Shown here: one piece after another, positions 1 to 64,000 of the stretch
Numbering within the stretch: the stretch's first letter is position 1
Layout of the letters: every line of letters begins with the position of its first letter
Source of the DNA: Promethearchaeota archaeon
Lineage (GTDB): Archaea; Asgardarchaeota; Lokiarchaeia; Sigyniarchaeales; SOKP01
NCBI GenBank assembly: GCA_019057795.1
Contig: JAHLWS010000078.1
Location: forward strand, 128,001-192,000
Direction: 5' to 3'
Length of the DNA: 64,000 bases
Translations under genes and position numbers: made by a program
The notes under the pieces: generated by a model
The model's input: only the letters and a program-made list of their open reading frames with translations
Told to the model about the DNA's origin: nothing
Database searches by the model: none

Positions 1-11
1 GAAAATAAAAA

Positions 12-47
12 ATGGGAAAATGGAACCTTCCTCCATCTGGCGGACAC
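12..47 (+). pseudogene. Stranded original 5' end of the creatininase-family gene (MGKWNLPPSGGH)
   Basis: ATG at 12 translates to MGKWNLPPSGGH, matching MTKWNLPPEYSKCRGH at 1887; the frame runs into a stop at 63-65. Confidence 0.8.
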
Positions 48-1934
48 AAATATATAAGAATTTAATTATTTATCCAATCTTTAAGTTTTTGTTCACATTC
101 TCTTTTTAATTTAGGATTATACTTATTCTTCCTCCAATAACCCATTGGTGGTTTATCAATCCTAGATAATTTGCATAACTTATCAATATCCTTAGGTAAA
201 ACTCCTAATATTTTGGCTATTCTATTTTGGGGGATCTCCCATATTATCTCTTCTATATTCTCTTTAGGAATATTGGCTAAATTTTCTCTATTCTGTTCTA
301 ATATAGGAGATTTCTTAATAGCTATAGCAGCTATTCTTGCTCTTTTTATACTTTCCTCTAAAGGAGTAAGATAAATTCTTTTTCTTGGTAAAGAATCTTT
401 ATAATTATCTAAAATTTTATTAAATAGTTGTACTCCTAAGAACAATCTATAAGCATTTACATTTTTATTATCTCTGGTTACTAGATTATCAATGTTAAAT
501 TTTTCTTTAATTTGTTCAAGAAATTTTCGATTTCCCGATGTAATTTTTGAAGTTCCTTTAGTTCCATCACCATCAAAATAACCTAATAGGAAAGCTAGTT
601 CTATTTCACGATTAGGAAGTATAGGGTATTCAATTTTAAGAGATTTGTTAGGAATACAACCATGACTATTTAAATCATCAAACATCCTTTTACTGCTAAT
701 TCGTATACGCACATTATTGTCAATATATTCTTTCTTCTCTTTATTAGCTCCCGAAAAATCAACATACTTATCAATTAATATTTCATCTTTCAAATTTACT
801 TTTAGAGTTACTTTTTTAGATTTAGTATCCTTTTTTATATAAATAGAGCCATCTGAATACATCACACCTAACCAATATCCTTTTTCTTTAGTATTTATTA
901 ATTCAAAACAATTGTCAATTAAATTTGGATGTGCTACATTCTCTCTTAAAACTCGTCGCTTTTCTAACCCTAATTCCTTTTCTTTATCTAGAACATAGTG
1001 ATGATCAATCCATATACTTTTAATATTTTTAAATTTAGCTATATTACTAGCTGCTTTTGTAGTTAACATAAGCTGATCAATTATGTACATCTCAATAATT
1101 CTTTCCTTATTTATAATCTTAACACATTTTAATAATTCTTCCTTGTCTTTATCTAATAAATCTTGATTTGTTTTAATGAAATCAACAAATGCAGGTCTTA
1201 AAACAACTCCTTTATTTGCTTTTTGCTTTCTTTTTTCAAAATAATCATTAAAAAGAGATAATAGCTTTGGATGAAATAATGTATTTTCAAAATAATTTTT
1301 ATCTCTATCCTTCAAATATTTTAGTCTAATTCTATCCAACTGTTCTTTATATTCTATTCTGTTTTCATGAGGATTTTTATCAATTTCTAAACTGCAATCT
1401 GGAATAAAGGTTCTCTCATTATTTTCTTGCATTTCGAGGGAGGGAGTAAAACTTCGCTCTTCATTCTTGATATTGAAGTTTAACTTAGGTGTAAAAGTTA
1501 TATTCACAAAATCTTCAGATATTTCAGCAGAAGGATTGAAGCTAGTAGTTTCTTGTTTAAGATCTGGAGTAAAAAATCTTTCTTTATCCAATTTTGGTAT
1601 TTTTAAAGATGGAAAGAATATATTGTCTTCTTTAGATTTACCTTTGTAAATATCTGAATTATTCTCTTTAGATTTAACCTCTTTCCAACTCTTTCTGTTC
1701 TTATATTCATTACCATATTTGGACATAAAAACTTCCCGTATTTTTTTTAATTGTTGAGAAATTTATTATTATATTCCAGTAAAAAATTTGGAGTGATCTA
1801 AATTTTAAACTTAAAAATCATTATTTCAAATAGAAATAATTTGAAGAATTAATAGTATGATGAAAAAGAAAAATAGGTAAAATTAAATGACAAAATGGAA
1901 TTTACCACCTGAATATAGTAAGTGCAGAGGACAT
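48..1934. mobile_element. LAGLIDADG cassette with replacement promoter and 5' end of the creatininase gene (boundaries approximate)
   Basis: Endonuclease ORF bracketed by two diverged copies of the same gene start. Confidence 0.7.
62..1726 (-). CDS. Free-standing double-motif LAGLIDADG endonuclease with low-complexity N-terminus and C-terminal HTH-like domain
   Basis: Motifs GYWLGVMYSDGSI and AFLLGYFDGDGT; C-terminal IAKILGV...IDKPPMGYW; no intein termini. Confidence 0.85.
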   Translation of the reverse strand: MSKYGNEYKNRKSWKEVKSKENNSDIYKGKSKEDNIFFPSLKIPKLDKERFFTPDLKQETTSFNPSAEISEDFVNITFTPKLNFNIKNEERSFTPSLEMQENNERTFIPDCSLEIDKNPHENRIEYKEQLDRIRLKYLKDRDKNYFENTLFHPKLLSLFNDYFEKRKQKANKGVVLRPAFVDFIKTNQDLLDKDKEELLKCVKIINKERIIEMYIIDQLMLTTKAASNIAKFKNIKSIWIDHHYVLDKEKELGLEKRRVLRENVAHPNLIDNCFELINTKEKGYWLGVMYSDGSIYIKKDTKSKKVTLKVNLKDEILIDKYVDFSGANKEKKEYIDNNVRIRISSKRMFDDLNSHGCIPNKSLKIEYPILPNREIELAFLLGYFDGDGTKGTSKITSGNRKFLEQIKEKFNIDNLVTRDNKNVNAYRLFLGVQLFNKILDNYKDSLPRKRIYLTPLEESIKRARIAAIAIKKSPILEQNRENLANIPKENIEEIIWEIPQNRIAKILGVLPKDIDKLCKLSRIDKPPMGYWRKNKYNPKLKRECEQKLKDWINN

Positions 1935-2867
1935 ATGGACTTACCGGATGGAATTTATCTCCAAAATATGAACATTTCTGAAATTCGAGAACGCGTAAAA
2001 AAAAATGACGTTATAATCATCCCAATCGGGTCTACTGAAAACCACGGTCCAGCAGCTTGTATAGGAGAAGATACATTTTTAGTAACGAGAATGGCTGAAA
2101 TAATAGCGCAAAAAACGGGTTGTACAGTTGCCCAACCAACTTGGTACGGTTCTCATCCATATCATCACGTTGGAATGCCTGGTACCATAATAGTTCCTGA
2201 AGAAACATTTAAGGGACTTTTGCGAGCTATAATGGCTGGTTGTTGGAACATGGGTTTTAGAAAAATGATCCTATTAAATGGTCATGGTCACGAGTATGTT
2301 ATCCCGAGCGCAATTCACGAGTGGGCCAAAAACTATCAATTACCTGCCGTAATTTGTAATGTTAACTGGTATCACGCAATTCCAGAATATTGTAAGGATA
2401 AAGAACACGGAGGCCCTTTTGAAACTCCTTTCGTTCATGCAGATGAAGCAGAAACCTCATTTTCAATGACACTCTTTCCAGAAATGATAAGAAAAATTGA
2501 TTCTAGCGAAGATAACGAAGTTGTTGGATGGATGCCTGATGGACATGTTGATAAAGCTGGAAATATCTATCAAAAACCAATCCGATGGTATGGACAAATA
2601 GGGTTTGGACCAATTGAACTTGCAGCATATCCTGAAGGGCATGTAGGATGTCCAAGTAAAGCAACTTTCGAGAAAGGCGAACCTGGTATGGAGGCTTTTT
2701 TAGATTACTTAGAGAAATTAGTCGTTGATATATTGAAGACTTTTCCACCAGGAAAATTACCCCCTACTGATCAAATTACGCAACGAGATCCGAAAGAAAT
2801 TGAACCGTATTTAAAAGGACCTTTAAATGGTGGAAAAAGTATTTATGAATTGAGATATCCACCTTAA
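1887..2867 (+). CDS. Creatininase/creatinine amidohydrolase family protein (IolN-like)
   Basis: PIGSTENHG, GEDT, LNGHGH and HADEAETS motifs. Confidence 0.85.
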   Translation: MTKWNLPPEYSKCRGHMDLPDGIYLQNMNISEIRERVKKNDVIIIPIGSTENHGPAACIGEDTFLVTRMAEIIAQKTGCTVAQPTWYGSHPYHHVGMPGTIIVPEETFKGLLRAIMAGCWNMGFRKMILLNGHGHEYVIPSAIHEWAKNYQLPAVICNVNWYHAIPEYCKDKEHGGPFETPFVHADEAETSFSMTLFPEMIRKIDSSEDNEVVGWMPDGHVDKAGNIYQKPIRWYGQIGFGPIELAAYPEGHVGCPSKATFEKGEPGMEAFLDYLEKLVVDILKTFPPGKLPPTDQITQRDPKEIEPYLKGPLNGGKSIYELRYPP

Positions 2868-2982
2868 TTATTTTTTTTCTTATTCTATATATCCCAACCT
2901 TTTAGGATAATTTAAAATAATTATTTTATTTCATTGATTTTTAAAAAAAATTTAAAAGAAACTTAAAAAAAAAGTATATAAG

Positions 2983-3489
2983 TTAGAATTTGGACCCACA
3001 ATATGCGCAATATACGGCTTCATCCTTACTAATAGGCGTTCCACAGTTGGGACAAAATTTTGAATGTTCTTGAATAATAGCCTCTTCCGCCTTCTCAACT
3101 CGCATTGACTCAGCGTCTCCGGTTTGGGTGGAAAATTGACCTTTTAACCTACCTGAAGATTTCAAGTCTAAAATAATCGCTCGAATATCTCTGACTGAAA
3201 TGCCCGTGTTATTACTTATCTCTTCTACGGAAATATTGGGATTGTGTTCAAATTCATGCGATACAACATTTTTTAATTTACTACGATTAGTAAAGGCGGC
3301 AATTTGACTTACTAAAATAGCGGTTCCTATCCCAATCCAAAGAAAACTCATCCAGTTTACTCCACCAAATTGCCGAAAACCATCAACTAATCCGATAATA
3401 CCCCAGTAGAAAAATATGCCTGCGAATATTAAAGCACATATCGAGAAACCATTAATATATTGGTCTTTTTTATATTTCATCTCTATCAT
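2983..3489 (-). CDS. Membrane protein: 2 TM, winged-helix-like domain and C-terminal zinc ribbon
   Basis: Hydrophobic N-terminus; CPNCG...CAYCG. Confidence 0.75.
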   Translation of the reverse strand: MIEMKYKKDQYINGFSICALIFAGIFFYWGIIGLVDGFRQFGGVNWMSFLWIGIGTAILVSQIAAFTNRSKLKNVVSHEFEHNPNISVEEISNNTGISVRDIRAIILDLKSSGRLKGQFSTQTGDAESMRVEKAEEAIIQEHSKFCPNCGTPISKDEAVYCAYCGSKF

Positions 3490-3622
3490 TTATAATTGAT
3501 TTTTAATTAAATAAAAATGCCATTAAATATATCTCTTCTATGGTCCAATTTTTAGAAACTATTGATTCAGATTTTAAAACTTATTAAAATAAAAAGTAAA
3601 ATAAAAATTTATATGTTATTTG

Positions 3623-4108
3623 TTAAACCTTTGCTCCACAGTAAGCACAATATAATGCAGATTCCTTCTTAATAGGTGTGCCACAATTTGCACAGTAGTT
3701 CCCTTTCGCTTGAGCCTCTGGTTGATTAGAAATTGTAACTTCCACATATTTTGCTTCGCCTGTTTTAGTCGAAAATTTCCCTCTTAACTCTCCCCTTGCT
3801 TTCAAGTCTAACACTATTGCTCGAACATCTTTAATCGTAATTCCAGTTTTTCTAGCAATTTCCTCAATTGAAGCGTTAGGATTTTGCTCAAATTCTTGTT
3901 TAACTACTGTTCTTAGTTTGCTTCTATTAGTAAGTTTATATATTTGGCTTGAGATTATGGATATTCCAATAGCAATTAAAATGAAGCCAAACCACCACCA
4001 GAACCCCCAATTAATTAAATTATTAAAACCCCAATACAAGAAAGCTCCTGCAATAATTAACCCGCAAATGCTAAATCCTTCATTGTATTCATTTCGTTCG
4101 TAATGCAT
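3623..4108 (-). CDS. Tandem paralog of 2983-3489 (TM, wHTH, zinc ribbon)
   Basis: Shares GFSIC, TNRSKL, DVRAIVLDLK and CANCGTPI...YCAYCG. Confidence 0.75.
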   Translation of the reverse strand: MHYERNEYNEGFSICGLIIAGAFLYWGFNNLINWGFWWWFGFILIAIGISIISSQIYKLTNRSKLRTVVKQEFEQNPNASIEEIARKTGITIKDVRAIVLDLKARGELRGKFSTKTGEAKYVEVTISNQPEAQAKGNYCANCGTPIKKESALYCAYCGAKV

Positions 4109-4278
4109 TTTTAATAATCACTTCTTCTTTATATGAAATAATTAGTTGAATGATATATATGAGTTAAAGAGACCAATATTTATATTATTTTTATATTAAT
4201 TACATTAATTATTTGGATTTGATTTTGATCTATTTGAATTACAAAAGATTTAGTTTATCTTGAGAATAGTTTAAAATT

Positions 4279-4635
4279 TTAAGGAGGAGTGACCGATCGG
4301 TTAATAATTTTAAAGATATCTTTCACGTCAACTTGGTCCTCAGTTAAAAGGATAATTAACTTTTCGAGAATTTTTATAGATAAAATATAATAATTATCAG
4401 AATGAATTATAGTAAAATCTGGACTGTGTAAACCTATACTCTCGGTTGTTTCCTCTGCTAATTCATATAATTGAGAAATATTTAAAGAAATAGAAGCTTT
4501 GTTAAACTCTTCCTCATTTATATAAGACTTTTTAATTACTCCATTTTCCGATGATATCAATATGAAATAAACTGCTGGCCCTAATTCGCTAACAAGTGAA
4601 TTTAAAATTAAATCTAAATCTATCAAAACAGTCAT
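4279..4635 (-). CDS. Roadblock/profilin-like small protein
   Basis: 118 aa; helix-YFILISSENG-helix-three-strand pattern typical of roadblock/longin folds. Confidence 0.5.
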   Translation of the reverse strand: MTVLIDLDLILNSLVSELGPAVYFILISSENGVIKKSYINEEEFNKASISLNISQLYELAEETTESIGLHSPDFTIIHSDNYYILSIKILEKLIILLTEDQVDVKDIFKIINRSVTPP

Positions 4636-4777
4636 TTCTAAATAATTTATAAATCTTTATTTATAAATATGTTTGTGTGAAATTAATTACGAGTACGAAT
4701 GTCCCGTAAAGCTTGGAACTTAAAATTTTTTTGTAAAAAAAAAATATTTGATTTTTCAAACCTAAATAAGAACGCAA

Positions 4778-5578
4778 TTACATATCAAAATATTTATCAA
4801 CTAAGTGTTCAAAATTGCGAAATTGGCTTCTGTCTCCATTAAAATCCTCAACACAATAGCAATAATCGTCTAGAAACTCTTCAATTAATAACTCCATAAA
4901 TCTTTTAATATTTTTTGATTTTGTAAAGTCCTCAACTAAATACGCAAATATAACGTCCTCTTTAACCGTTAAAAGGAATTGCTGATTTTCGAAATTAATT
5001 GCTTGAAGGGTATCACCCGTATTTTTTCCAATAACCTCATTAGAAAAAGATAAAATAGCTGATATAAAACCCGATATCGTTATAAAATTATCTGCCAAAT
5101 ACTTTTTATCCTTTCTAATTTTCGTAAATAGCGAAAGACCTGCCTTGCTTATTACGAAAAGAGCTGAAAGTTCTTTAGCGCTAGGAATAGCATGCTTACA
5201 CAATTGATTGATTTCTGAAAATGTGGCGTTCGAACGATATGAATTAACTAATTGTTTTGAGAGCGAACAAAGGCCGTCGTATTTAATTAGCTTGCTTGTC
5301 TCACTAACATAGAATATAGAAATACTTTCATCTTCAATTGTATAAAAGTGAACATAAATTGTATAAGCCCCTAACAACTTTATTCTTTTCCCTTCCTTCT
5401 TTTCAAGAATTTCAGAACGATAGAATTTGATGAGTAATTTTATTAGAGAACGCTTTATTCCCTTACTAAAAATAATTGTATAACGCTTCTCAGTCATTGA
5501 GACTAATCCAACCCCCAATAGGTCCATTAAGCTTGGATGTTCCAATGTTTCCTGATAAACATTCTCTAGTACTAACAT
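4778..5578 (-). CDS. Longin-like domain protein
   Basis: LFVISKAGLSLF...ISGFISAILSFSNEV...INFEN, typical of Asgard longin-like domains. Confidence 0.65.
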   Translation of the reverse strand: MLVLENVYQETLEHPSLMDLLGVGLVSMTEKRYTIIFSKGIKRSLIKLLIKFYRSEILEKKEGKRIKLLGAYTIYVHFYTIEDESISIFYVSETSKLIKYDGLCSLSKQLVNSYRSNATFSEINQLCKHAIPSAKELSALFVISKAGLSLFTKIRKDKKYLADNFITISGFISAILSFSNEVIGKNTGDTLQAINFENQQFLLTVKEDVIFAYLVEDFTKSKNIKRFMELLIEEFLDDYCYCVEDFNGDRSQFRNFEHLVDKYFDM

Positions 5579-5857
5579 TATTTATTTATTATACTTTTTT
5601 GTGGTAAAAAATCCCCTTAACAAAAAAAGTTGTGTGTATTATTTAACTTTAGAACACTTTAATATTTAAACATTTCGTTTTTGTTGTAAAAATATTTTAA
5701 TAAAACGATTAAAATTTTAATGAAAAATCAAATTTAAAGGGCAATTAGATTTAAATAATCTCTATTTTATTATATTTTTGATAAAATATTTTTTCATAAC
5801 AAAAATGTTAATAAAAAAATAAATTTTACCACAAATTTATAACAGTGTATAAAAAAT

Positions 5858-6154
5858 ATGTCTGATATAATGAAATTTGATATAGAACTTTATGTTAATC
5901 AGTTTAAAAATAAAAAATTCCTTATAAAACACTTGATTGATATCGAAAAAATAATTATTTCCTTCGAATATTCTAAATTCATCAATAGTGTGTACAATTT
6001 CTTTAATTCTAAAGTAGAAGCCTCAGAAGAAAGATTAAACGCTAAACACTACAACGATGCGGGAGAGATTATCGACCGTTTCTGGAAATTATTATTAAAC
6101 AACGATTCAATTGCCAGTTATCAATCAAATTTGAAAATAAAATTAAAAATCTAG
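5858..6154 (+). CDS. Hypothetical protein
   Basis: 98 aa ORF with ATG start, filling an intergenic gap. Confidence 0.5.
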   Translation: MSDIMKFDIELYVNQFKNKKFLIKHLIDIEKIIISFEYSKFINSVYNFFNSKVEASEERLNAKHYNDAGEIIDRFWKLLLNNDSIASYQSNLKIKLKI

Positions 6155-6258
6155 TGGGCCTGGCAGGATTCGAACCTGCGACTTTGGGTCAATGGAAGTT
6201 TCCATCTTGACATCCCAGTCCGAAGCCGGGTACCCTATCCAGACTAGATTACAGGCCC
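6155..6258 (-). tRNA. tRNA-Arg(TCG) with 29-nt BHB intron in the variable loop (6183-6211, about position 45/46)
   Basis: Acceptor GGGCCTG/CAGGCCC; anticodon arm CCCGG-CTTCGGA-CTGGG; T arm GCAGG-TTCGAAT-CCTGC; BHB TGGG/CCCA with bulges ATG and AAG. Confidence 0.9.
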
Positions 6259-6344
6259 AATGTAAAAAAATTCAGATTATATTATTGTTTACGCATTATT
6301 TCTAAAAAATTTTGCATAGTTTTTATGCGCGTAAAAGCTATTTT

Positions 6345-6806
6345 TTAATCGATATCTTCTGTGAGATAATTCATATTAGTAAAAAAAGACTTTAAAATAT
6401 TTTTAATTTTAATTATTCCACTCATATACTCATCTGATCCCCTAATTTTGATTAATCCCCTCATGTAAGCATCTGCTACTTGAATCTTTCGCGTTATGAT
6501 TTTTCTCAAATTTTTTTTTGTAAGGATGAGGTGAATGACATTGATCTCTACTGAGTTCGGTTCGTAATACGAATTGTTATAAGTTAGAAAACCTTCGACT
6601 TTTTTTATCCATATGTTATAGTCAATGTCATAAATGTACACGTGGTATATTGTATCTTCGTACAACTTTAAATCTTCATGAATTTCTTTGGAATTATTGG
6701 CAATCGTAATTCCCAACTTAATTAACTCATCTAATGTAGATTTAAATTTATTCTCTGTCGATTCTAATGAGTTCAACATCATTAATATAGTATTTGAGTC
6801 AATCAT
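6345..6806 (-). CDS. SCP2 sterol/lipid-binding domain protein
   Basis: DAYMRGLIKIRG motif. Confidence 0.7.
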   Translation of the reverse strand: MIDSNTILMMLNSLESTENKFKSTLDELIKLGITIANNSKEIHEDLKLYEDTIYHVYIYDIDYNIWIKKVEGFLTYNNSYYEPNSVEINVIHLILTKKNLRKIITRKIQVADAYMRGLIKIRGSDEYMSGIIKIKNILKSFFTNMNYLTEDID

Positions 6807-6965
6807 AGCAAAATAACGTCTTTATACTTCATTCTTAAGAATTAATAAAATTCGTTTAATCTTATAATAAATCTACGAACAAAATATGAATGTCTTATTT
6901 AAAATTTTATATAATATAACGATGATAAAAAGGATATTACGATTATTTAAATCCAATTTTTCTGT

Positions 6966-7412
6966 TTAAATACTTGTTAAATAATTTAATCCATTTTTTT
7001 TGCTTAAATATTTAAAAAATGTTCGAAAAAGCTTAATATATCTCAAACCTTGAGAGAGAGAACCTTCTACTTTAATTTTTCCCTTCATAAACGCATCCGC
7101 GCCGCCTATTTCGTCCTTTAGAATCTTAATAAATAAATCTTTACTAAAAACCATTTTAAATAACGCCTGAGGATTAACCCCCTTCTCGTAGTGAAGTTTA
7201 CCGTGCGAAACTTCGAGCCAATAGCTTAAGTTCACATCAAATATGCATGTTTGGTATATGTCATCAAAACCTATTAATTCCTCCTTGAGTTCTTCAGTAT
7301 TATTCATGATAGATACTCCCGCCTTAATGATTTTATCCAAAATATATTCAAATTTCTTGCCGTTTTTACTCAATTCTTCCAATATTAAATTAAGCGGGTT
7401 TTGACTGGCCAA
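6966..7412 (-). CDS. SCP2 sterol/lipid-binding domain protein
   Basis: DAFMKGKIKVEGSL motif. Confidence 0.8.
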   Translation of the reverse strand: MASQNPLNLILEELSKNGKKFEYILDKIIKAGVSIMNNTEELKEELIGFDDIYQTCIFDVNLSYWLEVSHGKLHYEKGVNPQALFKMVFSKDLFIKILKDEIGGADAFMKGKIKVEGSLSQGLRYIKLFRTFFKYLSKKNGLNYLTSI

Positions 7413-7688
7413 AAAGTTACATATCCTATTAAATTTTTTTTCTAAAATTCCTTATACCTATAATTAAAAAGATATAACTCCTATTTATGTGTTTTTCTTC
7501 AAAAAATTACGCCTAAACCAATAGTTTAATATTAAAATTCTATTGATTAAAGAATTAAATTTAAAGTTGAAAATTCGTCTCCTTTAATTCTTTTCGGTTA
7601 AGTACATCGAATGTTTTAATTTTAAAATAAAATTTTTATATTTGGAATTATTTCAATTGTTATATCAAAACTATTTTTTATTAAAAAA

Positions 7689-7795
7689 GCCCATATAGTG
7701 TAGTACGGTTAGCATTAGGGACTGTCACTCCTTCGACCCGGGTTCAACTACGCGTGTGAAAACCATACGCGATGAAACTCCCGGTGTGGGCGCCA
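7689..7795 (+). tRNA. tRNA-Asp(GTC) with 30-nt BHB intron in the T loop (7749-7778, about position 59/60); CCA encoded
   Basis: Acceptor GCCCATA/TGTGGGC; anticodon arm AGGGA-CTGTCAC-TCCTT; BHB TTCA/TGAA with ACT and ACT bulges; splicing gives T loop TTCAACT. Confidence 0.9.
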
Positions 7796-8066
7796 TTATT
7801 CATATCCGCATTTAAATTTATTATAATTCCATCATTAGCTATTGATATTAATACAAAGTTAATGACAAGAATTTTTTATAACTTAAAATAAAATTTTTAT
7901 CTTTTGTATCAGACTTCCCGAACCCTAATTAAAACCTTACGATTTTTGTAGGTGCAAAAGATTAAAGCTTTTTATATCAACATGAATTATCTTAAATCAC
8001 CATATTAATTAATTTAATTAATGTCAATAAAATATAGGTTGAAATTTAAAAAGAGGTTAAATAATA

Positions 8067-8501
8067 ATGGTAGATAAAGCATTATTAAAAGAAATTAAGG
8101 ATAAAATCGATGCGGGAGCGGCAGCTGCCGACCCAAAAGATACTCTTAAAGTATACGAACTTTTCAAGCAAGTAGCGGAAGAGAACGAGGACTTAAAAGA
8201 GGAACTAGAAGATATGGATATTACCATCCAGATGAACATTACCGACAAGGATGCTAAGTTCTGGTTGAAGGCACACGATGGTACATTGGAATTTGGCGAA
8301 GGTGATGTTGAGAACCCATCGTTTACTTTTTCCGCCACTAATGAAATTGGTGCAGGAATGCTTTTTGGCGAAGTTGACGCCACCAGTGCATATATGGCTG
8401 GTGATATCACGGTTGAAGGTAATTTACAAGATGCAATGGCTTTTCAAGAGATTATTGAACTCGCCTTAGAAGCTCTTGAGGACATGTTTGAAGAGCTTTA
8501 A
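8067..8501 (+). CDS. SCP2 domain protein
   Basis: DATSAYMAGDITVEGNLQDAM. Confidence 0.9.
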   Translation: MVDKALLKEIKDKIDAGAAAADPKDTLKVYELFKQVAEENEDLKEELEDMDITIQMNITDKDAKFWLKAHDGTLEFGEGDVENPSFTFSATNEIGAGMLFGEVDATSAYMAGDITVEGNLQDAMAFQEIIELALEALEDMFEEL

Positions 8502-8825
8502 GTTATCTTAATTTTCCATCAACTTTAAAAATTATTTTATTTTTTATTTTAGCTCTCAGTTGTTTTTTTATGCAAATTTAATTTTTCGTTAATTCTTACT
8601 AATTAAAAGCAAGAAATATACGACATAAATTGCAAAATTGTATACTATCAAACTATAGTAATTATGGATTTCACTGTGTAATTAGTAAAAGAAATAAAAC
8701 CTTTTTATATAGTAAAAAGTTATACTAACTAGTATTTATTTAATCAATAAATATTTTGAAAATTAAATTCAATAAACAAAAAATAAAATCAAATGTGTAA
8801 ATAAACCAAAAAGGTTGATAATAAA

Positions 8826-9260
8826 ATGGTTGATGAAGCATTATTAAAAGAAATGAAAGTTAAATTTGAGGCTGGAGCTGCTGCCTCTGATGTTATGGAC
8901 TCGTTAAAAGTTTTTGAGATGTTCAAGCAAATTGCTGTAGAGAACGAGGACTTGAAAGAGGAACTAGAAGATATGGACATAACCATCCAAATGAATATTA
9001 CAGACGAAGACAAAAAGTTCTGGTTGAAGGCGAAAGAGGGAACTTTGGAATATGGCGAAGGTGATGTTGAGAACCCATCCTTTACATTCTCTGCCACTAA
9101 AGAAGTTGGTTCAGGCATGTTGTTCGGCGAAGTTGACGCTACAAGCGCATACATGGCCGGTGACATTACCGTTGAGGGTAATCTTCAGGATGCAATGGCC
9201 TTTCAAGAGATTATTGAGCTCGCATTAGAGGCTTACGAAGATTTAGTCGAAGATTTGTAA
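8826..9260 (+). CDS. SCP2 domain protein (close tandem paralog of 8067-8501)
   Basis: Same length (144 aa), near-identical C-terminal two-thirds. Confidence 0.9.
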   Translation: MVDEALLKEMKVKFEAGAAASDVMDSLKVFEMFKQIAVENEDLKEELEDMDITIQMNITDEDKKFWLKAKEGTLEYGEGDVENPSFTFSATKEVGSGMLFGEVDATSAYMAGDITVEGNLQDAMAFQEIIELALEAYEDLVEDL

Positions 9261-9339
9261 TAAATCCCGAATTTAAACTATATTAAACCTTTCGTGAAAT
9301 CTCTTATATTTTTTTTTTATTTTATTCTATTTATTAAAT

Positions 9340-10605
9340 TTAATTTTTTTTTTCAAGTTTGAAGATTTTGTCGTTTTTTTTGACAGGTGTATCAACTAAA
9401 ATACCTACAGTAAGTCGTTGAGTTTTCGATTTAACTAAGGGTGTTTCAGTTAGATTACTCTTTTTTTTAATCTGCAGTGAATTAATTATTTGACGCAAAT
9501 ATGTATCAGTATGAGTTCCAATTATAAAAATCTCGTCCTTCAATTTTAATTTACCTGCAGTTAATAGTATTTTAGCCGCTTTTTTTTCCGAGTAATAAGA
9601 AAGAACTTTTCCAATTTCGACTTTTTTATAATTCGAGATATTTCCATCAAATTCTCGTAGAATTTCGCTTCCTTTTGGGCGCTCAAAGTAGAATCCCGTT
9701 GAAAAACCTCTGTTATACACCTTACTTAATCGTGTGAGCCATCCTTTGACCTTCTCTTGGGTAAATGTATTATCGTAATAAGCGTCAATTGCTTCTTTGT
9801 AGCAAGAAGTAGTTTCTTCGATATAGATTGGGTCTCTCATGCGACCCTCTATTTTAAAAGCGTCGATTTTAGCTTCTATTAATTCGGGGATATGCTCGAT
9901 TAAACACAAATCTTTTGCGTTGATGAAAAAAACTCCATCATAGAGAAATTCGTTTGATTGATCGTCGTATACGCGCCATCTTCTACGACAAGGTTGAACA
10001 CACCTTCCTCTGTTAGCAGAATACTCTTGAGACTCACATGTTTCGGCCGAGAAATAACAACGACCGGATACCGAAGTACATTGAGCACCGTGCACAAAAG
10101 TTTCAATTTCAGCCTTTTTTATTTTACTTTTTATTTCTTTAATTTGTTTCAGAGATAATTCTCTAGCAAGAATTAATCTTTGGGCTCCCAAATCTTCATA
10201 GAATTTTGCAGATCGAGAGTTCGAAATATTAGCTTGAGTTGAGATGTGAAAGGGTAATCCTTTCTCTTTGACGACTTCAATAGCTCCAATGTCGTGAATT
10301 ATGACGGCATCAATCTCTGCTTCTGCGGCTTTATCTAAAATAATATTGAAGAGGTCGAACTCGTTTTCATATATTATTATGTTCGTAGTCATATAAGCCT
10401 TAATATTATTGTTATGGCATTTTTTCACTATATTGTTTAACTCTTCTAATCTGAAATTATCGCTAAACATTCTCATGTTAAAAGCTTCTATGCCAAAATA
10501 GACCGCATCAGCTTTACCTAAAACAGCGTTTAAGGATTTATAGTTTTTTAAAGGCGCCATTAGTTCCAGTCTTTTATTAGCTGTATCCAACATTTTCAAT
10601 ATCAA
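9340..10605 (-). CDS. Peptidase U32 family protein (probable Fe-S RNA hydroxylation factor)
   Basis: ELMAP, ADAVYFG, HISTQAN, LARELSL, HGAQC..SGRC, NRGRCVQPCR, KIEGR. Confidence 0.9.
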   Translation of the reverse strand: MILKMLDTANKRLELMAPLKNYKSLNAVLGKADAVYFGIEAFNMRMFSDNFRLEELNNIVKKCHNNNIKAYMTTNIIIYENEFDLFNIILDKAAEAEIDAVIIHDIGAIEVVKEKGLPFHISTQANISNSRSAKFYEDLGAQRLILARELSLKQIKEIKSKIKKAEIETFVHGAQCTSVSGRCYFSAETCESQEYSANRGRCVQPCRRRWRVYDDQSNEFLYDGVFFINAKDLCLIEHIPELIEAKIDAFKIEGRMRDPIYIEETTSCYKEAIDAYYDNTFTQEKVKGWLTRLSKVYNRGFSTGFYFERPKGSEILREFDGNISNYKKVEIGKVLSYYSEKKAAKILLTAGKLKLKDEIFIIGTHTDTYLRQIINSLQIKKKSNLTETPLVKSKTQRLTVGILVDTPVKKNDKIFKLEKKN

Positions 10606-10655
10606 CTTATGTAAAATTACAAATCTTGAATAAAAAAAAAAATTGATAGATTTTA

Positions 10656-12377
10656 TTAAATTGCGGTAAACCAGAGATAGAAAAGGAAGGCGCCAATACC
10701 AAAGAATATCACTGCTAAGATATAAGTCATATGCTTCGAGTAATTGCGATATCGTTTGCCCGATTCTGTCTCAATCGTGTCGACTTGAAGGTATGGACCT
10801 GGACCTCTTCTATACCACCCTTTAATTCTTACTCGTTGTCCTACTAATCTGTTAGCTTTCGAAAGAGCCCAAAAAAAGTCTACCAGGCCAAATCCGAATC
10901 GGTAATCGATGTACATTAGGCCGGTGTTATCTTGGAAGTATAGATCTTCTCCAAAGTAATAACCTGGAATTCCTTTTCCCACTATTTTCCCTTCGATAAT
11001 TGCAGGAACTGGACGAATTGGCGATACTTTTATGTTGGTAATTAATTCAACTATGTTACTAGGTTCAAACTCGCTTCGATACATAAAAGAAGTTCGTCCT
11101 ATAACTCCCAAACCCATAATGAAAAATCCAATAGCCCATAGAAGAATCAAATTGTTTAATGTAATTAAGGTTCCTATGGATATCAAACCTATTAATCCCA
11201 GGATCCAGATGGCTGTCATTCCAGCTAATATTATAAGAATAATCGTTGGCAACTGTTTAATGAAAATATCGGTAATGAATTCGCCGACCATAGATTTTCC
11301 TACTTGTTGTTCTTTAATAATTCTTGCCTCAGAAAAATCATATTCAACAGGTACTCCATAGGTGGCACATTGTCCATTTAATCGTTGGATTCTTTTCGCA
11401 GGTAAAGGATGGGTGCTAAATACTTGAAAATATTTTGCCCAAGGATTAAAAAGATCCCATCCTGCGGCTGCTTGAACTACTCTCTTCGAAACGCGACCAT
11501 GATTGTCCATACTTTGCGCAGCTAACTGACTCGCTTTCTTCGGATCGAAAATCCCCAAACCTCGAAGTCCTCTTACGCTTGATTTTTGCCTTTCTTTTAT
11601 TTCAGCTTCGGTACCGCCCGCTATCAATCCATACGCTATTTTGACTAAAGCTGTGGATAATGTATTTGGGTTTTCAGTCAACTCAGCAGCGTGTTGATCC
11701 GCAAAATATTCTCGAATTCGACTAACGAATAAAGACACTAAGTATCCAATATAATAAGAAATATAAGATACAACTGCGACGACAATTAATACTAAAACAA
11801 TATAACTTCCTGCATCATCATCTTTAGAGCTTCTGAATAGGCCTGAAAAACGAACGGTGAAGTAAGCCCATCGGGCTATCGTTAATAAAATTAAAGGAAT
11901 AGCAAAAACTACTGTCATTAAAATGAAATCATTGTGTACAACGTGTCCTAATTCGTGAGCAACTACTGCACTTTGTTCGCCTTCGTCTAAATAATGTAAT
12001 ATTCCGTCAGTGATTACAATTCTCGCGCTATTCTTTGTATAACCAAATGTAAAGGCTTGGGGGTTTAAATCGTGAATTATTCCCATTCTAGGTGTTTTAA
12101 TCCCCCGAATTGCCACAACTTTATCTATTACATCTGCTAAATGTGGATATTGGTGTGCATAAACTTCGTAGGGAATCCAATCGATTCTGTAAATTAATCT
12201 TATCATTAATGGGGAAATTCCATATTGAAACAGTATGATTAAAACAGTAAAACCAATCATTAAAGACAAACCTAATAGATTACTTGGTAAAAACCAAACT
12301 CCGATAGTAAAAACCAACGCATAGATAAGGCCAAATAAGAATAAAATTGCCATTGTTGATGCTAATTTCAATCCCAT
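10656..12377 (-). CDS. M48/HtpX zinc metalloprotease with C-terminal extension
   Basis: AHELGH, SRIREYFAD, FSTHP and TM helices. Confidence 0.9.
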   Translation of the reverse strand: MGLKLASTMAILFLFGLIYALVFTIGVWFLPSNLLGLSLMIGFTVLIILFQYGISPLMIRLIYRIDWIPYEVYAHQYPHLADVIDKVVAIRGIKTPRMGIIHDLNPQAFTFGYTKNSARIVITDGILHYLDEGEQSAVVAHELGHVVHNDFILMTVVFAIPLILLTIARWAYFTVRFSGLFRSSKDDDAGSYIVLVLIVVAVVSYISYYIGYLVSLFVSRIREYFADQHAAELTENPNTLSTALVKIAYGLIAGGTEAEIKERQKSSVRGLRGLGIFDPKKASQLAAQSMDNHGRVSKRVVQAAAGWDLFNPWAKYFQVFSTHPLPAKRIQRLNGQCATYGVPVEYDFSEARIIKEQQVGKSMVGEFITDIFIKQLPTIILIILAGMTAIWILGLIGLISIGTLITLNNLILLWAIGFFIMGLGVIGRTSFMYRSEFEPSNIVELITNIKVSPIRPVPAIIEGKIVGKGIPGYYFGEDLYFQDNTGLMYIDYRFGFGLVDFFWALSKANRLVGQRVRIKGWYRRGPGPYLQVDTIETESGKRYRNYSKHMTYILAVIFFGIGAFLFYLWFTAI

Positions 12378-12591
12378 TTCGATTCACTTAAAGTTCTAAT
12401 TTTACTTTACTAATTTTGGATAAATTTATTTATTATTTTATAATAAATCGTTAATAATATTCATGTAACATTAACTAATTAATATTTTCTATTAGATTTG
12501 TAAGTTTGACAATATTCAATATTCCGAAAAGAATAAAATAGAATTTTCTTACTAATATTTCAACAAGACTTGCAATATTCATTTAGGTGGT

Positions 12592-13221
12592 TTGGTTATA
12601 AATACCGATTTAAAGCGCTTATATAAAGTTACAGATAATCTTATTAAACAACAGTTTTATTTAAGTGGTAGCGATACAATTATCGGTAGAACGCCTGAAA
12701 TATCAATTAAAATAAAAAGCTCTGGTCTAGTTGTTAAAAGATTTACGGATCTCTTTAACGATAATATTCAATTGTTTTTAGAAGGTAATTACCTAAGCTT
12801 TTTTCAACCTTTTAAAATAATTAAAGGAATTGACGATAATTACATAAGAGAAATATATCAAGATATACAAATCAAATTAACGGCAATGCATGGTACGGAT
12901 TTTGATGTAGTAATTTTATATACAATTGTATTAAGTTCTTTAATTACAAGTATTCGAGACATACACTTTGATAAGTCAGTACAAGAAGTTATTAAAAGAG
13001 TATGGAAGAAATCAGATAAAATGAGCCAAAAACAAATTCAGATTGAATTGGATAAATTGTATATGCATAATAACAAAAATGTTTCGATTTTATATAATAT
13101 TTCCTATCTTGATGCGTTAGCAGAATCCTTTCATTTTATGAAGACTGCTCGCACATGCAAAATCCAAAAAAGCAAATATATTAACCGTATTGTAAATTTG
13201 ATACTTTTTTCAAAGAACTAA
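12592..13221 (+). CDS. Hypothetical protein
   Basis: 209 aa ORF, TTG start after aggtgg. Confidence 0.6.
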   Translation: MVINTDLKRLYKVTDNLIKQQFYLSGSDTIIGRTPEISIKIKSSGLVVKRFTDLFNDNIQLFLEGNYLSFFQPFKIIKGIDDNYIREIYQDIQIKLTAMHGTDFDVVILYTIVLSSLITSIRDIHFDKSVQEVIKRVWKKSDKMSQKQIQIELDKLYMHNNKNVSILYNISYLDALAESFHFMKTARTCKIQKSKYINRIVNLILFSKN

Positions 13222-13328
13222 GAATGTGATGATAAAACACCAAAAAATTAAAAAAAAAAATTTCTCTAACCAAATCCAAATTTGTTAGATGATAGAAAGC
13301 TTGTTTTGATTATATTTAAAATTGTTTA

Positions 13329-15278
13329 ATGCTTATCGATAATTGTAAGGCTAAATATATAATTGGTGATTATTTGTCCAACTATCGTAATGAAGACTTA
13401 TCCATTTTAATGAATAAATATAGTAAAAAAAAAGTATCAATTACAAAAGCGATTAAAAATTTCATAAAACCAGGAGACCGGATATTTATAGATTCAGGCT
13501 GTGCAGAACCAATAGATTTAACTAAGAAGCTAATAGAATTAGGTTTAGAACTTCCTGATGTAGAAATCCTGCACTTTCTTAGTTTAAGCGATTTAGATTA
13601 TTATGAAACGGCTGGTGGACTAGAAGATTTATTTAGACATAATGCTTTTTTTATAGGAAAATCACTTCGCAAATACATTAGAGACGGTCAAGCGGATTAC
13701 ACTCCAATTCTCTTATCTGAAATTCCTTGGTTATTTAAACTAGGTAAAATGCATTTAGATACCGCACTCATTCAAGTAAGCCCACCAGATAGATATGGCT
13801 TTTGTAGTTACGGTATTAATGTAGATATTGTTAAACCTATAGCAGAAAGTTCCGAATATGTAGTAGCCGAAATTAACCCCAATATGCCCCGCACATTAGG
13901 TGACTCGTTTATCCATATGGACGACATAGACGCGTTTATTATTTCTAATCACGATATTATTGAGTTCAGTTACGGAGAACCTGATGCTGTTTCTACTAAA
14001 ATAGCAAAATTTGTAGCATCCCTAATAGAAGATGAATCCACTATCCAAATGGGCATTGGTGAAATTCCAAATGCGGTTACTATCGAATTAGCAGATAAGA
14101 AAAATTTGGGGATACACAGTGAAGTTTTTTCAGATGGTATAGTAGATCTTGTCGAAAGTGGAGTTGTTACCTGTAAAAAAAAGACGATACATAAGGATAA
14201 AATAATCTGTTCTTTTGTTATGGGCACCAAACGATTATACGACTTTGTGGACGATAATCCAATGGTAGAATTTCATCCGTGCGATTATACAAATGATCCG
14301 TTTATAATTAGCAAGAACAAGAAGCAAATTGCGATTAACGCGGCGCTTTCTGTTGATTTAACTGGACAAGTAAATTCGGATTCGATTGGACATCAATTTT
14401 ATAGTGGAATTGGGGGACAAGTTGATTTTGTGAGGGGCGCTGCTCGATCTAAGAATGGGAAACCAATTATGGTTCTTCCTTCTACGGCCACTATGAAAGA
14501 TGGGACTTTAGTCTCTCGAATCGTTCCATTCCTTCAACCTGGTGCGGGAGTGGTAGTAACTAGAGGTGATGTACATTACATTGCAACTGAGTGGGGGTTA
14601 GCTTATCTTTATGGAAAAAGCATACGAGAAAGAGTTCTAGAAATGATTAACATCGCTCATCCGGATTTTCGAGAAGAACTATTAGAACACGCGAAAAAAT
14701 GGAATTATATCTATTCTGATCAGACCTTACCAGTTTCTATTGATGGTAGAATAAGCGTTTATCCCGAAAAATACGAAACTAAATTGGAGTTAAGGAATGG
14801 AAAAACCATCAAGATTCGTCCAGTAAAACCAACTGACGAAAGAATGATCCAAGAACTTCATTATTCCTTAGATGATAGAGATAGGTATTTTAGATTCTTT
14901 TCTCCCATGAAAGATTTTCGTCACAAGAAAATTCAACCCTTAGTTAATATCGATTATACTACAAATATGATATTAATAGGAGAATTTAACGAAAAAGGAA
15001 AAGATAATATTATTGCGATAGGGGCATTCTTTAAAACGTTCCAAGCCTCCTTCGGAGAAATTGCGTTTGTTGTTCATAGAGATTGGAGAAATTTAGGAAT
15101 TACTAAATTCTTTTTAAATTACTTAGTACAAATTGCTAAAGAACTCAATTATAGAACATTTGGCGGTTCAATTTTATTAGAAAATAAATCTATGCTCCAT
15201 GTTATTAATACATCTGGCTATACATTAAAAATAAAAAAGATTGAAGAAGGTGTTACTGAATTTGCCTTTGATCTGTAA
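13329..15278 (+). CDS. Acetyl-CoA hydrolase/4-hydroxybutyrate CoA-transferase fused to a GNAT domain
   Basis: QVSPPD, QMGIG, GIHSE, SGIGGQVDFVRGA; C-terminal EIAFVVHRDWRNLGI. Confidence 0.9.
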   Translation: MLIDNCKAKYIIGDYLSNYRNEDLSILMNKYSKKKVSITKAIKNFIKPGDRIFIDSGCAEPIDLTKKLIELGLELPDVEILHFLSLSDLDYYETAGGLEDLFRHNAFFIGKSLRKYIRDGQADYTPILLSEIPWLFKLGKMHLDTALIQVSPPDRYGFCSYGINVDIVKPIAESSEYVVAEINPNMPRTLGDSFIHMDDIDAFIISNHDIIEFSYGEPDAVSTKIAKFVASLIEDESTIQMGIGEIPNAVTIELADKKNLGIHSEVFSDGIVDLVESGVVTCKKKTIHKDKIICSFVMGTKRLYDFVDDNPMVEFHPCDYTNDPFIISKNKKQIAINAALSVDLTGQVNSDSIGHQFYSGIGGQVDFVRGAARSKNGKPIMVLPSTATMKDGTLVSRIVPFLQPGAGVVVTRGDVHYIATEWGLAYLYGKSIRERVLEMINIAHPDFREELLEHAKKWNYIYSDQTLPVSIDGRISVYPEKYETKLELRNGKTIKIRPVKPTDERMIQELHYSLDDRDRYFRFFSPMKDFRHKKIQPLVNIDYTTNMILIGEFNEKGKDNIIAIGAFFKTFQASFGEIAFVVHRDWRNLGITKFFLNYLVQIAKELNYRTFGGSILLENKSMLHVINTSGYTLKIKKIEEGVTEFAFDL

Positions 15279-15298
15279 CATTCATTAAAACAATTAGT

Positions 15299-16588
15299 TC
15301 ATTCCTTTTTAGCTTTTAAATATTTAGATATTTTCTTTGCTAACATTTCTTGTTTTTTCCAATTTCCATCAGCCAATCCTTTTGAAGTTAGTTCTGAAAT
15401 TACCTTTCTAATTTTTTCTTCGACCTTTTTCACTTTCTCATTCGCAAAAACTGTAAGAGGTAAGGGCATAAAAGTGTGCGTATGTATATTTGCTCCCATA
15501 TCAGACAAATCTTTCATTAATTTAATTGTGAGATCTACATCTTCCTCTGTTTCGTTAGGCAAGCTAAAAATAAAGTCTACATTTGCTAATAGGCCGTTTT
15601 CTATCGTCAATTTAACAGCTTTATAAACAGATTTAACAGAGTGACCTCTATTACACAAGTCTAAAATTCTCTGACTTCCCGATTGGGCTCCAATTGTTAT
15701 GTTATCATTAGTAGCGTATTTTAAAACCAATCCTAAAGTTTCATTAGTCACATGTTCAGGTCTAACTTCAGATGGAAACGATCCTAAGAATATCCTCCCT
15801 TTCGGTTTAATTATTTCTCTTATTTGAATTAATAATTCTTCTAATTGGGGAAGATTAAGCGTTTTTCCATCTAATGAGCCGTAAGAAAAAGCATTTGGAG
15901 TTATAAATCTTATATCTGTTTTATTAAAACTTTTCATAAATTTAACTGTTTTACAAATTGAGTTAATACTTCTATGTCTTGGAAGAGTTCCCAAAATATA
16001 AGGTGTTTGACAAAAATAACAAACATAAGGACAACCCCTAGTTATTTCAATTGCTCCAAACTTTACATTTTTAACAGGTAAAGGAGGATATTTATCCAAA
16101 TTGATCCATTGTCTTTTTTCAGTTAGTATAAAGTTATTACCTACATCAAGATAAGCAATTCCAGTTATATCATTAACATTCTCATCATTCTTAATCTTTT
16201 TAAGAATTTCTATTAGAGTTTCCTCGCCTTCGCCCTTCACGACTAAATCAAATCCCATTTCAAGAGTTCCTTCTGGATCACCTGTTGGATGAGGGCCACC
16301 CGCGATAAATAAAGCTCGTTGGATATATTTTTTCCGTAATATTTTAATTAAATCAAGAATCTCCCATAATTGAGTTGTAAAAAAAGATATTCCTACTACA
16401 ACTTTTTGATGATTTTGAATTATTTTTTCTAACTCGTCAATAAGGTTTTCATAGCCACGAATAAAATAAATCTTAATGTCATCTAACCCGCGCTCAGTTT
16501 CAATGGCACCAATTAACGCGTTGAAACTATAAATATTTTGTTTTTGATACAAAACAACTAATGCTATTTTTGATTGCAAATATAACAC
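15299..16588 (-). CDS. B12-binding radical SAM protein
   Basis: AGGPHPT, GEGE, EITRGCPYVCYFC. Confidence 0.9.
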   Translation of the reverse strand: MLYLQSKIALVVLYQKQNIYSFNALIGAIETERGLDDIKIYFIRGYENLIDELEKIIQNHQKVVVGISFFTTQLWEILDLIKILRKKYIQRALFIAGGPHPTGDPEGTLEMGFDLVVKGEGEETLIEILKKIKNDENVNDITGIAYLDVGNNFILTEKRQWINLDKYPPLPVKNVKFGAIEITRGCPYVCYFCQTPYILGTLPRHRSINSICKTVKFMKSFNKTDIRFITPNAFSYGSLDGKTLNLPQLEELLIQIREIIKPKGRIFLGSFPSEVRPEHVTNETLGLVLKYATNDNITIGAQSGSQRILDLCNRGHSVKSVYKAVKLTIENGLLANVDFIFSLPNETEEDVDLTIKLMKDLSDMGANIHTHTFMPLPLTVFANEKVKKVEEKIRKVISELTSKGLADGNWKKQEMLAKKISKYLKAKKE

Positions 16589-16690
16589 AACACAAAATAA
16601 GATATACTCTTTTTGGTATTATATATTTAAAGTATATTTTAAATTAATTCATAACAAAAAAATCAAATAAAATGTCAGAGTGATATAAAT

Positions 16691-17140
16691 ATGTTATTAA
16701 ATTGGTTTTTTGCAGAAACAGCACTTGAAGTAGGAAGATCCTGGTTTGACTTTTATTCAATAGGCCACATTTGTTTTGGTATAGGTTTGTTCCTTTTCTT
16801 TTCGCTGTTCTATACTATACCCAAAAAACATGGTAAAACGCCTATTTTCTCGCTAGTCTTCGTATTTATTCTTAGTTTCGCATTTATAATTTTATGGGAA
16901 GTTTTAGAGAATTTCTTGTTCATTGGATTGGGATGGAAATTTGAGAACCGGCTCGACAGTTGGCAAAATATTACAACAGACATCATAATAGGTATTCTCG
17001 GAAGTCTAATTTCTTGGCTCTTTTGTCACGAGGTTTTTGTGAAAGATAAAAACATTTGGGCTTATTATATTTTTGGTATTATCGGTTTTGGATTGTGGCT
17101 TGTTGTGTTTATTATACTACGCGCTCTTACAATAACCTAA
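16691..17140 (+). CDS. Membrane protein
   Basis: Four hydrophobic segments; D.YS.GH, WE..EN and DS..N...D pattern. Confidence 0.7.
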   Translation: MLLNWFFAETALEVGRSWFDFYSIGHICFGIGLFLFFSLFYTIPKKHGKTPIFSLVFVFILSFAFIILWEVLENFLFIGLGWKFENRLDSWQNITTDIIIGILGSLISWLFCHEVFVKDKNIWAYYIFGIIGFGLWLVVFIILRALTIT

Positions 17141-17231
17141 GCAAACCTTTTATTTCTAATATAAAACAATTTTTTTAATAACTTATTTTCTTTTTCTACT
17201 ATAGATTTTATGGTTTAAGGAAAAACTGAAT

Positions 17232-17969
17232 ATGGTAAATATTAAAGATTTTATTGAATATAACAGGGGATCAATTCCATTAATTATCTCCGTCCCTCAC
17301 GGCGGTACAACTAAATGTGACCATATACCTCAGAGAACTAACGGGATCCATGGATTAGATAAAGATACAATAAAATTAGCACGTGAGTTAATTGAAAAGA
17401 TTAAAAATGTCTTTAAATTTAAGACGCCATCCTATATCATATCAAAAATCCAGAGAGTAAAAATAGATTTTAATAGAAATTCATCTGAAGCATTTGATCA
17501 AAAATCAGAATTGGCTAAGAGAATTTATCGTTTTTACCATAATAAGATAGAAGAATTAATTTTATACAATTTAGAGACTTTCAATAGTTCAATGTTAATA
17601 GATATTCACGGATTTGAAAAAGACAAAAGACCAAAAGGATTTCGAGACGTTGAATTAATTTTAGGAACAAATAATTTAGAAACATTGTATCCTAATTCGA
17701 TCCCCAAAAGGGATTGGGGTAAAAATCTTCGGGGGAAAATAGTAAAGAAGTTTAACAATTTAAATATAGCCATAGCGCCCGGTCATCATTTAAGAAGAGA
17801 GTTTGTTTTGACAGGGGGTTATATCACGACGAAATATGGTGCAAGTCATATTAAAAATAGTCAAACCATTCAAATTGAATTTTCTGATAAAATTAGACTA
17901 TATGATAAAGAATTAAAAAATATAGTACTTTCAACGCTTGCAGATTTGCTATATAAAGAATTTGGATAA
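17232..17969 (+). CDS. N-formylglutamate amidohydrolase-like protein
   Basis: ISVPHGG, IDFNR, IDIHG, GGYIT, IQIEF. Confidence 0.8.
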   Translation: MVNIKDFIEYNRGSIPLIISVPHGGTTKCDHIPQRTNGIHGLDKDTIKLARELIEKIKNVFKFKTPSYIISKIQRVKIDFNRNSSEAFDQKSELAKRIYRFYHNKIEELILYNLETFNSSMLIDIHGFEKDKRPKGFRDVELILGTNNLETLYPNSIPKRDWGKNLRGKIVKKFNNLNIAIAPGHHLRREFVLTGGYITTKYGASHIKNSQTIQIEFSDKIRLYDKELKNIVLSTLADLLYKEFG

Positions 17970-18153
17970 AAAGCACTATAGATTTTATTGTAAATATTAA
18001 ATAGAATTTTTACTGTGTAAATAAAAGATTATTGATAGTAATTTCGCTTTATTGGTATTTATTTTAATTTTAAGATAACACATGAAGAAATTTATATAAA
18101 AACACACCATATAGGATATAAGAAGTGGAATTATTTAGATTACAGAAATTTCT

Positions 18154-18489
18154 ATGAACGAGGAAAAAATTGACATTAGCGATTTAGAATCATTCATCAA
18201 TGGTTTACAAGTCTCATTAGATATGCTTGCTGGCGCCGATCCTTCTAAATCAAAAGGATTTCAAGCCCAGTTAGCTAAAACAATATCGAACTTAAGAATA
18301 AAGAGAGTCGAGCAATTTGAGCCGTTACCTAAGATTTTAGGAAATGTAACGAAAGAAGACATTAAAAAGTACTTAACAAAAGAGTTAGAACAATTAATGC
18401 GTTATTTAGATACTCAAGAATACCCTAGAGGAAAATACGCTTTAGTAAAGAAAATCGTTCATTTAAGGGCTGAAATTAACCGAATGTAA
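18154..18489 (+). CDS. Hypothetical protein
   Basis: 111 aa ORF. Confidence 0.6.
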   Translation: MNEEKIDISDLESFINGLQVSLDMLAGADPSKSKGFQAQLAKTISNLRIKRVEQFEPLPKILGNVTKEDIKKYLTKELEQLMRYLDTQEYPRGKYALVKKIVHLRAEINRM

Positions 18490-18528
18490 TATGATGTTAT
18501 TTCTAAACCTTACTTTAATTATATAAAG

Positions 18529-19299
18529 GTGATTAAAATTCTAATTGATGTGCACTGTCACGCAAATCTTTATTTGGATATTGACAAAGTTATTAATGAA
18601 GCTAAAAATGTAGGAGTTGAAAAGATCATTGCTGTAGCAATGAGTTCTATAAGTCAAAGGAGAGTCTTAGAAATTGCTGATCAATATAAAGAGATTTATG
18701 CTGCTTTAGGAGTTCATCCCGAGGAGGTGAAAATGAATAGAAACATAGAAAATCAGTTAGAATCAATCATAGACTTAATCAAAACCAAAAAAGAAAATAT
18801 ATGTGCTATTGGAGAAATTGGTTTAGATCACTATTTCGTTAAAGATAAAGAGTTATATCCTCTTCAAAAGACAATTTTTGATAAAATGTTATTGCTCGCT
18901 CAAGGTTTGGAACTCCCAGTTAATCTCCACACAAAAGGAGCTGAAAAAATAATTTTTGATACCCTGCCTTCATATAAAATTCCTAATGTCAATATTCATT
19001 GGTATTCAGGACCAGAAATTTTTTTAAAAAAAGGAATCGATAGAGGTTATTTCTTTTCTATTACCCCTGCTCTTAGTTATTCTCCACCGGTAAAAAAAAC
19101 GGTTTTAACTGTGGATATAGAACATTTACTTCTAGAAAGCGATGGTCCAGTTAAATATACAAGAAAAGTTGGTACACCCGCTATGATAAGAGATGTTTTA
19201 AACACTATATCAAAATTAAAAGAAATTCCGGTAATTGTGTTAGAAAACCAAATATTAGATAATACAAGAAAAATTTTTCCTAAAATTTTTGAAAACTAG
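18529..19299 (+). CDS. tatD: TatD family DNase
   Basis: DVHCH, GVHP, IGEIGLD, LLESDGP. Confidence 0.9.
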   Translation: MIKILIDVHCHANLYLDIDKVINEAKNVGVEKIIAVAMSSISQRRVLEIADQYKEIYAALGVHPEEVKMNRNIENQLESIIDLIKTKKENICAIGEIGLDHYFVKDKELYPLQKTIFDKMLLLAQGLELPVNLHTKGAEKIIFDTLPSYKIPNVNIHWYSGPEIFLKKGIDRGYFFSITPALSYSPPVKKTVLTVDIEHLLLESDGPVKYTRKVGTPAMIRDVLNTISKLKEIPVIVLENQILDNTRKIFPKIFEN

Positions 19300-20309
19300 C
19301 TACTATTTTCTTCCAGTAATTCAATTACTTCATCGGGAAATTGTTCTCCTTTATTTTTCATGCGTTCAAACATGTCCTTAACTTCAGAAATCGTATTTCC
19401 ATAAATATGCAGAGAATTGCTAAAATCTAAGTAATGACCCATCCCTACGCCGAGCTGTTCAGCAACATATTTCTGAATTCGAATCATTCCATTTACATTT
19501 GCTTCCCACGCTCTAAATAAATCTCTGCTTCTCCAAGTTGTTTGCATTATTAATTTATCATCTTTCACTCGCATATAAATTCTCTGAAGACAGGGAGGGT
19601 CGATATGAAAGGGATCAACAAGTGGACGCCATGTAATTGCTTGAGCTCTGCGCGAATAAGGTTTTTCTTTCAATTTGTTAATTATATATTCAATTTGATC
19701 TATTTTTGGGAATTTAATTACTTCAATTGGTATCTTTTGAATTCCAACTTGCTCTGATATTTTTTTATTTAAATCGAAGTCAACAAGATTTTTCAATTTC
19801 CAAATTATTGATTCGCCAGATGTCTGGACCTTTTCTGACTTCAATAGTTTTTGGTGTTTTTTGACAAAGTCATTATCAACTAATTCTAAATCGTAATTAA
19901 CATGGATAGAATCCTCTAGGGAATAGGGAGAATAATTAAATATTCGATCGTGATAGGAATACGGAAAACTCGAGCCAGAATCCCAGATATAATGATCATT
20001 TACGCCCTCCATAATCTCTTCAATGTAACCACTTTGGATTGATCCGATTAAATAGGTATCTGCCATACAACCGTATACTTCAAAAGAGTTTCCATACTTT
20101 GATCTAATTTTCATTACTTTATCTTTACGCATAATCGGACTACTTATAGGATCTTTTATTTCTATTAATACAGTAGCATCTTTAGATGGAAGATCTTCTT
20201 GTTTATCGTACTCTGTTTTAATATCGTCACCGTTATATAAAACTTGAGCCACAGCTGAAAGCCACGCGTCTCGAACTGTTTTTTTGGAAATAAATATAAC
20301 TTGAGCCAT
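19296..20309 (-). CDS. thyA: Archaeal-type thymidylate synthase
   Basis: DQIEYII, SRRAQAITW, PPCLQ, RSRD, SLHIY. Confidence 0.85.
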   Translation of the reverse strand: MAQVIFISKKTVRDAWLSAVAQVLYNGDDIKTEYDKQEDLPSKDATVLIEIKDPISSPIMRKDKVMKIRSKYGNSFEVYGCMADTYLIGSIQSGYIEEIMEGVNDHYIWDSGSSFPYSYHDRIFNYSPYSLEDSIHVNYDLELVDNDFVKKHQKLLKSEKVQTSGESIIWKLKNLVDFDLNKKISEQVGIQKIPIEVIKFPKIDQIEYIINKLKEKPYSRRAQAITWRPLVDPFHIDPPCLQRIYMRVKDDKLIMQTTWRSRDLFRAWEANVNGMIRIQKYVAEQLGVGMGHYLDFSNSLHIYGNTISEVKDMFERMKNKGEQFPDEVIELLEENSS

Positions 20310-20551
20310 AATTTTAAACCTCTAAACATTCACTTAACATGTTAATTTTTTAGTATTATAATTTTATTGTTAAAACTTTAACAAAATGATATTTTTGTTA
20401 TACTATATCAAAATTCGATTACATTCGATTACATTTATCGATTATACATAAATAAATAATAATTTTTTATTAAAAATTACCAACAATATTTTATATTCAA
20501 ACTTATTTAGTCTTCTAAAGAGATTATGAAATTATTGGAGAGATTGATAAG

Positions 20552-20845
20552 TTGATTTCTTTAAAATTTAGATTTGAACCTCCTTTTAACGAAATTACTA
20601 AGGGTACAAACCAAATTATTAATTTTGAGAATGAATTAACAATTAAAGAATTATTAGAATTTTTTAAAGAACATTTTGGCGAAAAATTCTACGAACTACT
20701 CTGGGATAAAAAAAAAAGGGACGAGTTTAGTTCCTTTCTTTCAATAATCATAAATGGTAGAAGTTATAGGGACGAAAATTTCTTAAAAACAGTTTTAAAA
20801 GATGGAGATGATATCTCTTTTTTGTATCTCTATTTTGGTGGATAA
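20552..20845 (+). CDS. MoaD/ThiS/SAMP ubiquitin-like protein
   Basis: IIING...LKDGDDISFL, C-terminal GG. Confidence 0.85.
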   Translation: MISLKFRFEPPFNEITKGTNQIINFENELTIKELLEFFKEHFGEKFYELLWDKKKRDEFSSFLSIIINGRSYRDENFLKTVLKDGDDISFLYLYFGG

Positions 20846-20860
20846 ACTTATAAAGACTAG

Positions 20861-21892
20861 CTATAGTAATAAGATTATCCACATACCTAACCCTGTCAAT
20901 ATAGGATTTAAGATATTATCGGATATATGCTCTATAGAGAAGTCTACTAATAAAAACAAAATTACTGATACTAAAGCCATTATTAAGATTTTTATATAAC
21001 TTATAGGCATCCAGAAGTGGTATAAATTCATAACTATAAAGACAATTAAAAACGTAGTAATGCCTCCAGCGATAAAGCCTTCTATTGTTTTATTAGAATT
21101 TTTTTTAAGCCTGTGCGTCCCATATTTTTTACCAATTAAACATGCTACCGCGTCAGCTCCCGTAGTAATTAACGCAACAGATGCTAAAATAGGAAATGGT
21201 GCAAAAACGAAGGGTATTAAAGATAAAACTAAAGGAGTTGATGCTATAAAAGTATCAAGTTCGCTTGGCCTCATTGCTAACAGCCAACGCTTACCCCACT
21301 TAGGCAAAATATAAAATTTATTTAATCGAGATAAATCAGCAATTTGGAACATAATTACGAACCCCAAACCAAACGTGATTATTAACCAATAAGAAAAACT
21401 ATATTGGTCTAAATTTAATTGACTTAAAATGCCTAAATTATCAAGAATGGTTCCTAACGACCAAAAAAAAAAAATTATAAATGTTGTTAATAAATGTAAA
21501 AATTTTCTTCCAAATTCACTTTTAAAGTCATCAACCCACTTATCATTCACTTCTTTGCAATAAATACTATAATCTCTCTCTGCCATAATTTCAGGGTTTC
21601 TTTTTGAAATAATTGCATTATAAATCAAAAAAGCGCTCCAAATTCCCATTTCAATTAAAAAAAATGTAGATGTAAAAAACCACAAAAAGTTCAACGTGTT
21701 ATTTGCTAATTGAGGGGAATGAAATTGAATCATAAACGGAAATAGAATTCCCGCCATTAACAGCAGTAGAACTATTAATAGTTCGTTAAAAAACAAATGC
21801 TTTTGTATCTTCTCTCTTCTGTTCTTAAATACATAGATGAAAGTTATAATTGAATAACCAATAAAAATCAAAGAGGATGGTAAATAATACAT
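20861..21892 (-). CDS. CTP-dependent polyprenol/diacylglycerol kinase family membrane protein
   Basis: RKFLH, DAVACLIGKKYG, KTIEG, SDNILNP. Confidence 0.8.
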   Translation of the reverse strand: MYYLPSSLIFIGYSIITFIYVFKNRREKIQKHLFFNELLIVLLLLMAGILFPFMIQFHSPQLANNTLNFLWFFTSTFFLIEMGIWSAFLIYNAIISKRNPEIMAERDYSIYCKEVNDKWVDDFKSEFGRKFLHLLTTFIIFFFWSLGTILDNLGILSQLNLDQYSFSYWLIITFGLGFVIMFQIADLSRLNKFYILPKWGKRWLLAMRPSELDTFIASTPLVLSLIPFVFAPFPILASVALITTGADAVACLIGKKYGTHRLKKNSNKTIEGFIAGGITTFLIVFIVMNLYHFWMPISYIKILIMALVSVILFLLVDFSIEHISDNILNPILTGLGMWIILLL

Positions 21893-21984
21893 TTTTAATC
21901 ATTAAAGTCGAATAATTTAAATATTTTTACTTATTGTGTAAATTGATTAATCAGAAACCTTCCCGAAACTTCTTTTCAAGATCT

Positions 21985-23091
21985 TCAAATCCAATTCAAA
22001 ATAATTGTATAATAATCGAAATTAAAAAAAAACCTAATAAACAAATAGATAAGGCTACTTCCAATAGGGATCAATAAATTATCGGATATATCAATTGGCT
22101 TATTAGTGAAAATATCAAAAAGTAAGAATGCAAAGGTAAAAATAACCGCCCAAGGAATACCAATAAAAAAGAAGCATATTATAAAACAGGCAATAATTCC
22201 TGCTATTGAGCCTTCCCAAGATTTTTCTTTATTCCATCTAATTTTATTTTTCCCAAATCTTATACCGATTTGACTCGTTGCTAAATCCGCTATAGAACTT
22301 ATTCCTAAAATCGTTAAAAAAACCATAGGTGGAGTAATTAAGGCAGCAACCATCTGTCCTATTGCAAAATAGAGATAAGTACCATAACCCTTTTTCTCTT
22401 CTTCACTGAGTAAAATATTGCTGAGAAAGTTAAAGGGAAAAGCAAAGAATCTAACTTTTCGAGTTAGTTCGTTTGCTAATATGATAAAGCAAAAACCATA
22501 GAAAAAGAAAAATATAAGATAATAAAACCAACCTAAAGAAAATAAAACCTCACTAATACTATTTGGCTCAAATAATATTTGTATGAACAAACTAAACATA
22601 TTATTATCATCCGGAATCATCCCACTAATCGAACCAGAAAGGTTCATTACAAAACCAACGCCTAAATACCATACCACAAACAAACCTACAAAAATTAAAA
22701 CATGAGGGATTTTTCTGTATGTATCTCCCCTAAGTTTACTTCTATTACTTGTTTTTTCCTCTAACGAATTCCAAAATTTTGATAAATCTTTGTTTTTAAA
22801 AACAAGCTTAAACAAAAATAAAATACCAGTCGATATAAAAACTATCGCACCAATTATAAGCAAGGGGAGCCCTAACGCAAGAGAGAAAATTGGTAATGTG
22901 TCAGAATAAAGCGTTGTGTCTTGAAGCATTAGTAATTCTATAATTATAATAATAATAAAAGTCAAAAACAAGGCGCCAAACCCAAAAAAATTGTTAAAAA
23001 CTTCCTTTTTATACGAAAAATGTATGTAACTAAATAATATGATGATGTAAGAACATAAGTTTAATAGAAACCAAAATAAAAATTCTACCAT
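21985..23091 (-). CDS. CTP-dependent polyprenol/diacylglycerol kinase family membrane protein
   Basis: RKIPH, DLATSQIGIRFG, KSWEGS, SDNLLIP. Confidence 0.8.
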   Translation of the reverse strand: MVEFLFWFLLNLCSYIIILFSYIHFSYKKEVFNNFFGFGALFLTFIIIIIIELLMLQDTTLYSDTLPIFSLALGLPLLIIGAIVFISTGILFLFKLVFKNKDLSKFWNSLEEKTSNRSKLRGDTYRKIPHVLIFVGLFVVWYLGVGFVMNLSGSISGMIPDDNNMFSLFIQILFEPNSISEVLFSLGWFYYLIFFFFYGFCFIILANELTRKVRFFAFPFNFLSNILLSEEEKKGYGTYLYFAIGQMVAALITPPMVFLTILGISSIADLATSQIGIRFGKNKIRWNKEKSWEGSIAGIIACFIICFFFIGIPWAVIFTFAFLLFDIFTNKPIDISDNLLIPIGSSLIYLFIRFFFNFDYYTIILNWI

Positions 23092-23175
23092 ATTTAGTTC
23101 AAATTTAATTAATTAATTCCTAATATTAAATATAGGGGTTTTATTCTTTAATTAAGGTTATTTACATCAGTAAAA

Positions 23176-23778
23176 ATGAAAAAAATTATACTCGCATCAA
23201 AGTCTATCGATCGAAAAAAAACATTCAACCGTTTAAACATTCCGTTTGAAACTATAATTACGGATATAGACGAAGGATATTACAAAGGAATATTTTCAAA
23301 TCCAGTTGAATTAGTTAAAGAAATAGCTAAAGCCAAGGCGTTAAAAGCTAAAGATTTGTTAAAAAATAAAAATATGGAAGCGATAATAATTGCTGCTGAT
23401 ACAATTGTGGAATTTAAAGGTAAAATCATAGGAAAAGCGAAAAATAAAGCTCAAGCATTTCAAATATTGAAATCCTTAATTAATCGCTCTCATAACCTAA
23501 TTACAGGCGTGGCAATAACGGAGTTAAACGACCCAAAAGTCGTGGTTGATTACGATTGTACTATTGTTACTTTTTTAGATATTTCTGATAATGAAATTCG
23601 GAATTACCTTAATACCGAGGAATGGAAAGGTAGAGCGGGCGCATATTCAATTAGAGATAGAGCAAGTTTATTTATCAAGGAAATTCGAGGATCCCCCTCA
23701 AATGTTATTGGTTTACCAATGCAAAAAATATTTGAAATTTTAAAAAAAGATTTTGGCTTGAATTTATTTGATACTTAG
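23176..23778 (+). CDS. maf: Maf nucleotide pyrophosphatase
   Basis: IILASKS, ADTIV, GRAGAY, NVIGLP. Confidence 0.9.
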   Translation: MKKIILASKSIDRKKTFNRLNIPFETIITDIDEGYYKGIFSNPVELVKEIAKAKALKAKDLLKNKNMEAIIIAADTIVEFKGKIIGKAKNKAQAFQILKSLINRSHNLITGVAITELNDPKVVVDYDCTIVTFLDISDNEIRNYLNTEEWKGRAGAYSIRDRASLFIKEIRGSPSNVIGLPMQKIFEILKKDFGLNLFDT

Positions 23779-23815
23779 TTAAATTCGGGATAGATATAAT
23801 AAAAAGATATATTTC

Positions 23816-23986
23816 TTAATTTTCTGAAATTTCTTTCCACATTTTTAAATTTTCATAGAATTTTAACATTCTCTTAAGTCTACTAATCATTTCTTCATAG
23901 TAATCAAGATCAGCGTACTGATTTTTAACCAATTTATTGGCTAAAGCTAAATTGTTTTTATATTGTAGTATTTTATCCTCAATCAC
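23816..23986 (-). CDS. Small hypothetical protein, 56 aa (below the ORF track cut-off)
   Basis: GTG start after aggt; MIEDKILQYKNNLALANKLVKNQYADLDYYEEMISRLKRMLKFYENLKMWKEISEN. Confidence 0.5.
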   Translation of the reverse strand: MIEDKILQYKNNLALANKLVKNQYADLDYYEEMISRLKRMLKFYENLKMWKEISEN

Positions 23987-24189
23987 ATACCTTTTTCGAA
24001 TGGCTTTTTATTTAAAATAAAAAAATATCTGTATATTATCACGGTAGTTTTGAATCTAAAAAAATAATGAATAAATATCAAAAATCTACCTTAAATTAAC
24101 ATAATTGATATTTCTGAAATGAAAATATTAAATGCTTTTATAGATTAATTTCTTTATAAAAAAATTACTACTTTAAAAAATGATGTAAA

Positions 24190-24534
24190 ATGACTAAACA
24201 CTACAAAAATGAACAAATAATGAAAATTTTAACGGTACTAGGAGCAATAGTAGGACTGGTATATATTATTAATGGTTTTGCTGGCTTAGCTGGAATGAGT
24301 TTTTTACCCATCATAGTCGACATTCAGCTTCTAGATAGAATAATCAGTTTAATTATTGGACTCGTAATTGTTATTTTAACATTTCTAGTAGCTTTAAAAC
24401 CAAATCAACCACTTCCGTTTCATTGGCTTGTATTAATAATCCTTGCGATATTGCTGGTGCTTTTTAGTGCGGGAATTTGGGCTTGTGTACTTGTAATAAT
24501 CGCGGCACTAATTGGTTTAATTGAAGAATTATAA
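24190..24534 (+). CDS. Small membrane protein
   Basis: Four hydrophobic helices. Confidence 0.7.
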   Translation: MTKHYKNEQIMKILTVLGAIVGLVYIINGFAGLAGMSFLPIIVDIQLLDRIISLIIGLVIVILTFLVALKPNQPLPFHWLVLIILAILLVLFSAGIWACVLVIIAALIGLIEEL

Positions 24535-24581
24535 TTTTTTATTTTTTAAAATCAATTTTTTTTTGATTTACTACATGTAGG

Positions 24582-25451
24582 CTAGATACATGCATTTTTT
24601 AGGAAATACGATACGATTTCTTCTGCAAGGTTGATATCCGTTACTTTTTGCAGGGCGGTGAACCCTGGAATTGAATTTACTTCCAAAATTAATAAACCCT
24701 TTTCGCTTTCAACGATATCAACACCAGCAATTTCTGTTTTTGTAATTTTTGCTGCTTTTATTGCTAGCGTTTTTAACTCTTCTGTGAGTTCTAATGGCTC
24801 CATTCTTGCGCCTGCATGAATATTAGTTTTCCAATTATCACTTACTCTATACATTCCAGCTATAGCTTTATCACCTAAAACTAAAATTCGGATATCTCGA
24901 TTGTAATGTTCGATAAATTCTTGAATATAAAATACCTGGTTTAGTTGACTTAGAGTAAATATAACATTCTCTGCAAAGCCTTTATCGTTTATTCTGGTAA
25001 TTCCAACGCCTTTCGAACCATATAACGGTTTTAGTACGATATCTCCTCCAAACGCCTCAAATGCCTCTATGGCATCGTTGGGATTTTCGCAAATAATCGT
25101 TTTTGGAGTAGGGATGTTATGCCGATCTAAATAAATTGATGTTAAAAACTTATCACTAGCTATTTCTAGTGATTCTCGAGAGTTTATTAATTTAAGACCA
25201 TATTCCTCCATAGCGTTTAGTAGATCAAGCCTAAAAAAGATCTTTTGAGTAGCAGCAGCTCCAAAACCTCTTACAAGAGCGCCATATGGATCGAGCTTTT
25301 CAAATTGTTCTTGAAATTGCTTATTGTCTATTTTAACTTTTACTTTTGATGGAACGAAATATTTAACCTTATATCCTCTTTTTTCAAATTCTTTAGATAA
25401 AATTTGAACTTCAGGATCTTCCGGCTTTGGAGTAATTATCATGGAATACAC
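24582..25451 (-). CDS. RimK-family ATP-grasp ligase (MptN/CofF-like)
   Basis: VLKPLYGSKG, YIQEFI, DIRILV, WKTNI, LEVNSIPG. Confidence 0.9.
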   Translation of the reverse strand: MYSMIITPKPEDPEVQILSKEFEKRGYKVKYFVPSKVKVKIDNKQFQEQFEKLDPYGALVRGFGAAATQKIFFRLDLLNAMEEYGLKLINSRESLEIASDKFLTSIYLDRHNIPTPKTIICENPNDAIEAFEAFGGDIVLKPLYGSKGVGITRINDKGFAENVIFTLSQLNQVFYIQEFIEHYNRDIRILVLGDKAIAGMYRVSDNWKTNIHAGARMEPLELTEELKTLAIKAAKITKTEIAGVDIVESEKGLLILEVNSIPGFTALQKVTDINLAEEIVSYFLKNACI

Positions 25452-25525
25452 ATTTTATTACCTCTTAAAAAATTACTTAAATCAACTGACACTAAATAAA
25501 TAAATTTAAGTTCTTATATATATAT

Positions 25526-26128
25526 ATGAAGTCAATGGATTCGAAAGACGCAGAAAACGAAACGGAAAAATTAACAAAAGTACTTTCTATTGTTCAAAAT
25601 CTTTACTATAAGAAGAAGGAACAATTAGACGATTTAAAATTAGAAATCTCTGAATTACACATCGTTTTAGATTATTTAAACTCATTGATTTCAAAGCAAT
25701 CGTTTTCAAGTGCAGATGAAATTTATTCGAAGCTTTTAAATCGTGAAGAGAAAACGATTGATGATTATTTTAAAAAAGATATTTCACAGGAAGATTTTAA
25801 TGGAACTAACATTAAAAGAAAAATTTTCTCGAGCAAAAATCAGAATGAAGAAGATTTATTATGTGTGCTTAACCTCTACGACTTTAAAAGAGTTGAGATA
25901 AAATTTATTGATCCTGAAAAAAGGGAGATACAAGAAACTTCAGAGAATTTTATTAACATTTTTCTCAAGGGGGCACTTATTAAAATAAAAGAAAATAACC
26001 CTAATTTGAGCATTAATTACAATTTTTTCAAAAATTCCGATAAAGTTGAATATATTCACATATCTAATTTAAGTTCAATTGAAGACTATGATTTGATAAC
26101 GGACAAAATCCGCGAATTATTATATTAA
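25526..26128 (+). CDS. Hypothetical protein (target of cassette 1; C-terminus probably cassette-supplied)
   Basis: C-terminus VEYIHISNLSSIEDYDLITDKIRELL is repeated at 29325-29417. Confidence 0.7.
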   Translation: MKSMDSKDAENETEKLTKVLSIVQNLYYKKKEQLDDLKLEISELHIVLDYLNSLISKQSFSSADEIYSKLLNREEKTIDDYFKKDISQEDFNGTNIKRKIFSSKNQNEEDLLCVLNLYDFKRVEIKFIDPEKREIQETSENFINIFLKGALIKIKENNPNLSINYNFFKNSDKVEYIHISNLSSIEDYDLITDKIRELLY

Positions 26129-26171
26129 GATATTATATTGATTAATTAAAATACAAAGAATTAATTATACA
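26127..26171. repeat. Dispersed repeat AAGATATTATATTGATTAATTAAAATACAAAGAATTAATTAT (further copies at 29469-29510 and, partial, 29520-29554)
   Basis: Near-identical copies on both sides of cassette 1; contains inverted repeat ATTAATT-N11-AATTAAT. Confidence 0.85.
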
Positions 26172-26254
26172 AATTTTCATCATTGAATCTTTTTTTTTTG
26201 TTCTTTATAAATAACTGTGATAATTGTCTAGTAAATAATTTAAAACAATAAATT

Positions 26255-26869
26255 ATGACGGACAATATTGAAGAACATTATATTGAATCAGAATATGAAG
26301 AAATTTTTAATGATTGGTATGAAATTGAGGGCGCAAGAAAAATAAAAGAACTTTCACGCCAACTCCGAACTTTTTTCAATTACAAGACAGAATTAATAAG
26401 ATATCGATTTCGATCCAGTCCAAATCTTGCCGAAAATTATACAAATAATAAATTTTTTGCTCAAAAACAAAAGATTGAATCATTATCTGATGAATTTATA
26501 ACCCTTTTAAAAAAAATTAAGAAACATAGACAATCCCTTGAACAAGTAATTCGTTCTCTATTTTTTAATAATAATAAAACAGTATTAAACAAACTTTCAG
26601 AAATCACAGAGAAGTTGTCCATTCTACTCCACTATTTCTCAGAGGAATGCATTCATGATCATCCAAGATTCCTCAAATTCATCGTTGTATTAGCACAAAA
26701 CATTTGTTTGGTGAAAATGTGCTTGTATGCTGAATTCAGCGAATTTTATGGGGAACTTGAAGTTAACTACAATGGTTTAAATGGAGAAATGGAGATAATA
26801 TTAGAAGAAACGCTAGGAGATAAAATTAAAAAAACAAAAAATCAACTTGAGGAGAGATTGAGGATATGA
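26255..26869 (+). CDS. Cassette ORF-A, conserved helical protein of unknown function (copy 1)
   Basis: YEEIFNDWYEIEG.RKIKELSRQLRTFFNY shared by three copies; ATGA overlap with ORF-B. Confidence 0.85.
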   Translation: MTDNIEEHYIESEYEEIFNDWYEIEGARKIKELSRQLRTFFNYKTELIRYRFRSSPNLAENYTNNKFFAQKQKIESLSDEFITLLKKIKKHRQSLEQVIRSLFFNNNKTVLNKLSEITEKLSILLHYFSEECIHDHPRFLKFIVVLAQNICLVKMCLYAEFSEFYGELEVNYNGLNGEMEIILEETLGDKIKKTKNQLEERLRI

Positions 26870-29283
26870 AGGCATACACAAATGTATCACGGAAAACAGT
26901 GGAAGAGGATCGAGTAGCAGTCTGCCCAAATTTTGGGTGTGAGTTTATGACACGAGTTAAACCACTTAAGTTAAAGTTCTTAGGTTTTAGTAAGCATCCT
27001 AAATGCAAGAAACATCACATCCCTTTAGTTTACATAGATGAAAGGATCGGGGATTTCGTGGATGCTGCATTAGTATGCTTGTTTGATAAAGCAGGACTCC
27101 CACCACGTGAATTACTCGAGGGAGTAAAATCAAAATTCCCCAATGAAATTACCTCGTTTATAGAAGGATGGGTGTATAGCATCACGGTTGGAAGGGGAGC
27201 TCCCATTGTATCACGTTACATGGATGCCGTTTCGAATGCATATCTCAAGCAATTAACCAAAAAACAGATAAAATCATTGAAAAAAGGAAATAATTCAAAA
27301 CCAAATCTCGTGAAAAAAGCAATTAAGGATGGTCTGGATGAAATTGCACTTCAATATACAAGACTACTTAAGCATCTTAGAGCCCATTCCGAGATCCTCA
27401 TTGATCATCAAAGACTTAAATCACTTTCAAGAAGTCTCCAAAATTATTTGAATGATTGGCATAAGGATATTTTAAAGTATAATGAAATCATAATTTTCTC
27501 AGAAAATAAGCAAGAAATGACTTTAAAAGATATCAAGTGCAAATATGATCAAATTCTTAATGTTGGCACCTGTCGATGCCTTCTTGGATTAAATCCAGAA
27601 AGTAAAAAAATTAAGAAAACAAAATTAACTGCGTTTGATCGGTTTTCCGCTTATATAGAATTTTTTTCTGAAAGTATTACTGAAAAATTTACTAAGTCCG
27701 ATATTAAAGGACTTAACTCAGATATTAATCCAATTAAAAAGTCAATAAAAAAAATGAAATCGTACGATAATTTTGAAAGTGGTAATAGTCAAAAGATTAA
27801 GGAATATTTAAAAAATCTTGATTGGGAGAATTTAACTAACAATTGGACATTATTACATAGAGAACATCATACACATCCTTACAAGGAAATTCTGCTTGAT
27901 CCTCATAAAGATCCTTCCAATGAAAATCCTTTATGGAAACACGAAATTTGGTTGAAGCGAGTTTATGCTGATGAAAATTATAATTTTTCAGATAGTCTTA
28001 TTTCTCGAATCACTGGTATTGCTCGCGACACAGTCAGAAAATACCGTAGGAAATTTAATATTAGCAATGGCTACTACAACACGACTCAAAAACCAAAACT
28101 TAGTAAAGAATTGATTGAGAAAAGGGAGAAAATTCGCAATTTTAATTGGAACATTAATATTGATTGGATGATACCCGTCGGGATTCATGGAGATTTGTCA
28201 ATTCTTAACCCAAACAAATATTGTAGTTTTGATAATCCTTTATACAAGCATAAGCTATGGTTAAAAAGAGTCTACGAAGATGAAGAGCTTGATTTGAATG
28301 GAGTTGAGATTGCCAAAATATGCAGTCTTAAAGATCAGAAACCTATTAGTTATTGGAGAAAAAGATTAGGGATACCTAAAAAAAGAAAAGGTATTTTTCT
28401 AAATAAGTCAGGACATAAGTTGGTTCTCACTCCAAATTCCTATATACACCCTCAGCGTGGTAGACTCTATCAACGTGCTGAACATACACTAATCATGGAA
28501 AGATATTTAAATAAAAATCTATCAAGACGCCAATTAGCAACACATCCGGATTTGATTCAGGGATGGTTAGGAGAAGAGGAGTATTTTTATATAAAAAAAG
28601 ATTGTCATGTTCACCATATCAATTTTGTAGGTTTAGATAATAGAATCGAGAATCTTTGGTTATTTTCAAGTAATCGCGCACATGGATTAGTGGTTAATGA
28701 GCTACATCAATGCCTTTCAATTTTGATTAAGTTACATCAAATATTTTTTAAAGAGGGCATGTATTTTCTAAATGAAGATTTTGATTGTCTTCAGTTAGAA
28801 AGAGATGATATTCGGAGTAAGTTAAATCTTAATATTGTAATAAACCACTCTCTCTCTCGATTTTATGATAAGCGAAGAAATTCTTTTAGTGTAGCGATGT
28901 CTGCCTCCTATAACAATCCCTTTATTTCTCCAAAAAAAGGAATTGATTATGTTTATATGTATGAACATAGATATATCATCGAGCAATATTTTAGGACGCT
29001 TTTAAGAAAAGAGACTATATTACTAGAGGAGCACATTGATTATCAAAAAGCTCAAGAATTCATAAATCCACAAGGGTTTTTAAAACCCGATGCTATCGTG
29101 CACCATGTAAATTTCGATTCTCGAGATAATCGGTTATTAAATTTATATGTGTGTGAAATTTCTGAACATAGGCTTGTTCATGGATTAATTTACCAATTAG
29201 TCGAAAGATTACTTGATATGGGATTGATATATTTCAGTAATGGGAAATATTTTTTGGATAACACTTTGACTAATAAAATGTGA
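26866..29283 (+). CDS. Cassette ORF-B copy 1: constant Zn-finger N-terminus, 2 HTH-like modules and 2 HNH modules
   Basis: CPNFGC...CKKH; EH...VHHINFVGLDNRIENL and EH...VHHVNFDSRDNRLLNL. Confidence 0.85.
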   Translation: MKAYTNVSRKTVEEDRVAVCPNFGCEFMTRVKPLKLKFLGFSKHPKCKKHHIPLVYIDERIGDFVDAALVCLFDKAGLPPRELLEGVKSKFPNEITSFIEGWVYSITVGRGAPIVSRYMDAVSNAYLKQLTKKQIKSLKKGNNSKPNLVKKAIKDGLDEIALQYTRLLKHLRAHSEILIDHQRLKSLSRSLQNYLNDWHKDILKYNEIIIFSENKQEMTLKDIKCKYDQILNVGTCRCLLGLNPESKKIKKTKLTAFDRFSAYIEFFSESITEKFTKSDIKGLNSDINPIKKSIKKMKSYDNFESGNSQKIKEYLKNLDWENLTNNWTLLHREHHTHPYKEILLDPHKDPSNENPLWKHEIWLKRVYADENYNFSDSLISRITGIARDTVRKYRRKFNISNGYYNTTQKPKLSKELIEKREKIRNFNWNINIDWMIPVGIHGDLSILNPNKYCSFDNPLYKHKLWLKRVYEDEELDLNGVEIAKICSLKDQKPISYWRKRLGIPKKRKGIFLNKSGHKLVLTPNSYIHPQRGRLYQRAEHTLIMERYLNKNLSRRQLATHPDLIQGWLGEEEYFYIKKDCHVHHINFVGLDNRIENLWLFSSNRAHGLVVNELHQCLSILIKLHQIFFKEGMYFLNEDFDCLQLERDDIRSKLNLNIVINHSLSRFYDKRRNSFSVAMSASYNNPFISPKKGIDYVYMYEHRYIIEQYFRTLLRKETILLEEHIDYQKAQEFINPQGFLKPDAIVHHVNFDSRDNRLLNLYVCEISEHRLVHGLIYQLVERLLDMGLIYFSNGKYFLDNTLTNKM

Positions 29284-29324
29284 TTTCTTATTTCTATCAT
29301 CACATTGGATTAATATTTTAATTA

Positions 29325-29417
29325 ATCGAATACAATACTATTTCTAATTTAAGCGCTATCGAAGATTACGATTTAATAACCGCATAAATACGAGAATTAT
29401 TAACTCGTGAGATGTAA
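29325..29417 (+). pseudogene. Stranded, decaying original 3' end of gene 25526-26128
   Basis: Translates IEYNTISNLSAIEDYDLITA*IRELLTREM*, with an internal stop. Confidence 0.8.
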
Positions 29418-29598
29418 TCCATCTATAAAATGCGGATTAGATAAAGTTTGAATAGTATGTATTATATAAAGATATTATATTGATTCATTAAAATACAAAG
29501 AATTAATTATTTAAATTTAATTGATTAATTAAAATACAAAGAATTAATTATACAGAGTTTTATATTATTTTTAATTAAAAATTTGGAGCGTATGAACA

Positions 29599-30414
29599 AT
29601 GGCTAAGAAGAAAAAATTTTTGATGATGCCTGTAATTCATTCAAAGTTTAACGATAAAACTCTCGAGAATATACTAATCAATAAATCGAGAACTCTCTTA
29701 ACAGAAAAGAAGGGTGCTGTCCCCTCGTTTATTTTTCTTTCTGGAAGTTTTTTTGATGTAAAAGGTTTTGTATACACGGGGCTTCGAGCATGGAAGGGTG
29801 CAGTAAAACCATCAAATAGCGATGAAGGTAGAAGGCCATTACTTGAAGCTACTTTCGCTTCTCTTTCAGTTTATCTAAGTTCATTACTTGCTCTACAAGC
29901 AGATTTTTACTTCGCTTACGAAGAGATCAAAGACATATTATTAGAAAAGAAAAGGGAAGATCTATGGACTATTGTATCAGAAAAATTACCATTTATTTCA
30001 CTCCCTCCAAAAGAAATGTATGGAAGCCAAGTTTCGCCAATATCTCCATACTTTGTAATCGAACAAGATGATGAACTCATATTAGGGGAGATATATCCAT
30101 CGGCTTATTTAACAAAAGTTATCTCTTCTATTAAGACCAGATTTTTCGTGTTTTTCCAGTATCAAGGATATTCCGCTTTTGGATTTTTCGATTCTTTACC
30201 TAAACATGCTAAGTTTGGTTTTGAGGAAAAAGCGAGAGAGTTTGAAGAAGAACCTACATCAGAAAACCTACAAAAGTATGCTAATAATGCTAAAAATTTA
30301 AAAGAAGTTCTAATCGCGCTCATCGAAGCGCATAATAATGCGTATTTAGGACAGTATTTAATTGAGGATTACGAACTCCTATTAAATAAACTACTAGAAT
30401 CGGAGGACCTATAA
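29599..30414 (+). CDS. Hypothetical protein, operonic with the small GTPase
   Basis: 271 aa; 1-nt gap to the GTPase start. Confidence 0.7.
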   Translation: MAKKKKFLMMPVIHSKFNDKTLENILINKSRTLLTEKKGAVPSFIFLSGSFFDVKGFVYTGLRAWKGAVKPSNSDEGRRPLLEATFASLSVYLSSLLALQADFYFAYEEIKDILLEKKREDLWTIVSEKLPFISLPPKEMYGSQVSPISPYFVIEQDDELILGEIYPSAYLTKVISSIKTRFFVFFQYQGYSAFGFFDSLPKHAKFGFEEKAREFEEEPTSENLQKYANNAKNLKEVLIALIEAHNNAYLGQYLIEDYELLLNKLLESEDL

Positions 30415-30415
30415 A

Positions 30416-31048
30416 ATGGTGAATATTGGGCTTTTGGGTGATATCTCTGTCGGAAAAACTAGTATTCTCCGTTTATTCGTAAGATATTTAAAAGTTGGTG
30501 ACATAGAAAAAGTTAAGGGGGGACAAAAATGTACAGTAATAAAAGCAGATTTTTCAGGAGAGGCAACAGTGCCGGGAGGAGATAAAGAAGATAAACTTAA
30601 TCAAAAAGAAACGAAAACAATCCATCCAAATAGGATTGTTTTTAGAGAAGATAAATCGGGAAAAGCACATACAATCTTCGCACCAGGAGGAGATCGGAAA
30701 CGAAGTGTAATTCGAATGGGAATTATAACGATATCCCGAATCGCAACCCAGATAATAGCGATCTTTTCGTGCGATAGAGATGTAAAAACTCAATTTGAAT
30801 TTTTCAACGATGTTCGATTTTTCCCAGATAAAATTAATCTTTGTATAAATAAAGTAGATTTACTTAAAGGCGATAAAAAGAATAAACTAGAGAAATTGGA
30901 AACAGAAATTATAGATTTTTTTAAGACAAGAAAAATACAAATAGTAGAGACCTTTATAACATGTGGTGAAAGTGTGGAAGGGTTTGAGGATGTCCAGATT
31001 TATAACGACCGCGTCGTAGAGATGATCCTAAGAATTATTACTCAATAA
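30416..31048 (+). CDS. Atypical small GTPase (C-terminal half probably cassette-supplied)
   Basis: G1 GDISVGKT, G4 NKVD; G3 position reads FAPGG. Confidence 0.8.
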   Translation: MVNIGLLGDISVGKTSILRLFVRYLKVGDIEKVKGGQKCTVIKADFSGEATVPGGDKEDKLNQKETKTIHPNRIVFREDKSGKAHTIFAPGGDRKRSVIRMGIITISRIATQIIAIFSCDRDVKTQFEFFNDVRFFPDKINLCINKVDLLKGDKKNKLEKLETEIIDFFKTRKIQIVETFITCGESVEGFEDVQIYNDRVVEMILRIITQ

Positions 31049-33680
31049 CCAGTTTAAGTGGCATGGTAGAATCTCTGATCTTTTTCTGGAATTTGCGGGA
31101 CTCTTCTTCGATTTTTCATTGTTCTCTGATTCTTCTGGAAATGGGGGCTAAAACCCCGAAATTTTTCTTTTTACTCTTCATAATTTAAATAATATTTACC
31201 CTTCTTGAAAGAGAGTAAACCAGATTGTATTAGCGGGCTAACGGTGTCTAATAAGCTCGCATGTACAGAATTGTGCCCCTTATGTTCTTCACAAACCCAT
31301 AAGTTTTTTAATCGATTATCTAGGGTAACAAGGTTGATATGATGAACTTTATATTCTGATTTTAAGAATTTTCCATCAAGAAGGCTATTTTGAGAGATCC
31401 CCAATTCAAGATGTTTCGCTAAATAGTTTTCTATTACATAGCGATGTTCAAGCATTATATTTTGTCTACTGAGCTTTATTGCGAATGGGTTTTTGTAATC
31501 ATTTGGTATTTTTCTCCATATACGATCACCAGCGCTCTCGCTTCTCTTAATGGTGCGAATATTTCCCCATCGTTCATAATAAGTTGGAATTTTATGATGA
31601 TTCCATCTCCATTTATATGCTGTGGACTCTGAAATGCCGCATACTTTCGCGAGCCGTGGATCTGTCAAGTTATATTGTTTTTCTCTGACGATGGTTTCCA
31701 TCCAAAACTTATTTCTATAAAGTGGATTTTCTTTTGAGCAGTCCTTGTAGGGATCAACTGTCATACTAACTTGTCCATATTGATTAGAATTTTTCCACAC
31801 ATTCCAATCGTTAGGGACATGATCCCAATCGAGTGTTTTTATTTGGTGTTTTATTTCTTTTATACTCATATCACCTTTAAATTCAGCAGGCTTAATTATT
31901 TCCTTAATTTCTGAGAGATCTAGCGTTTTATAATCGAATTTGTAGTTTACATTGTATTTTCCCTCATTAAATTGGATTTGACTAAGTTTATATAAGCAAC
32001 TAAAGCAATCATTTAAGCTTCTCTGAGCACCACTATGTTCAGATTTAGTTTCATAAAGCCAAAGGTTTTCTAATCTATTGTCATTAGGAATGTGGTTGAT
32101 GTGATGAACTTCACATTCACTTTTTAAATATTTTCCATCGATAAGATATTTTTTGGATATGTCCGATTCAGGATTTTCTTTTAAATAATTTTCCATTACC
32201 ACATCATGTTCTTTTCGCCTTATTCTTCCTGATGAGTTTTGTGTTAATTCAGGATGACGGTAATCCTTTGGCATATATAATTCTACATATCCCTTATCAT
32301 TAATATACCGTCCTATTTCTGCTTTAGTTGGTATATCCAACTTTTTTCGCCAATTACCGATGGTTTTATGACTTAGGTTGTAAAGTTCGCCGATTTTTCG
32401 ATCACTTAAATCTAATCTATCATCATTATAAATACGATTAAGCCATTTTTCGCTTTTATATAAAGGATTTTTTTTAGAGCAGTCTTGTGTTGGATCAAGA
32501 TTAATAGGATTTCCAGTTCTTCGGTCGATGATGGTCCAATCGGGAAATTCTTCAACCCACTCTAAGTTTTTAATGTATTCTTTTATCCGTTCTTTCCCAT
32601 CAATTGCTTTCTCTTCGGTGATATTATCACTCAAATCTTGGGAAATATCACTATTCTCTAAATTATCATTTCTGAAGTTGTCATTTACATTATCAAATTC
32701 CTTATTGAAATTTTCATCATCAAGATTTACTTCAAAATCTTTTAACCAATCTAAATCATCAATCTCATTATTTTCAGAATTTTTATCATAATCTTTTAAC
32801 CAACTTAAGTCATCAAAATCTAAACTTTCTTCTTTACCACGGATTTCCACAATTTTATCATCTTTTAGGCTCTCTTCGAATTTATTGCCCATTTCATGAT
32901 TATTTGTTCCGTCTTCAATCCATTCTGCGAATTCTTTATGAATTCTATTTTGTTCCTCTAATGTATCTTCTAGATCTTCTAAAAAATCCTTATTTGTATC
33001 ATTTTCCTTGAATTCACTATCAACCTCTTTTGAATCATCTAAACCTTCATCAAATCCATCTTCAAACATCCTATTATCATCTATATCTTTGTTTTTATAA
33101 TCCTCTAATTCTTTAGCAGGAAATTTGTTGAGGATTGTCTGTAATTCTAATTTTTCCACCTCTGTTAAATTTTCAATCTGAGTCAGTTTAATGATTTTTG
33201 ATTTTTCACTTAATTCCATTTGGTCATTTTTATACAAATTATCTCTTAAATATTCATTAAAATTAAACATATTAGCATTATCTTCATTTAATATTACCTC
33301 TATTATCTCTTCTTTTTTAAACTCCATAGAATCTTCTTGGTGAATTCCTCTGGGAATATCAATTTTAGATTCTTGGTTAGGATCATTTTGATCAATTTCT
33401 TTGAGTTTTTCCTCAATTTTTTCATTTGGATTCCATTTTTCATTTAAACTGACTTCTATTTCCTGATTTGTTTCTAAATCATTATTATCATTCTTAATTT
33501 CATCCTTTTCTTTTTTAATTTCGCGAACACCATAATTATTCCAATCACTACCAAATTCGTTCAAAAGAGAGTCACATTTACCTTTTTTAGGTTCTTAATA
33601 CAAAATATTTTTAACATATTTAAAAAAAAAATTAGAAAGAATTAATTAAAATTATAAATCAGAATTTAGATCAGATTAAA
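30746..33680. mobile_element. Single-gene HNH cassette with replacement GTPase 3' half; boundaries approximate
   Basis: HNH ORF bracketed by two diverged copies of the GTPase C-terminal ~100 codons. Confidence 0.8.
31171..33564 (-). CDS. Free-standing HNH endonuclease: long acidic N-terminus plus (HTH-HNH)x2
   Basis: KEH...VHHINHIPNDNRLENLW and LEH...VHHINLVTLDNRLKNLW. Confidence 0.85.
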   Translation of the reverse strand: MNEFGSDWNNYGVREIKKEKDEIKNDNNDLETNQEIEVSLNEKWNPNEKIEEKLKEIDQNDPNQESKIDIPRGIHQEDSMEFKKEEIIEVILNEDNANMFNFNEYLRDNLYKNDQMELSEKSKIIKLTQIENLTEVEKLELQTILNKFPAKELEDYKNKDIDDNRMFEDGFDEGLDDSKEVDSEFKENDTNKDFLEDLEDTLEEQNRIHKEFAEWIEDGTNNHEMGNKFEESLKDDKIVEIRGKEESLDFDDLSWLKDYDKNSENNEIDDLDWLKDFEVNLDDENFNKEFDNVNDNFRNDNLENSDISQDLSDNITEEKAIDGKERIKEYIKNLEWVEEFPDWTIIDRRTGNPINLDPTQDCSKKNPLYKSEKWLNRIYNDDRLDLSDRKIGELYNLSHKTIGNWRKKLDIPTKAEIGRYINDKGYVELYMPKDYRHPELTQNSSGRIRRKEHDVVMENYLKENPESDISKKYLIDGKYLKSECEVHHINHIPNDNRLENLWLYETKSEHSGAQRSLNDCFSCLYKLSQIQFNEGKYNVNYKFDYKTLDLSEIKEIIKPAEFKGDMSIKEIKHQIKTLDWDHVPNDWNVWKNSNQYGQVSMTVDPYKDCSKENPLYRNKFWMETIVREKQYNLTDPRLAKVCGISESTAYKWRWNHHKIPTYYERWGNIRTIKRSESAGDRIWRKIPNDYKNPFAIKLSRQNIMLEHRYVIENYLAKHLELGISQNSLLDGKFLKSEYKVHHINLVTLDNRLKNLWVCEEHKGHNSVHASLLDTVSPLIQSGLLSFKKGKYYLNYEE

Positions 33681-33986
33681 ACTCAGATTATAGCTGTATT
33701 TTCTTTGGATCGTAAACTTGAAAGACAATTTGAATTTTTCAACGATGTCCGCTTTTTTCCTGATCATATACATGTGTGCATCAATAAGATTGATTTACTT
33801 GAGGGAGACAGAGATAAAGGTTTAGAAGATATTAAAAGCAAGATTACTAACTTCTTCAAACAAAGAAAAATAACGGTTTCTGACTATTTTATAACTTGCG
33901 GTGAAACTGTGTCCAATTTTGAAGAGGTTGAGGAATACAACAACCATGTTGCCGAGATGATTTTAGAGATAACAATACCTCGTTAA
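33681..33986 (+). pseudogene. Stranded original 3' half of the small GTPase
   Basis: TQIIAVFSLDRKLERQFEFFNDVRFFPD...NKID...FITCGE matches 30746-31048; no P-loop. Confidence 0.85.
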
Positions 33987-34010
33987 AGCAATAAATTTAT
34001 GATTTTTCTC

Positions 34011-34526
34011 TTATTCTTTTAACTTTAAGGCTAATTTTACAAACAATTTATGCATATTGAGAGTATAGCCTATTAAAGAAGTTAATTGCACACGGTCGCT
34101 ATTTTTATCAATTAAAAGATATCCTTTTTTTTCTAACGCTTTTAAATCTTCATTTATATCTTTCTTGCGTCTCAATTTACTAACCTCATGAATTGAAGAA
34201 ACACCCGAATTTTTAAGGCATAAGGTTAAGGTACATAATAACGTTGCTGCCAAACTCGGCTTTCCTTCAAATGGATTAGCTGAAATCAATTCCGAGATTT
34301 CAGGATCATAATTTAAAAACCAATGCGAATCTAATGGATTATACCTAATCTGAAAACCTAGTGGTTCAAGATAAGTTGATAGTCCAGTAATTAGGTTTTG
34401 GAAATAAATAGATTTGTTCTTATGATTCGCATTTAGTTGTTCTAAAATCTCTTCTTTAGTAGCTCCTATTTGATATAAACTTTTCTTTCTACTTAATAAA
34501 TGCATTAGGACTGAAATTTCATTCAT
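34011..34526 (-). CDS. KITE-family (Nse1/ScpB-like) tandem winged-helix protein
   Basis: LEPLGFQIRY...WFL pattern, size and position in the SMC operon. Confidence 0.55.
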   Translation of the reverse strand: MNEISVLMHLLSRKKSLYQIGATKEEILEQLNANHKNKSIYFQNLITGLSTYLEPLGFQIRYNPLDSHWFLNYDPEISELISANPFEGKPSLAATLLCTLTLCLKNSGVSSIHEVSKLRRKKDINEDLKALEKKGYLLIDKNSDRVQLTSLIGYTLNMHKLFVKLALKLKE

Positions 34527-34538
34527 TTTTTTTTAACC

Positions 34539-35189
34539 TCAAATATATAATGTATTAGTATTTTTTTCATATTTTATTTTGCCTAACTGGAGTAGGTGCA
34601 AAAGATATACAAAATATTCGTAGACTTTAATTTGATCTAGCTCATCATCAAAGACATCTTCAAAATAACATGGTAGTTTTTCTTTAATTTTATTAAAGAA
34701 TAACGTCATTTTTTCAGTAAATTTATATTTTGGAATTTCTAATAAAAATTGGTCGTCTATTTTTCCTTTTTTCAAATGCTTAATCTCTAATTCTATTATT
34801 CTTTCTTTACAATAACGCTCTGAAGCGTATTCCAAGAAATTTAGCGACATTCCATCCAAGTAAAAAACTTTCCTCCAACACCCTTTAAAAATTTCGTATA
34901 TCTCCTCGTCCTCAGGATGACCCTTCATAAATTCAAAGAACTTTTCATCAATATTTAAAGAACTGAGTAATTTCTTTAATTCCTCGAATTTTTCGTTGAG
35001 TAATTCGCACACATTTTTGTAGGTTAAGGAATAATTTTCGATGTTGAAAATACTAAGTGAATCTTTTAGTTCATGAAATAGAGGATTTAATTCTAATTCT
35101 AACAAGGAAGTTTTACCTGAAAGAATGTCATCCTTAATAATTTCGATCTTTTTATTTAATTCCTCTGATAAATCTATATTTTCTGTCAT
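34539..35189 (-). CDS. Kleisin-like (ScpA/Nse4-like) protein
   Basis: C-terminal FVYLLHLLQLGKIKY winged helix; overlaps the SMC stop. Confidence 0.6.
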   Translation of the reverse strand: MTENIDLSEELNKKIEIIKDDILSGKTSLLELELNPLFHELKDSLSIFNIENYSLTYKNVCELLNEKFEELKKLLSSLNIDEKFFEFMKGHPEDEEIYEIFKGCWRKVFYLDGMSLNFLEYASERYCKERIIELEIKHLKKGKIDDQFLLEIPKYKFTEKMTLFFNKIKEKLPCYFEDVFDDELDQIKVYEYFVYLLHLLQLGKIKYEKNTNTLYI

Positions 35190-38100
35190 TTGCTTTCTTT
35201 CACAATTTTAGGATTGAAAATTGTCGATACTTCGTTTTTGCCAACTCTGGCGACTCCAATTAACTTATCGGCAAGTAAATATAATGGATTTGAAGATTTT
35301 GGTAGAAATATTAACATTTGAATAGCATTCTGCTCAATCGTTGTTTTTATCATTTGATACGAAGCTTCAGAATTCTTTTCGTCTAAAAACATTCCTGCCT
35401 CGTCAAACATACATAATGGCGAGGGTTTTATCTCTTGAAGCGATAAAATTAAGCTAATAGAAATCATCGAAATTTGACCTCCACTTAAGGCGGTACAAGA
35501 TTTTAATTTATCCTTAGAGATGGCGGCTTTAATATCTATTCCCAATTCTTCAAAATTTCCTATTAAATCCAGAGTACAATATGCTTTAATGTTTGCGGAA
35601 ATAAATTTTTGATTAATTTTTAAATTTAAGTCTTTTAATACTAATTTAAATTTGTTGTAATATGTTTCTTCAAGTTTATTTTCAGTTTTAATCGCAGCTT
35701 TTATATCTCTTTCTATGTCTTTCTGATTTTTAGTGATTTCTTTTAACCCCGTTAAAATCTGTTCCTTTTCTACTAAAATCGAATCATCAACATCTAAATA
35801 ATTCAACAACTTTTTGTCGATAATTAGAATGTCCTGGTTAATTTCCTCTATTGAGCGAATAGACATTTTTTTTTCTGAAATTAAGGGACCTATTTCAGAA
35901 TTGATGCGTTCTAAATCGTTTTTCTTTGCTCCCAATTCAAGTTTTATAGAAGATAGCTTGAAATTTTCTTGCTCCAAGCTTAATTTTAGTTGAATATGCA
36001 TTTTATCGATTTCGCTCTTATCTTTATAAAATGCAATTTTTTGGTCTTGTAAACTTAAGATAATAGCGTCAACCTTGTTAATTTCATCATCAATAGCGTC
36101 TAATTTTCTATAAATTTCAAATGCTTTTTTATCTGAGTTTTTGAAATTTACTTTTTTTGAATCGAAATCTTTTTTTAATATTCTTAATTCGTTTTTATGG
36201 GGGTTTATCCTTACATCAATATCTTTTAACGTTCCTAGATTGCCATCTAATTTCGTATCCCATTTTTTTAAATCATTATTTAGATTGTTTAATTCGATAG
36301 GAATTTCCTTTATCCTTTCGTTCCATTTAAAAAATTCGGGTTCTTTTTGCGATTCTAACTCGTTTATTTTTTTTACTATATCTTCAATTTTCTCGTTTGT
36401 CTCTGTAATATTTTGTTCTAGTGAATAAACTAAATTATAAAACTGATTTTTTTTTGAAGTCAGTCTTTCTTTTTGTTTGAAATTGTATAAAAGGTCGTTA
36501 AACGATTCTTTTTTCCTGAAAATCTCGCCTTGCAACTTATCTATCTGAGATTGTTTTACTTTTAACTCTAAAATGTTATCGTTTAGCGATTCAATTTCTT
36601 TTTCCAAGAGGTTTGATTGTTCTTTTTGAGTTCCTGGACTTAATAACCCTTTAAGCCGTCTTATAAATGGACTTTCGTATGCGTATTTGTATGATATAAT
36701 TTGTTTTCCTTTTAAAGTCACACACTTACCTTTGAAATTATGTATTCTATAAAGATCTTTTGCAGAGAGGTAATCCCTGACAACAACACAATTTTTAATT
36801 TTTGAATAAATGACTTTTTGGACGTCTAAATCACCGCCAACAACTTTAATTAATTCCGCTAAATAGCCAATTACGCCCTGCGCCATAATCTTTGGTAATG
36901 GAGCAACTCTGACATCCTTAGGTATATATATGTTGCAATAAGCATTATATTTCTTTTTTAACTTCTCTACTAAATTTAGAGTATCCCAATCGTTCGCAAT
37001 AAAGCTATTAAGTAACCTTTCTCCCAAAACTGATTCAATAGCATAGCTTAACTCGTCGTCGTATTTTAAATATTCAATTATTGGTCCTTTAACTCTATCG
37101 TCTAGTTCTCTTTTCTTAATTTCCTCTTTAAGAATGTTAATATTAGCTGAAAGAACAATTTTACGTTCTCTTAACGCAGTTTGGAGTAACTTGAATTTTA
37201 TAATTTTTTTTGTTTTTTCATATTCTAACTGTTCCACTTCAGATATTAATTTAAATAAGCTTACGGTTACTTTCTTAAGGTCTTTATCGAGTTGGGTCAA
37301 CAAATCTTTTGTAGGGTTTTCTAAAAACCACCTATTCTTTTCTAGTTTGTAATCTATGTCACTCAAACTCTGAAAAATATCATTGATGTCTCTTTTAATA
37401 TTTTTAATATTGTTTTCATTGTCTTGGATTTTCCTGACATTATTTTCCTTTTCATAGGTTAACTGGTTATATTTTTCTAAAAAATCTTGATTCTCTTTAA
37501 TCTTTATCGTAATTTCATTTTGTTCTTTAATTAAATTATCAATTTTGCTTTTAATTGAAATTTTCTTCTTTTTAACTATGTCGATCTCACTTATTATGTT
37601 TTGCCTCTGCTTCTCTAGCTTATCTATTACTTTTTCATATTCAGAGATTTTTCCAGATAAGATGTCTAATTCTTGCTTTGCTTTTATTTTTTCATTTTGC
37701 CACGCATCTATTTTTTTAACTAATTCTTTTTTTCTGTAATTTAATTCTCCTACTTTTTTTGATGAACTAATAAGGTTGCTATCTATTTCAGAAATCTTTC
37801 TCTCTTTTTCTTTAATTAAATTTTGATACTTGTCAATTTCATTGGTAATTAAATTTATTTGATCTTGACTTTTTTTAACATTTAACTCGAGAACTTCAAT
37901 TTCTTTCTGAAGCATGCTCTTATTTGCCCATAATAGTTCATCGTTATACTTTTTTCTAATTTCGAGTAATTCCTTTTTCTCATCTAATCGTTCTAATTTT
38001 GGTATTAAGAAGTCGAGGTTTATATTTAAAGAGTTTTTCCGGGTAATTAAAGATTTAAACTCTGTGTTTAATGTAAATACGCTATTTTTTTGTTGTAAAA

Positions 38101-38686
38101 TCTCCTCTCGTAAACCTTTAAGCCCCATTCCCTCTTCTAAAAAGGAACAGAGTTCGATGGGTTTTAAGCTTTTAATAGTATCGATTTTGCCTTGACTTAC
38201 AAAGGCAAATTGATTATCTGGATTAATTTCTAACTTTGACACAAGTTTTTGAATTTCAATTGCGTGAACCTTTTTGAAATTCTTATCATTTTTTAACTGA
38301 ATCTCAAAAGATGGAGATTTTCCTCTTATTACTGTCCTTCTTATTTTAACTACTTCATTATGGTATTGAATATGAAGTTCCACCATAGCGTGATTTTGCC
38401 CATCTCTTATAAAATCAGACCATTTCTTATAACGCTCGTCTCTTTCGTTACTACCTAAAGCAAACTTAATTGCTTGAAAAATTGATGTCTTCCCGCTCCA
38501 ATTCGGACCGATTATTAAAATAAAGCGAGGTATATCTTGATTTTTCCGAATCAAGAAATCTACTTCGTCTCTTTGAAAAGATAAGAAATTCTCTAAAATA
38601 ACTTTACGGATAAAAACACTATTTTTTATCGCTTGACTTTTATCGTTTTCCTTAACTTTTTTTATAGAAGAAACAGCCGTTTTTTC
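35186..38686 (-). CDS. smc: SMC protein, SMC5/6-like (the frame extends upstream of the ORF track start at 38554; start uncertain)
   Basis: IRKVILENFLSF, GPNWSGKT, NQFAFVSQGKI, hinge GPII, LSGGQ, PLCMFDE; long coiled coils. Confidence 0.85.
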   Translation of the reverse strand, partial: EKTAVSSIKKVKENDKSQAIKNSVFIRKVILENFLSFQRDEVDFLIRKNQDIPRFILIIGPNWSGKTSIFQAIKFALGSNERDERYKKWSDFIRDGQNHAMVELHIQYHNEVVKIRRTVIRGKSPSFEIQLKNDKNFKKVHAIEIQKLVSKLEINPDNQFAFVSQGKIDTIKSLKPIELCSFLEEGMGLKGLREEILQQKNSVFTLNTEFKSLITRKNSLNINLDFLIPKLERLDEKKELLEIRKKYNDELLWANKSMLQKEIEVLELNVKKSQDQINLITNEIDKYQNLIKEKERKISEIDSNLISSSKKVGELNYRKKELVKKIDAWQNEKIKAKQELDILSGKISEYEKVIDKLEKQRQNIISEIDIVKKKKISIKSKIDNLIKEQNEITIKIKENQDFLEKYNQLTYEKENNVRKIQDNENNIKNIKRDINDIFQSLSDIDYKLEKNRWFLENPTKDLLTQLDKDLKKVTVSLFKLISEVEQLEYEKTKKIIKFKLLQTALRERKIVLSANINILKEEIKKRELDDRVKGPIIEYLKYDDELSYAIESVLGERLLNSFIANDWDTLNLVEKLKKKYNAYCNIYIPKDVRVAPLPKIMAQGVIGYLAELIKVVGGDLDVQKVIYSKIKNCVVVRDYLSAKDLYRIHNFKGKCVTLKGKQIISYKYAYESPFIRRLKGLLSPGTQKEQSNLLEKEIESLNDNILELKVKQSQIDKLQGEIFRKKESFNDLLYNFKQKERLTSKKNQFYNLVYSLEQNITETNEKIEDIVKKINELESQKEPEFFKWNERIKEIPIELNNLNNDLKKWDTKLDGNLGTLKDIDVRINPHKNELRILKKDFDSKKVNFKNSDKKAFEIYRKLDAIDDEINKVDAIILSLQDQKIAFYKDKSEIDKMHIQLKLSLEQENFKLSSIKLELGAKKNDLERINSEIGPLISEKKMSIRSIEEINQDILIIDKKLLNYLDVDDSILVEKEQILTGLKEITKNQKDIERDIKAAIKTENKLEETYYNKFKLVLKDLNLKINQKFISANIKAYCTLDLIGNFEELGIDIKAAISKDKLKSCTALSGGQISMISISLILSLQEIKPSPLCMFDEAGMFLDEKNSEASYQMIKTTIEQNAIQMLIFLPKSSNPLYLLADKLIGVARVGKNEVSTIFNPKIVKESK

Positions 38687-38697
38687 TCATCCCTTAT

Positions 38698-39987
38698 TTA
38701 TCTTTTTCCAAATGCTCGTTTTAAATTGTCAATACGCTTTTTAGCCTTTTCTAGATTAATTTGAGCCATATTGGGACTATCGTTTAAAACGAAAGAATAT
38801 TTAGCCAAAATCTTTCTATCATTGTCTTCTAACGGTTCTTGCTTATTCAACTTGTCTATTATAAGTAAAACCTCACCATAATTTTTAGAAGCGGCGCTTT
38901 CGTACAATTGACTTAACATAAAATCTGAAATTCTTTCTTCTTTTATCTGGGTTATAAAATTCTTTATATCATTAGTATTTATTATCTCATATCTTTCTTT
39001 CGTTGAAATTTTATTAATCAAATTTTGTTTGTCGTTAGTTCCTCCATATAGAACTTCCCTTTCAGTAATTGCTTCGGGAAGTGAGGGAAAGTATTCGCCA
39101 GATTCTATTAAATTAATTAATACATCTGTAATCTCGTTGCTTGATTCGTTTAACTCAGAATTAAGGAAGTGTTTAAATATACCCACTCTCAATAATCGAT
39201 TTAGATCTTTAACTTCCCAATTACTGGTGTATTCTACTAAGGTTTTAATATCAAAAACGATTTTTGGATTTTTTTCTGAAAAGTTTCTTAAAATAGTCTC
39301 CCTTTCGATTTTATCTAACAAAGGGATTTTTATGAACAAATCAAAGGCTTCAAAAATCAACCTTGAATTTACTTCGATTTCTTGAAATTTATTATTGATC
39401 CAAATTAAAATTAACCCCTCTTTTATTAATGACTTCTTTTCTTTAAAAGAAACTATAAAGAGTTCTAATAGATTTTTTTCTTTTAATAAAACCTCAGAAA
39501 AATTATGTTGATTAATCACTAACAATCTTTTTATTTTGTTTTCTTCTGTTTTATATTCATTTATCTGGGGTCTTTTACTATTTTCGATTTCTTTTTTTTT
39601 AATTATATCCTTATTCTTAACAATATTTTCTAGAATGGATATAAAGTTGCTGAAAAAATCTTCAGGGGACTTAACGATTTCCTCTTGCTTTAATTCAATA
39701 AAATCCAAATAATAGTTATTTGAAATTAATTTTAAATAATCAATAATATCAGTTCCAGAATTTATGTTAATTAGAAGGACGCCTTTTGGTTGTATAAATT
39801 TAGCATAACTCTGAACAATCGACTCCTCGTGGTTTGTCAACATTATTTTCAAATAATTAATAATGTCATTATATTTATCGCGATAGAAAATATCGTCTCG
39901 ATCAATTTCAAATTCATTTGGAGTAATTAATCGAACATATTTAGAGAATTTTAATTCGTCATCTGAACGTTCCATAGAGAATTTCAT
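38698..39987 (-). CDS. Degenerate AAA+ (CDC48/Vps4-like) protein lacking Walker A
   Basis: PKGVLL without GxxGxGKT; lid FDLFIKIPLLDKIERETIL...YTSNWEVKDL. Confidence 0.55.
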   Translation of the reverse strand: MKFSMERSDDELKFSKYVRLITPNEFEIDRDDIFYRDKYNDIINYLKIMLTNHEESIVQSYAKFIQPKGVLLININSGTDIIDYLKLISNNYYLDFIELKQEEIVKSPEDFFSNFISILENIVKNKDIIKKKEIENSKRPQINEYKTEENKIKRLLVINQHNFSEVLLKEKNLLELFIVSFKEKKSLIKEGLILIWINNKFQEIEVNSRLIFEAFDLFIKIPLLDKIERETILRNFSEKNPKIVFDIKTLVEYTSNWEVKDLNRLLRVGIFKHFLNSELNESSNEITDVLINLIESGEYFPSLPEAITEREVLYGGTNDKQNLINKISTKERYEIINTNDIKNFITQIKEERISDFMLSQLYESAASKNYGEVLLIIDKLNKQEPLEDNDRKILAKYSFVLNDSPNMAQINLEKAKKRIDNLKRAFGKR

Positions 39988-40220
39988 CTACTTGTTAAAT
40001 AATTTTTTTGAACATTATTTTCATGACAATTATCACATATATATTTAGCGATAGCTCATCGCCCGACAAAAATAGATACATTAAAATATACGAATTTATA
40101 ATACAAACTTCTTAGTTATTAAATTCACAAAGGAAATATATTAAAATCAAATAGAGTAAAGGAATTTACAATAATATTGATAATAAATAAAAGAATAGAA
40201 AATTTAATTTTTTAAGTGCT

Positions 40221-40475
40221 TTACTTCTTCCCTTCTATCCCATAAAAGCAAAAATACGCGCCTTCTAAATCGTATTGTGAAAATAAGTCACAACCGAAAC
40301 AGTTGCAACCATGATCTTCAACTTCTGACATTGGTTTTTTTGTTTTTCCCCGTGCGCAGAAAAGGGCGTGTGGCTCAAACTCATTTAACTTGTTCGGCTT
40401 AAATGACGGGCAAGGGCCACAGAAGCGTCTACAAACATTCATTGACTCTTCTGTATCCGGTACTGGTTTTGGCAT
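40221..40475 (-). CDS. Small Cys-rich protein (DUF2769-like)
   Basis: C..CPSF, LFCARGK, GCNCFGC, YFC. Confidence 0.7.
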   Translation of the reverse strand: MPKPVPDTEESMNVCRRFCGPCPSFKPNKLNEFEPHALFCARGKTKKPMSEVEDHGCNCFGCDLFSQYDLEGAYFCFYGIEGKK

Positions 40476-40674
40476 TTCTTCTAATTCACCTTATCGGTTA
40501 ATATTTTTTATTAGTTTTGTAATATTATTAATAAAGAGTTTAAACTATTATTTTATATTGATTGAATTAGAAGTAGCCAATTAAACTTTTAATTATTGTA
40601 TTTATAACTTATTAATTTTGGATAAGAATGCTCATAACCTTAGGCTTCCATTATACAAAACATAGGATGTTAAA

Positions 40675-41067
40675 TTAAATAACATGTAATGCTTGGTTTA
40701 AAATATCTAAATTTTTAACAAATTCTTCCTTAAATAGATGATAATACGTAAATTTTTGTTTTTTATATCCTTGTATTAATCCTGCTACTACAAGCTTTCT
40801 TAAATGATGAGATATTGTCGATTGGGACTTATCTAATATAGTTTCTAATTCGCATACACATCTATCTTGTTCTTTTAAAGCGTTAATAATGATCAACCTT
40901 TCTTTAGACGCTAAAGCCAATGTGAATTTCTCAATCGCATCAAATGTTTTATTTTCTTCTAATTCTTTCCCAAATTTTAGCAAATTATTAAAGAAACCAT
41001 TTGAGTTAGAGCATTCTTTACAAGCACATAGCATTATCTTAATTTCTGATTCGCGTTTTTCTTTCAT
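40675..41067 (-). CDS. arsR: ArsR/SmtB transcriptional regulator
   Basis: RCVCELE...SQSTISHHLRKL; divergent from acr3. Confidence 0.85.
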   Translation of the reverse strand: MKEKRESEIKIMLCACKECSNSNGFFNNLLKFGKELEENKTFDAIEKFTLALASKERLIIINALKEQDRCVCELETILDKSQSTISHHLRKLVVAGLIQGYKKQKFTYYHLFKEEFVKNLDILNQALHVI

Positions 41068-41120
41068 AAACTAAATTCCTTTTTATATTTTACAAAATAC
41101 TTTTATCTTATATATAAAAG

Positions 41121-41191
41121 TAAATCGATAAATATAAATCTATAACATTTTAAGGTTTCTTTACGCTCAAATCGACAACCTTAAATTTGAA
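41121..41191 (+). promoter_or_regulatory. arsR-acr3 intergenic promoter/operator (second copy at 45682-45752)
   Basis: TAAATCGATAAATATAAATCTATA...TCAAATCGACAACCTTAAAT conserved colinearly in both copies. Confidence 0.65.
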
Positions 41192-41243
41192 GTACAACTT
41201 TTATCAAATAATAATTATTCAATCTTAAAGGAATTAAGTAAAA

Positions 41244-42330
41244 ATGAAATCAGAAGAACCAAAAGAAGAATCAAAAAAAATTAGTTATTTTGAAAAACTT
41301 CTTCCGTTATGGGTCGCATTATGTATAATAGCGGGCATTATTCTTTCTCAGCTCATCCCTGAAATAAGCGAAGCTATTAATTCTTTACAAATAGGAGGAA
41401 TTTCTATTCCCATTGGAATCTGCTTATTCCTGATGATGTATCCCGCTATGTTGAATCTTCAATTTTCTGAGTTGAAAAAATTAGGTAAAAACCCAAAACC
41501 AATTATATTAACGCTTATATCTAATTGGGTCGTTGCTCCTTTCGTAGGGTTAGCAATGGCAAACATTTTTTTACCTGGATATGAACAGTTAATAGTTGCA
41601 ATCATTCTTCTAAGTTCAAGCCCATGTACTGCTATGGTCCTAATCTGGGGCTGGATGGCAAGAGGGAATCAAGAACAAAATGTAATTAATACTAGTTTAA
41701 ATACGATAACTATCATAATCGGTTATGTCCCTTTAGTCGCATTATTAACAGGCATTAAAAATATTCCTATAGATATCTTTCTTTTGTTGATTTCTTTGGT
41801 GTTTTTTATAGGAGTACCATTATTATTGGGTATAGTTAGTAAAAAAATTATTATTTCAATAAAAGGAGATGCTTGGTTTAACGATGTCTATAGACCAATT
41901 GTAGGAAAAGTTTCGATTGTAGCACTATTAACGACTTTAATTGTTCTTTTTTCCCTAAATGGAACTGTCTTGATAAATAATCCTGATCTGTTGCTCTTAA
42001 TTTCTATACCTCTTTTAGTGGGATTTGTAATTGTTGTTAGTTTTAATATATTAATTACAAAACTCTTTAAGTTGAGATATGAGGAAGCTGTTATTACGGT
42101 TATAATAGGGTCTTCAAGTCATTTTGAAATAGCTATTGCTACTGCGATTGCTATGTATGGGATTGGCTCTATTGCGGCATTAGGAACTACCATGGGACTA
42201 TACGATTCTTAGTTTTACTATGAACGGGTCATTCTGGGAAGTTCCTGTGATGCTATCGATTGTATATTTGGGAGGATACTTAGGAAAACGAGGATTTTGG
42301 GAGAGTTCAAAGAGTAGGATTGAGAAATAA
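41244..42330 (+). CDS. acr3: Acr3 arsenite efflux transporter; predicted join(41244..42201,42233..42330), 351 aa
   Basis: LMMYPAM, SNWVVAP, SPCTAMV, SSHFEIAIA; the last helix FWEVPVMLSIVYL is in frame only after removing 31 nt. Confidence 0.85.
42202..42232 (+). other. Predicted 31-nt BHB mRNA intron in acr3
   Basis: Helix GACT(42196-99)/GGTC(42227-30), bulges ATA and ATT, inner hairpin; cuts after bulge nt 2 give ATG GGA CTA TTC TGG GAA. Confidence 0.75.
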
Positions 42331-42412
42331 ATAATAATTTTAAATTTTTTTTTACCTTTAATTCTAGGAATATGCTAAACTCATTTCGTTAATAAAATAG
42401 AAAAGGGATTAT

Positions 42413-44971
42413 TTAGATAAATCTTATTATATCACCAAAAGTTTGCCTTAGCTTGTCGATTTGTTTCAGATCTCTCCAATTACATTTAGGAAGTTTTCTA
42501 AGACGATAATTATTCACTTTAAATAATTTCCTTACTTGTTGCTCAAACTCAGAATGTATGAATTCTACGTAGTTATCTCGTCTTATTGTATGATCTACAA
42601 TAATATAAATATCAATATATCCACTATTTTTTAGATTTTGTTTAAAATTATCACTAGATTTTAAATGTTTATAATCGTTGGCATGGGATCCATTTCTAGG
42701 AGTTCTATGCCTGAATCTATCAACATATTCTTCTAGTGAAAAATGCTCGCGATCCCAATATTCCCCTGCAACGCTTAGAGTAAATACATCTTTTCCAATT
42801 TTTATATCGACATAAGCAAAAGCATCAAAATGCATGTGTCTATATCTCCGTAATGATTTATAATCGCTAGGCAAAATATCAACAACCTGATCAAAAGGAA
42901 GAACTTCATATAATGAAGTTGGCCTTTCACCAAAATTCTTATGAAATAATCTTGAAAGTAAATAGCGCATTATCCTTTCATTCGTTATTTTACCTCCCGA
43001 ACATATATCACATGATTTTAGATCTAAACTATAATCATCAGGTTTAGATTTAAATTTAAAACTTGGATGATACTTACAAGACCATAGAAAAACTTCTCTG
43101 GTTGGCTGTTTTAACTTCTCAATATGACTCAACGGGGTTTCCAGATTAAAATTAAATTTATCACCCCGAGCAATTATTTGTTGGCTCGTTAATCTATGAC
43201 TTTCATTATAACATTCAGCACACCAATTATTATAAGATCTAATACGTTCCATGCTAATGCTAAATTCTCCATGTTTATTACAAATAAATGGGAACAGTAT
43301 TTCTGAGACCTTTTGTTGTATATTGCGCGGTTTCTTTAATTCTTGATTTATTCGAGTTTTAAATTCAGTTTTAGTAAATTTAAATCTTGCATTTCTTAAT
43401 TCCGCTTCTTTAACAAAATCTTGATATGAATGGGACTTTTCAATTCTTGAACATAGAGGACATTTAGCGCGATATAAATGTTTGTAAGCAACATTAAATT
43501 TTTCATGGTTGGAACATTTACAAGAAAGTTCAAATAATAAGTTTTCTATTAGAGTTCCTGTCAGCACAGTTTCTAAATATTCAAATATTTTCGTCTCCAT
43601 ATTAAGTCCTAAAGTATTGATTCTACTACAATAGGAATTCCATTTCTCAATTAAGCTAAAAACACGCTTTTCAGCACAAATTAATTTGTAATCAAGTATT
43701 AAATTAAAAAAAACAGTATAATTGCTTGGAAATTCTTGTTTCAGATTAAAAAACCAATTATCTAAAACTTTTTCATCTATTAAGGAGTTAGGTCTCTTAA
43801 ATTTATTAGATTTCAAAGTAGCGAAAGCTAAAGCTTCAGAACCATTAGATGTACCATATAATTTCTCGGCAATTCTATTATCTGGTAAATCTTCTTGATA
43901 TAATTTTATTTGTTTCACTAAATTTACAAGAAAATCTTTCGATATGGAACTACTATTCTTTATATTTGGAAATTGATTCTTAATAAATTCCTTATAATGC
44001 TCTAAAGCTAAAACTTCGATTTTTTTGATTTTTCTTGGTCGATTTTCATTGGTTTGCTTCATGGAATCAAAACCTTCTTTTTCTTTTGGTTTACAATTTT
44101 CTAAATCCACAAATCTTTTTATAAGTTTAATCACATCAGATTTAGTAAATTTCGGAGTTAGCCCATTAGTATAAAATTCATGATATGCAGAAAATCTATC
44201 AAAAGCAGTTACCTTTGATTTCTTAATTTCTTTATTTTCAGGATTTAATCCGAGAAGGGATCTACACGTACCAATGTTTAGGATTTTATCATAATTACTC
44301 TTGATTTCTTTTAAAGTCAGTTCGGTTTTATTTTCTAACGATTTTATTACCTCAATGCCCTTTATTATTTCTTTTTGCCATTCTTTCAAGAAATTTCGAA
44401 GGTTTTTAGAAAGCGGTTTAAGATTTTCATACTCAGAAAAGATTTTCGAATGAACTCGAAGGTGCTTAAGTATCCTCTTATATTGGATGGTTATTTCATC
44501 CATTCCATGTCTAATTGCCTTATTCACGAGATTTGGTTTAGAACTTTCTCCTTTTTTTAGTGCTTTAATCTGTTTTTTAGTCAATTGCTTGAGATATGTA
44601 TTCGAAACCGAGTCCATGTAATATGAAACTATAGGAGCTCCCCTTCCTATTATGATACAATATACCCATCCCTCTATGAACGGGGTAGTTTCATGGGGGA
44701 ATCTTGATTTTACACCCTCAATTAATTCTTGTGGAGGAAGTCCTGCTTTATCAAACAAGCATGCTAACGCAGCATCCACGAAATCACCAATCCTTTCATT
44801 AACATAGACTAAAGGAATGTGATGTTTCTTACATTTAGGATACTTCCCAAAACCAAAAAATCTTAATTTAAGAGGTTTAACTCTAGTCATGAACTCACAC
44901 CCAAAATTTGGACAGATTGCGACTCGATCTTCTCTCACTGTTTTTCGTGATACATTGGTGTATGCTTTCAT
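42413..44971 (-). CDS. Cassette ORF-B copy 2: constant N-terminus, Zn-ribbon repeats and Vsr/PD-(D/E)XK-like nuclease
   Basis: C..H...C..C repeats; NERIMRYLL...HFDAF...VAGEYWDREH. Confidence 0.75.
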   Translation of the reverse strand: MKAYTNVSRKTVREDRVAICPNFGCEFMTRVKPLKLRFFGFGKYPKCKKHHIPLVYVNERIGDFVDAALACLFDKAGLPPQELIEGVKSRFPHETTPFIEGWVYCIIIGRGAPIVSYYMDSVSNTYLKQLTKKQIKALKKGESSKPNLVNKAIRHGMDEITIQYKRILKHLRVHSKIFSEYENLKPLSKNLRNFLKEWQKEIIKGIEVIKSLENKTELTLKEIKSNYDKILNIGTCRSLLGLNPENKEIKKSKVTAFDRFSAYHEFYTNGLTPKFTKSDVIKLIKRFVDLENCKPKEKEGFDSMKQTNENRPRKIKKIEVLALEHYKEFIKNQFPNIKNSSSISKDFLVNLVKQIKLYQEDLPDNRIAEKLYGTSNGSEALAFATLKSNKFKRPNSLIDEKVLDNWFFNLKQEFPSNYTVFFNLILDYKLICAEKRVFSLIEKWNSYCSRINTLGLNMETKIFEYLETVLTGTLIENLLFELSCKCSNHEKFNVAYKHLYRAKCPLCSRIEKSHSYQDFVKEAELRNARFKFTKTEFKTRINQELKKPRNIQQKVSEILFPFICNKHGEFSISMERIRSYNNWCAECYNESHRLTSQQIIARGDKFNFNLETPLSHIEKLKQPTREVFLWSCKYHPSFKFKSKPDDYSLDLKSCDICSGGKITNERIMRYLLSRLFHKNFGERPTSLYEVLPFDQVVDILPSDYKSLRRYRHMHFDAFAYVDIKIGKDVFTLSVAGEYWDREHFSLEEYVDRFRHRTPRNGSHANDYKHLKSSDNFKQNLKNSGYIDIYIIVDHTIRRDNYVEFIHSEFEQQVRKLFKVNNYRLRKLPKCNWRDLKQIDKLRQTFGDIIRFI

Positions 44972-45576
44972 GAAGTCAATCTCTCCTCGAGTTGTTTTTT
45001 TGGATTTCTTATCTTTACTCTTGGTGCTTTTTCTAATAGACTCTCTAATTCTCCTTCTAAACTATGGTAGTTTATTCTAAGTTCCTCATAAAACTCGCTG
45101 AATTGTATATGTAAGCACTTTTTCACTAAACATATGTTTTTTGCCAATACAACTACGAATTTGAGTAAGCTTAGATGATCATGAATGTTCTCATCCGAAA
45201 AATAGTGAATTAAAATGGATATTTTTTCTGTTATTTCTGAAAGTCTGATTATGGGTGTTCTATTATTGTTAAAAAATAGAGATCGTATCCCTTCCTCAAG
45301 AGTTTGAGTGCTGTTTTTTAATTTCTTAAGCATTGTTATGAATTCATGGGTTAATGTTTCTAATTCTTGCTTTCGACTGAAAAATTTATTGTTTCTATAA
45401 TTTTCAGCAAGATGGGGATTGGTCCAAAATCGATATCTTATCACTTCCATCCTATAATTAAAAAAAGTTCGGAGTTGACGTGAAAGTTCTTTTATTTTTC
45501 TTACACCCTCAATCTCATACCAATCATTAAAAATTTCTTCATAATCAGTTTCAAAATCTTCCATATACTCTGTCAT
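44968..45576 (-). CDS. Cassette ORF-A copy 2
   Basis: Homologous to 26255 and 59548; ATGA overlap with ORF-B. Confidence 0.85.
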   Translation of the reverse strand: MTEYMEDFETDYEEIFNDWYEIEGVRKIKELSRQLRTFFNYRMEVIRYRFWTNPHLAENYRNNKFFSRKQELETLTHEFITMLKKLKNSTQTLEEGIRSLFFNNNRTPIIRLSEITEKISILIHYFSDENIHDHLSLLKFVVVLAKNICLVKKCLHIQFSEFYEELRINYHSLEGELESLLEKAPRVKIRNPKKQLEERLTS

Positions 45577-45681
45577 AATTTATTAACATCTTTTACTAAC
45601 CAATTATCACAGATATATTTAAATAAAAAAGTGAGTTGAGAAAAGCGGACAATGCCTTTATATAATATCATAATTAGATAA

Positions 45682-45752
45682 TAAATCGATAAATATAAAT
45701 CTATAGCATTTTAAACTGTGATGTAGGTCAAATCGACAACCTTAAATGTGAA
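45682..45752 (+). promoter_or_regulatory. Second copy of the ars promoter/operator, facing the hgcA-like genes
   Basis: 71-nt colinear match to 41121-41191. Confidence 0.65.
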
Positions 45753-45809
45753 ATATTATACTATATATTGAACCATCATAATATGAAGAGTTAATTCAAA
45801 AATTTGATT

Positions 45810-45884
45810 GAAGTACCTGTGATGTTATCCATAGTTTACTTAGGAAGATATCTTAAAAAGCGAGGATTTTGGAAATCCAATTGA
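45810..45884 (+). pseudogene. Stranded original acr3 3' end
   Basis: EVPVMLSIVYLGRYLKKRGFWKSN*, ending 21 nt before the next ORF. Confidence 0.85.
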
Positions 45885-45905
45885 ATTTTAAATAAATTTT
45901 AAGTT

Positions 45906-47609
45906 TTGAATAAAAGAAATACTGTAATAGGTCTGAAAATAATGGCTGTAGCTTTTATGCGTAAATTAGAGGAAGAACCAGAGACTTACGATTCGAAGTT
46001 TACTTCACTTACGAAAGGGGTGAATGTCAATGTTCATAGCTGGGTATTGGATCAAATTCAATCAGATCAATCAATTTTAGAAATTGGGTCTGGGACGGGT
46101 TCATTAGCTTCAAAAATGGTTTCAAAAGGAAATATTGTTGTTGCAATTGATAATAACATTCAAATGATTAATTATGCTAAGCAGAAATACTCAGATACTT
46201 TAAAAAATGGTACGCTGTTGTATCGATTAGGTTCATTTACGGATTTACCCGTTGAAAAGAGATCGTTAGATTTAATTGTCAGCACATTTCTATTATCAGA
46301 ACTTCGCCCGTTAGAGCAACAAATATTTCTTAGAAACGCCTGGAAAGCGTTAAAACCAAATGGTCGCTTGATAATAGCCGCAGAGTTTGTTCCATCAGGG
46401 TTTTGGAAGGTCAATTTTAAAATAAAAAGGTGGTGGTTCAAAAAAAAACTGCGTCGTCTTCGTTTAAAAAGTACCTTTTTAGTTAAATGGTTTTTCAATT
46501 ATATTGAACCATTAGGTTTTAAGATCGGATACCAAAAGAAGTGGAAGCACGGTTCAATTCAAGCAATTGAATTACTTAAAATTAACGATAACGGAGAAGA
46601 CGAACCCGATTATTATCGTCCTAAAACAAAGAAGTTTAAAGGACTAGTTTCGCAATTAAGAATTTATCGATGTCTTTTTACCGGACAGATAGATAGAGTT
46701 CCAATAGAACCTGGAATATATAAATCTGGTAATCCCAATCCCAACTCTCCTATTATCGTAACGGCTAATTATGAGTATACTTATATAAAATTAATGCGTG
46801 ATTTACAAAGTATTGATGCGTGGGTTTTATGTTTGGATTCTAATGGAATTAACGTATGGTGCGCTGCTCGAGGAGATGATTTTGGCAATAAGCAATTACT
46901 AGAAGCCATTGAAGCAACAGATATTCGAGTAGTTTCAGAGAAAAAGACCTTAATTCTCCCCCAACTTTCAGCAGGAGGGGTTGCTATACCTCAATTACCA
47001 GAAAAATTTCCTTTCAAAGTAAAATACGGTCCTGTTTGGTCAAAAGATTTAAAACAATTTTTATCCGAGCGACCAGTCCGAAAACCAGATTCTATGAAAC
47101 TTGCCAAATTTACACTGTCTCATCGTATTCGGGCTGGAATCACACATACTACGTTTTTATTCCGAAAAATCTTTTTAATTCCGATAATTGCAATATTACT
47201 CTCGATTATCGCCTTGAATAACGTCACTATCTTATGGTGGCTTGGAGAATTAGTAATATGGATCGTTCTCTCAAATGCAATAATATCAATCTTCTTTCCA
47301 CTCTCTAAATTTACTCGTAAATTTATTACTAAAGCTGTATTTTTTGGATGTTTTAGCATATTTTTCATAGGGGCAATTTCTTGGATATTTCATAGTTCAT
47401 ATCTATATTTACTCTTGAACTTTGCTATATATTTCTGGATAACATTCTTTTCTACGATGTCTTTTAGCGGTTATACGATGTCAACCAGTCCGAAAGACAT
47501 TCAAGCAGAATATCCTGTTTTTAGAAAAATAAATCTTACTCTAATAATTTTAGTTGTAATTCTATTAGGAATAAATATAATATTTTTTATGTTAAATATA
47601 ATAAATTAA
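45906..47609 (+). CDS. hgcA: Class I SAM methyltransferase fused to an HgcA-like corrinoid protein with TM domain
   Basis: LEIGSGTG; EPGIY.SGNP...SPIIVTANY, GINVWCAARG, LILPQL, YGPV; TM helices; SFSGYTMSTS. Confidence 0.75.
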   Translation: MNKRNTVIGLKIMAVAFMRKLEEEPETYDSKFTSLTKGVNVNVHSWVLDQIQSDQSILEIGSGTGSLASKMVSKGNIVVAIDNNIQMINYAKQKYSDTLKNGTLLYRLGSFTDLPVEKRSLDLIVSTFLLSELRPLEQQIFLRNAWKALKPNGRLIIAAEFVPSGFWKVNFKIKRWWFKKKLRRLRLKSTFLVKWFFNYIEPLGFKIGYQKKWKHGSIQAIELLKINDNGEDEPDYYRPKTKKFKGLVSQLRIYRCLFTGQIDRVPIEPGIYKSGNPNPNSPIIVTANYEYTYIKLMRDLQSIDAWVLCLDSNGINVWCAARGDDFGNKQLLEAIEATDIRVVSEKKTLILPQLSAGGVAIPQLPEKFPFKVKYGPVWSKDLKQFLSERPVRKPDSMKLAKFTLSHRIRAGITHTTFLFRKIFLIPIIAILLSIIALNNVTILWWLGELVIWIVLSNAIISIFFPLSKFTRKFITKAVFFGCFSIFFIGAISWIFHSSYLYLLLNFAIYFWITFFSTMSFSGYTMSTSPKDIQAEYPVFRKINLTLIILVVILLGINIIFFMLNIIN

Positions 47610-47627
47610 AAAAAAATCATAAATCTG

Positions 47628-47963
47628 ATGAAAATGACAGAATCAAATCAAAATTCATGTTGTAGTGACGGTACTGATACGGTACAAAATATCTTAAATG
47701 TTCTTGATATTAGAATTCTTATTAACGAACCATTATGTACTGGTTGTGGGTTATGTGGCGAAATATGCCCTTTTGGTTTACCTAAACCAAGTGATAATGG
47801 AAAATATGAAATAAAAAATCCAGAACTCTGTACTGAATGTAGTGCTTGTCAAAGAAATTGTCCTACTCATGCTATTATTATGCGAGAGCATGTAGGTTGC
47901 GGATGTTTATGGGACGCGCGACAACGAGTAAAAAGCAAAGGAAACAGTTGTAATTGTTCATAA
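47628..47963 (+). CDS. hgcB: HgcB-like 2[4Fe-4S] ferredoxin
   Basis: CTGCGLCGEICP, CTECSACQRNCP, VGCGC, Cys-rich termini; directly follows the hgcA-like gene. Confidence 0.7.
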   Translation: MKMTESNQNSCCSDGTDTVQNILNVLDIRILINEPLCTGCGLCGEICPFGLPKPSDNGKYEIKNPELCTECSACQRNCPTHAIIMREHVGCGCLWDARQRVKSKGNSCNCS

Positions 47964-47994
47964 AAACAAATTTAAAATTTAAATTAGATTAAAT

Positions 47995-48285
47995 TTGATA
48001 AGATCCATGACGCAACAAGACGATAATAAATTAAAAGTAGATATTTATGTTCCTTTAGACGCATGTGCGTGCATATGGGACGATTTTATGAATCGGATGT
48101 TTGAAGTACTTAATCCTTATATAAAAAATATTGACTATAATACAAAAAACTTGAACTCCGAAGAAGCTCGCAAATTAAAGCTACATGGAAATTGCGTTGT
48201 TGTTAATGGTAAAATAAAATTTACTAGTTCCTACTTACTCAAAGACAAATTACCAAATTTACTTAAGGAAAAAGATCTAATGTAG
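47995..48285 (+). CDS. Small thioredoxin-fold-like protein
   Basis: VPLDACAC...CVVVNGK. Confidence 0.5.
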   Translation: MIRSMTQQDDNKLKVDIYVPLDACACIWDDFMNRMFEVLNPYIKNIDYNTKNLNSEEARKLKLHGNCVVVNGKIKFTSSYLLKDKLPNLLKEKDLM

Positions 48286-48433
48286 ATTTTTATTTTAAAA
48301 TAAATTTTGTGGAGGTTAAAAAAAAATTAAAAAAATCAATTTTGAAATAAGCATACCAACTAAGGGACTACAACAAGGAAAAAAGTATACTGTTTACGTT
48401 AAAGATAACGCTTCATTTATCGAAGCCTTAGCG

Positions 48434-48682
48434 ATGGTTGATAAAATAGAGATGGAAGCACCTAATGAATCTATATTCCCAATAAATGAGGGGTACATTC
48501 ACAATTATCTACAGCTGTTTGTAAATTTCGAAGATAATTCTATATATGATGATGTAGGAATTTATGCTTATGGCCCTGATGAAAATGGAATTATGCGTAG
48601 ATTTAACCCAATTCGAGAAAACATAGAATTTAACTTGTATGACGATAGTGTAATCCAACTACAACCAGACGTTGGGTGTTGA
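48434..48682 (+). CDS. Hypothetical protein, possibly beta-grasp fold; open frame extends upstream to about 48326
   Basis: No stop between 48320 and 48434; GGAGG at 48311 precedes an in-frame ATT at 48326. Confidence 0.5.
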   Translation: MVDKIEMEAPNESIFPINEGYIHNYLQLFVNFEDNSIYDDVGIYAYGPDENGIMRRFNPIRENIEFNLYDDSVIQLQPDVGC

Positions 48683-48918
48683 TGAGAAAAAGTGAAAAAT
48701 AGACTAGATATCTGAAATTTTAAGACATTTATTAGTAAAAAATACGGAAAAAATAAAGAGTATTTTGCCCATTACTTTAAGAAATACGAATTTTAATTTT
48801 TTGGATGAAGTCTTTCAATAAACGATAGTGAAAGATGGACAATAGGAATGCCTCCTAATATTCTACAATAAAAACATGAAATTTATCAATACGAACGTGA
48901 AAATAAGCTAAATTAAGA

Positions 48919-49374
48919 GTGAAGAAGAGAGATGATGTAAGTTTGGATAAAACTAAATTAATTGTTCTTTGTACGGGAAATTCAGCACGCAGTCAAATGG
49001 CAGAAGCTTTTTTAAGAAGATATGCGAGCAAGCGTTTTGACATCTATAGTGCGGGATTTGTGCCTAAAGGAGTTAATCCTTACACAGTTAAAGTTATGGA
49101 GGAAATTGGCTATGATATGAGTAGCCATAACTCAAAATCGTTAAATCAATATCTCGATAAAATTCATTTTAAAATTGTAATCACAGTCTGTCAAAAAGCG
49201 GAAGAAATGTGCCCTATCATTCCCGGTGTGGAAATTAAATTATATTGGCCTTTTGAAGATCCGGCTTCGTTTGAGGGCACAGAGAATGAAAGACTTATCA
49301 AATTCAGAGAAATTCGAGATAAAATGCATGAACACGTTAAATTATGGTTAAAAGAAAGAGGAATTGTAAATTAA
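48919..49374 (+). CDS. arsC: Thioredoxin-dependent arsenate reductase (LMW-PTP fold)
   Basis: CTGNSARSQMAE, ITVC...CP, WPFEDP. Confidence 0.9.
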   Translation: MKKRDDVSLDKTKLIVLCTGNSARSQMAEAFLRRYASKRFDIYSAGFVPKGVNPYTVKVMEEIGYDMSSHNSKSLNQYLDKIHFKIVITVCQKAEEMCPIIPGVEIKLYWPFEDPASFEGTENERLIKFREIRDKMHEHVKLWLKERGIVN

Positions 49375-49431
49375 TCATTTTTAAAATATGAAATTTAAAA
49401 AACTGATCTTAATTTTATAACTCGATATTAA

Positions 49432-50388
49432 ATGGATTTCTTCTCTCATTTTTTAATTGGAATATTAATTAGCATTTTCACTCTGAATAAATTGAGTTTT
49501 AGTATTGTCTTATATGCTGGTGTGATGTCTGTTTTAGCTGACTTCGACATCATTTTAGAACCATTACAATTAATAAAAAAATCAAATCTTTTAGCACATA
49601 AAGGAATTTCACATTCATTTTTTTTCGCGGCAATTATTACCGCGATTACAGGAAGTATATTTTCAATAATTACAGGAGAACAGTTCTTTCTAGCATGGTT
49701 AATCGGATTCTTATTTTATAGTATGCACATTATACTCGATTTTCTTACAGCCTCCAAGATTCCGATATTGTACCCACTTTCAAAAAAAAGATATCGATTT
49801 TTTATCGATAGGGCAATAAATATTTTCTTAGCAACGATATCTGGAAGTATTATATTATTTTACTTTATAATTTTCTTCCTCTGGCCAGAGTTATATTTTT
49901 CAAACTTGGTAAATTATTTTTTAGGTTTTTACATCGTGTATTTTACTTATCGAATTTTAACCAAAATATGGATCCAATTCAGATTACCTAAAAATATGTA
50001 TTACATTCCAGGAATTTTTCCTTTCACTTATACAATTTACGAAAATAAGAAATCAGAGGAAATTTTATCATTTAAACTAATTAAAAAATTCCAATTTCGT
50101 TCGAAGAATTCTATATTAATAGAATCTGAGATAAAACTGTTTTCCAATGAAATGAAATTGTTTGAAAAAGCAGTTTTGTTAAGTAAGAAATATGCTTTTT
50201 TTTCCAAATGGGAATTTATTATACCAGTTATCAAGAAAGATGAAAAAAACATCATTGTGATATTATTTTTAACCGAAAGTTTTATGTCAGGTCATGTGTA
50301 CTCTCTTAAAATTGTATTTGATTTGGTTAAAAATAAACTAGTTAATGAGGTTGAAAGTTTCAATTATAGAGTAAAATCTAACAGATAA
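49432..50388 (+). CDS. YdjM-like membrane metal-dependent hydrolase
   Basis: MDFFSH, ADFD, HKGISHS, HIILD. Confidence 0.8.
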   Translation: MDFFSHFLIGILISIFTLNKLSFSIVLYAGVMSVLADFDIILEPLQLIKKSNLLAHKGISHSFFFAAIITAITGSIFSIITGEQFFLAWLIGFLFYSMHIILDFLTASKIPILYPLSKKRYRFFIDRAINIFLATISGSIILFYFIIFFLWPELYFSNLVNYFLGFYIVYFTYRILTKIWIQFRLPKNMYYIPGIFPFTYTIYENKKSEEILSFKLIKKFQFRSKNSILIESEIKLFSNEMKLFEKAVLLSKKYAFFSKWEFIIPVIKKDEKNIIVILFLTESFMSGHVYSLKIVFDLVKNKLVNEVESFNYRVKSNR

Positions 50389-50529
50389 TTATAAAGAATA
50401 AAACTTACATTTTAGAAATAAATTTAAATTTATAAATATATTGGATTCAATTTGATATTAATTATGTAAATCAAATTATTAAAATAATAAATAATAATAA
50501 TAAAAAAAAAAGATTTAATAAATATTCTA

Positions 50530-51906
50530 TTAATTAAACTCCCAGTCAGTCCAAGTTGGGGTCTGATACACTCCTGTTGCTATTTCAGAGGGGTAAATTG
50601 AGCCAAAGGAAGGTACTACGATTTTAGTTCCACCTGCTTGCCACTGACAAAATAGAGTATATCCATACGGATATCCTTCCAAGATATCGTGACTTTCTGT
50701 GAAAACAGCTAATCCACCTGCTCCTGCAAGAGGGTTTGCTGTTGTGATTGTTTCAATTGTAGTGACAATTGTATCCGCGTTGAATGATTGTGCTTCGTCA
50801 AACGCCCAAGCATAAAGGTTTATAGCGTCGTAACTGCCTACTGCCGTATAAATTGGTTCATGATCATATTTTGCTATGTAAGCGTCCCAAAATGGGATGG
50901 ATATATCAGTTTTATTTGTACGATGTAATGATTGTAATATGGTTTCAAATTCACAGTTACCATTAGAATCTGTCCAGAACGAATCTAATTGAGATTGAAC
51001 ATCGATACCAATTACAACAAATCCTGGTTCTTTTGCCTTATAAGAACTCATCATCAGTATACCACCTTGAGCAGAAATGACGGGAATTAATATTTGCGTT
51101 CCGTTATTTTGAATAAGGTCCATATAACCATCCATATCAGGTTGTAGTGTTGTGATTGGATAAGCTACCTTAGCAACTACAGAAAATCCAAATTTGGGAA
51201 GATTTTCAACAAGCGCATCGACCAGAGGCTCTGTCCAATCTAAGTCTTCGTAGAGAATACCAAATTTATATATCGGTTTGTCAGCATAAGCGGCACTTGA
51301 TAATGCGCCAGCATAATATGCTAAAAAGGCAATAATTTCTGCCCCTAAAGAGGATGAGTTAATAGGCATATTTCTAAAGAAATATTTGTATCTATCGTAA
51401 TCGTCAAGGACATTCTGGCAAAAACTATCAGTAGCAGCGCCTGTACCGATAAATGGAATAGAGGCATCCATGACTTCCTCTATATAGACTGCTAACGATT
51501 CAGTTCTGAATCCACCTAGAAGGAATTGGGCTCTCTTATAATTAATGATTCTTTCTGCGGCAGCAACTCCTTTGGTTACATCTAGATTAGGGTTAGATTC
51601 GTCAGTATCATCGGCTGTAATTCCAATGTAATAAGTTTTTCCGTCAACTTCAATACCACCATCTTGGTTAATCTCGTACGCAGCCAAGATTGCGCCCTCT
51701 TTAGCGCCTTTTCCTTGAATGTCTGTCAATCCACCAAGTACGCCTATCCTAATGATTTGATCTTCAGTTATGTCCGTTGGAGCACCAGGGCAATCTGCGG
51801 CAGTCCATTGGTACGGGGCAACTAATATAAATACAGTAACTCCAACACCGATACCAATTACGGCGATGAGAACTATGGCTAAAATTCTTTTAGTTAATTT
51901 TTCCAT
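50530..51906 (-). CDS. Branched-chain-type ABC transporter substrate-binding protein
   Basis: N-terminal anchor, IRIGVLG, EINQDGGI, GGFRTE. Confidence 0.85.
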   Translation of the reverse strand: MEKLTKRILAIVLIAVIGIGVGVTVFILVAPYQWTAADCPGAPTDITEDQIIRIGVLGGLTDIQGKGAKEGAILAAYEINQDGGIEVDGKTYYIGITADDTDESNPNLDVTKGVAAAERIINYKRAQFLLGGFRTESLAVYIEEVMDASIPFIGTGAATDSFCQNVLDDYDRYKYFFRNMPINSSSLGAEIIAFLAYYAGALSSAAYADKPIYKFGILYEDLDWTEPLVDALVENLPKFGFSVVAKVAYPITTLQPDMDGYMDLIQNNGTQILIPVISAQGGILMMSSYKAKEPGFVVIGIDVQSQLDSFWTDSNGNCEFETILQSLHRTNKTDISIPFWDAYIAKYDHEPIYTAVGSYDAINLYAWAFDEAQSFNADTIVTTIETITTANPLAGAGGLAVFTESHDILEGYPYGYTLFCQWQAGGTKIVVPSFGSIYPSEIATGVYQTPTWTDWEFN

Positions 51907-52176
51907 TTCATAATCACTTTTTTAGATAAATTTTTGTTTAACACTATCTAATTCAGATAAACATATATTTAAAGATTTAGAATTTTTTCATTAACACTAA
52001 TCAATATTTGAGAAATAAACAATCTTCAATTTTGTCCAAATTAAATATGAATAAGTTTTTTAAATAATGAAGTCAAATTATTTTTAATATAATTTATTAT
52101 TTGTATTAGATAATTGACTATTAAGTAAATATTGAATGATATTTTATTTAGCTAAAATTAATGGTGTTGATTTTAA

Positions 52177-53046
52177 TTGAGTGATGTTATATTAGATTTT
52201 TTGATATTCGGAACGATTCAAGGTTCAATTTATGCTTTGCTTGCTATTGGATTTTCTTTAGTATATGGCGTAGGGGGAATACTAAACCAAGCTCATGGAG
52301 CATTTTACGTAATAACCATGTACTTATTTTATTGGTTTTATATTAATTTTGCTGGTTTTGGCTTATTTGTAGGAATGATTGTTGGAATAATTGTATGTAC
52401 TATTGTTGGAGGGTTGATTTATTTACTTCTTATTAAACCGATAAAAGATAGTCATGTAGGAGTGGTTATTGTAACATTTGCATTTGCTTTCTTTATTGAG
52501 CAATTTGTAAAAGTTACTGTTGATTCAATTTATCACGATATGCCTCCTCTCATACCAGGATCTATTGAAATTTTTGGAGTCAGTATCTATAATCATTATA
52601 TTTTAATAGTAATAGCATCACTTTCAGTAATTACATTAGTTATCTTATTTATTAATAAATCAAAGATCGGTAAGTCAATACGAGCAGTAGCTCAGGACGC
52701 AGAAGCAGCATCGCTGATGGGGATTAATGTCGATAGAATTCTTACCTATGCTCTTATGATTTCTGCTTTTCTCGCTGCTGTTGCGGCTGTACTAAATGTT
52801 CCAGTTGATATTGTTGCCCCCCATATAGGATGGTCAATTCTTCTAAATTCATTTGCCATTGTAGTATTGGGCGGTTTAGGTAGCTTACATGGTAGCGTAG
52901 TAGGAGCTTTTATTATAGCATATGCAAGAAGTTATACAAATTATTTTCTTAGTCCTGTGTTAAGTGCTCTGATACCAATTATAGTAATTGTTGTAATGCT
53001 TGTATTAAGACCTAGAGGTTTATTTGGGAAAAAAGAGATAGATTAA
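52177..53046 (+). CDS. livH: LivH-type ABC permease
   Basis: YALLAIGFSLVYG, NQAHG, RPRGLFG. Confidence 0.85.
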   Translation: MSDVILDFLIFGTIQGSIYALLAIGFSLVYGVGGILNQAHGAFYVITMYLFYWFYINFAGFGLFVGMIVGIIVCTIVGGLIYLLLIKPIKDSHVGVVIVTFAFAFFIEQFVKVTVDSIYHDMPPLIPGSIEIFGVSIYNHYILIVIASLSVITLVILFINKSKIGKSIRAVAQDAEAASLMGINVDRILTYALMISAFLAAVAAVLNVPVDIVAPHIGWSILLNSFAIVVLGGLGSLHGSVVGAFIIAYARSYTNYFLSPVLSALIPIIVIVVMLVLRPRGLFGKKEID

Positions 53047-53072
53047 TTAGAAAAAAATAGAGTTTAAAAAAG

Positions 53073-54104
53073 GTGATAAAAATAGTAAAAAAATTAGAAG
53101 AAAAAATCTCTGGCTTTCCAAGCTACATGAGAGATTGGATTAAGACTTTTAGAGGTAAAATAACCATAGTTTGTCTTATATTATTAAGTCTTATTCCTTT
53201 ATTAACTCAAAATCCTTATTTTATTGGAATCTTTTTAACGTTTATGATCTATACGATTTTCGCTGCGAGTTGGGATTTTTTAGCTGGTTTTGTTGGACAA
53301 ATTAGTTTTGGACACGCTATTTTCTTAGGGATATCAGGTTATGTTACAGCTTATACTATTGTTAATTTCAATCTTGCATGGTGGCTTGCACTTTTAATTG
53401 GGGCAACAATAGCAGTGCTGTTTGGTTTAATTATTGGGATTCCAGCTTTAAGATTGAAAGGTCCTTATTTAGCTTTAGGAACGCTAGCTATGAGTTTAAT
53501 ATTATTTCAGGTTTTTATAATGGGGACTTTATCCAGATGGTGGGAAGGAACAATTGGAACAGAATTATTCGGAACTGATGGCATATCTCAAGTTCCCTCT
53601 ATCTCTCAGATTCCTGCTATTGAATATTTTATCACCTTTTTGATAATGTGTATATCTTTATTAATTTTAACTCATATCACAAAATCAAATACAGGCACGA
53701 TTTTTAAATCTATTCGTGATGATGAAATAGGAGCAGAGGCTTCGGGGATTAATCTTGCGAAATATAAAGTTTATGCATTCATGATAAGCGGTTTTTTCGC
53801 AGGTATAGCTGGTGGTCTTTTTGTAATGCGTTTTAGAGGTGTAAATCCAGGGATTTTTCAACCGTTATACTCCTTTTACGCGATTATCATTGTAGCTGTT
53901 GGTGGAATAGCTACAATTTCTGGATCTGCTATTGGTGCTTTTATTTTCGTATTTTCGGGAGAACTTCTAAGAGAAACATTAGATCTTTCATTATTGATTT
54001 TTAGCATCATATTAATATTATTCGTGAGATTTGCAGAACACGGAGTTTTAAAACCCGCACTAGAGCGTATTCAAGAAATGTGGGATATTCTATTAGGAAG
54101 ATAA
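53073..54104 (+). CDS. livM: LivM-type ABC permease
   Basis: GQISFGHA, LRLKGPYLALGTL. Confidence 0.85.
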   Translation: MIKIVKKLEEKISGFPSYMRDWIKTFRGKITIVCLILLSLIPLLTQNPYFIGIFLTFMIYTIFAASWDFLAGFVGQISFGHAIFLGISGYVTAYTIVNFNLAWWLALLIGATIAVLFGLIIGIPALRLKGPYLALGTLAMSLILFQVFIMGTLSRWWEGTIGTELFGTDGISQVPSISQIPAIEYFITFLIMCISLLILTHITKSNTGTIFKSIRDDEIGAEASGINLAKYKVYAFMISGFFAGIAGGLFVMRFRGVNPGIFQPLYSFYAIIIVAVGGIATISGSAIGAFIFVFSGELLRETLDLSLLIFSIILILFVRFAEHGVLKPALERIQEMWDILLGR

Positions 54105-54134
54105 TGTTAATAAAATAATATGTAAAATTTTAAT

Positions 54135-54893
54135 TTGGAGATTTTTAAAATGGGAGTGATTTTAGAATTAAAAAATTTAACAAAAAAATTTAGTGGTTTG
54201 ACAGCTGTTAACGATTTTAGTTTTGAAGTAAGCCGGGGAGAATTTACAGGCTTAATAGGTCCAAATGGCGCTGGAAAAACTACATTATTTAACTTAATCT
54301 CAGGACATGAAAAACCTAATTCTGGAACAATTAGGTTTGATGGGCGTGATATTACGGGGATGAAACCTCATAAAATTGTAAATTTGGGGATCGCTAGAAC
54401 TTTTCAACTTGTAAGATCGTTTCGATTTATGACACTTTTAGATAACATTGCAGTATCTTGCCTTTCACCAAGAGGTAAAAAAGTAGCTAAAGAATATGGG
54501 ATAGACGAATACGCGAGTTCTATTTTAGCTGCAGTTGGCCTCGTCGACAAAGCAAGAATACCTCCCATAATATTACCTCATGGTGATTTGAGAAAATTGC
54601 AAATAGGAAAAGCATTAGGCACTAATCCTCAATTACTTCTTTTAGATGAGCCATTTAGTGGGCTTTCTCACGAAGAACAAAAGGGTATAACAGATTTGAT
54701 AATAAGATTGCATGATGATGGAGTAACTGTTTTTATGACAGGACATGTTTTACGAGAACTAATGCACCTAGTGCCTAGAGTCGTTGCTATGCACCAAGGT
54801 AAATATATTACCGAAGGTCCTCCACAAGAGGTTGCAAACAATAAGATTGTGTTAGAAGCGTATTTAGGAAAAGGAAGTGAACAACTTGCTTGA
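54135..54893 (+). CDS. livG: LivG-type ABC ATPase
   Basis: GPNGAGKTT, ARTFQ, LLLDEP, EAYLG. Confidence 0.85.
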   Translation: MEIFKMGVILELKNLTKKFSGLTAVNDFSFEVSRGEFTGLIGPNGAGKTTLFNLISGHEKPNSGTIRFDGRDITGMKPHKIVNLGIARTFQLVRSFRFMTLLDNIAVSCLSPRGKKVAKEYGIDEYASSILAAVGLVDKARIPPIILPHGDLRKLQIGKALGTNPQLLLLDEPFSGLSHEEQKGITDLIIRLHDDGVTVFMTGHVLRELMHLVPRVVAMHQGKYITEGPPQEVANNKIVLEAYLGKGSEQLA

Positions 54894-55590
54894 AATGAGA
54901 AAAATTTATCATTATTATGGAAAAGCTAGAGCTCTCGAAGAGATTAACTTAACGATAGAAGAGGGAGTTCTAGATGCCGTTATCGGTCCTAACGGAGCGG
55001 GAAAATCAACTCTTCTCAGAGTTATATCTGGATTAGAAGAACCAGATAGAGGAAAAATTGAATTTTTGGGAGAAAGAATTGACGGCTTAAAAGCTCATAA
55101 AATCGCCAAAAAAGGAATAGCTCATTGTCCCGAGCGTCGTCGCTTATTTTATGATATGAGCGTAATGGAAAACTTGGAAATGGGGGCATATGCTTTAAAA
55201 AATAAAAAAAAGTTTCACGATTTATTAGATTTTGTATTTGAAGTTTTCCCTCGCCTTAAAGAAAGGAGAAAACAAAGAGCAGGAACGTTAAGTGGAGGCG
55301 AACAACAGATGCTCGCAATCGGTCGTGCAATTATGGCAAATCCAAAATTACTTTTATTAGATGAACCTTCATTGGGTTTAGCTCCTAAAATAAAGGATAG
55401 AATATTTGAAGCAGTAAATAAGATTAAAAAAGAGGGGACTACAACCTTATTAGTTGAACAAGATGCCATATTAGCAATGGAAGTTGGTGAAAACATACAT
55501 CTATTGGAAGAAGGCAAAATAGAAATGAGGGGCACAAAAGAACAGTTAGAAAAAGAACCTCGAATTAAAAAAGTATATCTAGGAATATAG
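54877..55590 (+). CDS. livF: LivF-type ABC ATPase
   Basis: GPNGAGKST, LSGGEQQM, DEPSLGLAP. Confidence 0.9.
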   Translation: MNNLLEMRKIYHYYGKARALEEINLTIEEGVLDAVIGPNGAGKSTLLRVISGLEEPDRGKIEFLGERIDGLKAHKIAKKGIAHCPERRRLFYDMSVMENLEMGAYALKNKKKFHDLLDFVFEVFPRLKERRKQRAGTLSGGEQQMLAIGRAIMANPKLLLLDEPSLGLAPKIKDRIFEAVNKIKKEGTTTLLVEQDAILAMEVGENIHLLEEGKIEMRGTKEQLEKEPRIKKVYLGI

Positions 55591-55601
55591 GGTGATAAAA
55601 A

Positions 55602-56948
55602 ATGTCAGCTTCTTTAGAACGATTGTTAAGGGATGCAAGAATTGATTTAGTTTTATCAAGAATTGAAAAAGATTCATCCGTTATTGGTGAAGTAATAAAA
55701 AATATGGATAGTGAAATCCGTTCTATCAGGTTTAATTCAATATTTGTGTTAGGTGAAATAGGAGAGAAATCTGGCGAAAATGCAGTACTTAAAATAACTG
55801 AATACCTAGATGATGATGATTGGAGTATCCGTCGAGAAGCAGTAAGATCTTTAGGAAAAATTGGAAAACTTGCTGAATCCGCAGTACTAAAATTGTCTAA
55901 ATATTCTTCTGATAATGAAGCCTCTATCAGAACTGCCGTAGTTACTTCACTTGGAAAAATTGGTAAAGCTACGAACGAATCTCTAAATTCTCTTAAAAAC
56001 GCGCTAAAAGATGAAAGCGAAGAGGTGCGTACTAAAGCAGCTAACGCCTTAGGTTTATTGGGATCTGAAGCTTTCGAGGTTATCTCCGATTTAATGAGTA
56101 GTATTAGCGATCCAAGTTGGGCTGTTAGAACCGCTTCAGCACGAGCAATGAGTGGTATTGGAAGAGGTACAATTAAAGCAATTCCTACATTGATAAGCGC
56201 ACTTGATGACAAGGATTGGAGGGTTAGGTATCATATTGTTAATACACTTACTCAAATTGGTGAAGCGTCTGTTTCTCATCTACTAAATACTTTAAACCAT
56301 AAAAACAGAGTTGTTAGAAAATGTATAGTTGAAAGTTTAGGAGAATTAAATATAAAAAGTCCAGAAATAATTGAAAATATAGCGATAAAACTAAAAGATA
56401 AGAAGGAAGAAGTCAGAGGAAAAGCAGCCGATTCTTTACGGAGCTTAGGTAAAGAAGCCGTTCCTGCTTTAACTAACGCGCTTCAAAATGCTAATAAAAA
56501 GATGAAAATCGTCATAATTTCCGCGATTGGAGGGATTGGATTAGATGCCATTGAGGCAATCCCTCATTTGATAACTTCATTAAAAGGTGAAAAAACTTTA
56601 GTACGCGTAGAAGCAGCTCGAAATCTAGGCGCAATTGGTAAAGATTCAGAGGAAACGTTAGTAGCTTTAGAAGAAGCCTTGAACGATAACAAAACTATTG
56701 TAAGGAGAGAAGCTGCTCTTTCGTTAGGTAAAATTGGAACTATTTCGGAGAAAGCTATTCCTTCTTTATTAAGAGCTTTAGATGATAAAAAACCAGATGT
56801 TAGATGGAGAGCGTCTGAAGCCTTAGGAAAAATTAAAATAAACAAGCCTGAGGTAATTTCAGCTTTAAAAAACCTAATTCATGACGAATGCGATTATGTT
56901 TGCGAATCCGCTGATTTCGCAATAGATAACATTACAGAAAATATTTAA
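55602..56948 (+). CDS. HEAT/PBS-lyase repeat protein
   Basis: Repeated D...VR..AA.ALG.IG units. Confidence 0.9.
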   Translation: MSASLERLLRDARIDLVLSRIEKDSSVIGEVIKNMDSEIRSIRFNSIFVLGEIGEKSGENAVLKITEYLDDDDWSIRREAVRSLGKIGKLAESAVLKLSKYSSDNEASIRTAVVTSLGKIGKATNESLNSLKNALKDESEEVRTKAANALGLLGSEAFEVISDLMSSISDPSWAVRTASARAMSGIGRGTIKAIPTLISALDDKDWRVRYHIVNTLTQIGEASVSHLLNTLNHKNRVVRKCIVESLGELNIKSPEIIENIAIKLKDKKEEVRGKAADSLRSLGKEAVPALTNALQNANKKMKIVIISAIGGIGLDAIEAIPHLITSLKGEKTLVRVEAARNLGAIGKDSEETLVALEEALNDNKTIVRREAALSLGKIGTISEKAIPSLLRALDDKKPDVRWRASEALGKIKINKPEVISALKNLIHDECDYVCESADFAIDNITENI

Positions 56949-57028
56949 ATTCTTACTCATTTTCTTTCAAAAATAAATTAAAATGAAAGGATGTAAAATT
57001 AATATAATTAAAATAGAAGGTTTGAAAA

Positions 57029-58714
57029 ATGAGTGAAAACCCTTATGCAAAAAAACCTTGGTTGGAACATTACGACGAGAATGTACCCCATCATATAGAT
57101 TATCCTAATATGAATATCTACGAATTTTTAGATAATTCTGCAAAGGATTTTGGCGGTCGAACTGCAATTTGGTTTATGAAAAACAAGGTCACATATAAAA
57201 AGTTCAAAGATATTGCTGATAGACTCGCAACTGCTCTCGTTAATTTAGGAGTTAAAAGAGGAGATATCGTAGCAATTATGATTCCAAACTTCCCCCAATT
57301 TATTTTCAGTTATTACGCTATATTAAAAGCAGGCGGAATTGTTACGGCTTGTAGCGTACTCCACACTGAACACGAATTGGCTTATCAGCTTAATGACTCT
57401 GGAGCAGAGATCCTAATAGCTTGGGACAACCAAGTTGACAAAATTAATAAAATAAGAGATAGAACCCGGTTGAGACATGTTATAATAACAAATGTTTTTG
57501 ATTATACAATGATGGCGCCAAGAAACCCACCTGAGATCGCTGGAACGATGCAGTTTATAAATTTAATTAATAAGACAAAACCTAATCCCCCAAAATTCGA
57601 AATAAATGCTAAGGAAGATATTGCGTGTTTACAATATACGGGAGGTACAACTGGATTACCTAAAGGTGCAATGCTTACCCATAGTAATATAGTCTCCAAT
57701 TGCATAGCAACTCACAAGTGGTTAGGTGCGGAAGTAAAAAGAGGTAAAGATACTGGGCTTACCAATTTACCCCTCTTCCATATATATGGTCAAACGGTAT
57801 GTATGAATATCTTGATTTATAATGGCTCAACCATCGCTTTAAATCCAGACCCCCGCGATCAAAAGTCTTTATTCGAATTAATTAAAGCTACTCGTCCATC
57901 AATGTTTCCAGGGGTACCAACAATGTACATGCGTTTGTTAGAACGAGACGACTTAGAAGATTATGCAAAAGATCTTAAATCTATAAGAATTTGTAATACT
58001 GGAGCAGCACCGATGCCCCCAGAGGTTCTTAAGGAATTTGAAGAGAGGACAGGCGGTAAAATTATCGAGGGTTACGGACTGACAGAGACGTCACCGGTTG
58101 CTACTAGTAATCCTATTCAAGGAGAAAGGAAGATAGGTTCTGTTGGAATGCCAATTCCTGATACGGAACTAAAAATCGTAGATATTGACGATTATACCAA
58201 AATTATACCTCTTGGCGAATCGGGTGAAATTATGATAAAAGGACCTCAAGTTATGAAAGGTTATTGGAACAAGCCTGAAGAAACTGCTGGTCAAATAAAG
58301 GGTGAATGGCTTCTAACAGGAGATATCGCGAAAATGGACGAAGATGGCTATTTCTTTATAGTTGATAGGAAGAAGGATATGATAAATGTTAGCGGTTTTA
58401 AAGTTTACCCGAGAGAATTGGAAGATGTATTATTTGAACACGAAGCTATTGAAAATGCTGCCGTAATTGGGCTTCCTAATCCGGATATACCCGGTAGTGA
58501 AAAAGTAAAGGCGTTTATCGTTCTTAAGGATGGATATAAAGAAAGTGAAGAAATGGAAGCTGAAATAAAGGAATTCTGTAGACAAACTGTCGCTCCTTAT
58601 AAAGTTCCTAAATTTATAGAATTTAGAAAAGAACTTCCCGAAACCCTTATTGGTAAAGTTTTAAGAAAGGAACTCAAAGAAATTGAAGCCAGAAGGCGTG
58701 GAGAAGAAGTTTAA
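57029..58714 (+). CDS. Long-chain fatty acid-CoA ligase
   Basis: YTGGTTGLPKG, EGYGLTE, TGD, GKVLR. Confidence 0.9.
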   Translation: MSENPYAKKPWLEHYDENVPHHIDYPNMNIYEFLDNSAKDFGGRTAIWFMKNKVTYKKFKDIADRLATALVNLGVKRGDIVAIMIPNFPQFIFSYYAILKAGGIVTACSVLHTEHELAYQLNDSGAEILIAWDNQVDKINKIRDRTRLRHVIITNVFDYTMMAPRNPPEIAGTMQFINLINKTKPNPPKFEINAKEDIACLQYTGGTTGLPKGAMLTHSNIVSNCIATHKWLGAEVKRGKDTGLTNLPLFHIYGQTVCMNILIYNGSTIALNPDPRDQKSLFELIKATRPSMFPGVPTMYMRLLERDDLEDYAKDLKSIRICNTGAAPMPPEVLKEFEERTGGKIIEGYGLTETSPVATSNPIQGERKIGSVGMPIPDTELKIVDIDDYTKIIPLGESGEIMIKGPQVMKGYWNKPEETAGQIKGEWLLTGDIAKMDEDGYFFIVDRKKDMINVSGFKVYPRELEDVLFEHEAIENAAVIGLPNPDIPGSEKVKAFIVLKDGYKESEEMEAEIKEFCRQTVAPYKVPKFIEFRKELPETLIGKVLRKELKEIEARRRGEEV

Positions 58715-58810
58715 TCTGAGATATTACCCAACTCTTACATTTTATAACTATTTTTATTTTAACAATTTATTTTTTAATTAAACCAATTTTTTCATTTCTA
58801 CTCTTATATT

Positions 58811-59401
58811 ATGAATGTAGACGAAATACTTTCAGCTGTAAGAACTTTCGCATATAATAATTCTGAAAATGACGATCTCCATGGTTTTAAACATGTTGAG
58901 CGAGTACTTAATTTATGTGTGCAAATAGGGACTGCTTTAAATGCGAATTTATTAGCAATTAAAATAGCTGCCTTACTTCACGATGTTGGTAGAATTCATG
59001 AGAAAAAAAATGCTGCAAAGAATCACGCTGAGTTATCCGCTGAAATGGCTGAAAAATTTTTACAAAAAACTAACTTCAATATTAACATTGACGATATTGA
59101 AAATATTATTCACAGCATTCGAGCGCATTCTTTTTCGAATAAAATAAAACCTACAACTCTTGAAGCAAAAATATTGTCGGACGCAGATAAACTAGACACG
59201 CTTGGAGCAATAGGTTTATACAGGACAATTATATATTCATTTAAATTGAAAAATGGTGGAATAGAGAAAGTAATTGAACATTTAGAAAAAAAAATAATAA
59301 AATTAAAAGATCGAATGTATTTAGACATTTCAAAAGAAATAGCAAAAGAAAGACAGAAAATTATCTTAGATTTTTATTATGAAATAAAAAAGGAAGTGTA
59401 A
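58811..59401 (+). CDS. HD-domain hydrolase (C-terminus probably cassette-supplied)
   Basis: HGFKHVERV, LLHDVG, DADKLD. Confidence 0.85.
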   Translation: MNVDEILSAVRTFAYNNSENDDLHGFKHVERVLNLCVQIGTALNANLLAIKIAALLHDVGRIHEKKNAAKNHAELSAEMAEKFLQKTNFNINIDDIENIIHSIRAHSFSNKIKPTTLEAKILSDADKLDTLGAIGLYRTIIYSFKLKNGGIEKVIEHLEKKIIKLKDRMYLDISKEIAKERQKIILDFYYEIKKEV

Positions 59402-59547
59402 TATCTAAATTTTTATACTTTTTTGAAAACCACCTTCATTTTTCTTTCCTTTCAAGTCCTATATTCGAACATAAAACTTCTTGTCACAATTTGTTCTTTA
59501 AATATAACTATCATAATTAGGTAGTAAAAGAATTATGATAATAAATT

Positions 59548-60159
59548 ATGACAAACTATATTGAAGATTCTTATATTGGATCAGAATATGATGATATTTT
59601 TAATGATTGGTATGAAATTGAGGGCGCAAGAAAAATAAAGGAACTTTCACGCCAACTCCGAACTTTTTTCAATTATAAGGCTGAAGTAATAAGATATCGA
59701 TTTCGACCCAGTCCGAATCTTGCCGAAAATGATACAAACACTAAATATTACAGTCGAAAGCAAGAAACTGAATCATTAACTCGTGAATTCATAATCTTGT
59801 TAAAAAAGCTTAAGAAAAATGGACAAACACTTGAGCAAGGGATTCAATCTCTCTTTATTTTCAATGATAAAGCACATTTTAATAAACTTTCAGCCATAAC
59901 TGAGAAATTATCCATGTTACTTCACTATTTTTCAGAAGAAAGCCTTTACATTCATCCTAAATTTCTCAAATTTAGCGTGACATTAGCACAACACCTTTGT
60001 TTAGTGAAAAAATGCTTGAATGCGCAATTTAGCGAATTTTTTGAGGAACTTGAAATAAATTACAACAATTTAGAAGAAGAACTTGAAGACTTAATCGAAA
60101 TCACGCCAATTAAGAAGCAAAAATTAAAAAAGCAACTTGAGGAGAGATTAACTTCATGA
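59548..60159 (+). CDS. Cassette ORF-A copy 3
   Basis: Homologous to the other two copies; ATGA overlap with ORF-B. Confidence 0.85.
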   Translation: MTNYIEDSYIGSEYDDIFNDWYEIEGARKIKELSRQLRTFFNYKAEVIRYRFRPSPNLAENDTNTKYYSRKQETESLTREFIILLKKLKKNGQTLEQGIQSLFIFNDKAHFNKLSAITEKLSMLLHYFSEESLYIHPKFLKFSVTLAQHLCLVKKCLNAQFSEFFEELEINYNNLEEELEDLIEITPIKKQKLKKQLEERLTS

Positions 60160-63100
60160 AAGCATACACAAACGTATCACGGAAAACCGTGGGAGAGGAT
60201 CGAGTAGCAATCTGCCCTAATTTTGGATGCGAGTACATGACACGAGTTAAGCCTCTTAAATTTAAGTTCTTAGGTTTTGGGAAGCATCCTAAATGCAAGA
60301 AACATCACATTCCTTTAGTATTTGTTGATGAAAGAATCGTTGATTTCGTGGATGCTGCCCTAGCGTGCTTGTTTGATAAAGCAGGACTCCCCCCAAGTGA
60401 ATTACTCGAGGGTGTAAAATCAAAATTTCATAATGAAGTTACCTCGCTTGTAGAAGGATGGGTGTATTGCATCACGGCTGGAAGGTGTGTGTCCATTATT
60501 TCACGTTACATGGATACGATTTCTAATGCGTATCTCAAGCAATTAACTAAGAAACAAATTAAGGCACTTAAAAAGGGAGATGATTCAAAACCAAATCTCG
60601 TGAATAAGACGATTAAGGGTGGAATTGATGAAATTACTATTCAATATACGAGGATTCTCAAGCACCTGAGAGCTCATTCCGAGATTCTCATTGATCATCA
60701 AACGCTTAAATCACTTTCTAAAAACCTCCGAAATTATTTGAAGGATTATCAAAAGACCATATTAAAGCGCAATGAGATCATTAATTCTCCAGAAAATAAG
60801 CGCGAAATGAGTTTAAAAGAAATCAAGAGTAATTATGATCAAATCCTAAACGTTGGGACATGCCGTTGTCTTCTTGGATTGAATCCCGAAAGTAAAGGAA
60901 TCAAGAAAGCAAAAATAACTTCATTTGATAGATTTTCTGCTTATCTTGAATTTTTTAGTGAAGGATTAACTGGAAAATTTACAAAATCCGCAATCTGTGA
61001 TTTAGTAAAAACTAAGTTCACTTATCAAGATAATATTGATATACTTGATGAGACAAAATATAAAATACCCTTTCAAAATCAAAAACCTAAAAGTATCATG
61101 ACAGTTAAATGCACTCAAGAAGAACTTCTAGGCAAAATTTTTAAGTTCGGGGAATCTCTACAATTAGGAATTTTAACGATATATTATATTTGTGATATAT
61201 TTCCAAAAAAGAATGAAATTGATAAGTTATTTTTTTCTGGAAAGGAATTAAGTCAGATTCTTAGCAGATCAGAATATTTTTTTAATAATATTAGAAGGGA
61301 ACTGTTAGACGAAAATTTTGTTCAATACTGCGGAACAATTTCTAAAAAAAAACATAGCTTTGTAAAAATTTATACAATTACAAAACAAGGCGCAGATTTT
61401 GCAGCGGAAATTATTGAGTCAAAAATACAAGAATTTTCTAATCTTTTTAATGATTTAACCCTCAGATTAGAACAGCGATATAAAGAATTAATGTCCTCAG
61501 AAAATAACATTGTTATTCGTTCAATAGAAGAAATCAACAATGATTTAAAAAAAAAAGCTGAAGAAAACAATGCTAAAATGCTCACTACATACAAATCTGA
61601 TGAAAATAAAATAATTTTTAGATGTAAGGGATGCAATAAAGAATTTAAAGATATATACAAGAATATGAAAAGAAGACAAGAACCAAAAATAGCTTGCCCT
61701 TTCTGTTTTCCAGAATTAAGACCTAACACTTATATTCCTGAAGAATTAAGAGAAAAAATAGCAAAATATGTTTTAGTTGAATTAAGACAAATTACTATTT
61801 ACAATTTAGTAGAAAAGGAAATTTTAGAAAATATAGTTTCTATAAGAGATTCTGTTTTCAGACAAATAGAAATCAAAAAGGTTCCGATTTTAGACAATAG
61901 AATTCAAGCTGATGCCGATTTTAGACAATATATTAAGAATTATATTCAACTTATCGTTAAGCTTCTTATAAAAATAAAATTATTAAATGAGACCAAACAA
62001 AAAATAAATATTACTGAAGTAGCAAAAGAAACTTATGATAAAAATATAGTTTCCTTAAAATCTTGGGTGGTTTTTTCAACGAAGATTATTCAGTATTTAA
62101 GACAAAATCTTGATTTTAATATTAGATCACGTTATCATGATACATTCCAAAAATCTACTCAAGTATCGATTAGGAATTTTAGGAATTTGTATAAATTAAT
62201 TGATGATATTACAATTACTTATTTGAAAAAAGATTTACAGATGAAAATAGATATTCATTACAATGGAATATGTCAAGGAAATAATGGAACTTGTCAATTC
62301 AATATTGATTACAGATTCTTACCTGCTCTCTCCCATCACCATCTACTCAAAAGTTACAAAAAACTCATAACAAGAAAAGAATTTAAATATATCCTTCCTC
62401 ATACTATTCTAAACTTAAAATTTGAGAGAGCTATTAAATTAATGCAGACTCAAATTGGTGGATTAGGTTTAGCATGTCTGAATTGCCATTTTTCTAAACA
62501 TCATGTAATATATAATTTTTCACCGATTTTTACATTTCTTCAGAAACTATCCTTAGAAAATATCAATGAAAATCCATTAGATGTTTTAATCAAATTGAAG
62601 TCATTAGTAAGCATATATTACAACCAAAAAAAAGAAAAAACTAAAATGTCTAAAAATTACACTCAAGCTCAACAAAAAACAATGATAAAAGATGGTATTA
62701 GAAAATCGACTTTAGCATTCGTTAAAAAAAAATATAGTATTCAGTTTCTATTTGGAAATGATTATGTTTGTCCTATTTGTCGAAAAGCTAATATTAATGA
62801 ACACCTCAATTGTTTTGTTGCTCATCATACTAATGAAGATATTTTTAGAGATGATCTTGAGAAAATAGAATTTGGTAAAGAATATAAAAAAAAGGATATT
62901 GATTGGTTAATTGAAAATCTAATTATTCAAGAATGTGTGTTTATTTGTATAAATTGTCATCAAATGCTTCATGCTGTAAATTTTCGAGATTATGCTCTTA
63001 CTATCTTGGAAAGTAAAACCGATGAGATATTTGTAAGGAATTATTATAGTCAATTAGACAAACAGATAAGTAAATTAAAAAATAGAATCTTAATTTTAAA

Positions 63101-63524
63101 AAAAAAAATTGAAAATCATTTGATTCAAATTCCAAATCCGTTACAGTTAATTTTTGAAAAGGGAGACGGTTTAAAGAGAAATTTAATATGTATTTACTAT
63201 ATTTGTGAAATTTTTTCAAAAGATAAAGAGAATCCTTTCTTTACTTCTGGTGAGTTGAATTTTATTATTAATAAGGTGCGTTCATTTAGGAATTTTAAAC
63301 ATAAATTAATTCATCTTGATTATATACAAGCTGTTGAGAATTTTCAAAGAATTTATCATATTACTCCTAAAGGTAAGGAAAAAGCAAGAGAATTGATTAA
63401 TCAAAAATTAAATGATTTTCCGAAAAGATTCAGAGATTTAATTGATATTTGGGAAAATAATTACGTAAAATATCAGCTAAAGATGAAACAAAATAAGTAT
63501 TTTTTTGGAAAAGAAATTTTATAA
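60156..63524 (+). CDS. Cassette ORF-B copy 3: constant N-terminus, wHTH, Zn ribbon, two HNH-like modules and wHTH
   Basis: LSHHH...ACLNCHFSKH; CPIC...VAHH...ICINCHQMLH; YTITKQG and YHITPKG winged helices. Confidence 0.75.
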   Translation: MKAYTNVSRKTVGEDRVAICPNFGCEYMTRVKPLKFKFLGFGKHPKCKKHHIPLVFVDERIVDFVDAALACLFDKAGLPPSELLEGVKSKFHNEVTSLVEGWVYCITAGRCVSIISRYMDTISNAYLKQLTKKQIKALKKGDDSKPNLVNKTIKGGIDEITIQYTRILKHLRAHSEILIDHQTLKSLSKNLRNYLKDYQKTILKRNEIINSPENKREMSLKEIKSNYDQILNVGTCRCLLGLNPESKGIKKAKITSFDRFSAYLEFFSEGLTGKFTKSAICDLVKTKFTYQDNIDILDETKYKIPFQNQKPKSIMTVKCTQEELLGKIFKFGESLQLGILTIYYICDIFPKKNEIDKLFFSGKELSQILSRSEYFFNNIRRELLDENFVQYCGTISKKKHSFVKIYTITKQGADFAAEIIESKIQEFSNLFNDLTLRLEQRYKELMSSENNIVIRSIEEINNDLKKKAEENNAKMLTTYKSDENKIIFRCKGCNKEFKDIYKNMKRRQEPKIACPFCFPELRPNTYIPEELREKIAKYVLVELRQITIYNLVEKEILENIVSIRDSVFRQIEIKKVPILDNRIQADADFRQYIKNYIQLIVKLLIKIKLLNETKQKINITEVAKETYDKNIVSLKSWVVFSTKIIQYLRQNLDFNIRSRYHDTFQKSTQVSIRNFRNLYKLIDDITITYLKKDLQMKIDIHYNGICQGNNGTCQFNIDYRFLPALSHHHLLKSYKKLITRKEFKYILPHTILNLKFERAIKLMQTQIGGLGLACLNCHFSKHHVIYNFSPIFTFLQKLSLENINENPLDVLIKLKSLVSIYYNQKKEKTKMSKNYTQAQQKTMIKDGIRKSTLAFVKKKYSIQFLFGNDYVCPICRKANINEHLNCFVAHHTNEDIFRDDLEKIEFGKEYKKKDIDWLIENLIIQECVFICINCHQMLHAVNFRDYALTILESKTDEIFVRNYYSQLDKQISKLKNRILILKKKIENHLIQIPNPLQLIFEKGDGLKRNLICIYYICEIFSKDKENPFFTSGELNFIINKVRSFRNFKHKLIHLDYIQAVENFQRIYHITPKGKEKARELINQKLNDFPKRFRDLIDIWENNYVKYQLKMKQNKYFFGKEIL

Positions 63525-63530
63525 GACTAT

Positions 63531-63701
63531 GGATTTACCATTAGAAATAAAGGGGGAATCGAACAAGTAATTAACCATTTGGAAAATAAAATCTTGAAAT
63601 TAAAGGATGGATTGTATTTAGAAGTCTCTAAACAAATCGCAGAAGAGAGAAGTAAAATAATTATAGACTTTTATAACAAAATAAGAGAAGAAATAATGTA
63701 G
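63531..63701 (+). pseudogene. Stranded original 3' end of the HD gene
   Basis: GFTIRNKGGIEQVINHLENKILKLKDGLYLEVSKQIAEERSKIIIDFYNKIREEIM* aligns to NGGIEKVIEHLEKKIIKLKDRMYLDISKEIAKERQKIILDFY. Confidence 0.9.
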
Positions 63702-63869
63702 ATTTACTTGAGTTTCAATATCAAAATCACACCAAAGAGAATTTAATTCTTGATCTGACAATGAACTCACCATTTTTAATATTTTATAATAAAACACTTA
63801 GTTATGCTATGATCATAAAACGAGATTAATATTATTATGTAAGTCCAATTTTTATTGTTTTCTAATAAT

Positions 63870-64000
63870 TCAGTCTAATTCTGAACCACAATTTTCGCAC
63901 AATTTATACTCTTCAGTGATTTCTGAACTACTAAATTTGCAATATTTATCTGAATTTACTAATACTTCGGTGTGATCAATTTTTTACGAATCATCTAACT
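63870..64000 (-). CDS. 3' end of a zinc-ribbon protein (starts beyond the window)
   Basis: ...KYCKFSSSEITEEYKLCENCGSELD*. Confidence 0.45.

Follow-up and report, generated by a model that had tools for sequence, protein, structure and literature searches.

Probable free-standing homing-endonuclease cassettes next to duplicated gene ends on a Loki-type Asgard chromosome

In WHO elements of the yeasts Torulaspora and Lachancea (Coughlan et al. 2020, eLife, PMC7282813), a free-standing endonuclease gene adjoins its target FBA1, and each integration swaps the 3′ end of that gene for a resistant allele and pushes the old 3′ end downstream as a fragment. The displaced fragment may act as a homology arm, elements and fragments decay, and trees of the 5′ and 3′ parts of the gene conflict (PMC7282813). 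Hybrid genes are also formed by fungal mitochondrial mORFs, in atp6 of Allomyces (cited in PMC3630166) and in atp6, atp9, cox2 and nad3 of Glomus (PMC3630166). There, an inserted foreign C-terminus is followed by the endonuclease ORF and then by the native C*-terminus, identity to a close relative being 91-98% for the native and 64-81% for the inserted copy (PMC3630166). Product structure and 5′/3′ tree conflict define both the WHO elements (PMC7282813) and the mORF hybrids (PMC3630166). In the intronless homing of T4-like phages, free-standing Seg and Mob endonucleases (reviewed in PMC2988022; for mobE see PMC2790892) are encoded between or beside genes and cut the neighbouring gene in genomes which lack them, whereupon flanking resistant sequence is co-converted (PMC2988022). 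In collaborative homing, a free-standing endonuclease is combined with an ORF-less intron in its target, as in cyanophage F-CphI and the psbA intron (family: PMC6083498).

The window analysed here, a stretch of 64,000 nt, contains five cassettes (c1 to c5), each adjoining a gene of which one end is present in two diverged copies. All five pairs reported in the first-pass annotation could be confirmed. We consider it probable that the cassettes are free-standing homing-endonuclease genes, one being of the LAGLIDADG type (c1), one carrying a double HNH (c3), and three belonging to a Loki-specific two-gene family (c2, c4, c5). The designation as nuclease loci is backed by Pfam domains for c1, c2 and c3 (LAGLIDADG_3, HNH_3); for the C-termini of c4 and c5, Pfam profile searches detected no nuclease family. 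A 1122-aa ORF at 35186-38554 was considered as a further cassette and rejected, as it codes for SMC. Comparison with related genomes (labelled G0xx, the genome of this archaeon being G000) identifies the stranded copy as native and the fused copy as foreign in c1, c3 and c5, while c2 is an exception to this simple polarity and c4 is uninformative; the proposal that the stranded piece is the original thus holds for three of the five.

Cassette c3 adjoins a GTPase gene (30416-31048, forward strand) and consists of a 797-aa free-standing endonuclease ORF with double HNH_3 and HTH families according to Pfam (31171-33564, reverse strand). Behind it lies the native GTPase 3′ end, now stranded (33680-33986, forward strand), with 101 codons which are still open. 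The two copies (30745-31058 and 33680-33988) share 65% of their nucleotides and 58% of their residues over 103 positions (E 7e-37). The N-terminal part of the gene groups with G020, G044, G056 and G042 (91% nucleotide identity), as does the stranded end (93% to G020), and the fused end clusters with G008 (80%). That G008 has a natural GTPase allele of this kind and no cassette is a point against the homing reading. The allele switch is found at about 30697, some 50 nt before the duplicated part begins, and the foreign G008-like tract extends from there to 31048, with 30745-31048 being duplicated. Replacement ends had been described as recoded; they are instead foreign alleles imported by recombination.

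The GTPase gene was matched in 36 of the 40 genomes of the genus and is uninterrupted in those listed whole, so that empty sites are the rule; of the 36, G000 alone carries a further, partial copy on the contig that holds the gene. In G044 and G020, which have empty sites, homology to the c3 locus begins exactly at 33680 and continues at 94.5%. The empty alleles that had been called for were also found in two independent public metagenome studies, where cassette contigs spanning both junctions coexist with contigs joining the gene body at about 30700 straight to 33680, the contig sides at these empty-form joints being short (25 and 33 letters in the two runs). In X3, cassette depth is about 6.6 versus flank depths of 15-129. 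These data support a presence/absence polymorphism of c3 in public metagenomes.

In c1, the duplicated part is the 5′ end of a creatininase gene. A stranded native end (1-47, forward strand), with native upstream region and codons 1-12, precedes a 554-aa free-standing LAGLIDADG endonuclease ORF (62-1726, reverse strand; LAGLIDADG_3 at 27.6 bits, cut-off 22.5). A replacement upstream region and 5′ end (1727-1934, forward strand) with 16 codons, 4 above native, is fused to the creatininase gene (1887-2867). The copies at 12-47 and 1887-1934 have 8 of the first 8-9 residues in common (local tblastn, E 3e-4), a match too short to stand by itself that was validated through the genes of relatives. 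In protein and upstream motif, the stranded end is identical to G009 (99% overall at the protein level) and G056 (97%), where the gene is uninterrupted; the replacement N-terminal variant resembles that of G016 and is unlike those of the nearest relatives. Across the genus, creatininase varies in length between its PP and GH residues. No match to the c1 endonuclease was found at 19 of the 20 creatininase loci examined in relatives; at the remaining one, in G041, a weak remnant lies upstream of the gene.

Cassette c5 is associated with an HD-domain gene (58811-59401) that has a replacement end (59231-59401). It codes for a small module protein of 203 aa (59548-60159) and a large protein of 1122 aa (60156-63524), in which the N-module is followed by two CxxC...HH...CxxCH motifs that look HNH-like by eye and have no Pfam match. 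The stranded native 3′ end (63531-63701; all on the forward strand) shares 91% of its nucleotides with the gene end of G056, where the gene is uninterrupted. The pair (59229-59395 and 63519-63692) is 73% identical in nucleotides and 61% in residues over 56 positions. The replacement end, which forms a long branch in the tree, is identical in 165 of 165 nt between G000 and G044 and differs in G020 by a branch of 0.007, while the gene bodies of these three genomes are 94% identical at best. Cassette decay and loss are apparent from the sequences of relatives, as the orthologue of the large protein in G020 carries stop codons and the HD gene of G005 is a chimera of replacement and native types.

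Taken together, the comparisons of c1, c3 and c5 with relatives and the polymorphism of c3 uphold the core of the first-pass annotation, namely that free-standing endonuclease cassettes would enter a host gene and a second, diverged end would keep it intact.

The polarity differs in c2, where the host gene (25526-26128) codes for a 200-aa protein without family assignment and the proximal end copy (26031-26128) runs into intergenic DNA to about 26196. The small module protein (26255-26869, 204 aa) is 66-71% identical to its c4 and c5 counterparts, and the large protein (26866-29283, 805 aa) combines the N-module (residues 1-285) with a double HNH_3 C-terminus (Pfam, 36.7 bits). The distal copy (29312-29417; all on the forward strand) has an in-frame stop. 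The pair (26031-26122 and 29312-29402) is 72% identical in nucleotides and 77% in residues over 26 positions (local search, E 1e-8); the duplication extends into intergenic DNA for about 110 nt after the stop codon, and 76 nt are deleted inside the proximal copy of G000. This proximal copy is 93% identical in nucleotides to the gene of G020, the only close cassette-free relative, the match taking in 40 nt after the stop. The distal copy is 90-92% identical to the sister-clade alleles of G043, G008, G011, G046 and G050 and 73% to G020. An empty allele thus matches the gene-proximal copy, an outcome that the first-pass annotation had listed as refuting its model.

Cassette c4 follows an acr3 gene (41244-42330, forward strand) that includes a 31-nt insert (42201-42231, forward strand, 6 nt from the duplication boundary) and the proximal end copy (42232-42330). 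A large protein of 852 aa (42413-44971), with the N-module and a C-terminus that lacks a Pfam match and shows a Vsr/PD-(D/E)xK-like motif by eye only, and a small module protein of 202 aa (44968-45576), compared with those of c2 and c5, are encoded on the reverse strand. The distal copy (45810-45884, forward strand) lies 21 nt before the next ORF (45906-47609), a putative hgcA according to the first-pass annotation. About 20 of 23 residues are identical by eye between about 42235-42300 and 45810-45872; either copy is 71-80% identical to relatives, so their origins are not told apart. The insert shifts the proximal copy out of the reading frame of acr3, whose ORF stops at 42212, and deletion of 42201-42231 restores the C-terminus found in 27 of 27 uninterrupted acr3 genes read in relatives. 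The insert is confined to three cassette-bearing genomes (G000, G044, G005). Its predicted fold (outer helix, bulge, 4-bp helix, bulge, inner helix) makes it a candidate for a tRNA-intron-like, BHB-like mini-intron.

Misassembly, raised earlier as an alternative, is not borne out, as the layout of c2, c4 and c5 recurs in the independent assembly G044, that of c5 in G020 and that of c4 in G005.

We propose that each cassette resides beside one target gene, the adjacent end of which is an allele that its nuclease would not cut. On meeting a cassette-free genome, the nuclease would cut inside the target gene near that end, and repair of the break would copy the nuclease gene and, with it, the resistant end from the donor. 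The near side would be resolved through homology of the gene body, and the crossover at about 30697 in c3 appears to represent such an event. Where the donor has far-side homology, a clean insertion would result; where it has none, the break may be joined without homology, and the recipient's own end, from the cut onward, would be stranded behind the cassette. Donor-like contigs with different far-side neighbours suggest such joining. The stranded piece could later provide a homology arm through which the cassette spreads to closely related genomes, in the manner suggested for WHO elements of yeast, and cassettes may subsequently decay or be removed when the two copies recombine. DNA recognition and cleavage in the two-gene family would be provided by the variable C-terminus.

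Nuclease type tracks the target gene beyond the window. P0122 and P0124, which are 75-77% identical to the c3 nuclease, are convergent to a GTPase gene at a distance of 7-24 nt in 3 metagenome contigs, and P0065, a c2-type cassette from another assembly, occupies the same site after the c2 host gene. In metagenome contigs, homologues of the c2- and c3-type nucleases adjoin the same target gene without a stranded piece, and stranded pieces are thus likely to be scars of particular invasions and not an obligatory part of the element.

The cassettes might also be passive cargo: homology-facilitated illegitimate recombination by the host, with homology on one side and illegitimate joining on the other, would strand the gene end, and nucleases are merely common in mobile DNA. 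The c2 locus fits this, as a complete native gene is followed by a foreign block of cassette and gene-end fragment. A genome-wide scan found 46 displaced gene-end fragments in the geometry of the model versus 15 in the reverse geometry, and many of the intervening genes do not code for nucleases (HepT/MNT pairs, alpha/beta hydrolases, GH4, GNAT, MFS transporters, NTP-transferase), so that such scars may arise without a dedicated nuclease. However, all five cassettes of the window code for a nuclease or for a member of a family with mostly nuclease or DNA-binding C-termini. The copy boundaries fall within conserved coding motifs, and the working copy is altered exactly there by 4 additional codons in c1, by one additional codon and changes of most flanking residues in c5, and by the 31-nt insert in c4. 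In addition, linkage of the c3-type nuclease to the GTPase gene persists where the surroundings are unrelated. Boundary placement, boundary indels and lasting linkage are the pattern expected of a site-specific cutter and not of random cargo, and we regard the passive explanation as unlikely.

The module of c2, c4 and c5 consists of a small protein of about 200 aa that is predicted to bind a 285-aa N-terminal domain (73-79% identical between c2 and c4 or c5), which is fused to at least 20 unrelated C-termini. The c2 small protein has an all-helical AF2 model (pLDDT 82), and its predicted complex with the N-module reaches an ipSAE of 0.73 (best of 3 controls, 0.00), a value that 58 of 80 solved complexes attain in the benchmark, as do 2 of 110 mismatched pairs. 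Contacts agree between runs to at least 71%, with a partner pLDDT of at least 72. The small helical protein thus probably binds the conserved domain; the conserved module has no known fold. Altogether, 195 module proteins were detected (E<=0.001), and the best 120 of these include about 20 unrelated C-terminal clusters. Their distribution is patchy (0-9 copies per genome, in 13 of 24 genomes of the genus).

Such a layout recalls polymorphic effector systems with a conserved N-terminus, swappable C-termini that include RNase_T and forms with winged-helix domains only, and a predicted partner. The module could accordingly be a defence or addiction system (conserved sensor or partner, variable nuclease effector) in variable regions, the duplications having arisen by other recombination. 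Flanking duplications (E<=1e-3) are missing around most copies, namely 16 of the 19 two-gene cassettes in relatives and all three others in this genome, and the stranded piece is no constant part of the element as had been assumed. In orthologous cassettes, the flanks are more conserved (94-95% of nucleotides) than the module part (58-78%), which suggests that the copies recombine with one another. On the other hand, c5 follows the pattern of c1 and c3, with a native stranded and a foreign fused end, and P0065 sits at the same site as c2 in another assembly. Most C-termini are nuclease or DNA-binding domains, among them LAGLIDADG plus intein-type and HNH heads, which are typical of homing nucleases. 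A defence or addiction role therefore seems rather improbable to us.

Integrative elements of the integrase type that bring a new end for the gene they enter, as phage 21 or e14 does in icd, would yield an equal product (gene with element-derived end, element, displaced host end), and the module without known fold leaves room for an unrecognised recombinase if none is encoded elsewhere, but we consider them highly improbable, because the search of all cassette ORFs against Pfam and NCBIfam gave zero matches to recombinase or transposase families, in agreement with the first-pass annotation, no identical core sequence is common to the two boundaries of the cassettes in the pairs compared, the module is wholly absent from c1 and c3, c2 and c5 are oriented differently from c4 with respect to the gene end, and c3 is joined on its left by a homologous crossover that lies upstream of the duplicated part.

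Homing by free-standing endonucleases with replacement of a gene end, as favoured here, is not a new kind of system, since the same working is known from fungal mitochondrial mORF hybrids (PMC3630166) and yeast WHO elements (PMC7282813), and the intronless homing of T4 also belongs to this known kind. What is new is the occurrence of several gene-end-replacing cassettes close together on one Asgard chromosome of the Loki type (5 in 64 kb), and the previously undescribed, Loki-specific two-protein module used by three of them. As in collaborative homing, the working acr3 copy of c4 has a small insert by the putative cut site, and only where the cassette is present; the insert, however, is no group I intron but a 31-nt tRNA-type (BHB-like) candidate with putative splicing. 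Three loci without a duplication (L221, L223 and L225) resemble the intronless homing of T4, which however takes place during co-infection, normally leaves no stranded duplicated end, and involves GIY-YIG endonucleases or HNH of other families. The mORF hybrids have the same layout, with comparable identities (here 91-93% for native and 80% or less for inserted copies), but they are organellar, with an ORF that is frequently in phase, whereas the cassettes described here are chromosomal, have ORFs on either strand, include a two-protein module, and lack the stranded copy at many related loci. The layout features of WHO elements are matched by c3 and c5, with a putative cleavage step. WHO proteins are intein-derived LAGLIDADG zinc-finger fusions with meiotic homing in a diploid eukaryote; the cassettes in this archaeal chromosome, in contrast, involve several nuclease classes, show no tandem clusters at a single site and include, with c1, a 5′-end version.

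The assembly of the source genome (G000), a Loki-type Asgard archaeon, comprises 4.95 Mb in 87 contigs, and five cassettes are found in the window (G000:C78:128001-192000). Each of the five is flanked by two copies of one end of a neighbouring gene; one copy is joined to the working gene and is here called the replacement or proximal copy, and the other lies stranded across the cassette. Cassette c1, at the 5′ end of a creatininase gene, is a single ORF on the minus strand (62-1726, 554 aa), in which Pfam detects a single LAGLIDADG_3 domain (PF14528, 27.6 bits, cut-off 22.5). Cassette c2, beside a gene for a 200-aa hypothetical protein, has two plus-strand ORFs (26255-26869 and 26866-29283; 204 and 805 aa) and carries HNH_3 (PF13392, 36.7 bits, cut-off 24.8). 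The same domain (30.5 bits) occurs together with an HTH domain in c3, a minus-strand ORF beside a GTPase gene (31171-33564, 797 aa); in c2 and c3, the HNH unit is present as two internal repeats. Two-ORF cassettes are also found beside acr3 (c4, minus strand, 44968-45576 and 42413-44971; 202 and 852 aa) and beside an HD gene (c5, plus strand, 59548-60159 and 60156-63524; 203 and 1122 aa). Another ORF of 1122 aa (35186-38554) was rejected as a cassette because it codes for SMC.

The first-pass annotation had placed all five duplicated ends accurately, and its description of the paired ends as similar in protein and changed in DNA is borne out (65-73% nucleotide identity where alignable). It had also listed five nuclease loci. 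The duplications do flank all five, but a nuclease domain is recognised by Pfam only in c1, c2 and c3, where it directly adjoins the target gene. In the C-termini of c4 and c5, Pfam finds no nuclease domain and nuclease-like motifs were read by eye only; neither Pfam at E<=5 nor a sequence search of PDB gave a meaningful match for these C-termini.

The clearest of the five cases is c3. The GTPase gene was matched in 36 of 40 genus genomes and is uninterrupted in those listed whole; G000 is the only one of the genus genomes searched in which the contig carries another, partial copy. When trees were computed separately, as had been suggested for replacement and stranded ends, gene body and fused end were found to conflict. 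In the G000 gene, codons 1-94 cluster with the relatives G020, G044, G056 and G042 (91% nucleotide identity to G020), as does the stranded piece (93% to G020); the fused gene end groups with G008 (80%). Homology to the empty site of G044 and G020 restarts exactly at 33680, with 94.5% identity over 1.8 kb. Inside the GTPase gene, the sequence type switches from G020/G044 to G008 at ca. 30697, 50 nt ahead of the duplication boundary, and the left junction of c3 is therefore a homologous crossover.

The c3 region was compared with contigs from four public runs, which represent four studies. Long contigs span the cassette at both junctions with few or no differences, which answers an initial concern about misassembly. 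Empty alleles had been predicted, and the gene body indeed runs into the stranded-type end, both in relatives and in public contigs: in two studies, a contig joins ca. 30700 straight to 33680. The two sides of this joint are only 25 and 33 letters long, so that this is good, though not final, evidence that occupied and empty c3 alleles coexist in public metagenomes. In one run (X3), cassette depth is ca. 6.6 compared to 15-129 for the flanks. Other joints (30834 to 33887, and skips of 32154-33595 and 32840-33662) were discarded, being out of register or within the nuclease gene. Some public-run contigs omit 821-1440 nt of the N-terminal acidic region of the nuclease gene (window 32154-33662), and homologues of the nuclease have 485-714 aa compared to 797 aa in G000, which suggests that shorter natural variants occur. 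The G024 assembly breaks within the GTPase gene, and the end of its contig C377 and the start of C332 overlap at codons 100-124, the insertion point of c3. This may reflect a mixture of occupied and empty alleles.

An equivalent chimera is found for c5, which is carried by G000, G044 and G020. G056 and G042 each have one full-length match to the HD gene, and a cassette was not seen there. At the nucleotide level, the stranded end and the end of the empty gene from G056 are 91% identical. The replacement end is identical between G000 and G044 (165 of 165 nt), near-identical in G020 (branch 0.007) and placed on a long branch; the bodies of these three genes are at most 94% identical. Phylogenies of body and end conflict also in this case. 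The large c5 ORF of G020 contains stop codons. In G005, the HD gene itself is chimeric, with about 20 residues of the replacement type followed by the native type, which is the product expected from recombination between the two end copies.

For c1, the closest relatives (G009, 99%, and G056, 97% protein identity) do not have the cassette. Their genes share the upstream motif and, exactly, the 12 initial residues with the stranded piece at 1-47. In G000, the working creatininase has a start that is four codons longer and resembles that of G016, with a different upstream region, and identity comparison shows this gene to be chimeric. Cassette c1 is thus the same kind of event at a 5′ end.

The stranded copy had been taken to be the native one. 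This holds for c1, c3 and c5, where it matches the empty alleles, but not for c2; for c4, the two end copies (25 codons) are equidistant from all relatives (71-80%). In the case of c2, it is the proximal copy that has its counterpart in a cassette-free genome, G020 (93% nucleotide identity, including 40 nt past the stop codon), which is the pattern that had been named as speaking against the proposal. The duplication runs ca. 110 nt beyond the stop codon. An in-frame stop is present in the distal copy, which, like the ca. 100 nt behind it, is 90-92% identical to the alleles from G043, G008, G011, G046 and G050. The left junctions of G000 and G044 are unlike each other, with a 76-nt deletion in the proximal copy of G000. 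Two scenarios are conceivable: a sister-clade donor supplied the distal fragment along with the cassette, or the cassette has been lost by G020. Loss was considered since, in the GTPase tree, relatives with the cassette surround G020, but its own downstream region differs from the region behind the distal copy. The host gene of c2 has one in-frame TAA/TAG in six sister-clade genomes (G043, G011, G046, G050, G004 and G008), where it could be a pseudogene, contain a mini-intron or be subject to recoding.

The proximal copy of c4 is out of frame with acr3 due to a 31-nt insert (42201-42231), located 6 nt from the duplication boundary. It occurs only in the cassette-bearing genomes G000, G044 and G005, where acr3 ends early, and is absent from the 27 uninterrupted relatives that were read; upon its deletion, the C-terminus found in these 27 relatives is restored. 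The minimum-free-energy fold of the insert has an outer helix, a 4-bp helix with a bulge on either side, the two being located on opposite strands, and one additional opposing bulge; for the 71-nt context, z is -2.5. This predicted helix-bulge-helix-bulge-helix shape is close to that of a tRNA-type intron, for which the canonical BHB motif has a 3-nt bulge, a 4-bp helix and a 3-nt bulge, and makes the insert a candidate tRNA-type (BHB-like) mini-intron.

The two-gene cassettes c2, c4 and c5 have a module in common, which consists of the small ORF (63-71% protein sequence identity) and the first ca. 285 residues of the large ORF (N-module, 73-79%), while the C-termini (heads) are unrelated. There are 6 copies of the module in G000 and 0-9 copies per genome in the genus, with 13 of 24 genomes having at least one; outside the genus, one weak match was obtained in 16 genomes searched. 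A database search retrieved 195 N-module proteins at E<=0.001, and all source names that were seen refer to Asgard metagenome bins, mostly from Promethearchaeota/Loki. The best 120 of these 195 have about 20 unrelated C-terminal clusters, including HNH_3, LAGLIDADG_3 with intein-splicing domains, PDDEXK_5, RNase_T, zinc ribbons and winged helices. The module matches no Pfam or NCBIfam family. AlphaFold models are confident for the N-module (pLDDT 85), which begins with a zinc ribbon, and for the small protein (82), and both are helical. Foldseek searches with both models against PDB gave nothing at E<=0.001; for the N-module, an ESM Atlas feature search gave no usable match and a wide VIA-align search only generic helical pairs (best Z 5.7), so that no fold is named. 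The small protein is predicted to form a complex with the N-module: ipSAE is 0.73, with 0.00 for the best of three controls, at least 71% contact agreement between runs and a partner pLDDT of at least 72. Among 80 solved complexes, 58 attain this ipSAE mark, compared to 2 of 110 mismatched pairs. Between orthologous cassettes from G000 and G044, the module part is only 58-78% identical compared to 94-95% for the flanks, which suggests exchange among cassettes. A wider proposal, which we put forward tentatively and consider rather unlikely, is that small protein and N-terminal domain form a portable homing chassis, specific for Loki-type Asgard archaea, that accepts heads of any kind for DNA recognition or cleavage (at least 20 are seen), and that tRNA-type mini-introns can also be brought into protein genes by such cassettes, where they would shield the cut site, as in acr3. 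If true, cassette-borne mini-introns would be a concrete route for the spread of such introns into Asgard coding genes.

The cassettes c2, c4 and c5 are each common to two to four close relatives, and related loci were also found elsewhere. Three metagenome contigs encode the two homologues closest to the c3 nuclease (75-77% identical), in convergent orientation to an intact GTPase gene and 7-24 nt from it; there is no stranded copy, and the genes on the far side differ. In another assembly, a c2-type cassette separates the intact host gene from the next gene, again with no second copy. Flank duplications were detected at E<=1e-3 for 3 of 19 further two-gene cassettes of relatives and for none of the three other module cassettes of G000 (C54, C78:122307 and C41). 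They are also absent from four other LAGLIDADG/HNH ORFs of G000 (C24, C78:109703, C75 and C70), some of which may be inteins. A relaxed test (E<=0.5) gave only noise. Since homologues reside beside intact target genes and flanks are mostly unduplicated, the nuclease remains linked to its target gene, and the stranded piece is a scar that only certain invasions have left. One-sided homology during invasion may explain why this piece starts at the expected cut. The module cassette at C78:122307-125818 (229 and 947 aa, N-module 37% identical) lies just before c1, ca. 2.2 kb upstream of the window, so that C78:118000-192000 contains six cassettes. A seventh nuclease ORF (LAGLIDADG, C78:109703-110956) follows 8 kb further upstream. 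At window position ca. 41070, G000 lacks ca. 7.9 kb that are present in G044 (C46:16412-24311) between syntenic blocks of 94-95% identity.

The strongest competing explanation is passive cargo, as displaced gene ends might be left by host recombination alone. A genome-wide scan for nuclease ORFs within partial duplications had been suggested, and in G000 ca. 46 displaced gene-end fragments were found in insertion-like geometry compared to 15 in the reverse one. They are located 0.7-9 kb from their own gene (e.g. C15:22643-25036, C62:14111-16951, C60:25344-28064 and C82:121511-124920). Many of the intervening genes are not nucleases: they code for HepT/MNT toxin-antitoxin pairs, alpha/beta hydrolases, GH4, GNAT, MFS and NTP-transferase proteins, and some gaps hold ORFs that belong to no family. 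Either such cargo uses the same route as the nuclease cassettes or host recombination alone leaves these scars, and the passive-cargo explanation thus stays alive. An integrase-driven element with a replacement end, as phage 21 or e14 in icd, fares worse: as had been noted initially, the cassettes match no recombinase (tyrosine or serine) or transposase family in Pfam and NCBIfam, and there is no identical att core at their boundaries. Inteins and group I introns, already dismissed in the first pass, do not fit the ORF layout, as the cassettes are separate ORFs on either strand, outside the working ORF and with their own start and stop codons.

In summary, the finding of the first-pass annotation is real and its reading was mostly correct. 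Judged from sequence, home-and-replace selfish elements would be active in Asgard chromosomes, and the evidence for occupied alleles side by side with empty ones in marine sediments is good, though not final. Chimeric genes from such elements can mislead single-gene phylogenies, in a lineage for which much depends on gene trees. With its swappable heads, the two-protein module is a natural library of candidate nucleases with long targets, and the link between cassette and mini-intron provides an idea for the entry of tRNA-type introns into protein genes.

To our knowledge, experimental evidence for home-and-replace elements has so far come only from the nuclei of yeasts and the mitochondria of fungi. 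No description of such cassettes from Asgard or Lokiarchaeal genomes was found in the literature searched, including two papers on Asgard mobile elements. What is new is the occurrence of several cassettes close together in an Asgard chromosome, the two-protein module with swappable heads, the 5′-end case (c1) and the cassette-linked candidate mini-intron (c4). The system itself, initially considered to be a candidate new selfish one, is of a known kind. In product structure, in conflicting trees and in the part played by the downstream fragment, it corresponds to the gene hybrids with mORFs in fungal mitochondria (PMC3630166) and to the yeast WHO elements (PMC7282813); the duplication-free loci resemble the intronless homing of T4-like phages.

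Follow-up and report, generated by a model that had tools for sequence, protein, structure and literature searches.

Homing endonucleases are textbook minimal selfish genes, in which one protein serves one site, and they are not known to require a partner protein or a constant domain. Free-standing (intron-less) homing endonuclease genes, seg and mob, are found in T4-like phages (PMC2988022, PMC2790892), and fungal mitochondria carry free-standing homing-endonuclease ORFs next to which the C-terminal segments of cob and atp6 are partly duplicated (PMC6279837; see also PMC7487136). Here we describe six two-gene cassettes in one Lokiarchaeial genome, three of them (copies 1-3) within the window, the 64,000-nucleotide stretch of DNA that was analysed, and three (copies 4-6) elsewhere. 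We put at roughly 60% the probability that they are free-standing homing-endonuclease elements of Lokiarchaeial chromosomes built on a portable two-protein chassis. A search of the literature returned no description of such a shared-chassis build for homing endonucleases.

Each cassette pairs ORF-A (~205 aa) with a longer ORF-B, to which it is coupled by an ATGA overlap. Copies 1-3 have in common a single ~1.51-kb block with 78-81% nucleotide identity (BLASTN), which runs from ~58 nt ahead of the ORF-A ATG to the end of KFTKS, at about residue 281 of ORF-B. The block takes in the promoter, all of ORF-A and an N-terminal stretch of ORF-B, ~281 residues long (the N-domain), and similarity drops abruptly beyond it.

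26255-26869/26866-29283, + strand: cassette 1 ORF-A/ORF-B, 204/805 aa
26197-27708, + strand: cassette 1 constant block (~58 nt with a TATA-like TTTAAATA box, ORF-A 26255-26869, N-domain 26866-27708)
45576-44968/44971-42413, - strand: cassette 2 ORF-A/ORF-B, 202/852 aa
44126-45630, - strand: cassette 2 constant block (N-domain 44126-44971, ORF-A 44968-45576, promoter stretch)
59548-60159/60156-63524, + strand: cassette 3 ORF-A/ORF-B, 203/1122 aa
59490-60990, + strand: cassette 3 constant block (promoter stretch, ORF-A 59548-60159, N-domain 60156-60990)

A sequence-only reading of this DNA had already described the ATGA overlap in all three window copies and an ORF-B conserved for ~280 aa before a sudden switch; both descriptions hold, and the break points it placed at 27700, 44140 and 60990 are correct within ~15 nt. 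The constant half is under purifying selection, with dN/dS of 0.17-0.19 for the N-domain and 0.26-0.38 for ORF-A. The cassette ORFs are free-standing, with their own promoter stretch, outside any intron or intein, and a search of the window for group I and group II intron families found none. As separate observations, an Intein_splicing match lies inside the variable half in two relatives, and one cassette is tied at its edge to a tRNA-type mini-intron.

The part of ORF-B that follows the constant block differs from cassette to cassette.

27709-29283, + strand: cassette 1 variable half of ORF-B, two HTH-like units and two HNH_3 modules
42413-44125, - strand: cassette 2 variable half, zinc-ribbon pairs and a probable Vsr-like PD-(D/E)XK core (motifs only)
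60991-63524, + strand: cassette 3 variable half, wHTH-like ends and two CxxC...HH...CxxCH HNH-type modules
31171-33564, - strand: solo HNH gene with cassette 1-type unit-plus-HNH modules (37% identity, E 4e-40) and no constant module

Judged from their sequences, the variable halves are homing-endonuclease-type modules of the HNH, GIY-YIG, LAGLIDADG and probably Vsr-like PD-(D/E)XK kinds. The proposed HTH/HNH make-up of copy 1 is matched by two HNH_3 stretches with HTH-like units, and that of copy 3 (wHTH plus two HNH-like modules) by its CxxC...HH...CxxCH motifs and a PHROG HNH family match (E 4.6e-4). For copy 2, the suggested zinc ribbons and Vsr-like core are borne out by motifs (zinc-ribbon CxxC pairs and HFDAF...AGEYWDREH) but not by any profile or PDB match, and its nuclease is a probable Vsr-like PD-(D/E)XK enzyme on those motifs. 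No usable match came from searching PDB sequences with a copy 2 class profile or with the variable half of copy 2, copy 3 or copy 6. Copy 4 carries LAGLIDADG_3, copy 5 matches a PHROG HNH family and copy 6 matches GIY-YIG (26.8 bits against a cut-off of 22.6). Across 74 non-redundant C-termini, matches were to LAGLIDADG_3 (10), HNH_3 (6), DUF4379 zinc finger (6), GIY-YIG (4), PDDEXK_5 (1) and RNase_T (1), the remainder being HTH or wHTH, with single matches to BRCT_2, O-methyltransferase-dimerisation and phage tail-chaperone families. The recognisable catalytic domains are nucleases family-wide, as had been proposed.

We identified 33 C-terminal classes among 162 full-length relatives. On the N-domain tree the class changes at least 66 times (minimum 32; 109-124 with shuffled labels), and 62 of 162 pairs whose N-domains are at least 85% identical have unrelated C-termini. 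In most pairs with near-identical N-domains and unrelated C-termini, similarity stops at residues 275-290. The tree changes, the mismatched pairs and this common stopping point agree with the earlier idea of a constant module whose nucleases are swapped at a fixed point, and the sequences indicate that the constant half recombines freely there with different nuclease modules. Two ORFs of genome G300 that seemed to consist of the N-domain only were set aside; one is truncated by the contig end and the other is interrupted at the junction by an in-frame stop.

The cassettes are insertion polymorphisms, with clean empty sites for four of them (1-4). Among congeneric genomes, the cassette 1 site is occupied in G000, G302 and G311 and empty in G307 and seven others; the cassette 2 site is occupied in G000, G302 and G304 and empty in G305, G121, G077 and others; and the cassette 3 site is occupied in G000, G302 and G307 and empty in G304, G311, G310 and others. 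Cassette 4 is a precise ~3.2-kb insertion at a site that is empty in all six relatives read. Occupancy conflicts between close relatives: G311 has cassette 1 without cassette 3, and G307 has cassette 3 without cassette 1. Vertical descent and loss could account in part for the occupied sites of the closest relatives. The solo HNH gene is also an insertion, which neither G302 nor contig L066 carries at this place.

The insertion site tracks nuclease class rather than N-domain lineage, and one class recurs at one site in distant assemblies. Outside the genus sample this link was read in two cases, namely P0114, whose C-terminus is 79% identical to that of copy 1 while its N-domain is only 61% identical and whose gene context is the same, and P0047, a protein of the copy 2 class located at an acr3 3' end in another assembly.

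Each window copy had been placed in a different target gene. The genes do differ, but the cassettes lie at or just past the 3' end rather than inside, and leave the host gene intact.

25526-26128, + strand: cassette 1 host gene (200 aa, intact; no Pfam family; last codon and stop from the junction repeat)
26048-26122, + strand: functional copy of the cassette 1 host-gene 3' end, 99% identical to the G307 empty-site allele
29328-29402, + strand: cassette 1 orphan host-gene end (internal stop; 75% identical to functional copy 26048-26122)
26118-26176, + strand: left copy of a 59-nt non-coding repeat at cassette 1, recurring at 29460-29518 (93%) and 29501-29559 (80%)
41244-42333, + strand: cassette 2 host gene, acr3 / SBF family (functional duplicated end 42238-42300)
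45810-45872, + strand: cassette 2 orphan acr3 3' end (78% identical to 42238-42300)
45682-45755, + strand: 74-nt copy at cassette 2 of the acr3 upstream region 41121-41194 (84%), oriented towards downstream arsenic genes
58811-59401, + strand: cassette 3 host gene, HD domain (functional duplicated end 59249-59395)
63546-63723, + strand: cassette 3 orphan HD-gene end (63546-63692 is 75% identical to 59249-59395)

The expected flanking gene-end duplications are present around cassettes 1-3, with copies sharing 71-78% identity over lengths of up to ~180 nt; none was seen when they were looked for around copies 4-6. The acr3 gene also contains a 31-nt insert at about 42195-42225 that is seen in occupied alleles only.

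Mosaic flanks of foreign-looking origin were measured at cassettes 1 and 3. At cassette 1 the orphan end is 87% identical to the G071/G306 type and only 73% to the close relative G307, the outer flanks on both sides being 93-99% G307-like; by sequence, it is the orphan gene end that looks foreign. At cassette 3, the HD gene from about 59200 onwards (its last ~200 nt) shares only 66-78% identity with close relatives' alleles, so that here the functional end looks foreign, and the orphan, at 92-98% identity to the G311, G304 and G310 empty-site alleles, is the native end. A single simple homing scenario does not fit both cases. Logan contigs from four sediment/seep metagenomes, compared with cassette 1, have loose ends at 26122 and 29324 that run into native-type gene sequence, and summed contig depth drops in the variable half relative to the flanking DNA, a comparison in which mixed-population contigs cannot rank alleles.

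Turning to the constant proteins, the N-domain is a zinc ribbon joined to a basic helical bundle, according to an AlphaFold model built from a 92-sequence alignment (pLDDT 88.9; a six-sequence run with pLDDT 56 was discarded). It matched no family in Pfam or NCBIfam, and fold searches (PDB Foldseek, VIA wide, ESM Atlas, BFVD) returned generic helical-bundle rows only, the best being Foldseek E 0.58, VIA Z 5.3, Atlas TM 0.27 and BFVD E 0.82. These profile and fold searches gave no sign of a known transposase or recombinase, an identity that would have spoken against the sequence-only reading. A protein Atlas search with ORF-A gave no usable match. Modelling of the complex, suggested earlier as a check, predicts that ORF-A binds the N-domain, with a score of 0.76 (best control 0.01) that is the model's own confidence, from alignments made in this analysis; in calibration, 58 of 80 solved complexes and 2 of 110 mismatched pairs attained this value. 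Contact agreement between runs was at least 74%, partner pLDDT was at least 74, and the predicted interface is built from the most conserved residues of both proteins. Outside it lie the invariant N-domain residues D74, K224 and Y263. In all six paralogs the N-domain has a net charge of +16 to +22 and the first 25 residues of ORF-A one of -7 to -10. A PIP-box-like motif at the N-terminus of ORF-A (EIFNDWY) was considered and rejected, its residues falling in the predicted N-domain interface and the motif not being kept in copy 6.

The constancy of ORF-A had been taken to argue against an immunity role. Given the predicted binding of ORF-A to the constant N-domain, a constant partner could control any nuclease via that anchor, so its constancy could accompany an inhibitory role or the lack of one. 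This bears on an addiction scheme of the toxin-antitoxin kind, in which ORF-B would be a toxic nuclease and the translationally coupled upstream ORF-A a labile neutraliser anchored on the constant domain, such that loss kills the cell and homing is secondary. We regard this scheme as unlikely: the cassettes share their gene order and ATGA overlap with typical type II toxin-antitoxin pairs, binding is predicted and the conserved acidic tail of ORF-A could mimic DNA, but no toxin-antitoxin or defence family is matched, and the long sequence-reading module arrays on the nucleases are typical of site-specific enzymes. Nor does addiction alone account for each nuclease class occupying one chromosomal site, and relatives commonly have clean empty sites.

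The constant domain was found in 17 of 301 genomes of the phylum, at 1-8 copies each, and 16 of the 17, the source genome included, belong to one family. Among 1.84 billion proteins it accounts for no more than 104 representative clusters, in which it is always N-terminal; the named sources of these clusters are Promethearchaeota and Helarchaeota only. Scanned with the N-domain alignment, the IMG/VR viral contigs yielded no relative. The distribution is restricted and patchy; patchiness would suit an anti-virus defence system, and a constant sensor with a variable nuclease is a common defence layout that the cassettes fit, the ORF-A/N-domain pair sensing infection and the swappable nuclease acting as effector, as in defence families with exchangeable effectors. 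Such a role is nevertheless improbable. PADLOC profiles gave no defence family match for ORF-A or the N-domain, matches being confined to the variable halves and weak (including 'homing endonuclease' for copy 4). Instead of clustering in an island, the cassettes occur singly in conserved synteny at housekeeping-gene 3' ends; a LAGLIDADG or GIY-YIG half combined with an HTH array is an enzyme of the homing type; and defence genes are not expected to show a site-class link or gene-end duplications.

The least probable proposal is that the constant module is a new recombinase or integrase that inserts the cassette, with the nuclease half as cargo or helper and the duplicated ends as att-site remnants: its basic domain, the invariant residues off the predicted interface and the 3'-end insertions with a duplicated end (which recall integrases that target tRNA genes) speak for it, but the flanking copies are only 71-78% identical over up to ~180 nt where att cores are short and identical, the fold and profile searches found no likeness to tyrosine, serine, DDE or HUH enzymes, the site goes with nuclease class and not N-domain lineage, and the solo HNH gene is likewise inserted without the constant module.

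We return to homing elements on a portable chassis, and infer both empty-site cleavage and a role for the chassis. In the variable half of ORF-B, HTH or zinc modules would read sequence and an HNH, GIY-YIG, LAGLIDADG or PD-(D/E)XK-type core would cut. In cassette-less genomes it would recognise and cut one conserved site, the host-gene 3' end or the spacer after it; these presumed targets are derived from the insertion points. Repair off an occupied copy would bring in the cassette with some flanking donor DNA, leaving behind a diverged second gene end, an outcome that would keep the host gene complete and remove the site as a target. The chassis would be a heterodimer of ORF-A with the basic zinc-ribbon/helical domain, together with its own promoter, and recombination at the one fixed junction would re-pair it with different nuclease modules. 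The solo nucleases of the same genome insert without a chassis, which is therefore dispensable for insertion. We favour a chassis whose basic N-domain adds general nucleic-acid binding and whose ORF-A, anchored on it and bearing a conserved acidic tail, restrains or times a nuclease of any class. More tentatively, and short of an even chance, the pair may be a nuclease-class-independent platform for control or assistance, in which the basic domain engages DNA and the anchored acidic partner gates, and which would be the first such accessory system for homing endonucleases and Asgard-specific.

The chassis is a two-protein, selected add-on without a known fold, common to at least four unrelated nuclease classes. 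If it controls or assists the nuclease, it adds a new layer to selfish-DNA biology, and it would provide a natural example of plug-and-play retargeting for DNA cutters. The cassettes further reveal that gene conversion is active between lineages of the archaea that are, among prokaryotes, most closely related to eukaryotes.

The cassettes were also compared with known systems. Like type II toxin-antitoxin operons, they have a small upstream gene with an ATGA overlap whose product is predicted to bind the nuclease protein, although they match no such family and ORF-A is predicted to sit on a non-catalytic domain. With polymorphic toxins and colicins they share a constant N-terminal region, exchangeable C-terminal nucleases and recombination at a fixed junction. 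In those systems an immunity gene lies downstream, whereas the cassettes have a constant partner gene upstream; a search downstream of ORF-B for a cognate immunity gene found no small co-varying ORF, only orphan gene ends and host genes. No secretion or trafficking domain was recognised in the cassettes either (the N-domain being without a Pfam, NCBIfam or fold match), and their nucleases are homing-type and bound to chromosomal insertion sites.

The fungal mitochondrial ORFs resemble cassettes 1-3 in that a nuclease ORF follows a conserved gene and is followed by a partial C-terminal copy. They are organellar, however, and are LAGLIDADG or GIY-YIG enzymes without the shared extra domain or partner gene of the cassettes, and a mosaic foreign-looking flank was measured for the cassettes and not in PMC6279837. 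The seg and mob genes of T4-like phages are likewise stand-alone GIY-YIG or HNH genes between or at the ends of conserved genes, variably present in relatives, modular in joining a catalytic core to DNA-binding modules, and spread with flank co-conversion, a mode of spread that we propose here for the cassettes. The phage genes are single and small and have neither a conserved non-nuclease N-domain nor a coupled partner, whereas the cassettes have both, and the cassettes are found on archaeal chromosomes, with no viral-contig match in IMG/VR. The cassettes also differ in their one chassis (promoter, ORF-A and 281-aa domain), which serves at least four nuclease classes.

The cassettes described here come from a Lokiarchaeial (Asgard) assembly of 4.95 Mb and ~30% G+C, where they sit among ordinary chromosomal genes (encoding an ATP-grasp enzyme, SMC, acr3, an arsenic/corrinoid methyltransferase, an ABC transporter, and an acyl-CoA ligase). 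Each cassette pairs a small upstream protein, ORF-A, with a larger protein, ORF-B, that joins a constant N-terminal domain (N-domain) to a variable C-terminal half. The best-supported reading is that these cassettes are a family of free-standing homing-endonuclease elements. The three pairs in the window, and a fourth cassette elsewhere in the genome, are located as follows:

26255-26869 and 26866-29283, plus strand: cassette 1, ORF-A and ORF-B
45576-44968 and 44971-42413, minus strand: cassette 2, ORF-A and ORF-B
59548-60159 and 60156-63524, plus strand: cassette 3, ORF-A and ORF-B
L009:4364-7538 (a stretch of contig C54): cassette 4, a precise ~3.2-kb insertion with a LAGLIDADG variable half

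In the window copies, ORF-A has 202-204 aa and ORF-B has 805, 852, and 1122 aa (copies 1, 2, and 3). The sequence-only reading had described an ATGA overlap between the two genes and an ORF-B that is conserved for ~280 aa before switching abruptly, and both features hold: all three window pairs are joined by ATGA, and a ~1.51-kb DNA block with 78-81% identity (26197-27708, 45630-44126, and 59490-60990) begins ~58 nt 5' of the ORF-A start codon, within a stretch that contains a TTTAAATA box, and ends directly 3' of the KFTKS codons, past which the three proteins are unrelated to each other. Three further pairs in the same genome (copies 4-6) share this layout, all with ATGA, and are more diverged (N-domain 37-57% identical). 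Between 122 and 192 kb of the window's contig, four of the six cassettes share ~70 kb of otherwise conserved synteny with one or more solo nuclease genes of the homing type (such as the HNH gene at 31171-33564). Elsewhere in the window, a tRNA gene at 6155-6258 (minus strand; Rfam 49.7 bits, 104 nt), which ARAGORN does not call, is probably interrupted by an intron.

The variable halves span several nuclease classes. Copy 1 contains two HNH_3 stretches and also matches several phage HNH families, while copies 3 and 5 match PHROG HNH families (E 4.6e-4 and 1.5e-12, respectively) and carry paired CxxC...HH...CxxCH motifs. Copy 4 contains LAGLIDADG_3. Copy 6 has a GIY-YIG domain, which passes the Pfam cut-off in a scan of the domain by itself, with arrayed HTH units after it. 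For copy 2, the zinc-ribbon pairs and Vsr-like core motifs proposed earlier are present, and its HFDAF...AGEYWDREH core reads like a Vsr-type PD-(D/E)XK nuclease on the basis of motifs, an assignment for which profile searches give no confirming match. Among 74 non-redundant variable halves of relatives, we identified LAGLIDADG_3 (10), HNH_3 (6), DUF4379 zinc finger (6), GIY-YIG (4), PDDEXK_5 (1), RNase_T (1), many HTH/wHTH modules, and one match each to BRCT_2, O-methyltransferase-dimerisation, and phage tail-chaperone; the 25 families listed for this set include no non-nuclease enzyme class. A giant family member from the representative search (P0196, 1919 aa) has a 1650-aa variable half with a weak phage tail-chaperone match alone and may carry non-nuclease cargo.

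Comparisons with relatives connect the variable half to the insertion site. One relative of copy 1 (P0114, from another assembly) lies in the same context, with a fragment of the 200-aa gene, ORF-A, ORF-B, the same four genes, and SMC, and is 79% identical to it in the variable half, whereas the N-domains are only 61% identical. A second (P0013) has an N-domain 80% identical to that of copy 1 and an unrelated variable half, and a member of the copy 2 class (P0047), also in another assembly, lies tail to tail with acr3 and adjoins the same ArsR and DUF2769 genes. In the few cases read, site specificity would thus go with the variable half rather than the N-domain.

The sequence-only reading had further proposed domain swapping at a fixed point. 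Across the family, mapping the 33 variable-half classes onto the N-domain tree takes 66 changes, compared with a minimum of 32 and with 109-124 for shuffled labels; class differs in 62 of the 162 pairs with N-domains at least 85% identical, and in ~70% of different-class pairs (n=1435) similarity stops at residues 275-290. These frequent class changes and the common break thus point to frequent and recent recombination at one fixed joint. The joint itself stands, while the direction proposed is one of two that fit alike, since the recombination may exchange nuclease halves or convert the constant half from one resident cassette to another. In one relative (L064:1383-1385, on contig C73 of genome G300), an in-frame stop falls exactly at this junction and separates a 289-aa N-domain ORF from a zinc-ribbon/PD-(D/E)XK-like half, a 422-aa ORF that keeps the frame; such a copy is either decaying or naturally split.

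The distribution of the cassettes is patchy. Genomes from the same genus offer clean empty sites for cassettes 1-4. Cassette 1 is present in genomes G302 and G311 and absent from G307, whose flanks are 91% identical, and from seven further genomes; there the flanks are joined directly and a 63-79-nt gene-end piece matches both cassette sides. Cassette 2 is present in G302 and G304 and absent from G305, G121, G077, G071, G153, and G113; cassette 3 is present in G302 and G307 and absent from G304, G311, G310, and more distant genomes. Cassette 4, between desulfoferrodoxin-like and rubrerythrin-like oxidative-stress genes, has an empty site in each of the six relatives examined, G302 (right flank 96% identical) among them. 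Because occupancy conflicts among the closest relatives, with G311 having cassette 1 without 3 and G307 cassette 3 without 1, several gains or losses are needed. More broadly, a survey of 301 genomes of the phylum finds the N-domain in 17, of which 16 (including the one studied) belong to a single family; within the genus, 10 of 27 sampled genomes have it. Carrier genomes have 1-8 copies each, and the viral contigs of IMG/VR yielded no relative.

Each of cassettes 1-3 has a copy of the host gene's 3' end on either side, one functional and one orphan; the two are only 75-78% identical in DNA and conserved at the protein level (the cassette 1 orphan has an internal stop). At cassette 1, the functional end matches the G307 allele at 99% identity, the orphan is closer to the G071/G306 type (87%) than to G307 (73%), and the outer flank from 29600 on is again 93-97% G307-like. 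Cassette 3 has the opposite polarity: its functional end is the foreign-looking copy (from ~59200 only 66-78% identity to G311 and G310), and its orphan is 92-98% identical to empty alleles. A foreign gene-end stretch thus travels beside both cassettes, as expected for homologous-recombination transfer with co-conversion, although the differing polarity means that no one simple scenario covers both. Copies 4-6 have no flank duplication, and the case of cassette 4 shows that the gene-end duplication is not constant in the family.

Two further features were observed at cassette 2. The acr3 gene is interrupted at 42195-42225 (about ±3 nt) by a 31-nt insert that contains an in-frame stop and lies exactly at the left edge of the duplicated 3' end. 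Both occupied alleles aligned (the studied genome and G302) have the insert, and the three aligned empty ones (G305, G121, and G077) lack it. When modelled, its RNA pairs AGGAACU with AGUUCCU as an outer stem enclosing an inner hairpin (z -2.3), as a tRNA-type (BHB) mini-intron would, and the insert may both preserve acr3 function and break the nuclease target site. In addition, a 74-nt stretch between the cassette and the orphan acr3 end (45682-45755) duplicates, at 84% identity, the sequence immediately 5' of acr3 (41121-41194); it points toward the downstream arsenic methyltransferase gene and may restore transcription across the insertion.

A rival explanation holds that the constant module is a new recombinase. 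ORF-A and ORF-B residues 1-281 have no match in Pfam, NCBIfam, PHROG, or PADLOC. Among 1.84 billion representative proteins, a profile search picked out only 104 clusters with the N-domain, always at residues 1-281, and named matches in word-index searches are Promethearchaeota, Lokiarchaeota, or Helarchaeota. The N-domain model, built from 92 sequences, is confident (pLDDT 88.9, pTM 0.85) and predicts a zinc ribbon (invariant C20, C25, C47, and H50) followed by an all-helical bundle. Fold searches gave no meaningful match (Foldseek/PDB best E 0.58; VIA wide best Z 5.3; ESM Atlas TM ≤0.27; BFVD best E 0.82). In these family and fold searches the N-domain matches no known transposase or recombinase, and the constant half contains no recognisable nuclease or recombinase. 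A solo HNH gene (31171-33564, minus strand; 797 aa) has an acidic low-complexity N-terminus where the constant domain would be, and shares the unit-plus-HNH modules of copy 1 (37% identity, E 4e-40). As this gene is itself an insertion, not at the same place in G302 or on contig stretch L066, the constant module is apparently not needed for insertion.

Purifying selection acts on both constant parts in the window copies, with dN/dS values of 0.17-0.19 (N-domain) and 0.26-0.38 (ORF-A). The N-domain is strongly basic (net charge +16 to +22), and the first 25 residues of ORF-A are conserved and acidic (net -7 to -10). Their predicted complex scores 0.76 (the model's own confidence, from alignments made in this analysis, and a prediction rather than a measurement) versus 0.01 for the best of three controls. 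The 0.76 mark was attained by 58 of the 80 solved complexes used for comparison and by 2 of the 110 mismatched pairs. Runs share at least 74% of contacts, with a partner pLDDT of at least 74, and the predicted interface comprises the most conserved stretches of both proteins. The modelling thus supports binding of ORF-A to the N-domain.

Under the homing-endonuclease reading, the variable half would supply site recognition and cleavage, and the constant half would be a portable two-protein chassis. Based on the charge, the zinc ribbon, and the predicted anchoring of the acidic-tailed ORF-A, we infer that this chassis could add general nucleic-acid engagement and a class-independent means to restrain or time the nuclease.

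Other rival explanations regard the cassettes as a defence system or an addiction module. Polymorphic toxins share the logic of a constant N-terminus and variable C-terminus, but have downstream immunity genes that the cassettes lack. Judged by title and abstract, no paper found deals with this cassette family. The nearest known systems are the seg and mob genes of T4-like phages, which are free-standing (PMC2988022, PMC2790892), and fungal mitochondria offer another close parallel in free-standing endonuclease ORFs that lie between cob or atp6 and the gene's partial C-terminal duplicate (PMC6279837). Unlike the cassettes, both the phage genes and the mitochondrial ORFs are without a common extra domain or partner gene.

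Follow-up and report, generated by a model that had tools for sequence, protein, structure and literature searches.

The 31 nt that interrupt the arsenite pump gene acr3 of this Asgard genome (4.95 Mb, 31% GC; the named proteins nearest to its own belong to Lokiarchaeota/Promethearchaeota) are probably a tRNA-type BHB intron of the acr3 pre-mRNA, which would be spliced by EndA and RtcB and would travel on a homing-type cassette that supplies a replacement exon. Judging from comparisons between sequences, we put the probability of this reading at about 0.7. In the window, by which we mean the whole 64,000-nt stretch of DNA that was analysed, acr3 and its upstream neighbour consist of the following parts:

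40675..41067, minus strand: arsR-family regulator (Pfam HTH_5, E 5e-17), divergent from acr3, native context
41244..42201, plus strand: acr3 exon 1 (Pfam SBF, E 8e-37), native to about 42179
42180..42201, plus strand: last part of exon 1, imported and recoded by synonymous changes (co-conversion tract); the outer and the central helix both have their 5' strand in it
42202..42232, plus strand: candidate BHB intron of 31 nt; once it is taken out, MGLFWEVPVML is restored in a protein of 351 aa
42233..42330, plus strand: imported replacement exon 2 (TM10 and tail, with the stop codon), 78-80% identical to native ends

As the initial annotation had observed, acr3 stops early: the ORF at 41244-42212 encodes 322 aa and ends in ...GTTMGLYDS* (stop codon at 42210-42212), and the second piece, (F)WEVPVMLSIVYLGGYLGKRGFWESSKSRIEK, is encoded in the +1 frame and runs to 42330. 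A C-terminal end of the form MGLY[DAY]S also occurs in 8 of the best 120 protein matches. Cutting by the EndA rule had been predicted to yield MGLFWEVPVML and 351 aa, and joining 42201 to 42233 gives both, with GGACTAT^TCTGGGAA as the predicted spliced junction. Since more than 100 intact Asgard Acr3 homologues hold MGLFWEVP[VI]M at the same place with identical spacing, the 31 nt are a precise insertion relative to the Acr3 family. The dinucleotide AT stands before both edges of the insert, so that three pairs of cuts lead to one identical product; the bulge rule selects one of these equivalent pairs. A target-site duplication was sought at the insert edges, and nothing beyond this 2-nt AT repeat was found.

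Around the insert, the predicted RNA fold has these elements:

42185..42243, plus strand: conserved RNA structure (92.9% of cells paired, versus 36-57% with the partner columns slid)
42185-42195/42234-42243, plus strand: exon-exon stem, part of the conserved RNA structure
42196-42199/42227-42230, plus strand: central helix GACU/GGUC of 4 bp, paired in 100% of cells (16 distinct alleles)
42200-42202 and 42231-42233, plus strand: 3-nt bulges AUA and AUU, each 3' of its helix strand, on opposite strands
42203-42226, plus strand: inner hairpin, also in the single-sequence MFE fold

The tRNA-intron geometry that had been described for 42196-42235 (helix GACU/GGUC, bulges AUA and AUU, inner hairpin) is thus present at exactly those positions, and the accompanying remark that the outer helix is short and rich in G-U was also accurate, as it consists of one G-C and two G-U pairs (G95-C34, G94.U35 and U93.G36). 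The motif is relaxed, because the strict outer helix competes with a CCA/UGG pairing. In the single-sequence MFE fold, the AUA bulge, the hairpin and the 4-bp helix all recur, with the CCA/UGG pairing in place of the strict outer helix; in both this fold and the RNAalifold consensus, the 3' bulge is thereby turned into a 3x4 internal loop. The strict hBHBh' form wants at least 2 bp each in h and h'. In acr3, h comprises one G-C and two G.U pairs, and the intron helix h' has 2 bp in the window and, in most alleles, 1 bp followed by a G.A mismatch beside the 5' bulge. The folding energy of the insert region is unremarkable (z = -0.35, single sequence).

To calibrate the rule that each cut follows the second base of a bulge, we used the host's own tRNA-Thr (22-nt intron at 37/38) and tRNA-Ala (30-nt intron), whose introns fit the same register and the same intron-helix pattern as acr3. 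An earlier BHB scanner was too permissive (about 100 matches in 240 nt) and was replaced by this tRNA calibration and a calibrated null, in which 0.3% of random 31-nt spans of the genome pass a relaxed BHB test and 0.023% equal the quality of acr3. The machinery for such splicing is encoded in the genome, namely two EndA paralogues (alpha and beta; PF01974, about 200 aa each) and the RtcB ligase (E 1.7e-168). Asgard EndA is an (alpha-beta)2 enzyme, with a broad-specificity loop, and accepts relaxed motifs (PMC5829648); interruptions abound in the tRNA genes of Asgard archaea (bioRxiv 10.64898/2026.10.13.758758). ARAGORN yielded 18 tRNAs in the whole genome, so a full census of tRNA introns cannot be drawn from it. 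The sole rpl11 found in this genome is likewise interrupted twice, by inserts that are each about 30 nt long and have in-frame stops, which fits routine mRNA splicing; at the expected edges of the first of these, the BHB scan did not detect an intron.

Alleles of acr3 were assembled from a pattern search across the phylum, from two scans of collections in which only exon codons served as anchors, and from reverse look-ups. They gave 18 distinct alleles from Promethearchaeota MAGs and metagenomes, all of which have a 31-nt insert at the same site. Compensatory changes are found at three pairs of the structure. In the central helix, a C-G pair is changed to U-A by a double change in L028 and again in L041, and U.G becomes U-A in L019. 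The inner-stem pair 30:51 is U-A in five alleles, G-C in four and unpaired in seven, and the inner-stem pair 35:47 is changed from U.U to A-U, U-A or G.U in six. RNAalifold recovers the helix, the hairpin and the long exon-exon stem unaided. This covariation is modest, with few events among related sequences, and therefore lends support to the fold rather than proof. Third-codon diversity is nearly frozen from -22 to +13 (0.13 and 0.03, versus 0.58 and 0.50 further out), and this span is that of the predicted structure. The codons GGA CTA precede the insert in 17 of the 18 intron alleles and in none of the five intron-less sequences. Beyond the insert, exon 2 in the Acr3 frame shows pS 0.53, pN 0.12 and pN/pS 0.23 over 17 alleles, none of which has a stop codon in that frame; in the other two frames pN/pS is 0.8-1.2. 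Such frame-specific purifying selection indicates that exon 2 is translated, and that its frame is accessible from exon 1 only if 3n+1 nt are removed.

Empty sites are available at two loci, L033 and L032, where acr3 is intact, a methyltransferase gene follows it directly, and the arsR-family regulator is syntenic. The L033-type intron-less site contains ...ACAACAATGGGGTTATTCTGGGAAGTACC.... Exon 1 of the window is 95-97% identical in nucleotides to the intron-less alleles of L033 and L032; as relatives, L033 stands at 95-97% and L032 at about 90-95%. In its last 22 nt, the recoded tract has six synonymous differences from native alleles, versus about four in the 98 nt upstream, and this tract is common to all intron alleles regardless of their exon-1 lineage. 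The foreign DNA in the window amounts to about 3.6 kb (42180-45809) and is made up of the recoded end of exon 1, the intron, exon 2 and a two-gene cassette, the parts of which are, with the native DNA that follows:

42413..44971, minus strand: F1, 852 aa; its N-terminal module (about 285 aa) is family-wide, its C-terminal domain is Vsr/PD-(D/E)XK-like, and it also has Zn-ribbon-like repeats
44968..45576, minus strand: F3, 202 aa, the F1-paired partner gene, overlapping the start of F1
45680..45755, plus strand: copy of the arsR-acr3 intergenic (operator/promoter) region, upstream of F3, 84% identical to 41121-41194
45810..45884, plus strand: stranded native acr3 3' end (EVPVML...GFWKSN*; coding 45810-45881, stop 45882-45884), located by tblastn
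45906..47609, plus strand: native methyltransferase with a CdhD-like domain (Pfam), which marks the end of the insertion and directly follows intact acr3 in L032

The stranded end was said to start at EVPV, and it does, at 45810, which corresponds to 5 nt past the junction. It is 95-97% identical to the native ends of L032 and L033, whereas the exon 2 in use is 78-80% identical to them. Exon 1 tracks the host lineage and exon 2 tracks the element lineage: the window, L018, L027 and L014 have a near-identical exon 1 with different versions of exon 2, and the exon 2 of the window has its nearest counterpart in L020, where exon 1 shows only about 70% identity. The pairing of similar first exons with differing second exons indicates that the block moves between hosts. 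Stranded ends were found in eight loci, with left edges from -16 to +11 nt relative to the intron site; such clustering would be expected if the DNA was broken there. The placement of the intron at the cassette junction, as originally proposed, was upheld in substance. The intron does sit where the stranded ends begin in these eight loci, but the junction of native and foreign DNA is about 22 nt upstream, so that the intron lies inside the imported block. An intron consisting of the whole 3.6-kb cassette, with the stranded end as exon 2, was also considered; it was rejected, as TTCTGG is missing from the stranded end and loci that have no stranded end also conserve the 31-nt solution.

The stop of F1 is 83 nt from that of exon 2, and the L018 and L027 cassettes have likewise conserved the intergenic copy upstream of F3. 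No family match was found for F1 or F3 in Pfam, PADLOC, NCBIfam or a PDB sequence profile. More than 100 Asgard proteins share the first 285 or so residues of F1 at 56-77% identity; beyond this part they differ and bear HNH_3, LAGLIDADG_3, PDDEXK_5, RNase_T or HTH domains. For the last 213 aa of F1, a structure model was obtained with pLDDT 77; it matches the homing endonuclease I-Bth0305I with Z 6.5, Vsr with Z 6.3 and a DUF559-like protein with Z 5.2 in VIA. The best of the VIA matches are to PD-(D/E)XK/Vsr-type nucleases, and the Z values of the matches (5-6.8) are middling, below the caution line of 8 of this tool. Foldseek returned no match at E <= 0.001 for this model or for a 562-aa model of F1 (pLDDT 62), and a language-model search with the C-terminal part gave a lead to DUF559 (0.93). 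The motif HFD...EYWDREH is invariant in F1, and we take it to fit a nuclease of the PD-(D/E)XK/Vsr type. F1 is probably a site-specific DNA endonuclease, an assignment to which the modelled fold of its C-terminal part lends weak support.

Pairs of F3 and F1 occur six times in the genome, three of them within the window, and also at seven related loci; each copy in the window sits between two diverged copies of the 3' end of a host gene. Co-occurrence of intron and cassette, which had been proposed as a check, holds: close homologues of the F1 C-terminal part are present in 7 of the 135 genomes of the family, in every case beside an intron-bearing acr3 on the same contig, and two more of the 135 have the intron without such a homologue. 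Where an intron locus has enough downstream sequence, the F1 gene is present in 11 of 16 cases. The other five carry different cargo (in L003, for example, SMODS/SAVED genes) and look like decayed or rebuilt units. Three reverse look-ups that started from F1 C-terminal homologues all led to acr3 3' fragments nearby, and the stand-alone copies of the F1 C-terminal part in defence-like islands adjoin such fragments.

It is also conceivable, though unlikely, that acr3 has been inactivated, and that a conserved block of about 66 bp (an imperfect palindrome) serves the element at the DNA level, either for recombination or for the binding of a protein, with exon 2 conserved by recent origin or gene conversion. 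The hairpin is indeed also a palindrome in DNA, the conserved block lies at the breakpoint of the element, selfish elements may spread despite damaging genes, and the covariation events are few. The age of the units speaks against a recent origin. In eight units with the same cassette, mean identity is 0.82 for the insert and 0.80 for the F1 coding sequence, whereas the neighbouring non-coding spacer, at a distance of 100 nt, reaches 0.52. The insert is far better conserved than the spacer of the same units and hence is under selection, not merely young; a recent sweep of the 66-nt block alone was considered and is unlikely, given this spacer identity and F1 proteins that are only 66-82% identical. 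A dead gene would also leave unexplained why exon 2, with a pS as high as 0.53, is held to one frame and is free of stops and frameshifts in 17 alleles, and why the length and position of the insert restore Acr3 exactly. Furthermore, G.U pairs and a compensatory change between exon and intron fit pairing in RNA and not symmetry in DNA.

Purifying selection on exon 2 would also be accounted for if acr3 were a split gene, in which the stop is followed after 7 nt by a restart and the 322-aa body assembles in the membrane, with no splicing, with a 36-aa TM10 peptide (MNGSFWEVPVML...). The TAG at 42210 ends exon 1, and an ATG at 42220, found in 14 of the 18 alleles, is in frame with exon 2. Such a split is nevertheless quite improbable: this ATG is AAG in L014, L017 and L021 and AGG in L037, with no other start to replace it and exon 2 still intact; L019 and L026, which carry an indel pair and have a different frame layout, no longer have the frame-0 TAG; and no Shine-Dalgarno-like sequence was found for the restart. 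Coding does not require that the 7-nt spacer and the third-codon positions be as conserved as the codons, which they are, and the compensatory changes that involve exon 1 would have no explanation. Least credible is translational recoding, in which ribosomes would either skip the 31 nt, in the manner of T4 gene 60, or undergo a +1 shift at UCU UAG. A stop shortly past the break and then a hairpin do recall the gap of gene 60, but matching take-off and landing codons are absent (the triplets before UUC or UGG differ from CUA and UAC), a +1 shift would put about 10 extra residues into TM10, and the different frame layout of L019 and L026 does not suit either event. The reading as a BHB intron, which the initial annotation put forward, is favoured by the geometry, the register, the fixed position in 18 alleles, the compensatory changes, the selection on exon 2, the losses of the ATG and the presence of EndA and RtcB, although the motif is relaxed.

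If the insert is a BHB intron, its life cycle may be pictured as follows. We infer that in the acr3 pre-mRNA the flanks at 42185-42243 would form the exon-exon stem, the 4-bp helix with its two 3-nt bulges and the intron hairpin; the (alpha-beta)2 splicing endonuclease would then cut past the second base in each bulge, and RtcB would ligate the exons to give the full 351-aa arsenite pump. In DNA, an intron-less acr3 would most likely be cut at or near the intron site by the predicted nuclease and repaired from a cassette-bearing copy; by this homing the block of about 3.6 kb would spread, and the former 3' end would be left behind downstream. The copy of the enzyme's own host would probably be kept from being cut by the intron together with the recoded flanks. 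Self-immunity from the intron is plausible, because the M, W, F and E codons of the presumed target leave little synonymous escape, and the six synonymous changes beside the intron may protect the site without it. More tentatively, with chances that we rate as somewhat below even, F3 and F1 may represent a widespread Asgard family of gene drives, in which the module of about 285 aa is combined with interchangeable nuclease or DNA-binding ends (HNH, LAGLIDADG, PD-(D/E)XK, Vsr-like). Its members would invade the ends of host genes with a recoded replacement and plant a tRNA-type mini-intron where recoding cannot protect a conserved site.

Asgard archaea are the closest archaeal relatives of eukaryotes. 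If acr3 is spliced, it shows one way in which introns spread into protein genes in this group, and if the gene-drive reading is true, there is a working route by which ORF-less introns get into protein-coding genes, and spread among them, in the archaeal lineage closest to eukaryotes. How short ORF-less BHB introns arrive has been stated to be an open question (bioRxiv 10.64898/2026.10.13.758758). For acr3, the states before and after are both at hand, with empty sites, 18 diverged occupied alleles, defined block edges, a linked nuclease-like gene and decayed units that have only the intron. Two ideas thereby become testable, that Asgard mRNA is spliced by the tRNA machinery and that introns are gained by way of selfish nuclease cassettes. 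There is also a consequence for annotation: truncated acr3 genes in Asgard MAGs (318-338 aa, with the MGLY[DAY]S end) are probably intact genes that are spliced. Our literature search found no paper describing an acr3 BHB intron with a cassette, and introns in archaeal protein-coding sequence were found documented for cbf5 only.

The BHB intron of the cbf5 pre-mRNA occurs in Crenarchaeota (Desulfurococcales and Sulfolobales), is 16-44 bp long and has been shown experimentally to be spliced (PMC2738675). Like the insert of acr3, it is short and ORF-less, lies in a protein-coding gene, and combines a BHB-type motif with a heterotetrameric endonuclease that accepts relaxed motifs. Unlike cbf5, acr3 is a non-essential gene in Asgard archaea, and its splicing is deduced from sequence; its intron was imported together with a cassette and an exon that replaces the native one, and empty sites exist in close relatives. 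The BHB introns of archaeal rRNA, which encode LAGLIDADG homing endonucleases (PMC2738675), belong to the same intron class and also owe their mobility to a DNA endonuclease, in acr3 a predicted one. In rRNA, the nuclease ORF is inside a long intron, whereas the acr3 intron is an ORF-less 31 nt in mRNA and the nuclease gene is free-standing.

The gain of a foreign gene end is paralleled by the mORFs of fungal mitochondria, which create gene hybrids in atp6 of Allomyces macrogynus and in atp6, atp9, cox2 and nad3 of Glomus (PMC3630166). In both systems an endonuclease gene, in acr3 a predicted one, comes with a foreign C-terminal end, and the displaced native end is the one nearest to the sister gene (in acr3, 95-97% versus 78-80%). 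The fungal end is fused in phase in DNA; in contrast, that of acr3 is put out of phase by the 31-nt intron and would need RNA splicing. The nucleases also differ, being LAGLIDADG or GIY-YIG in mORFs and, in acr3, a two-gene F3 and F1 cassette with a Vsr-like domain. Collaborative homing, as outlined in the part of PMC6083498 that treats the work of Zeng, Bonocora and Shub (2009), involves the free-standing F-CphI beside an ORF-less group I intron of cyanophage psbA. According to that part, intron-less alleles are cut where the psbA intron stands, and there, as in acr3 with its predicted nuclease, the nuclease gene lies outside the intron and adjoins the intron-bearing gene. Set against this outline, the acr3 intron differs in being a protein-dependent BHB intron and not a self-splicing group I ribozyme, and in residing in an archaeal chromosome and not in a phage; the acr3 unit, moreover, adds a replacement exon and strands the old one. 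In the same outline, protection of the host copy is ascribed to the psbA intron and mobility to the nuclease, and by analogy the intron and the cassette of acr3 may share these two roles in the same way.

The F1 family, typified by the 852-aa large protein of the acr3 cassette, is built on a conserved N-terminal module, and two further cassettes that pair F1 with F3 (the 202-aa partner in the acr3 cassette) lie in the window:

44102-44971, - strand, N-terminal module of F1 (285 aa), 56-77% identity across more than 100 Asgard proteins
26255-29283, + strand, second F3+F1 cassette, between two diverged copies of the 3' end of the upstream host gene
59548-63524, + strand, third F3+F1 cassette, likewise placed between two diverged copies of its upstream host gene's 3' end

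The C-terminal parts joined to the F1 module are swapped among proteins, and include HNH_3, LAGLIDADG_3/intein-like, PDDEXK_5, RNase_T, DUF4379, and winged-helix domains. In the genome of the window, the module is always preceded by an F3-like gene (six pairs: four on contig C78 and one each on C54 and C41). The host-gene copies lie at 26045-26122 and 29325-29402 around the second cassette, where the right copy contains a stop, and at 59255-59398 and 63552-63695 around the third. At both cassettes the gene ends in use appear to be continuous ORFs; thus, no mini-intron is required at either.

The roughly 57 nt directly upstream of the three F3 genes are similar (79-82%; 45577-45633 versus 59487-59547 and 26197-26235), and this common segment probably serves the cassette family as a promoter or 5' leader. 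The acr3 cassette also carries, upstream of F3, a copy (45680-45755; 84%) of the arsR-acr3 operator/promoter region (41121-41194); the segment is also found within the related acr3 cassettes of loci L018 and L027. Control of the selfish genes may therefore be arsenic-responsive; alternatively, the copied region may drive expression of the methyltransferase gene downstream.

Cargo other than F3+F1 occupies the same acr3 site at related loci. In L003 (9500-13148), a CBASS-like set made up of a SAVED gene plus two SMODS-like ones separates exon 2 from an F1 remnant; in L035 and L036, stand-alone F1 C-terminal genes adjoin a 1338-aa AAA_15/AAA_21 ATPase, helicases, and a HEPN gene. A possible role for the acr3 3' end is that of a defence-island hot spot. 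P0011, an Acr3 homologue from a 65-kb Lokiarchaeota contig, diverges from the family six codons past the intron site and ends in ...FWEVPVMLKSWILEIKSD; the divergence point may mark a different insertion close to that site.

Other genes of this genome are also interrupted. The only rpl11 gene found (C73, about 108700-108990, - strand) is in three pieces (MSKTN...GGPPI / GPAVGPTGIN / IKDVVDAV...); the two inserts that separate them are each about 30 nt long and carry in-frame stops. ARAGORN called only 18 tRNA genes in the whole 4.95-Mb genome, of which 10 contain introns; the majority of tRNA genes are probably interrupted too heavily to be called.
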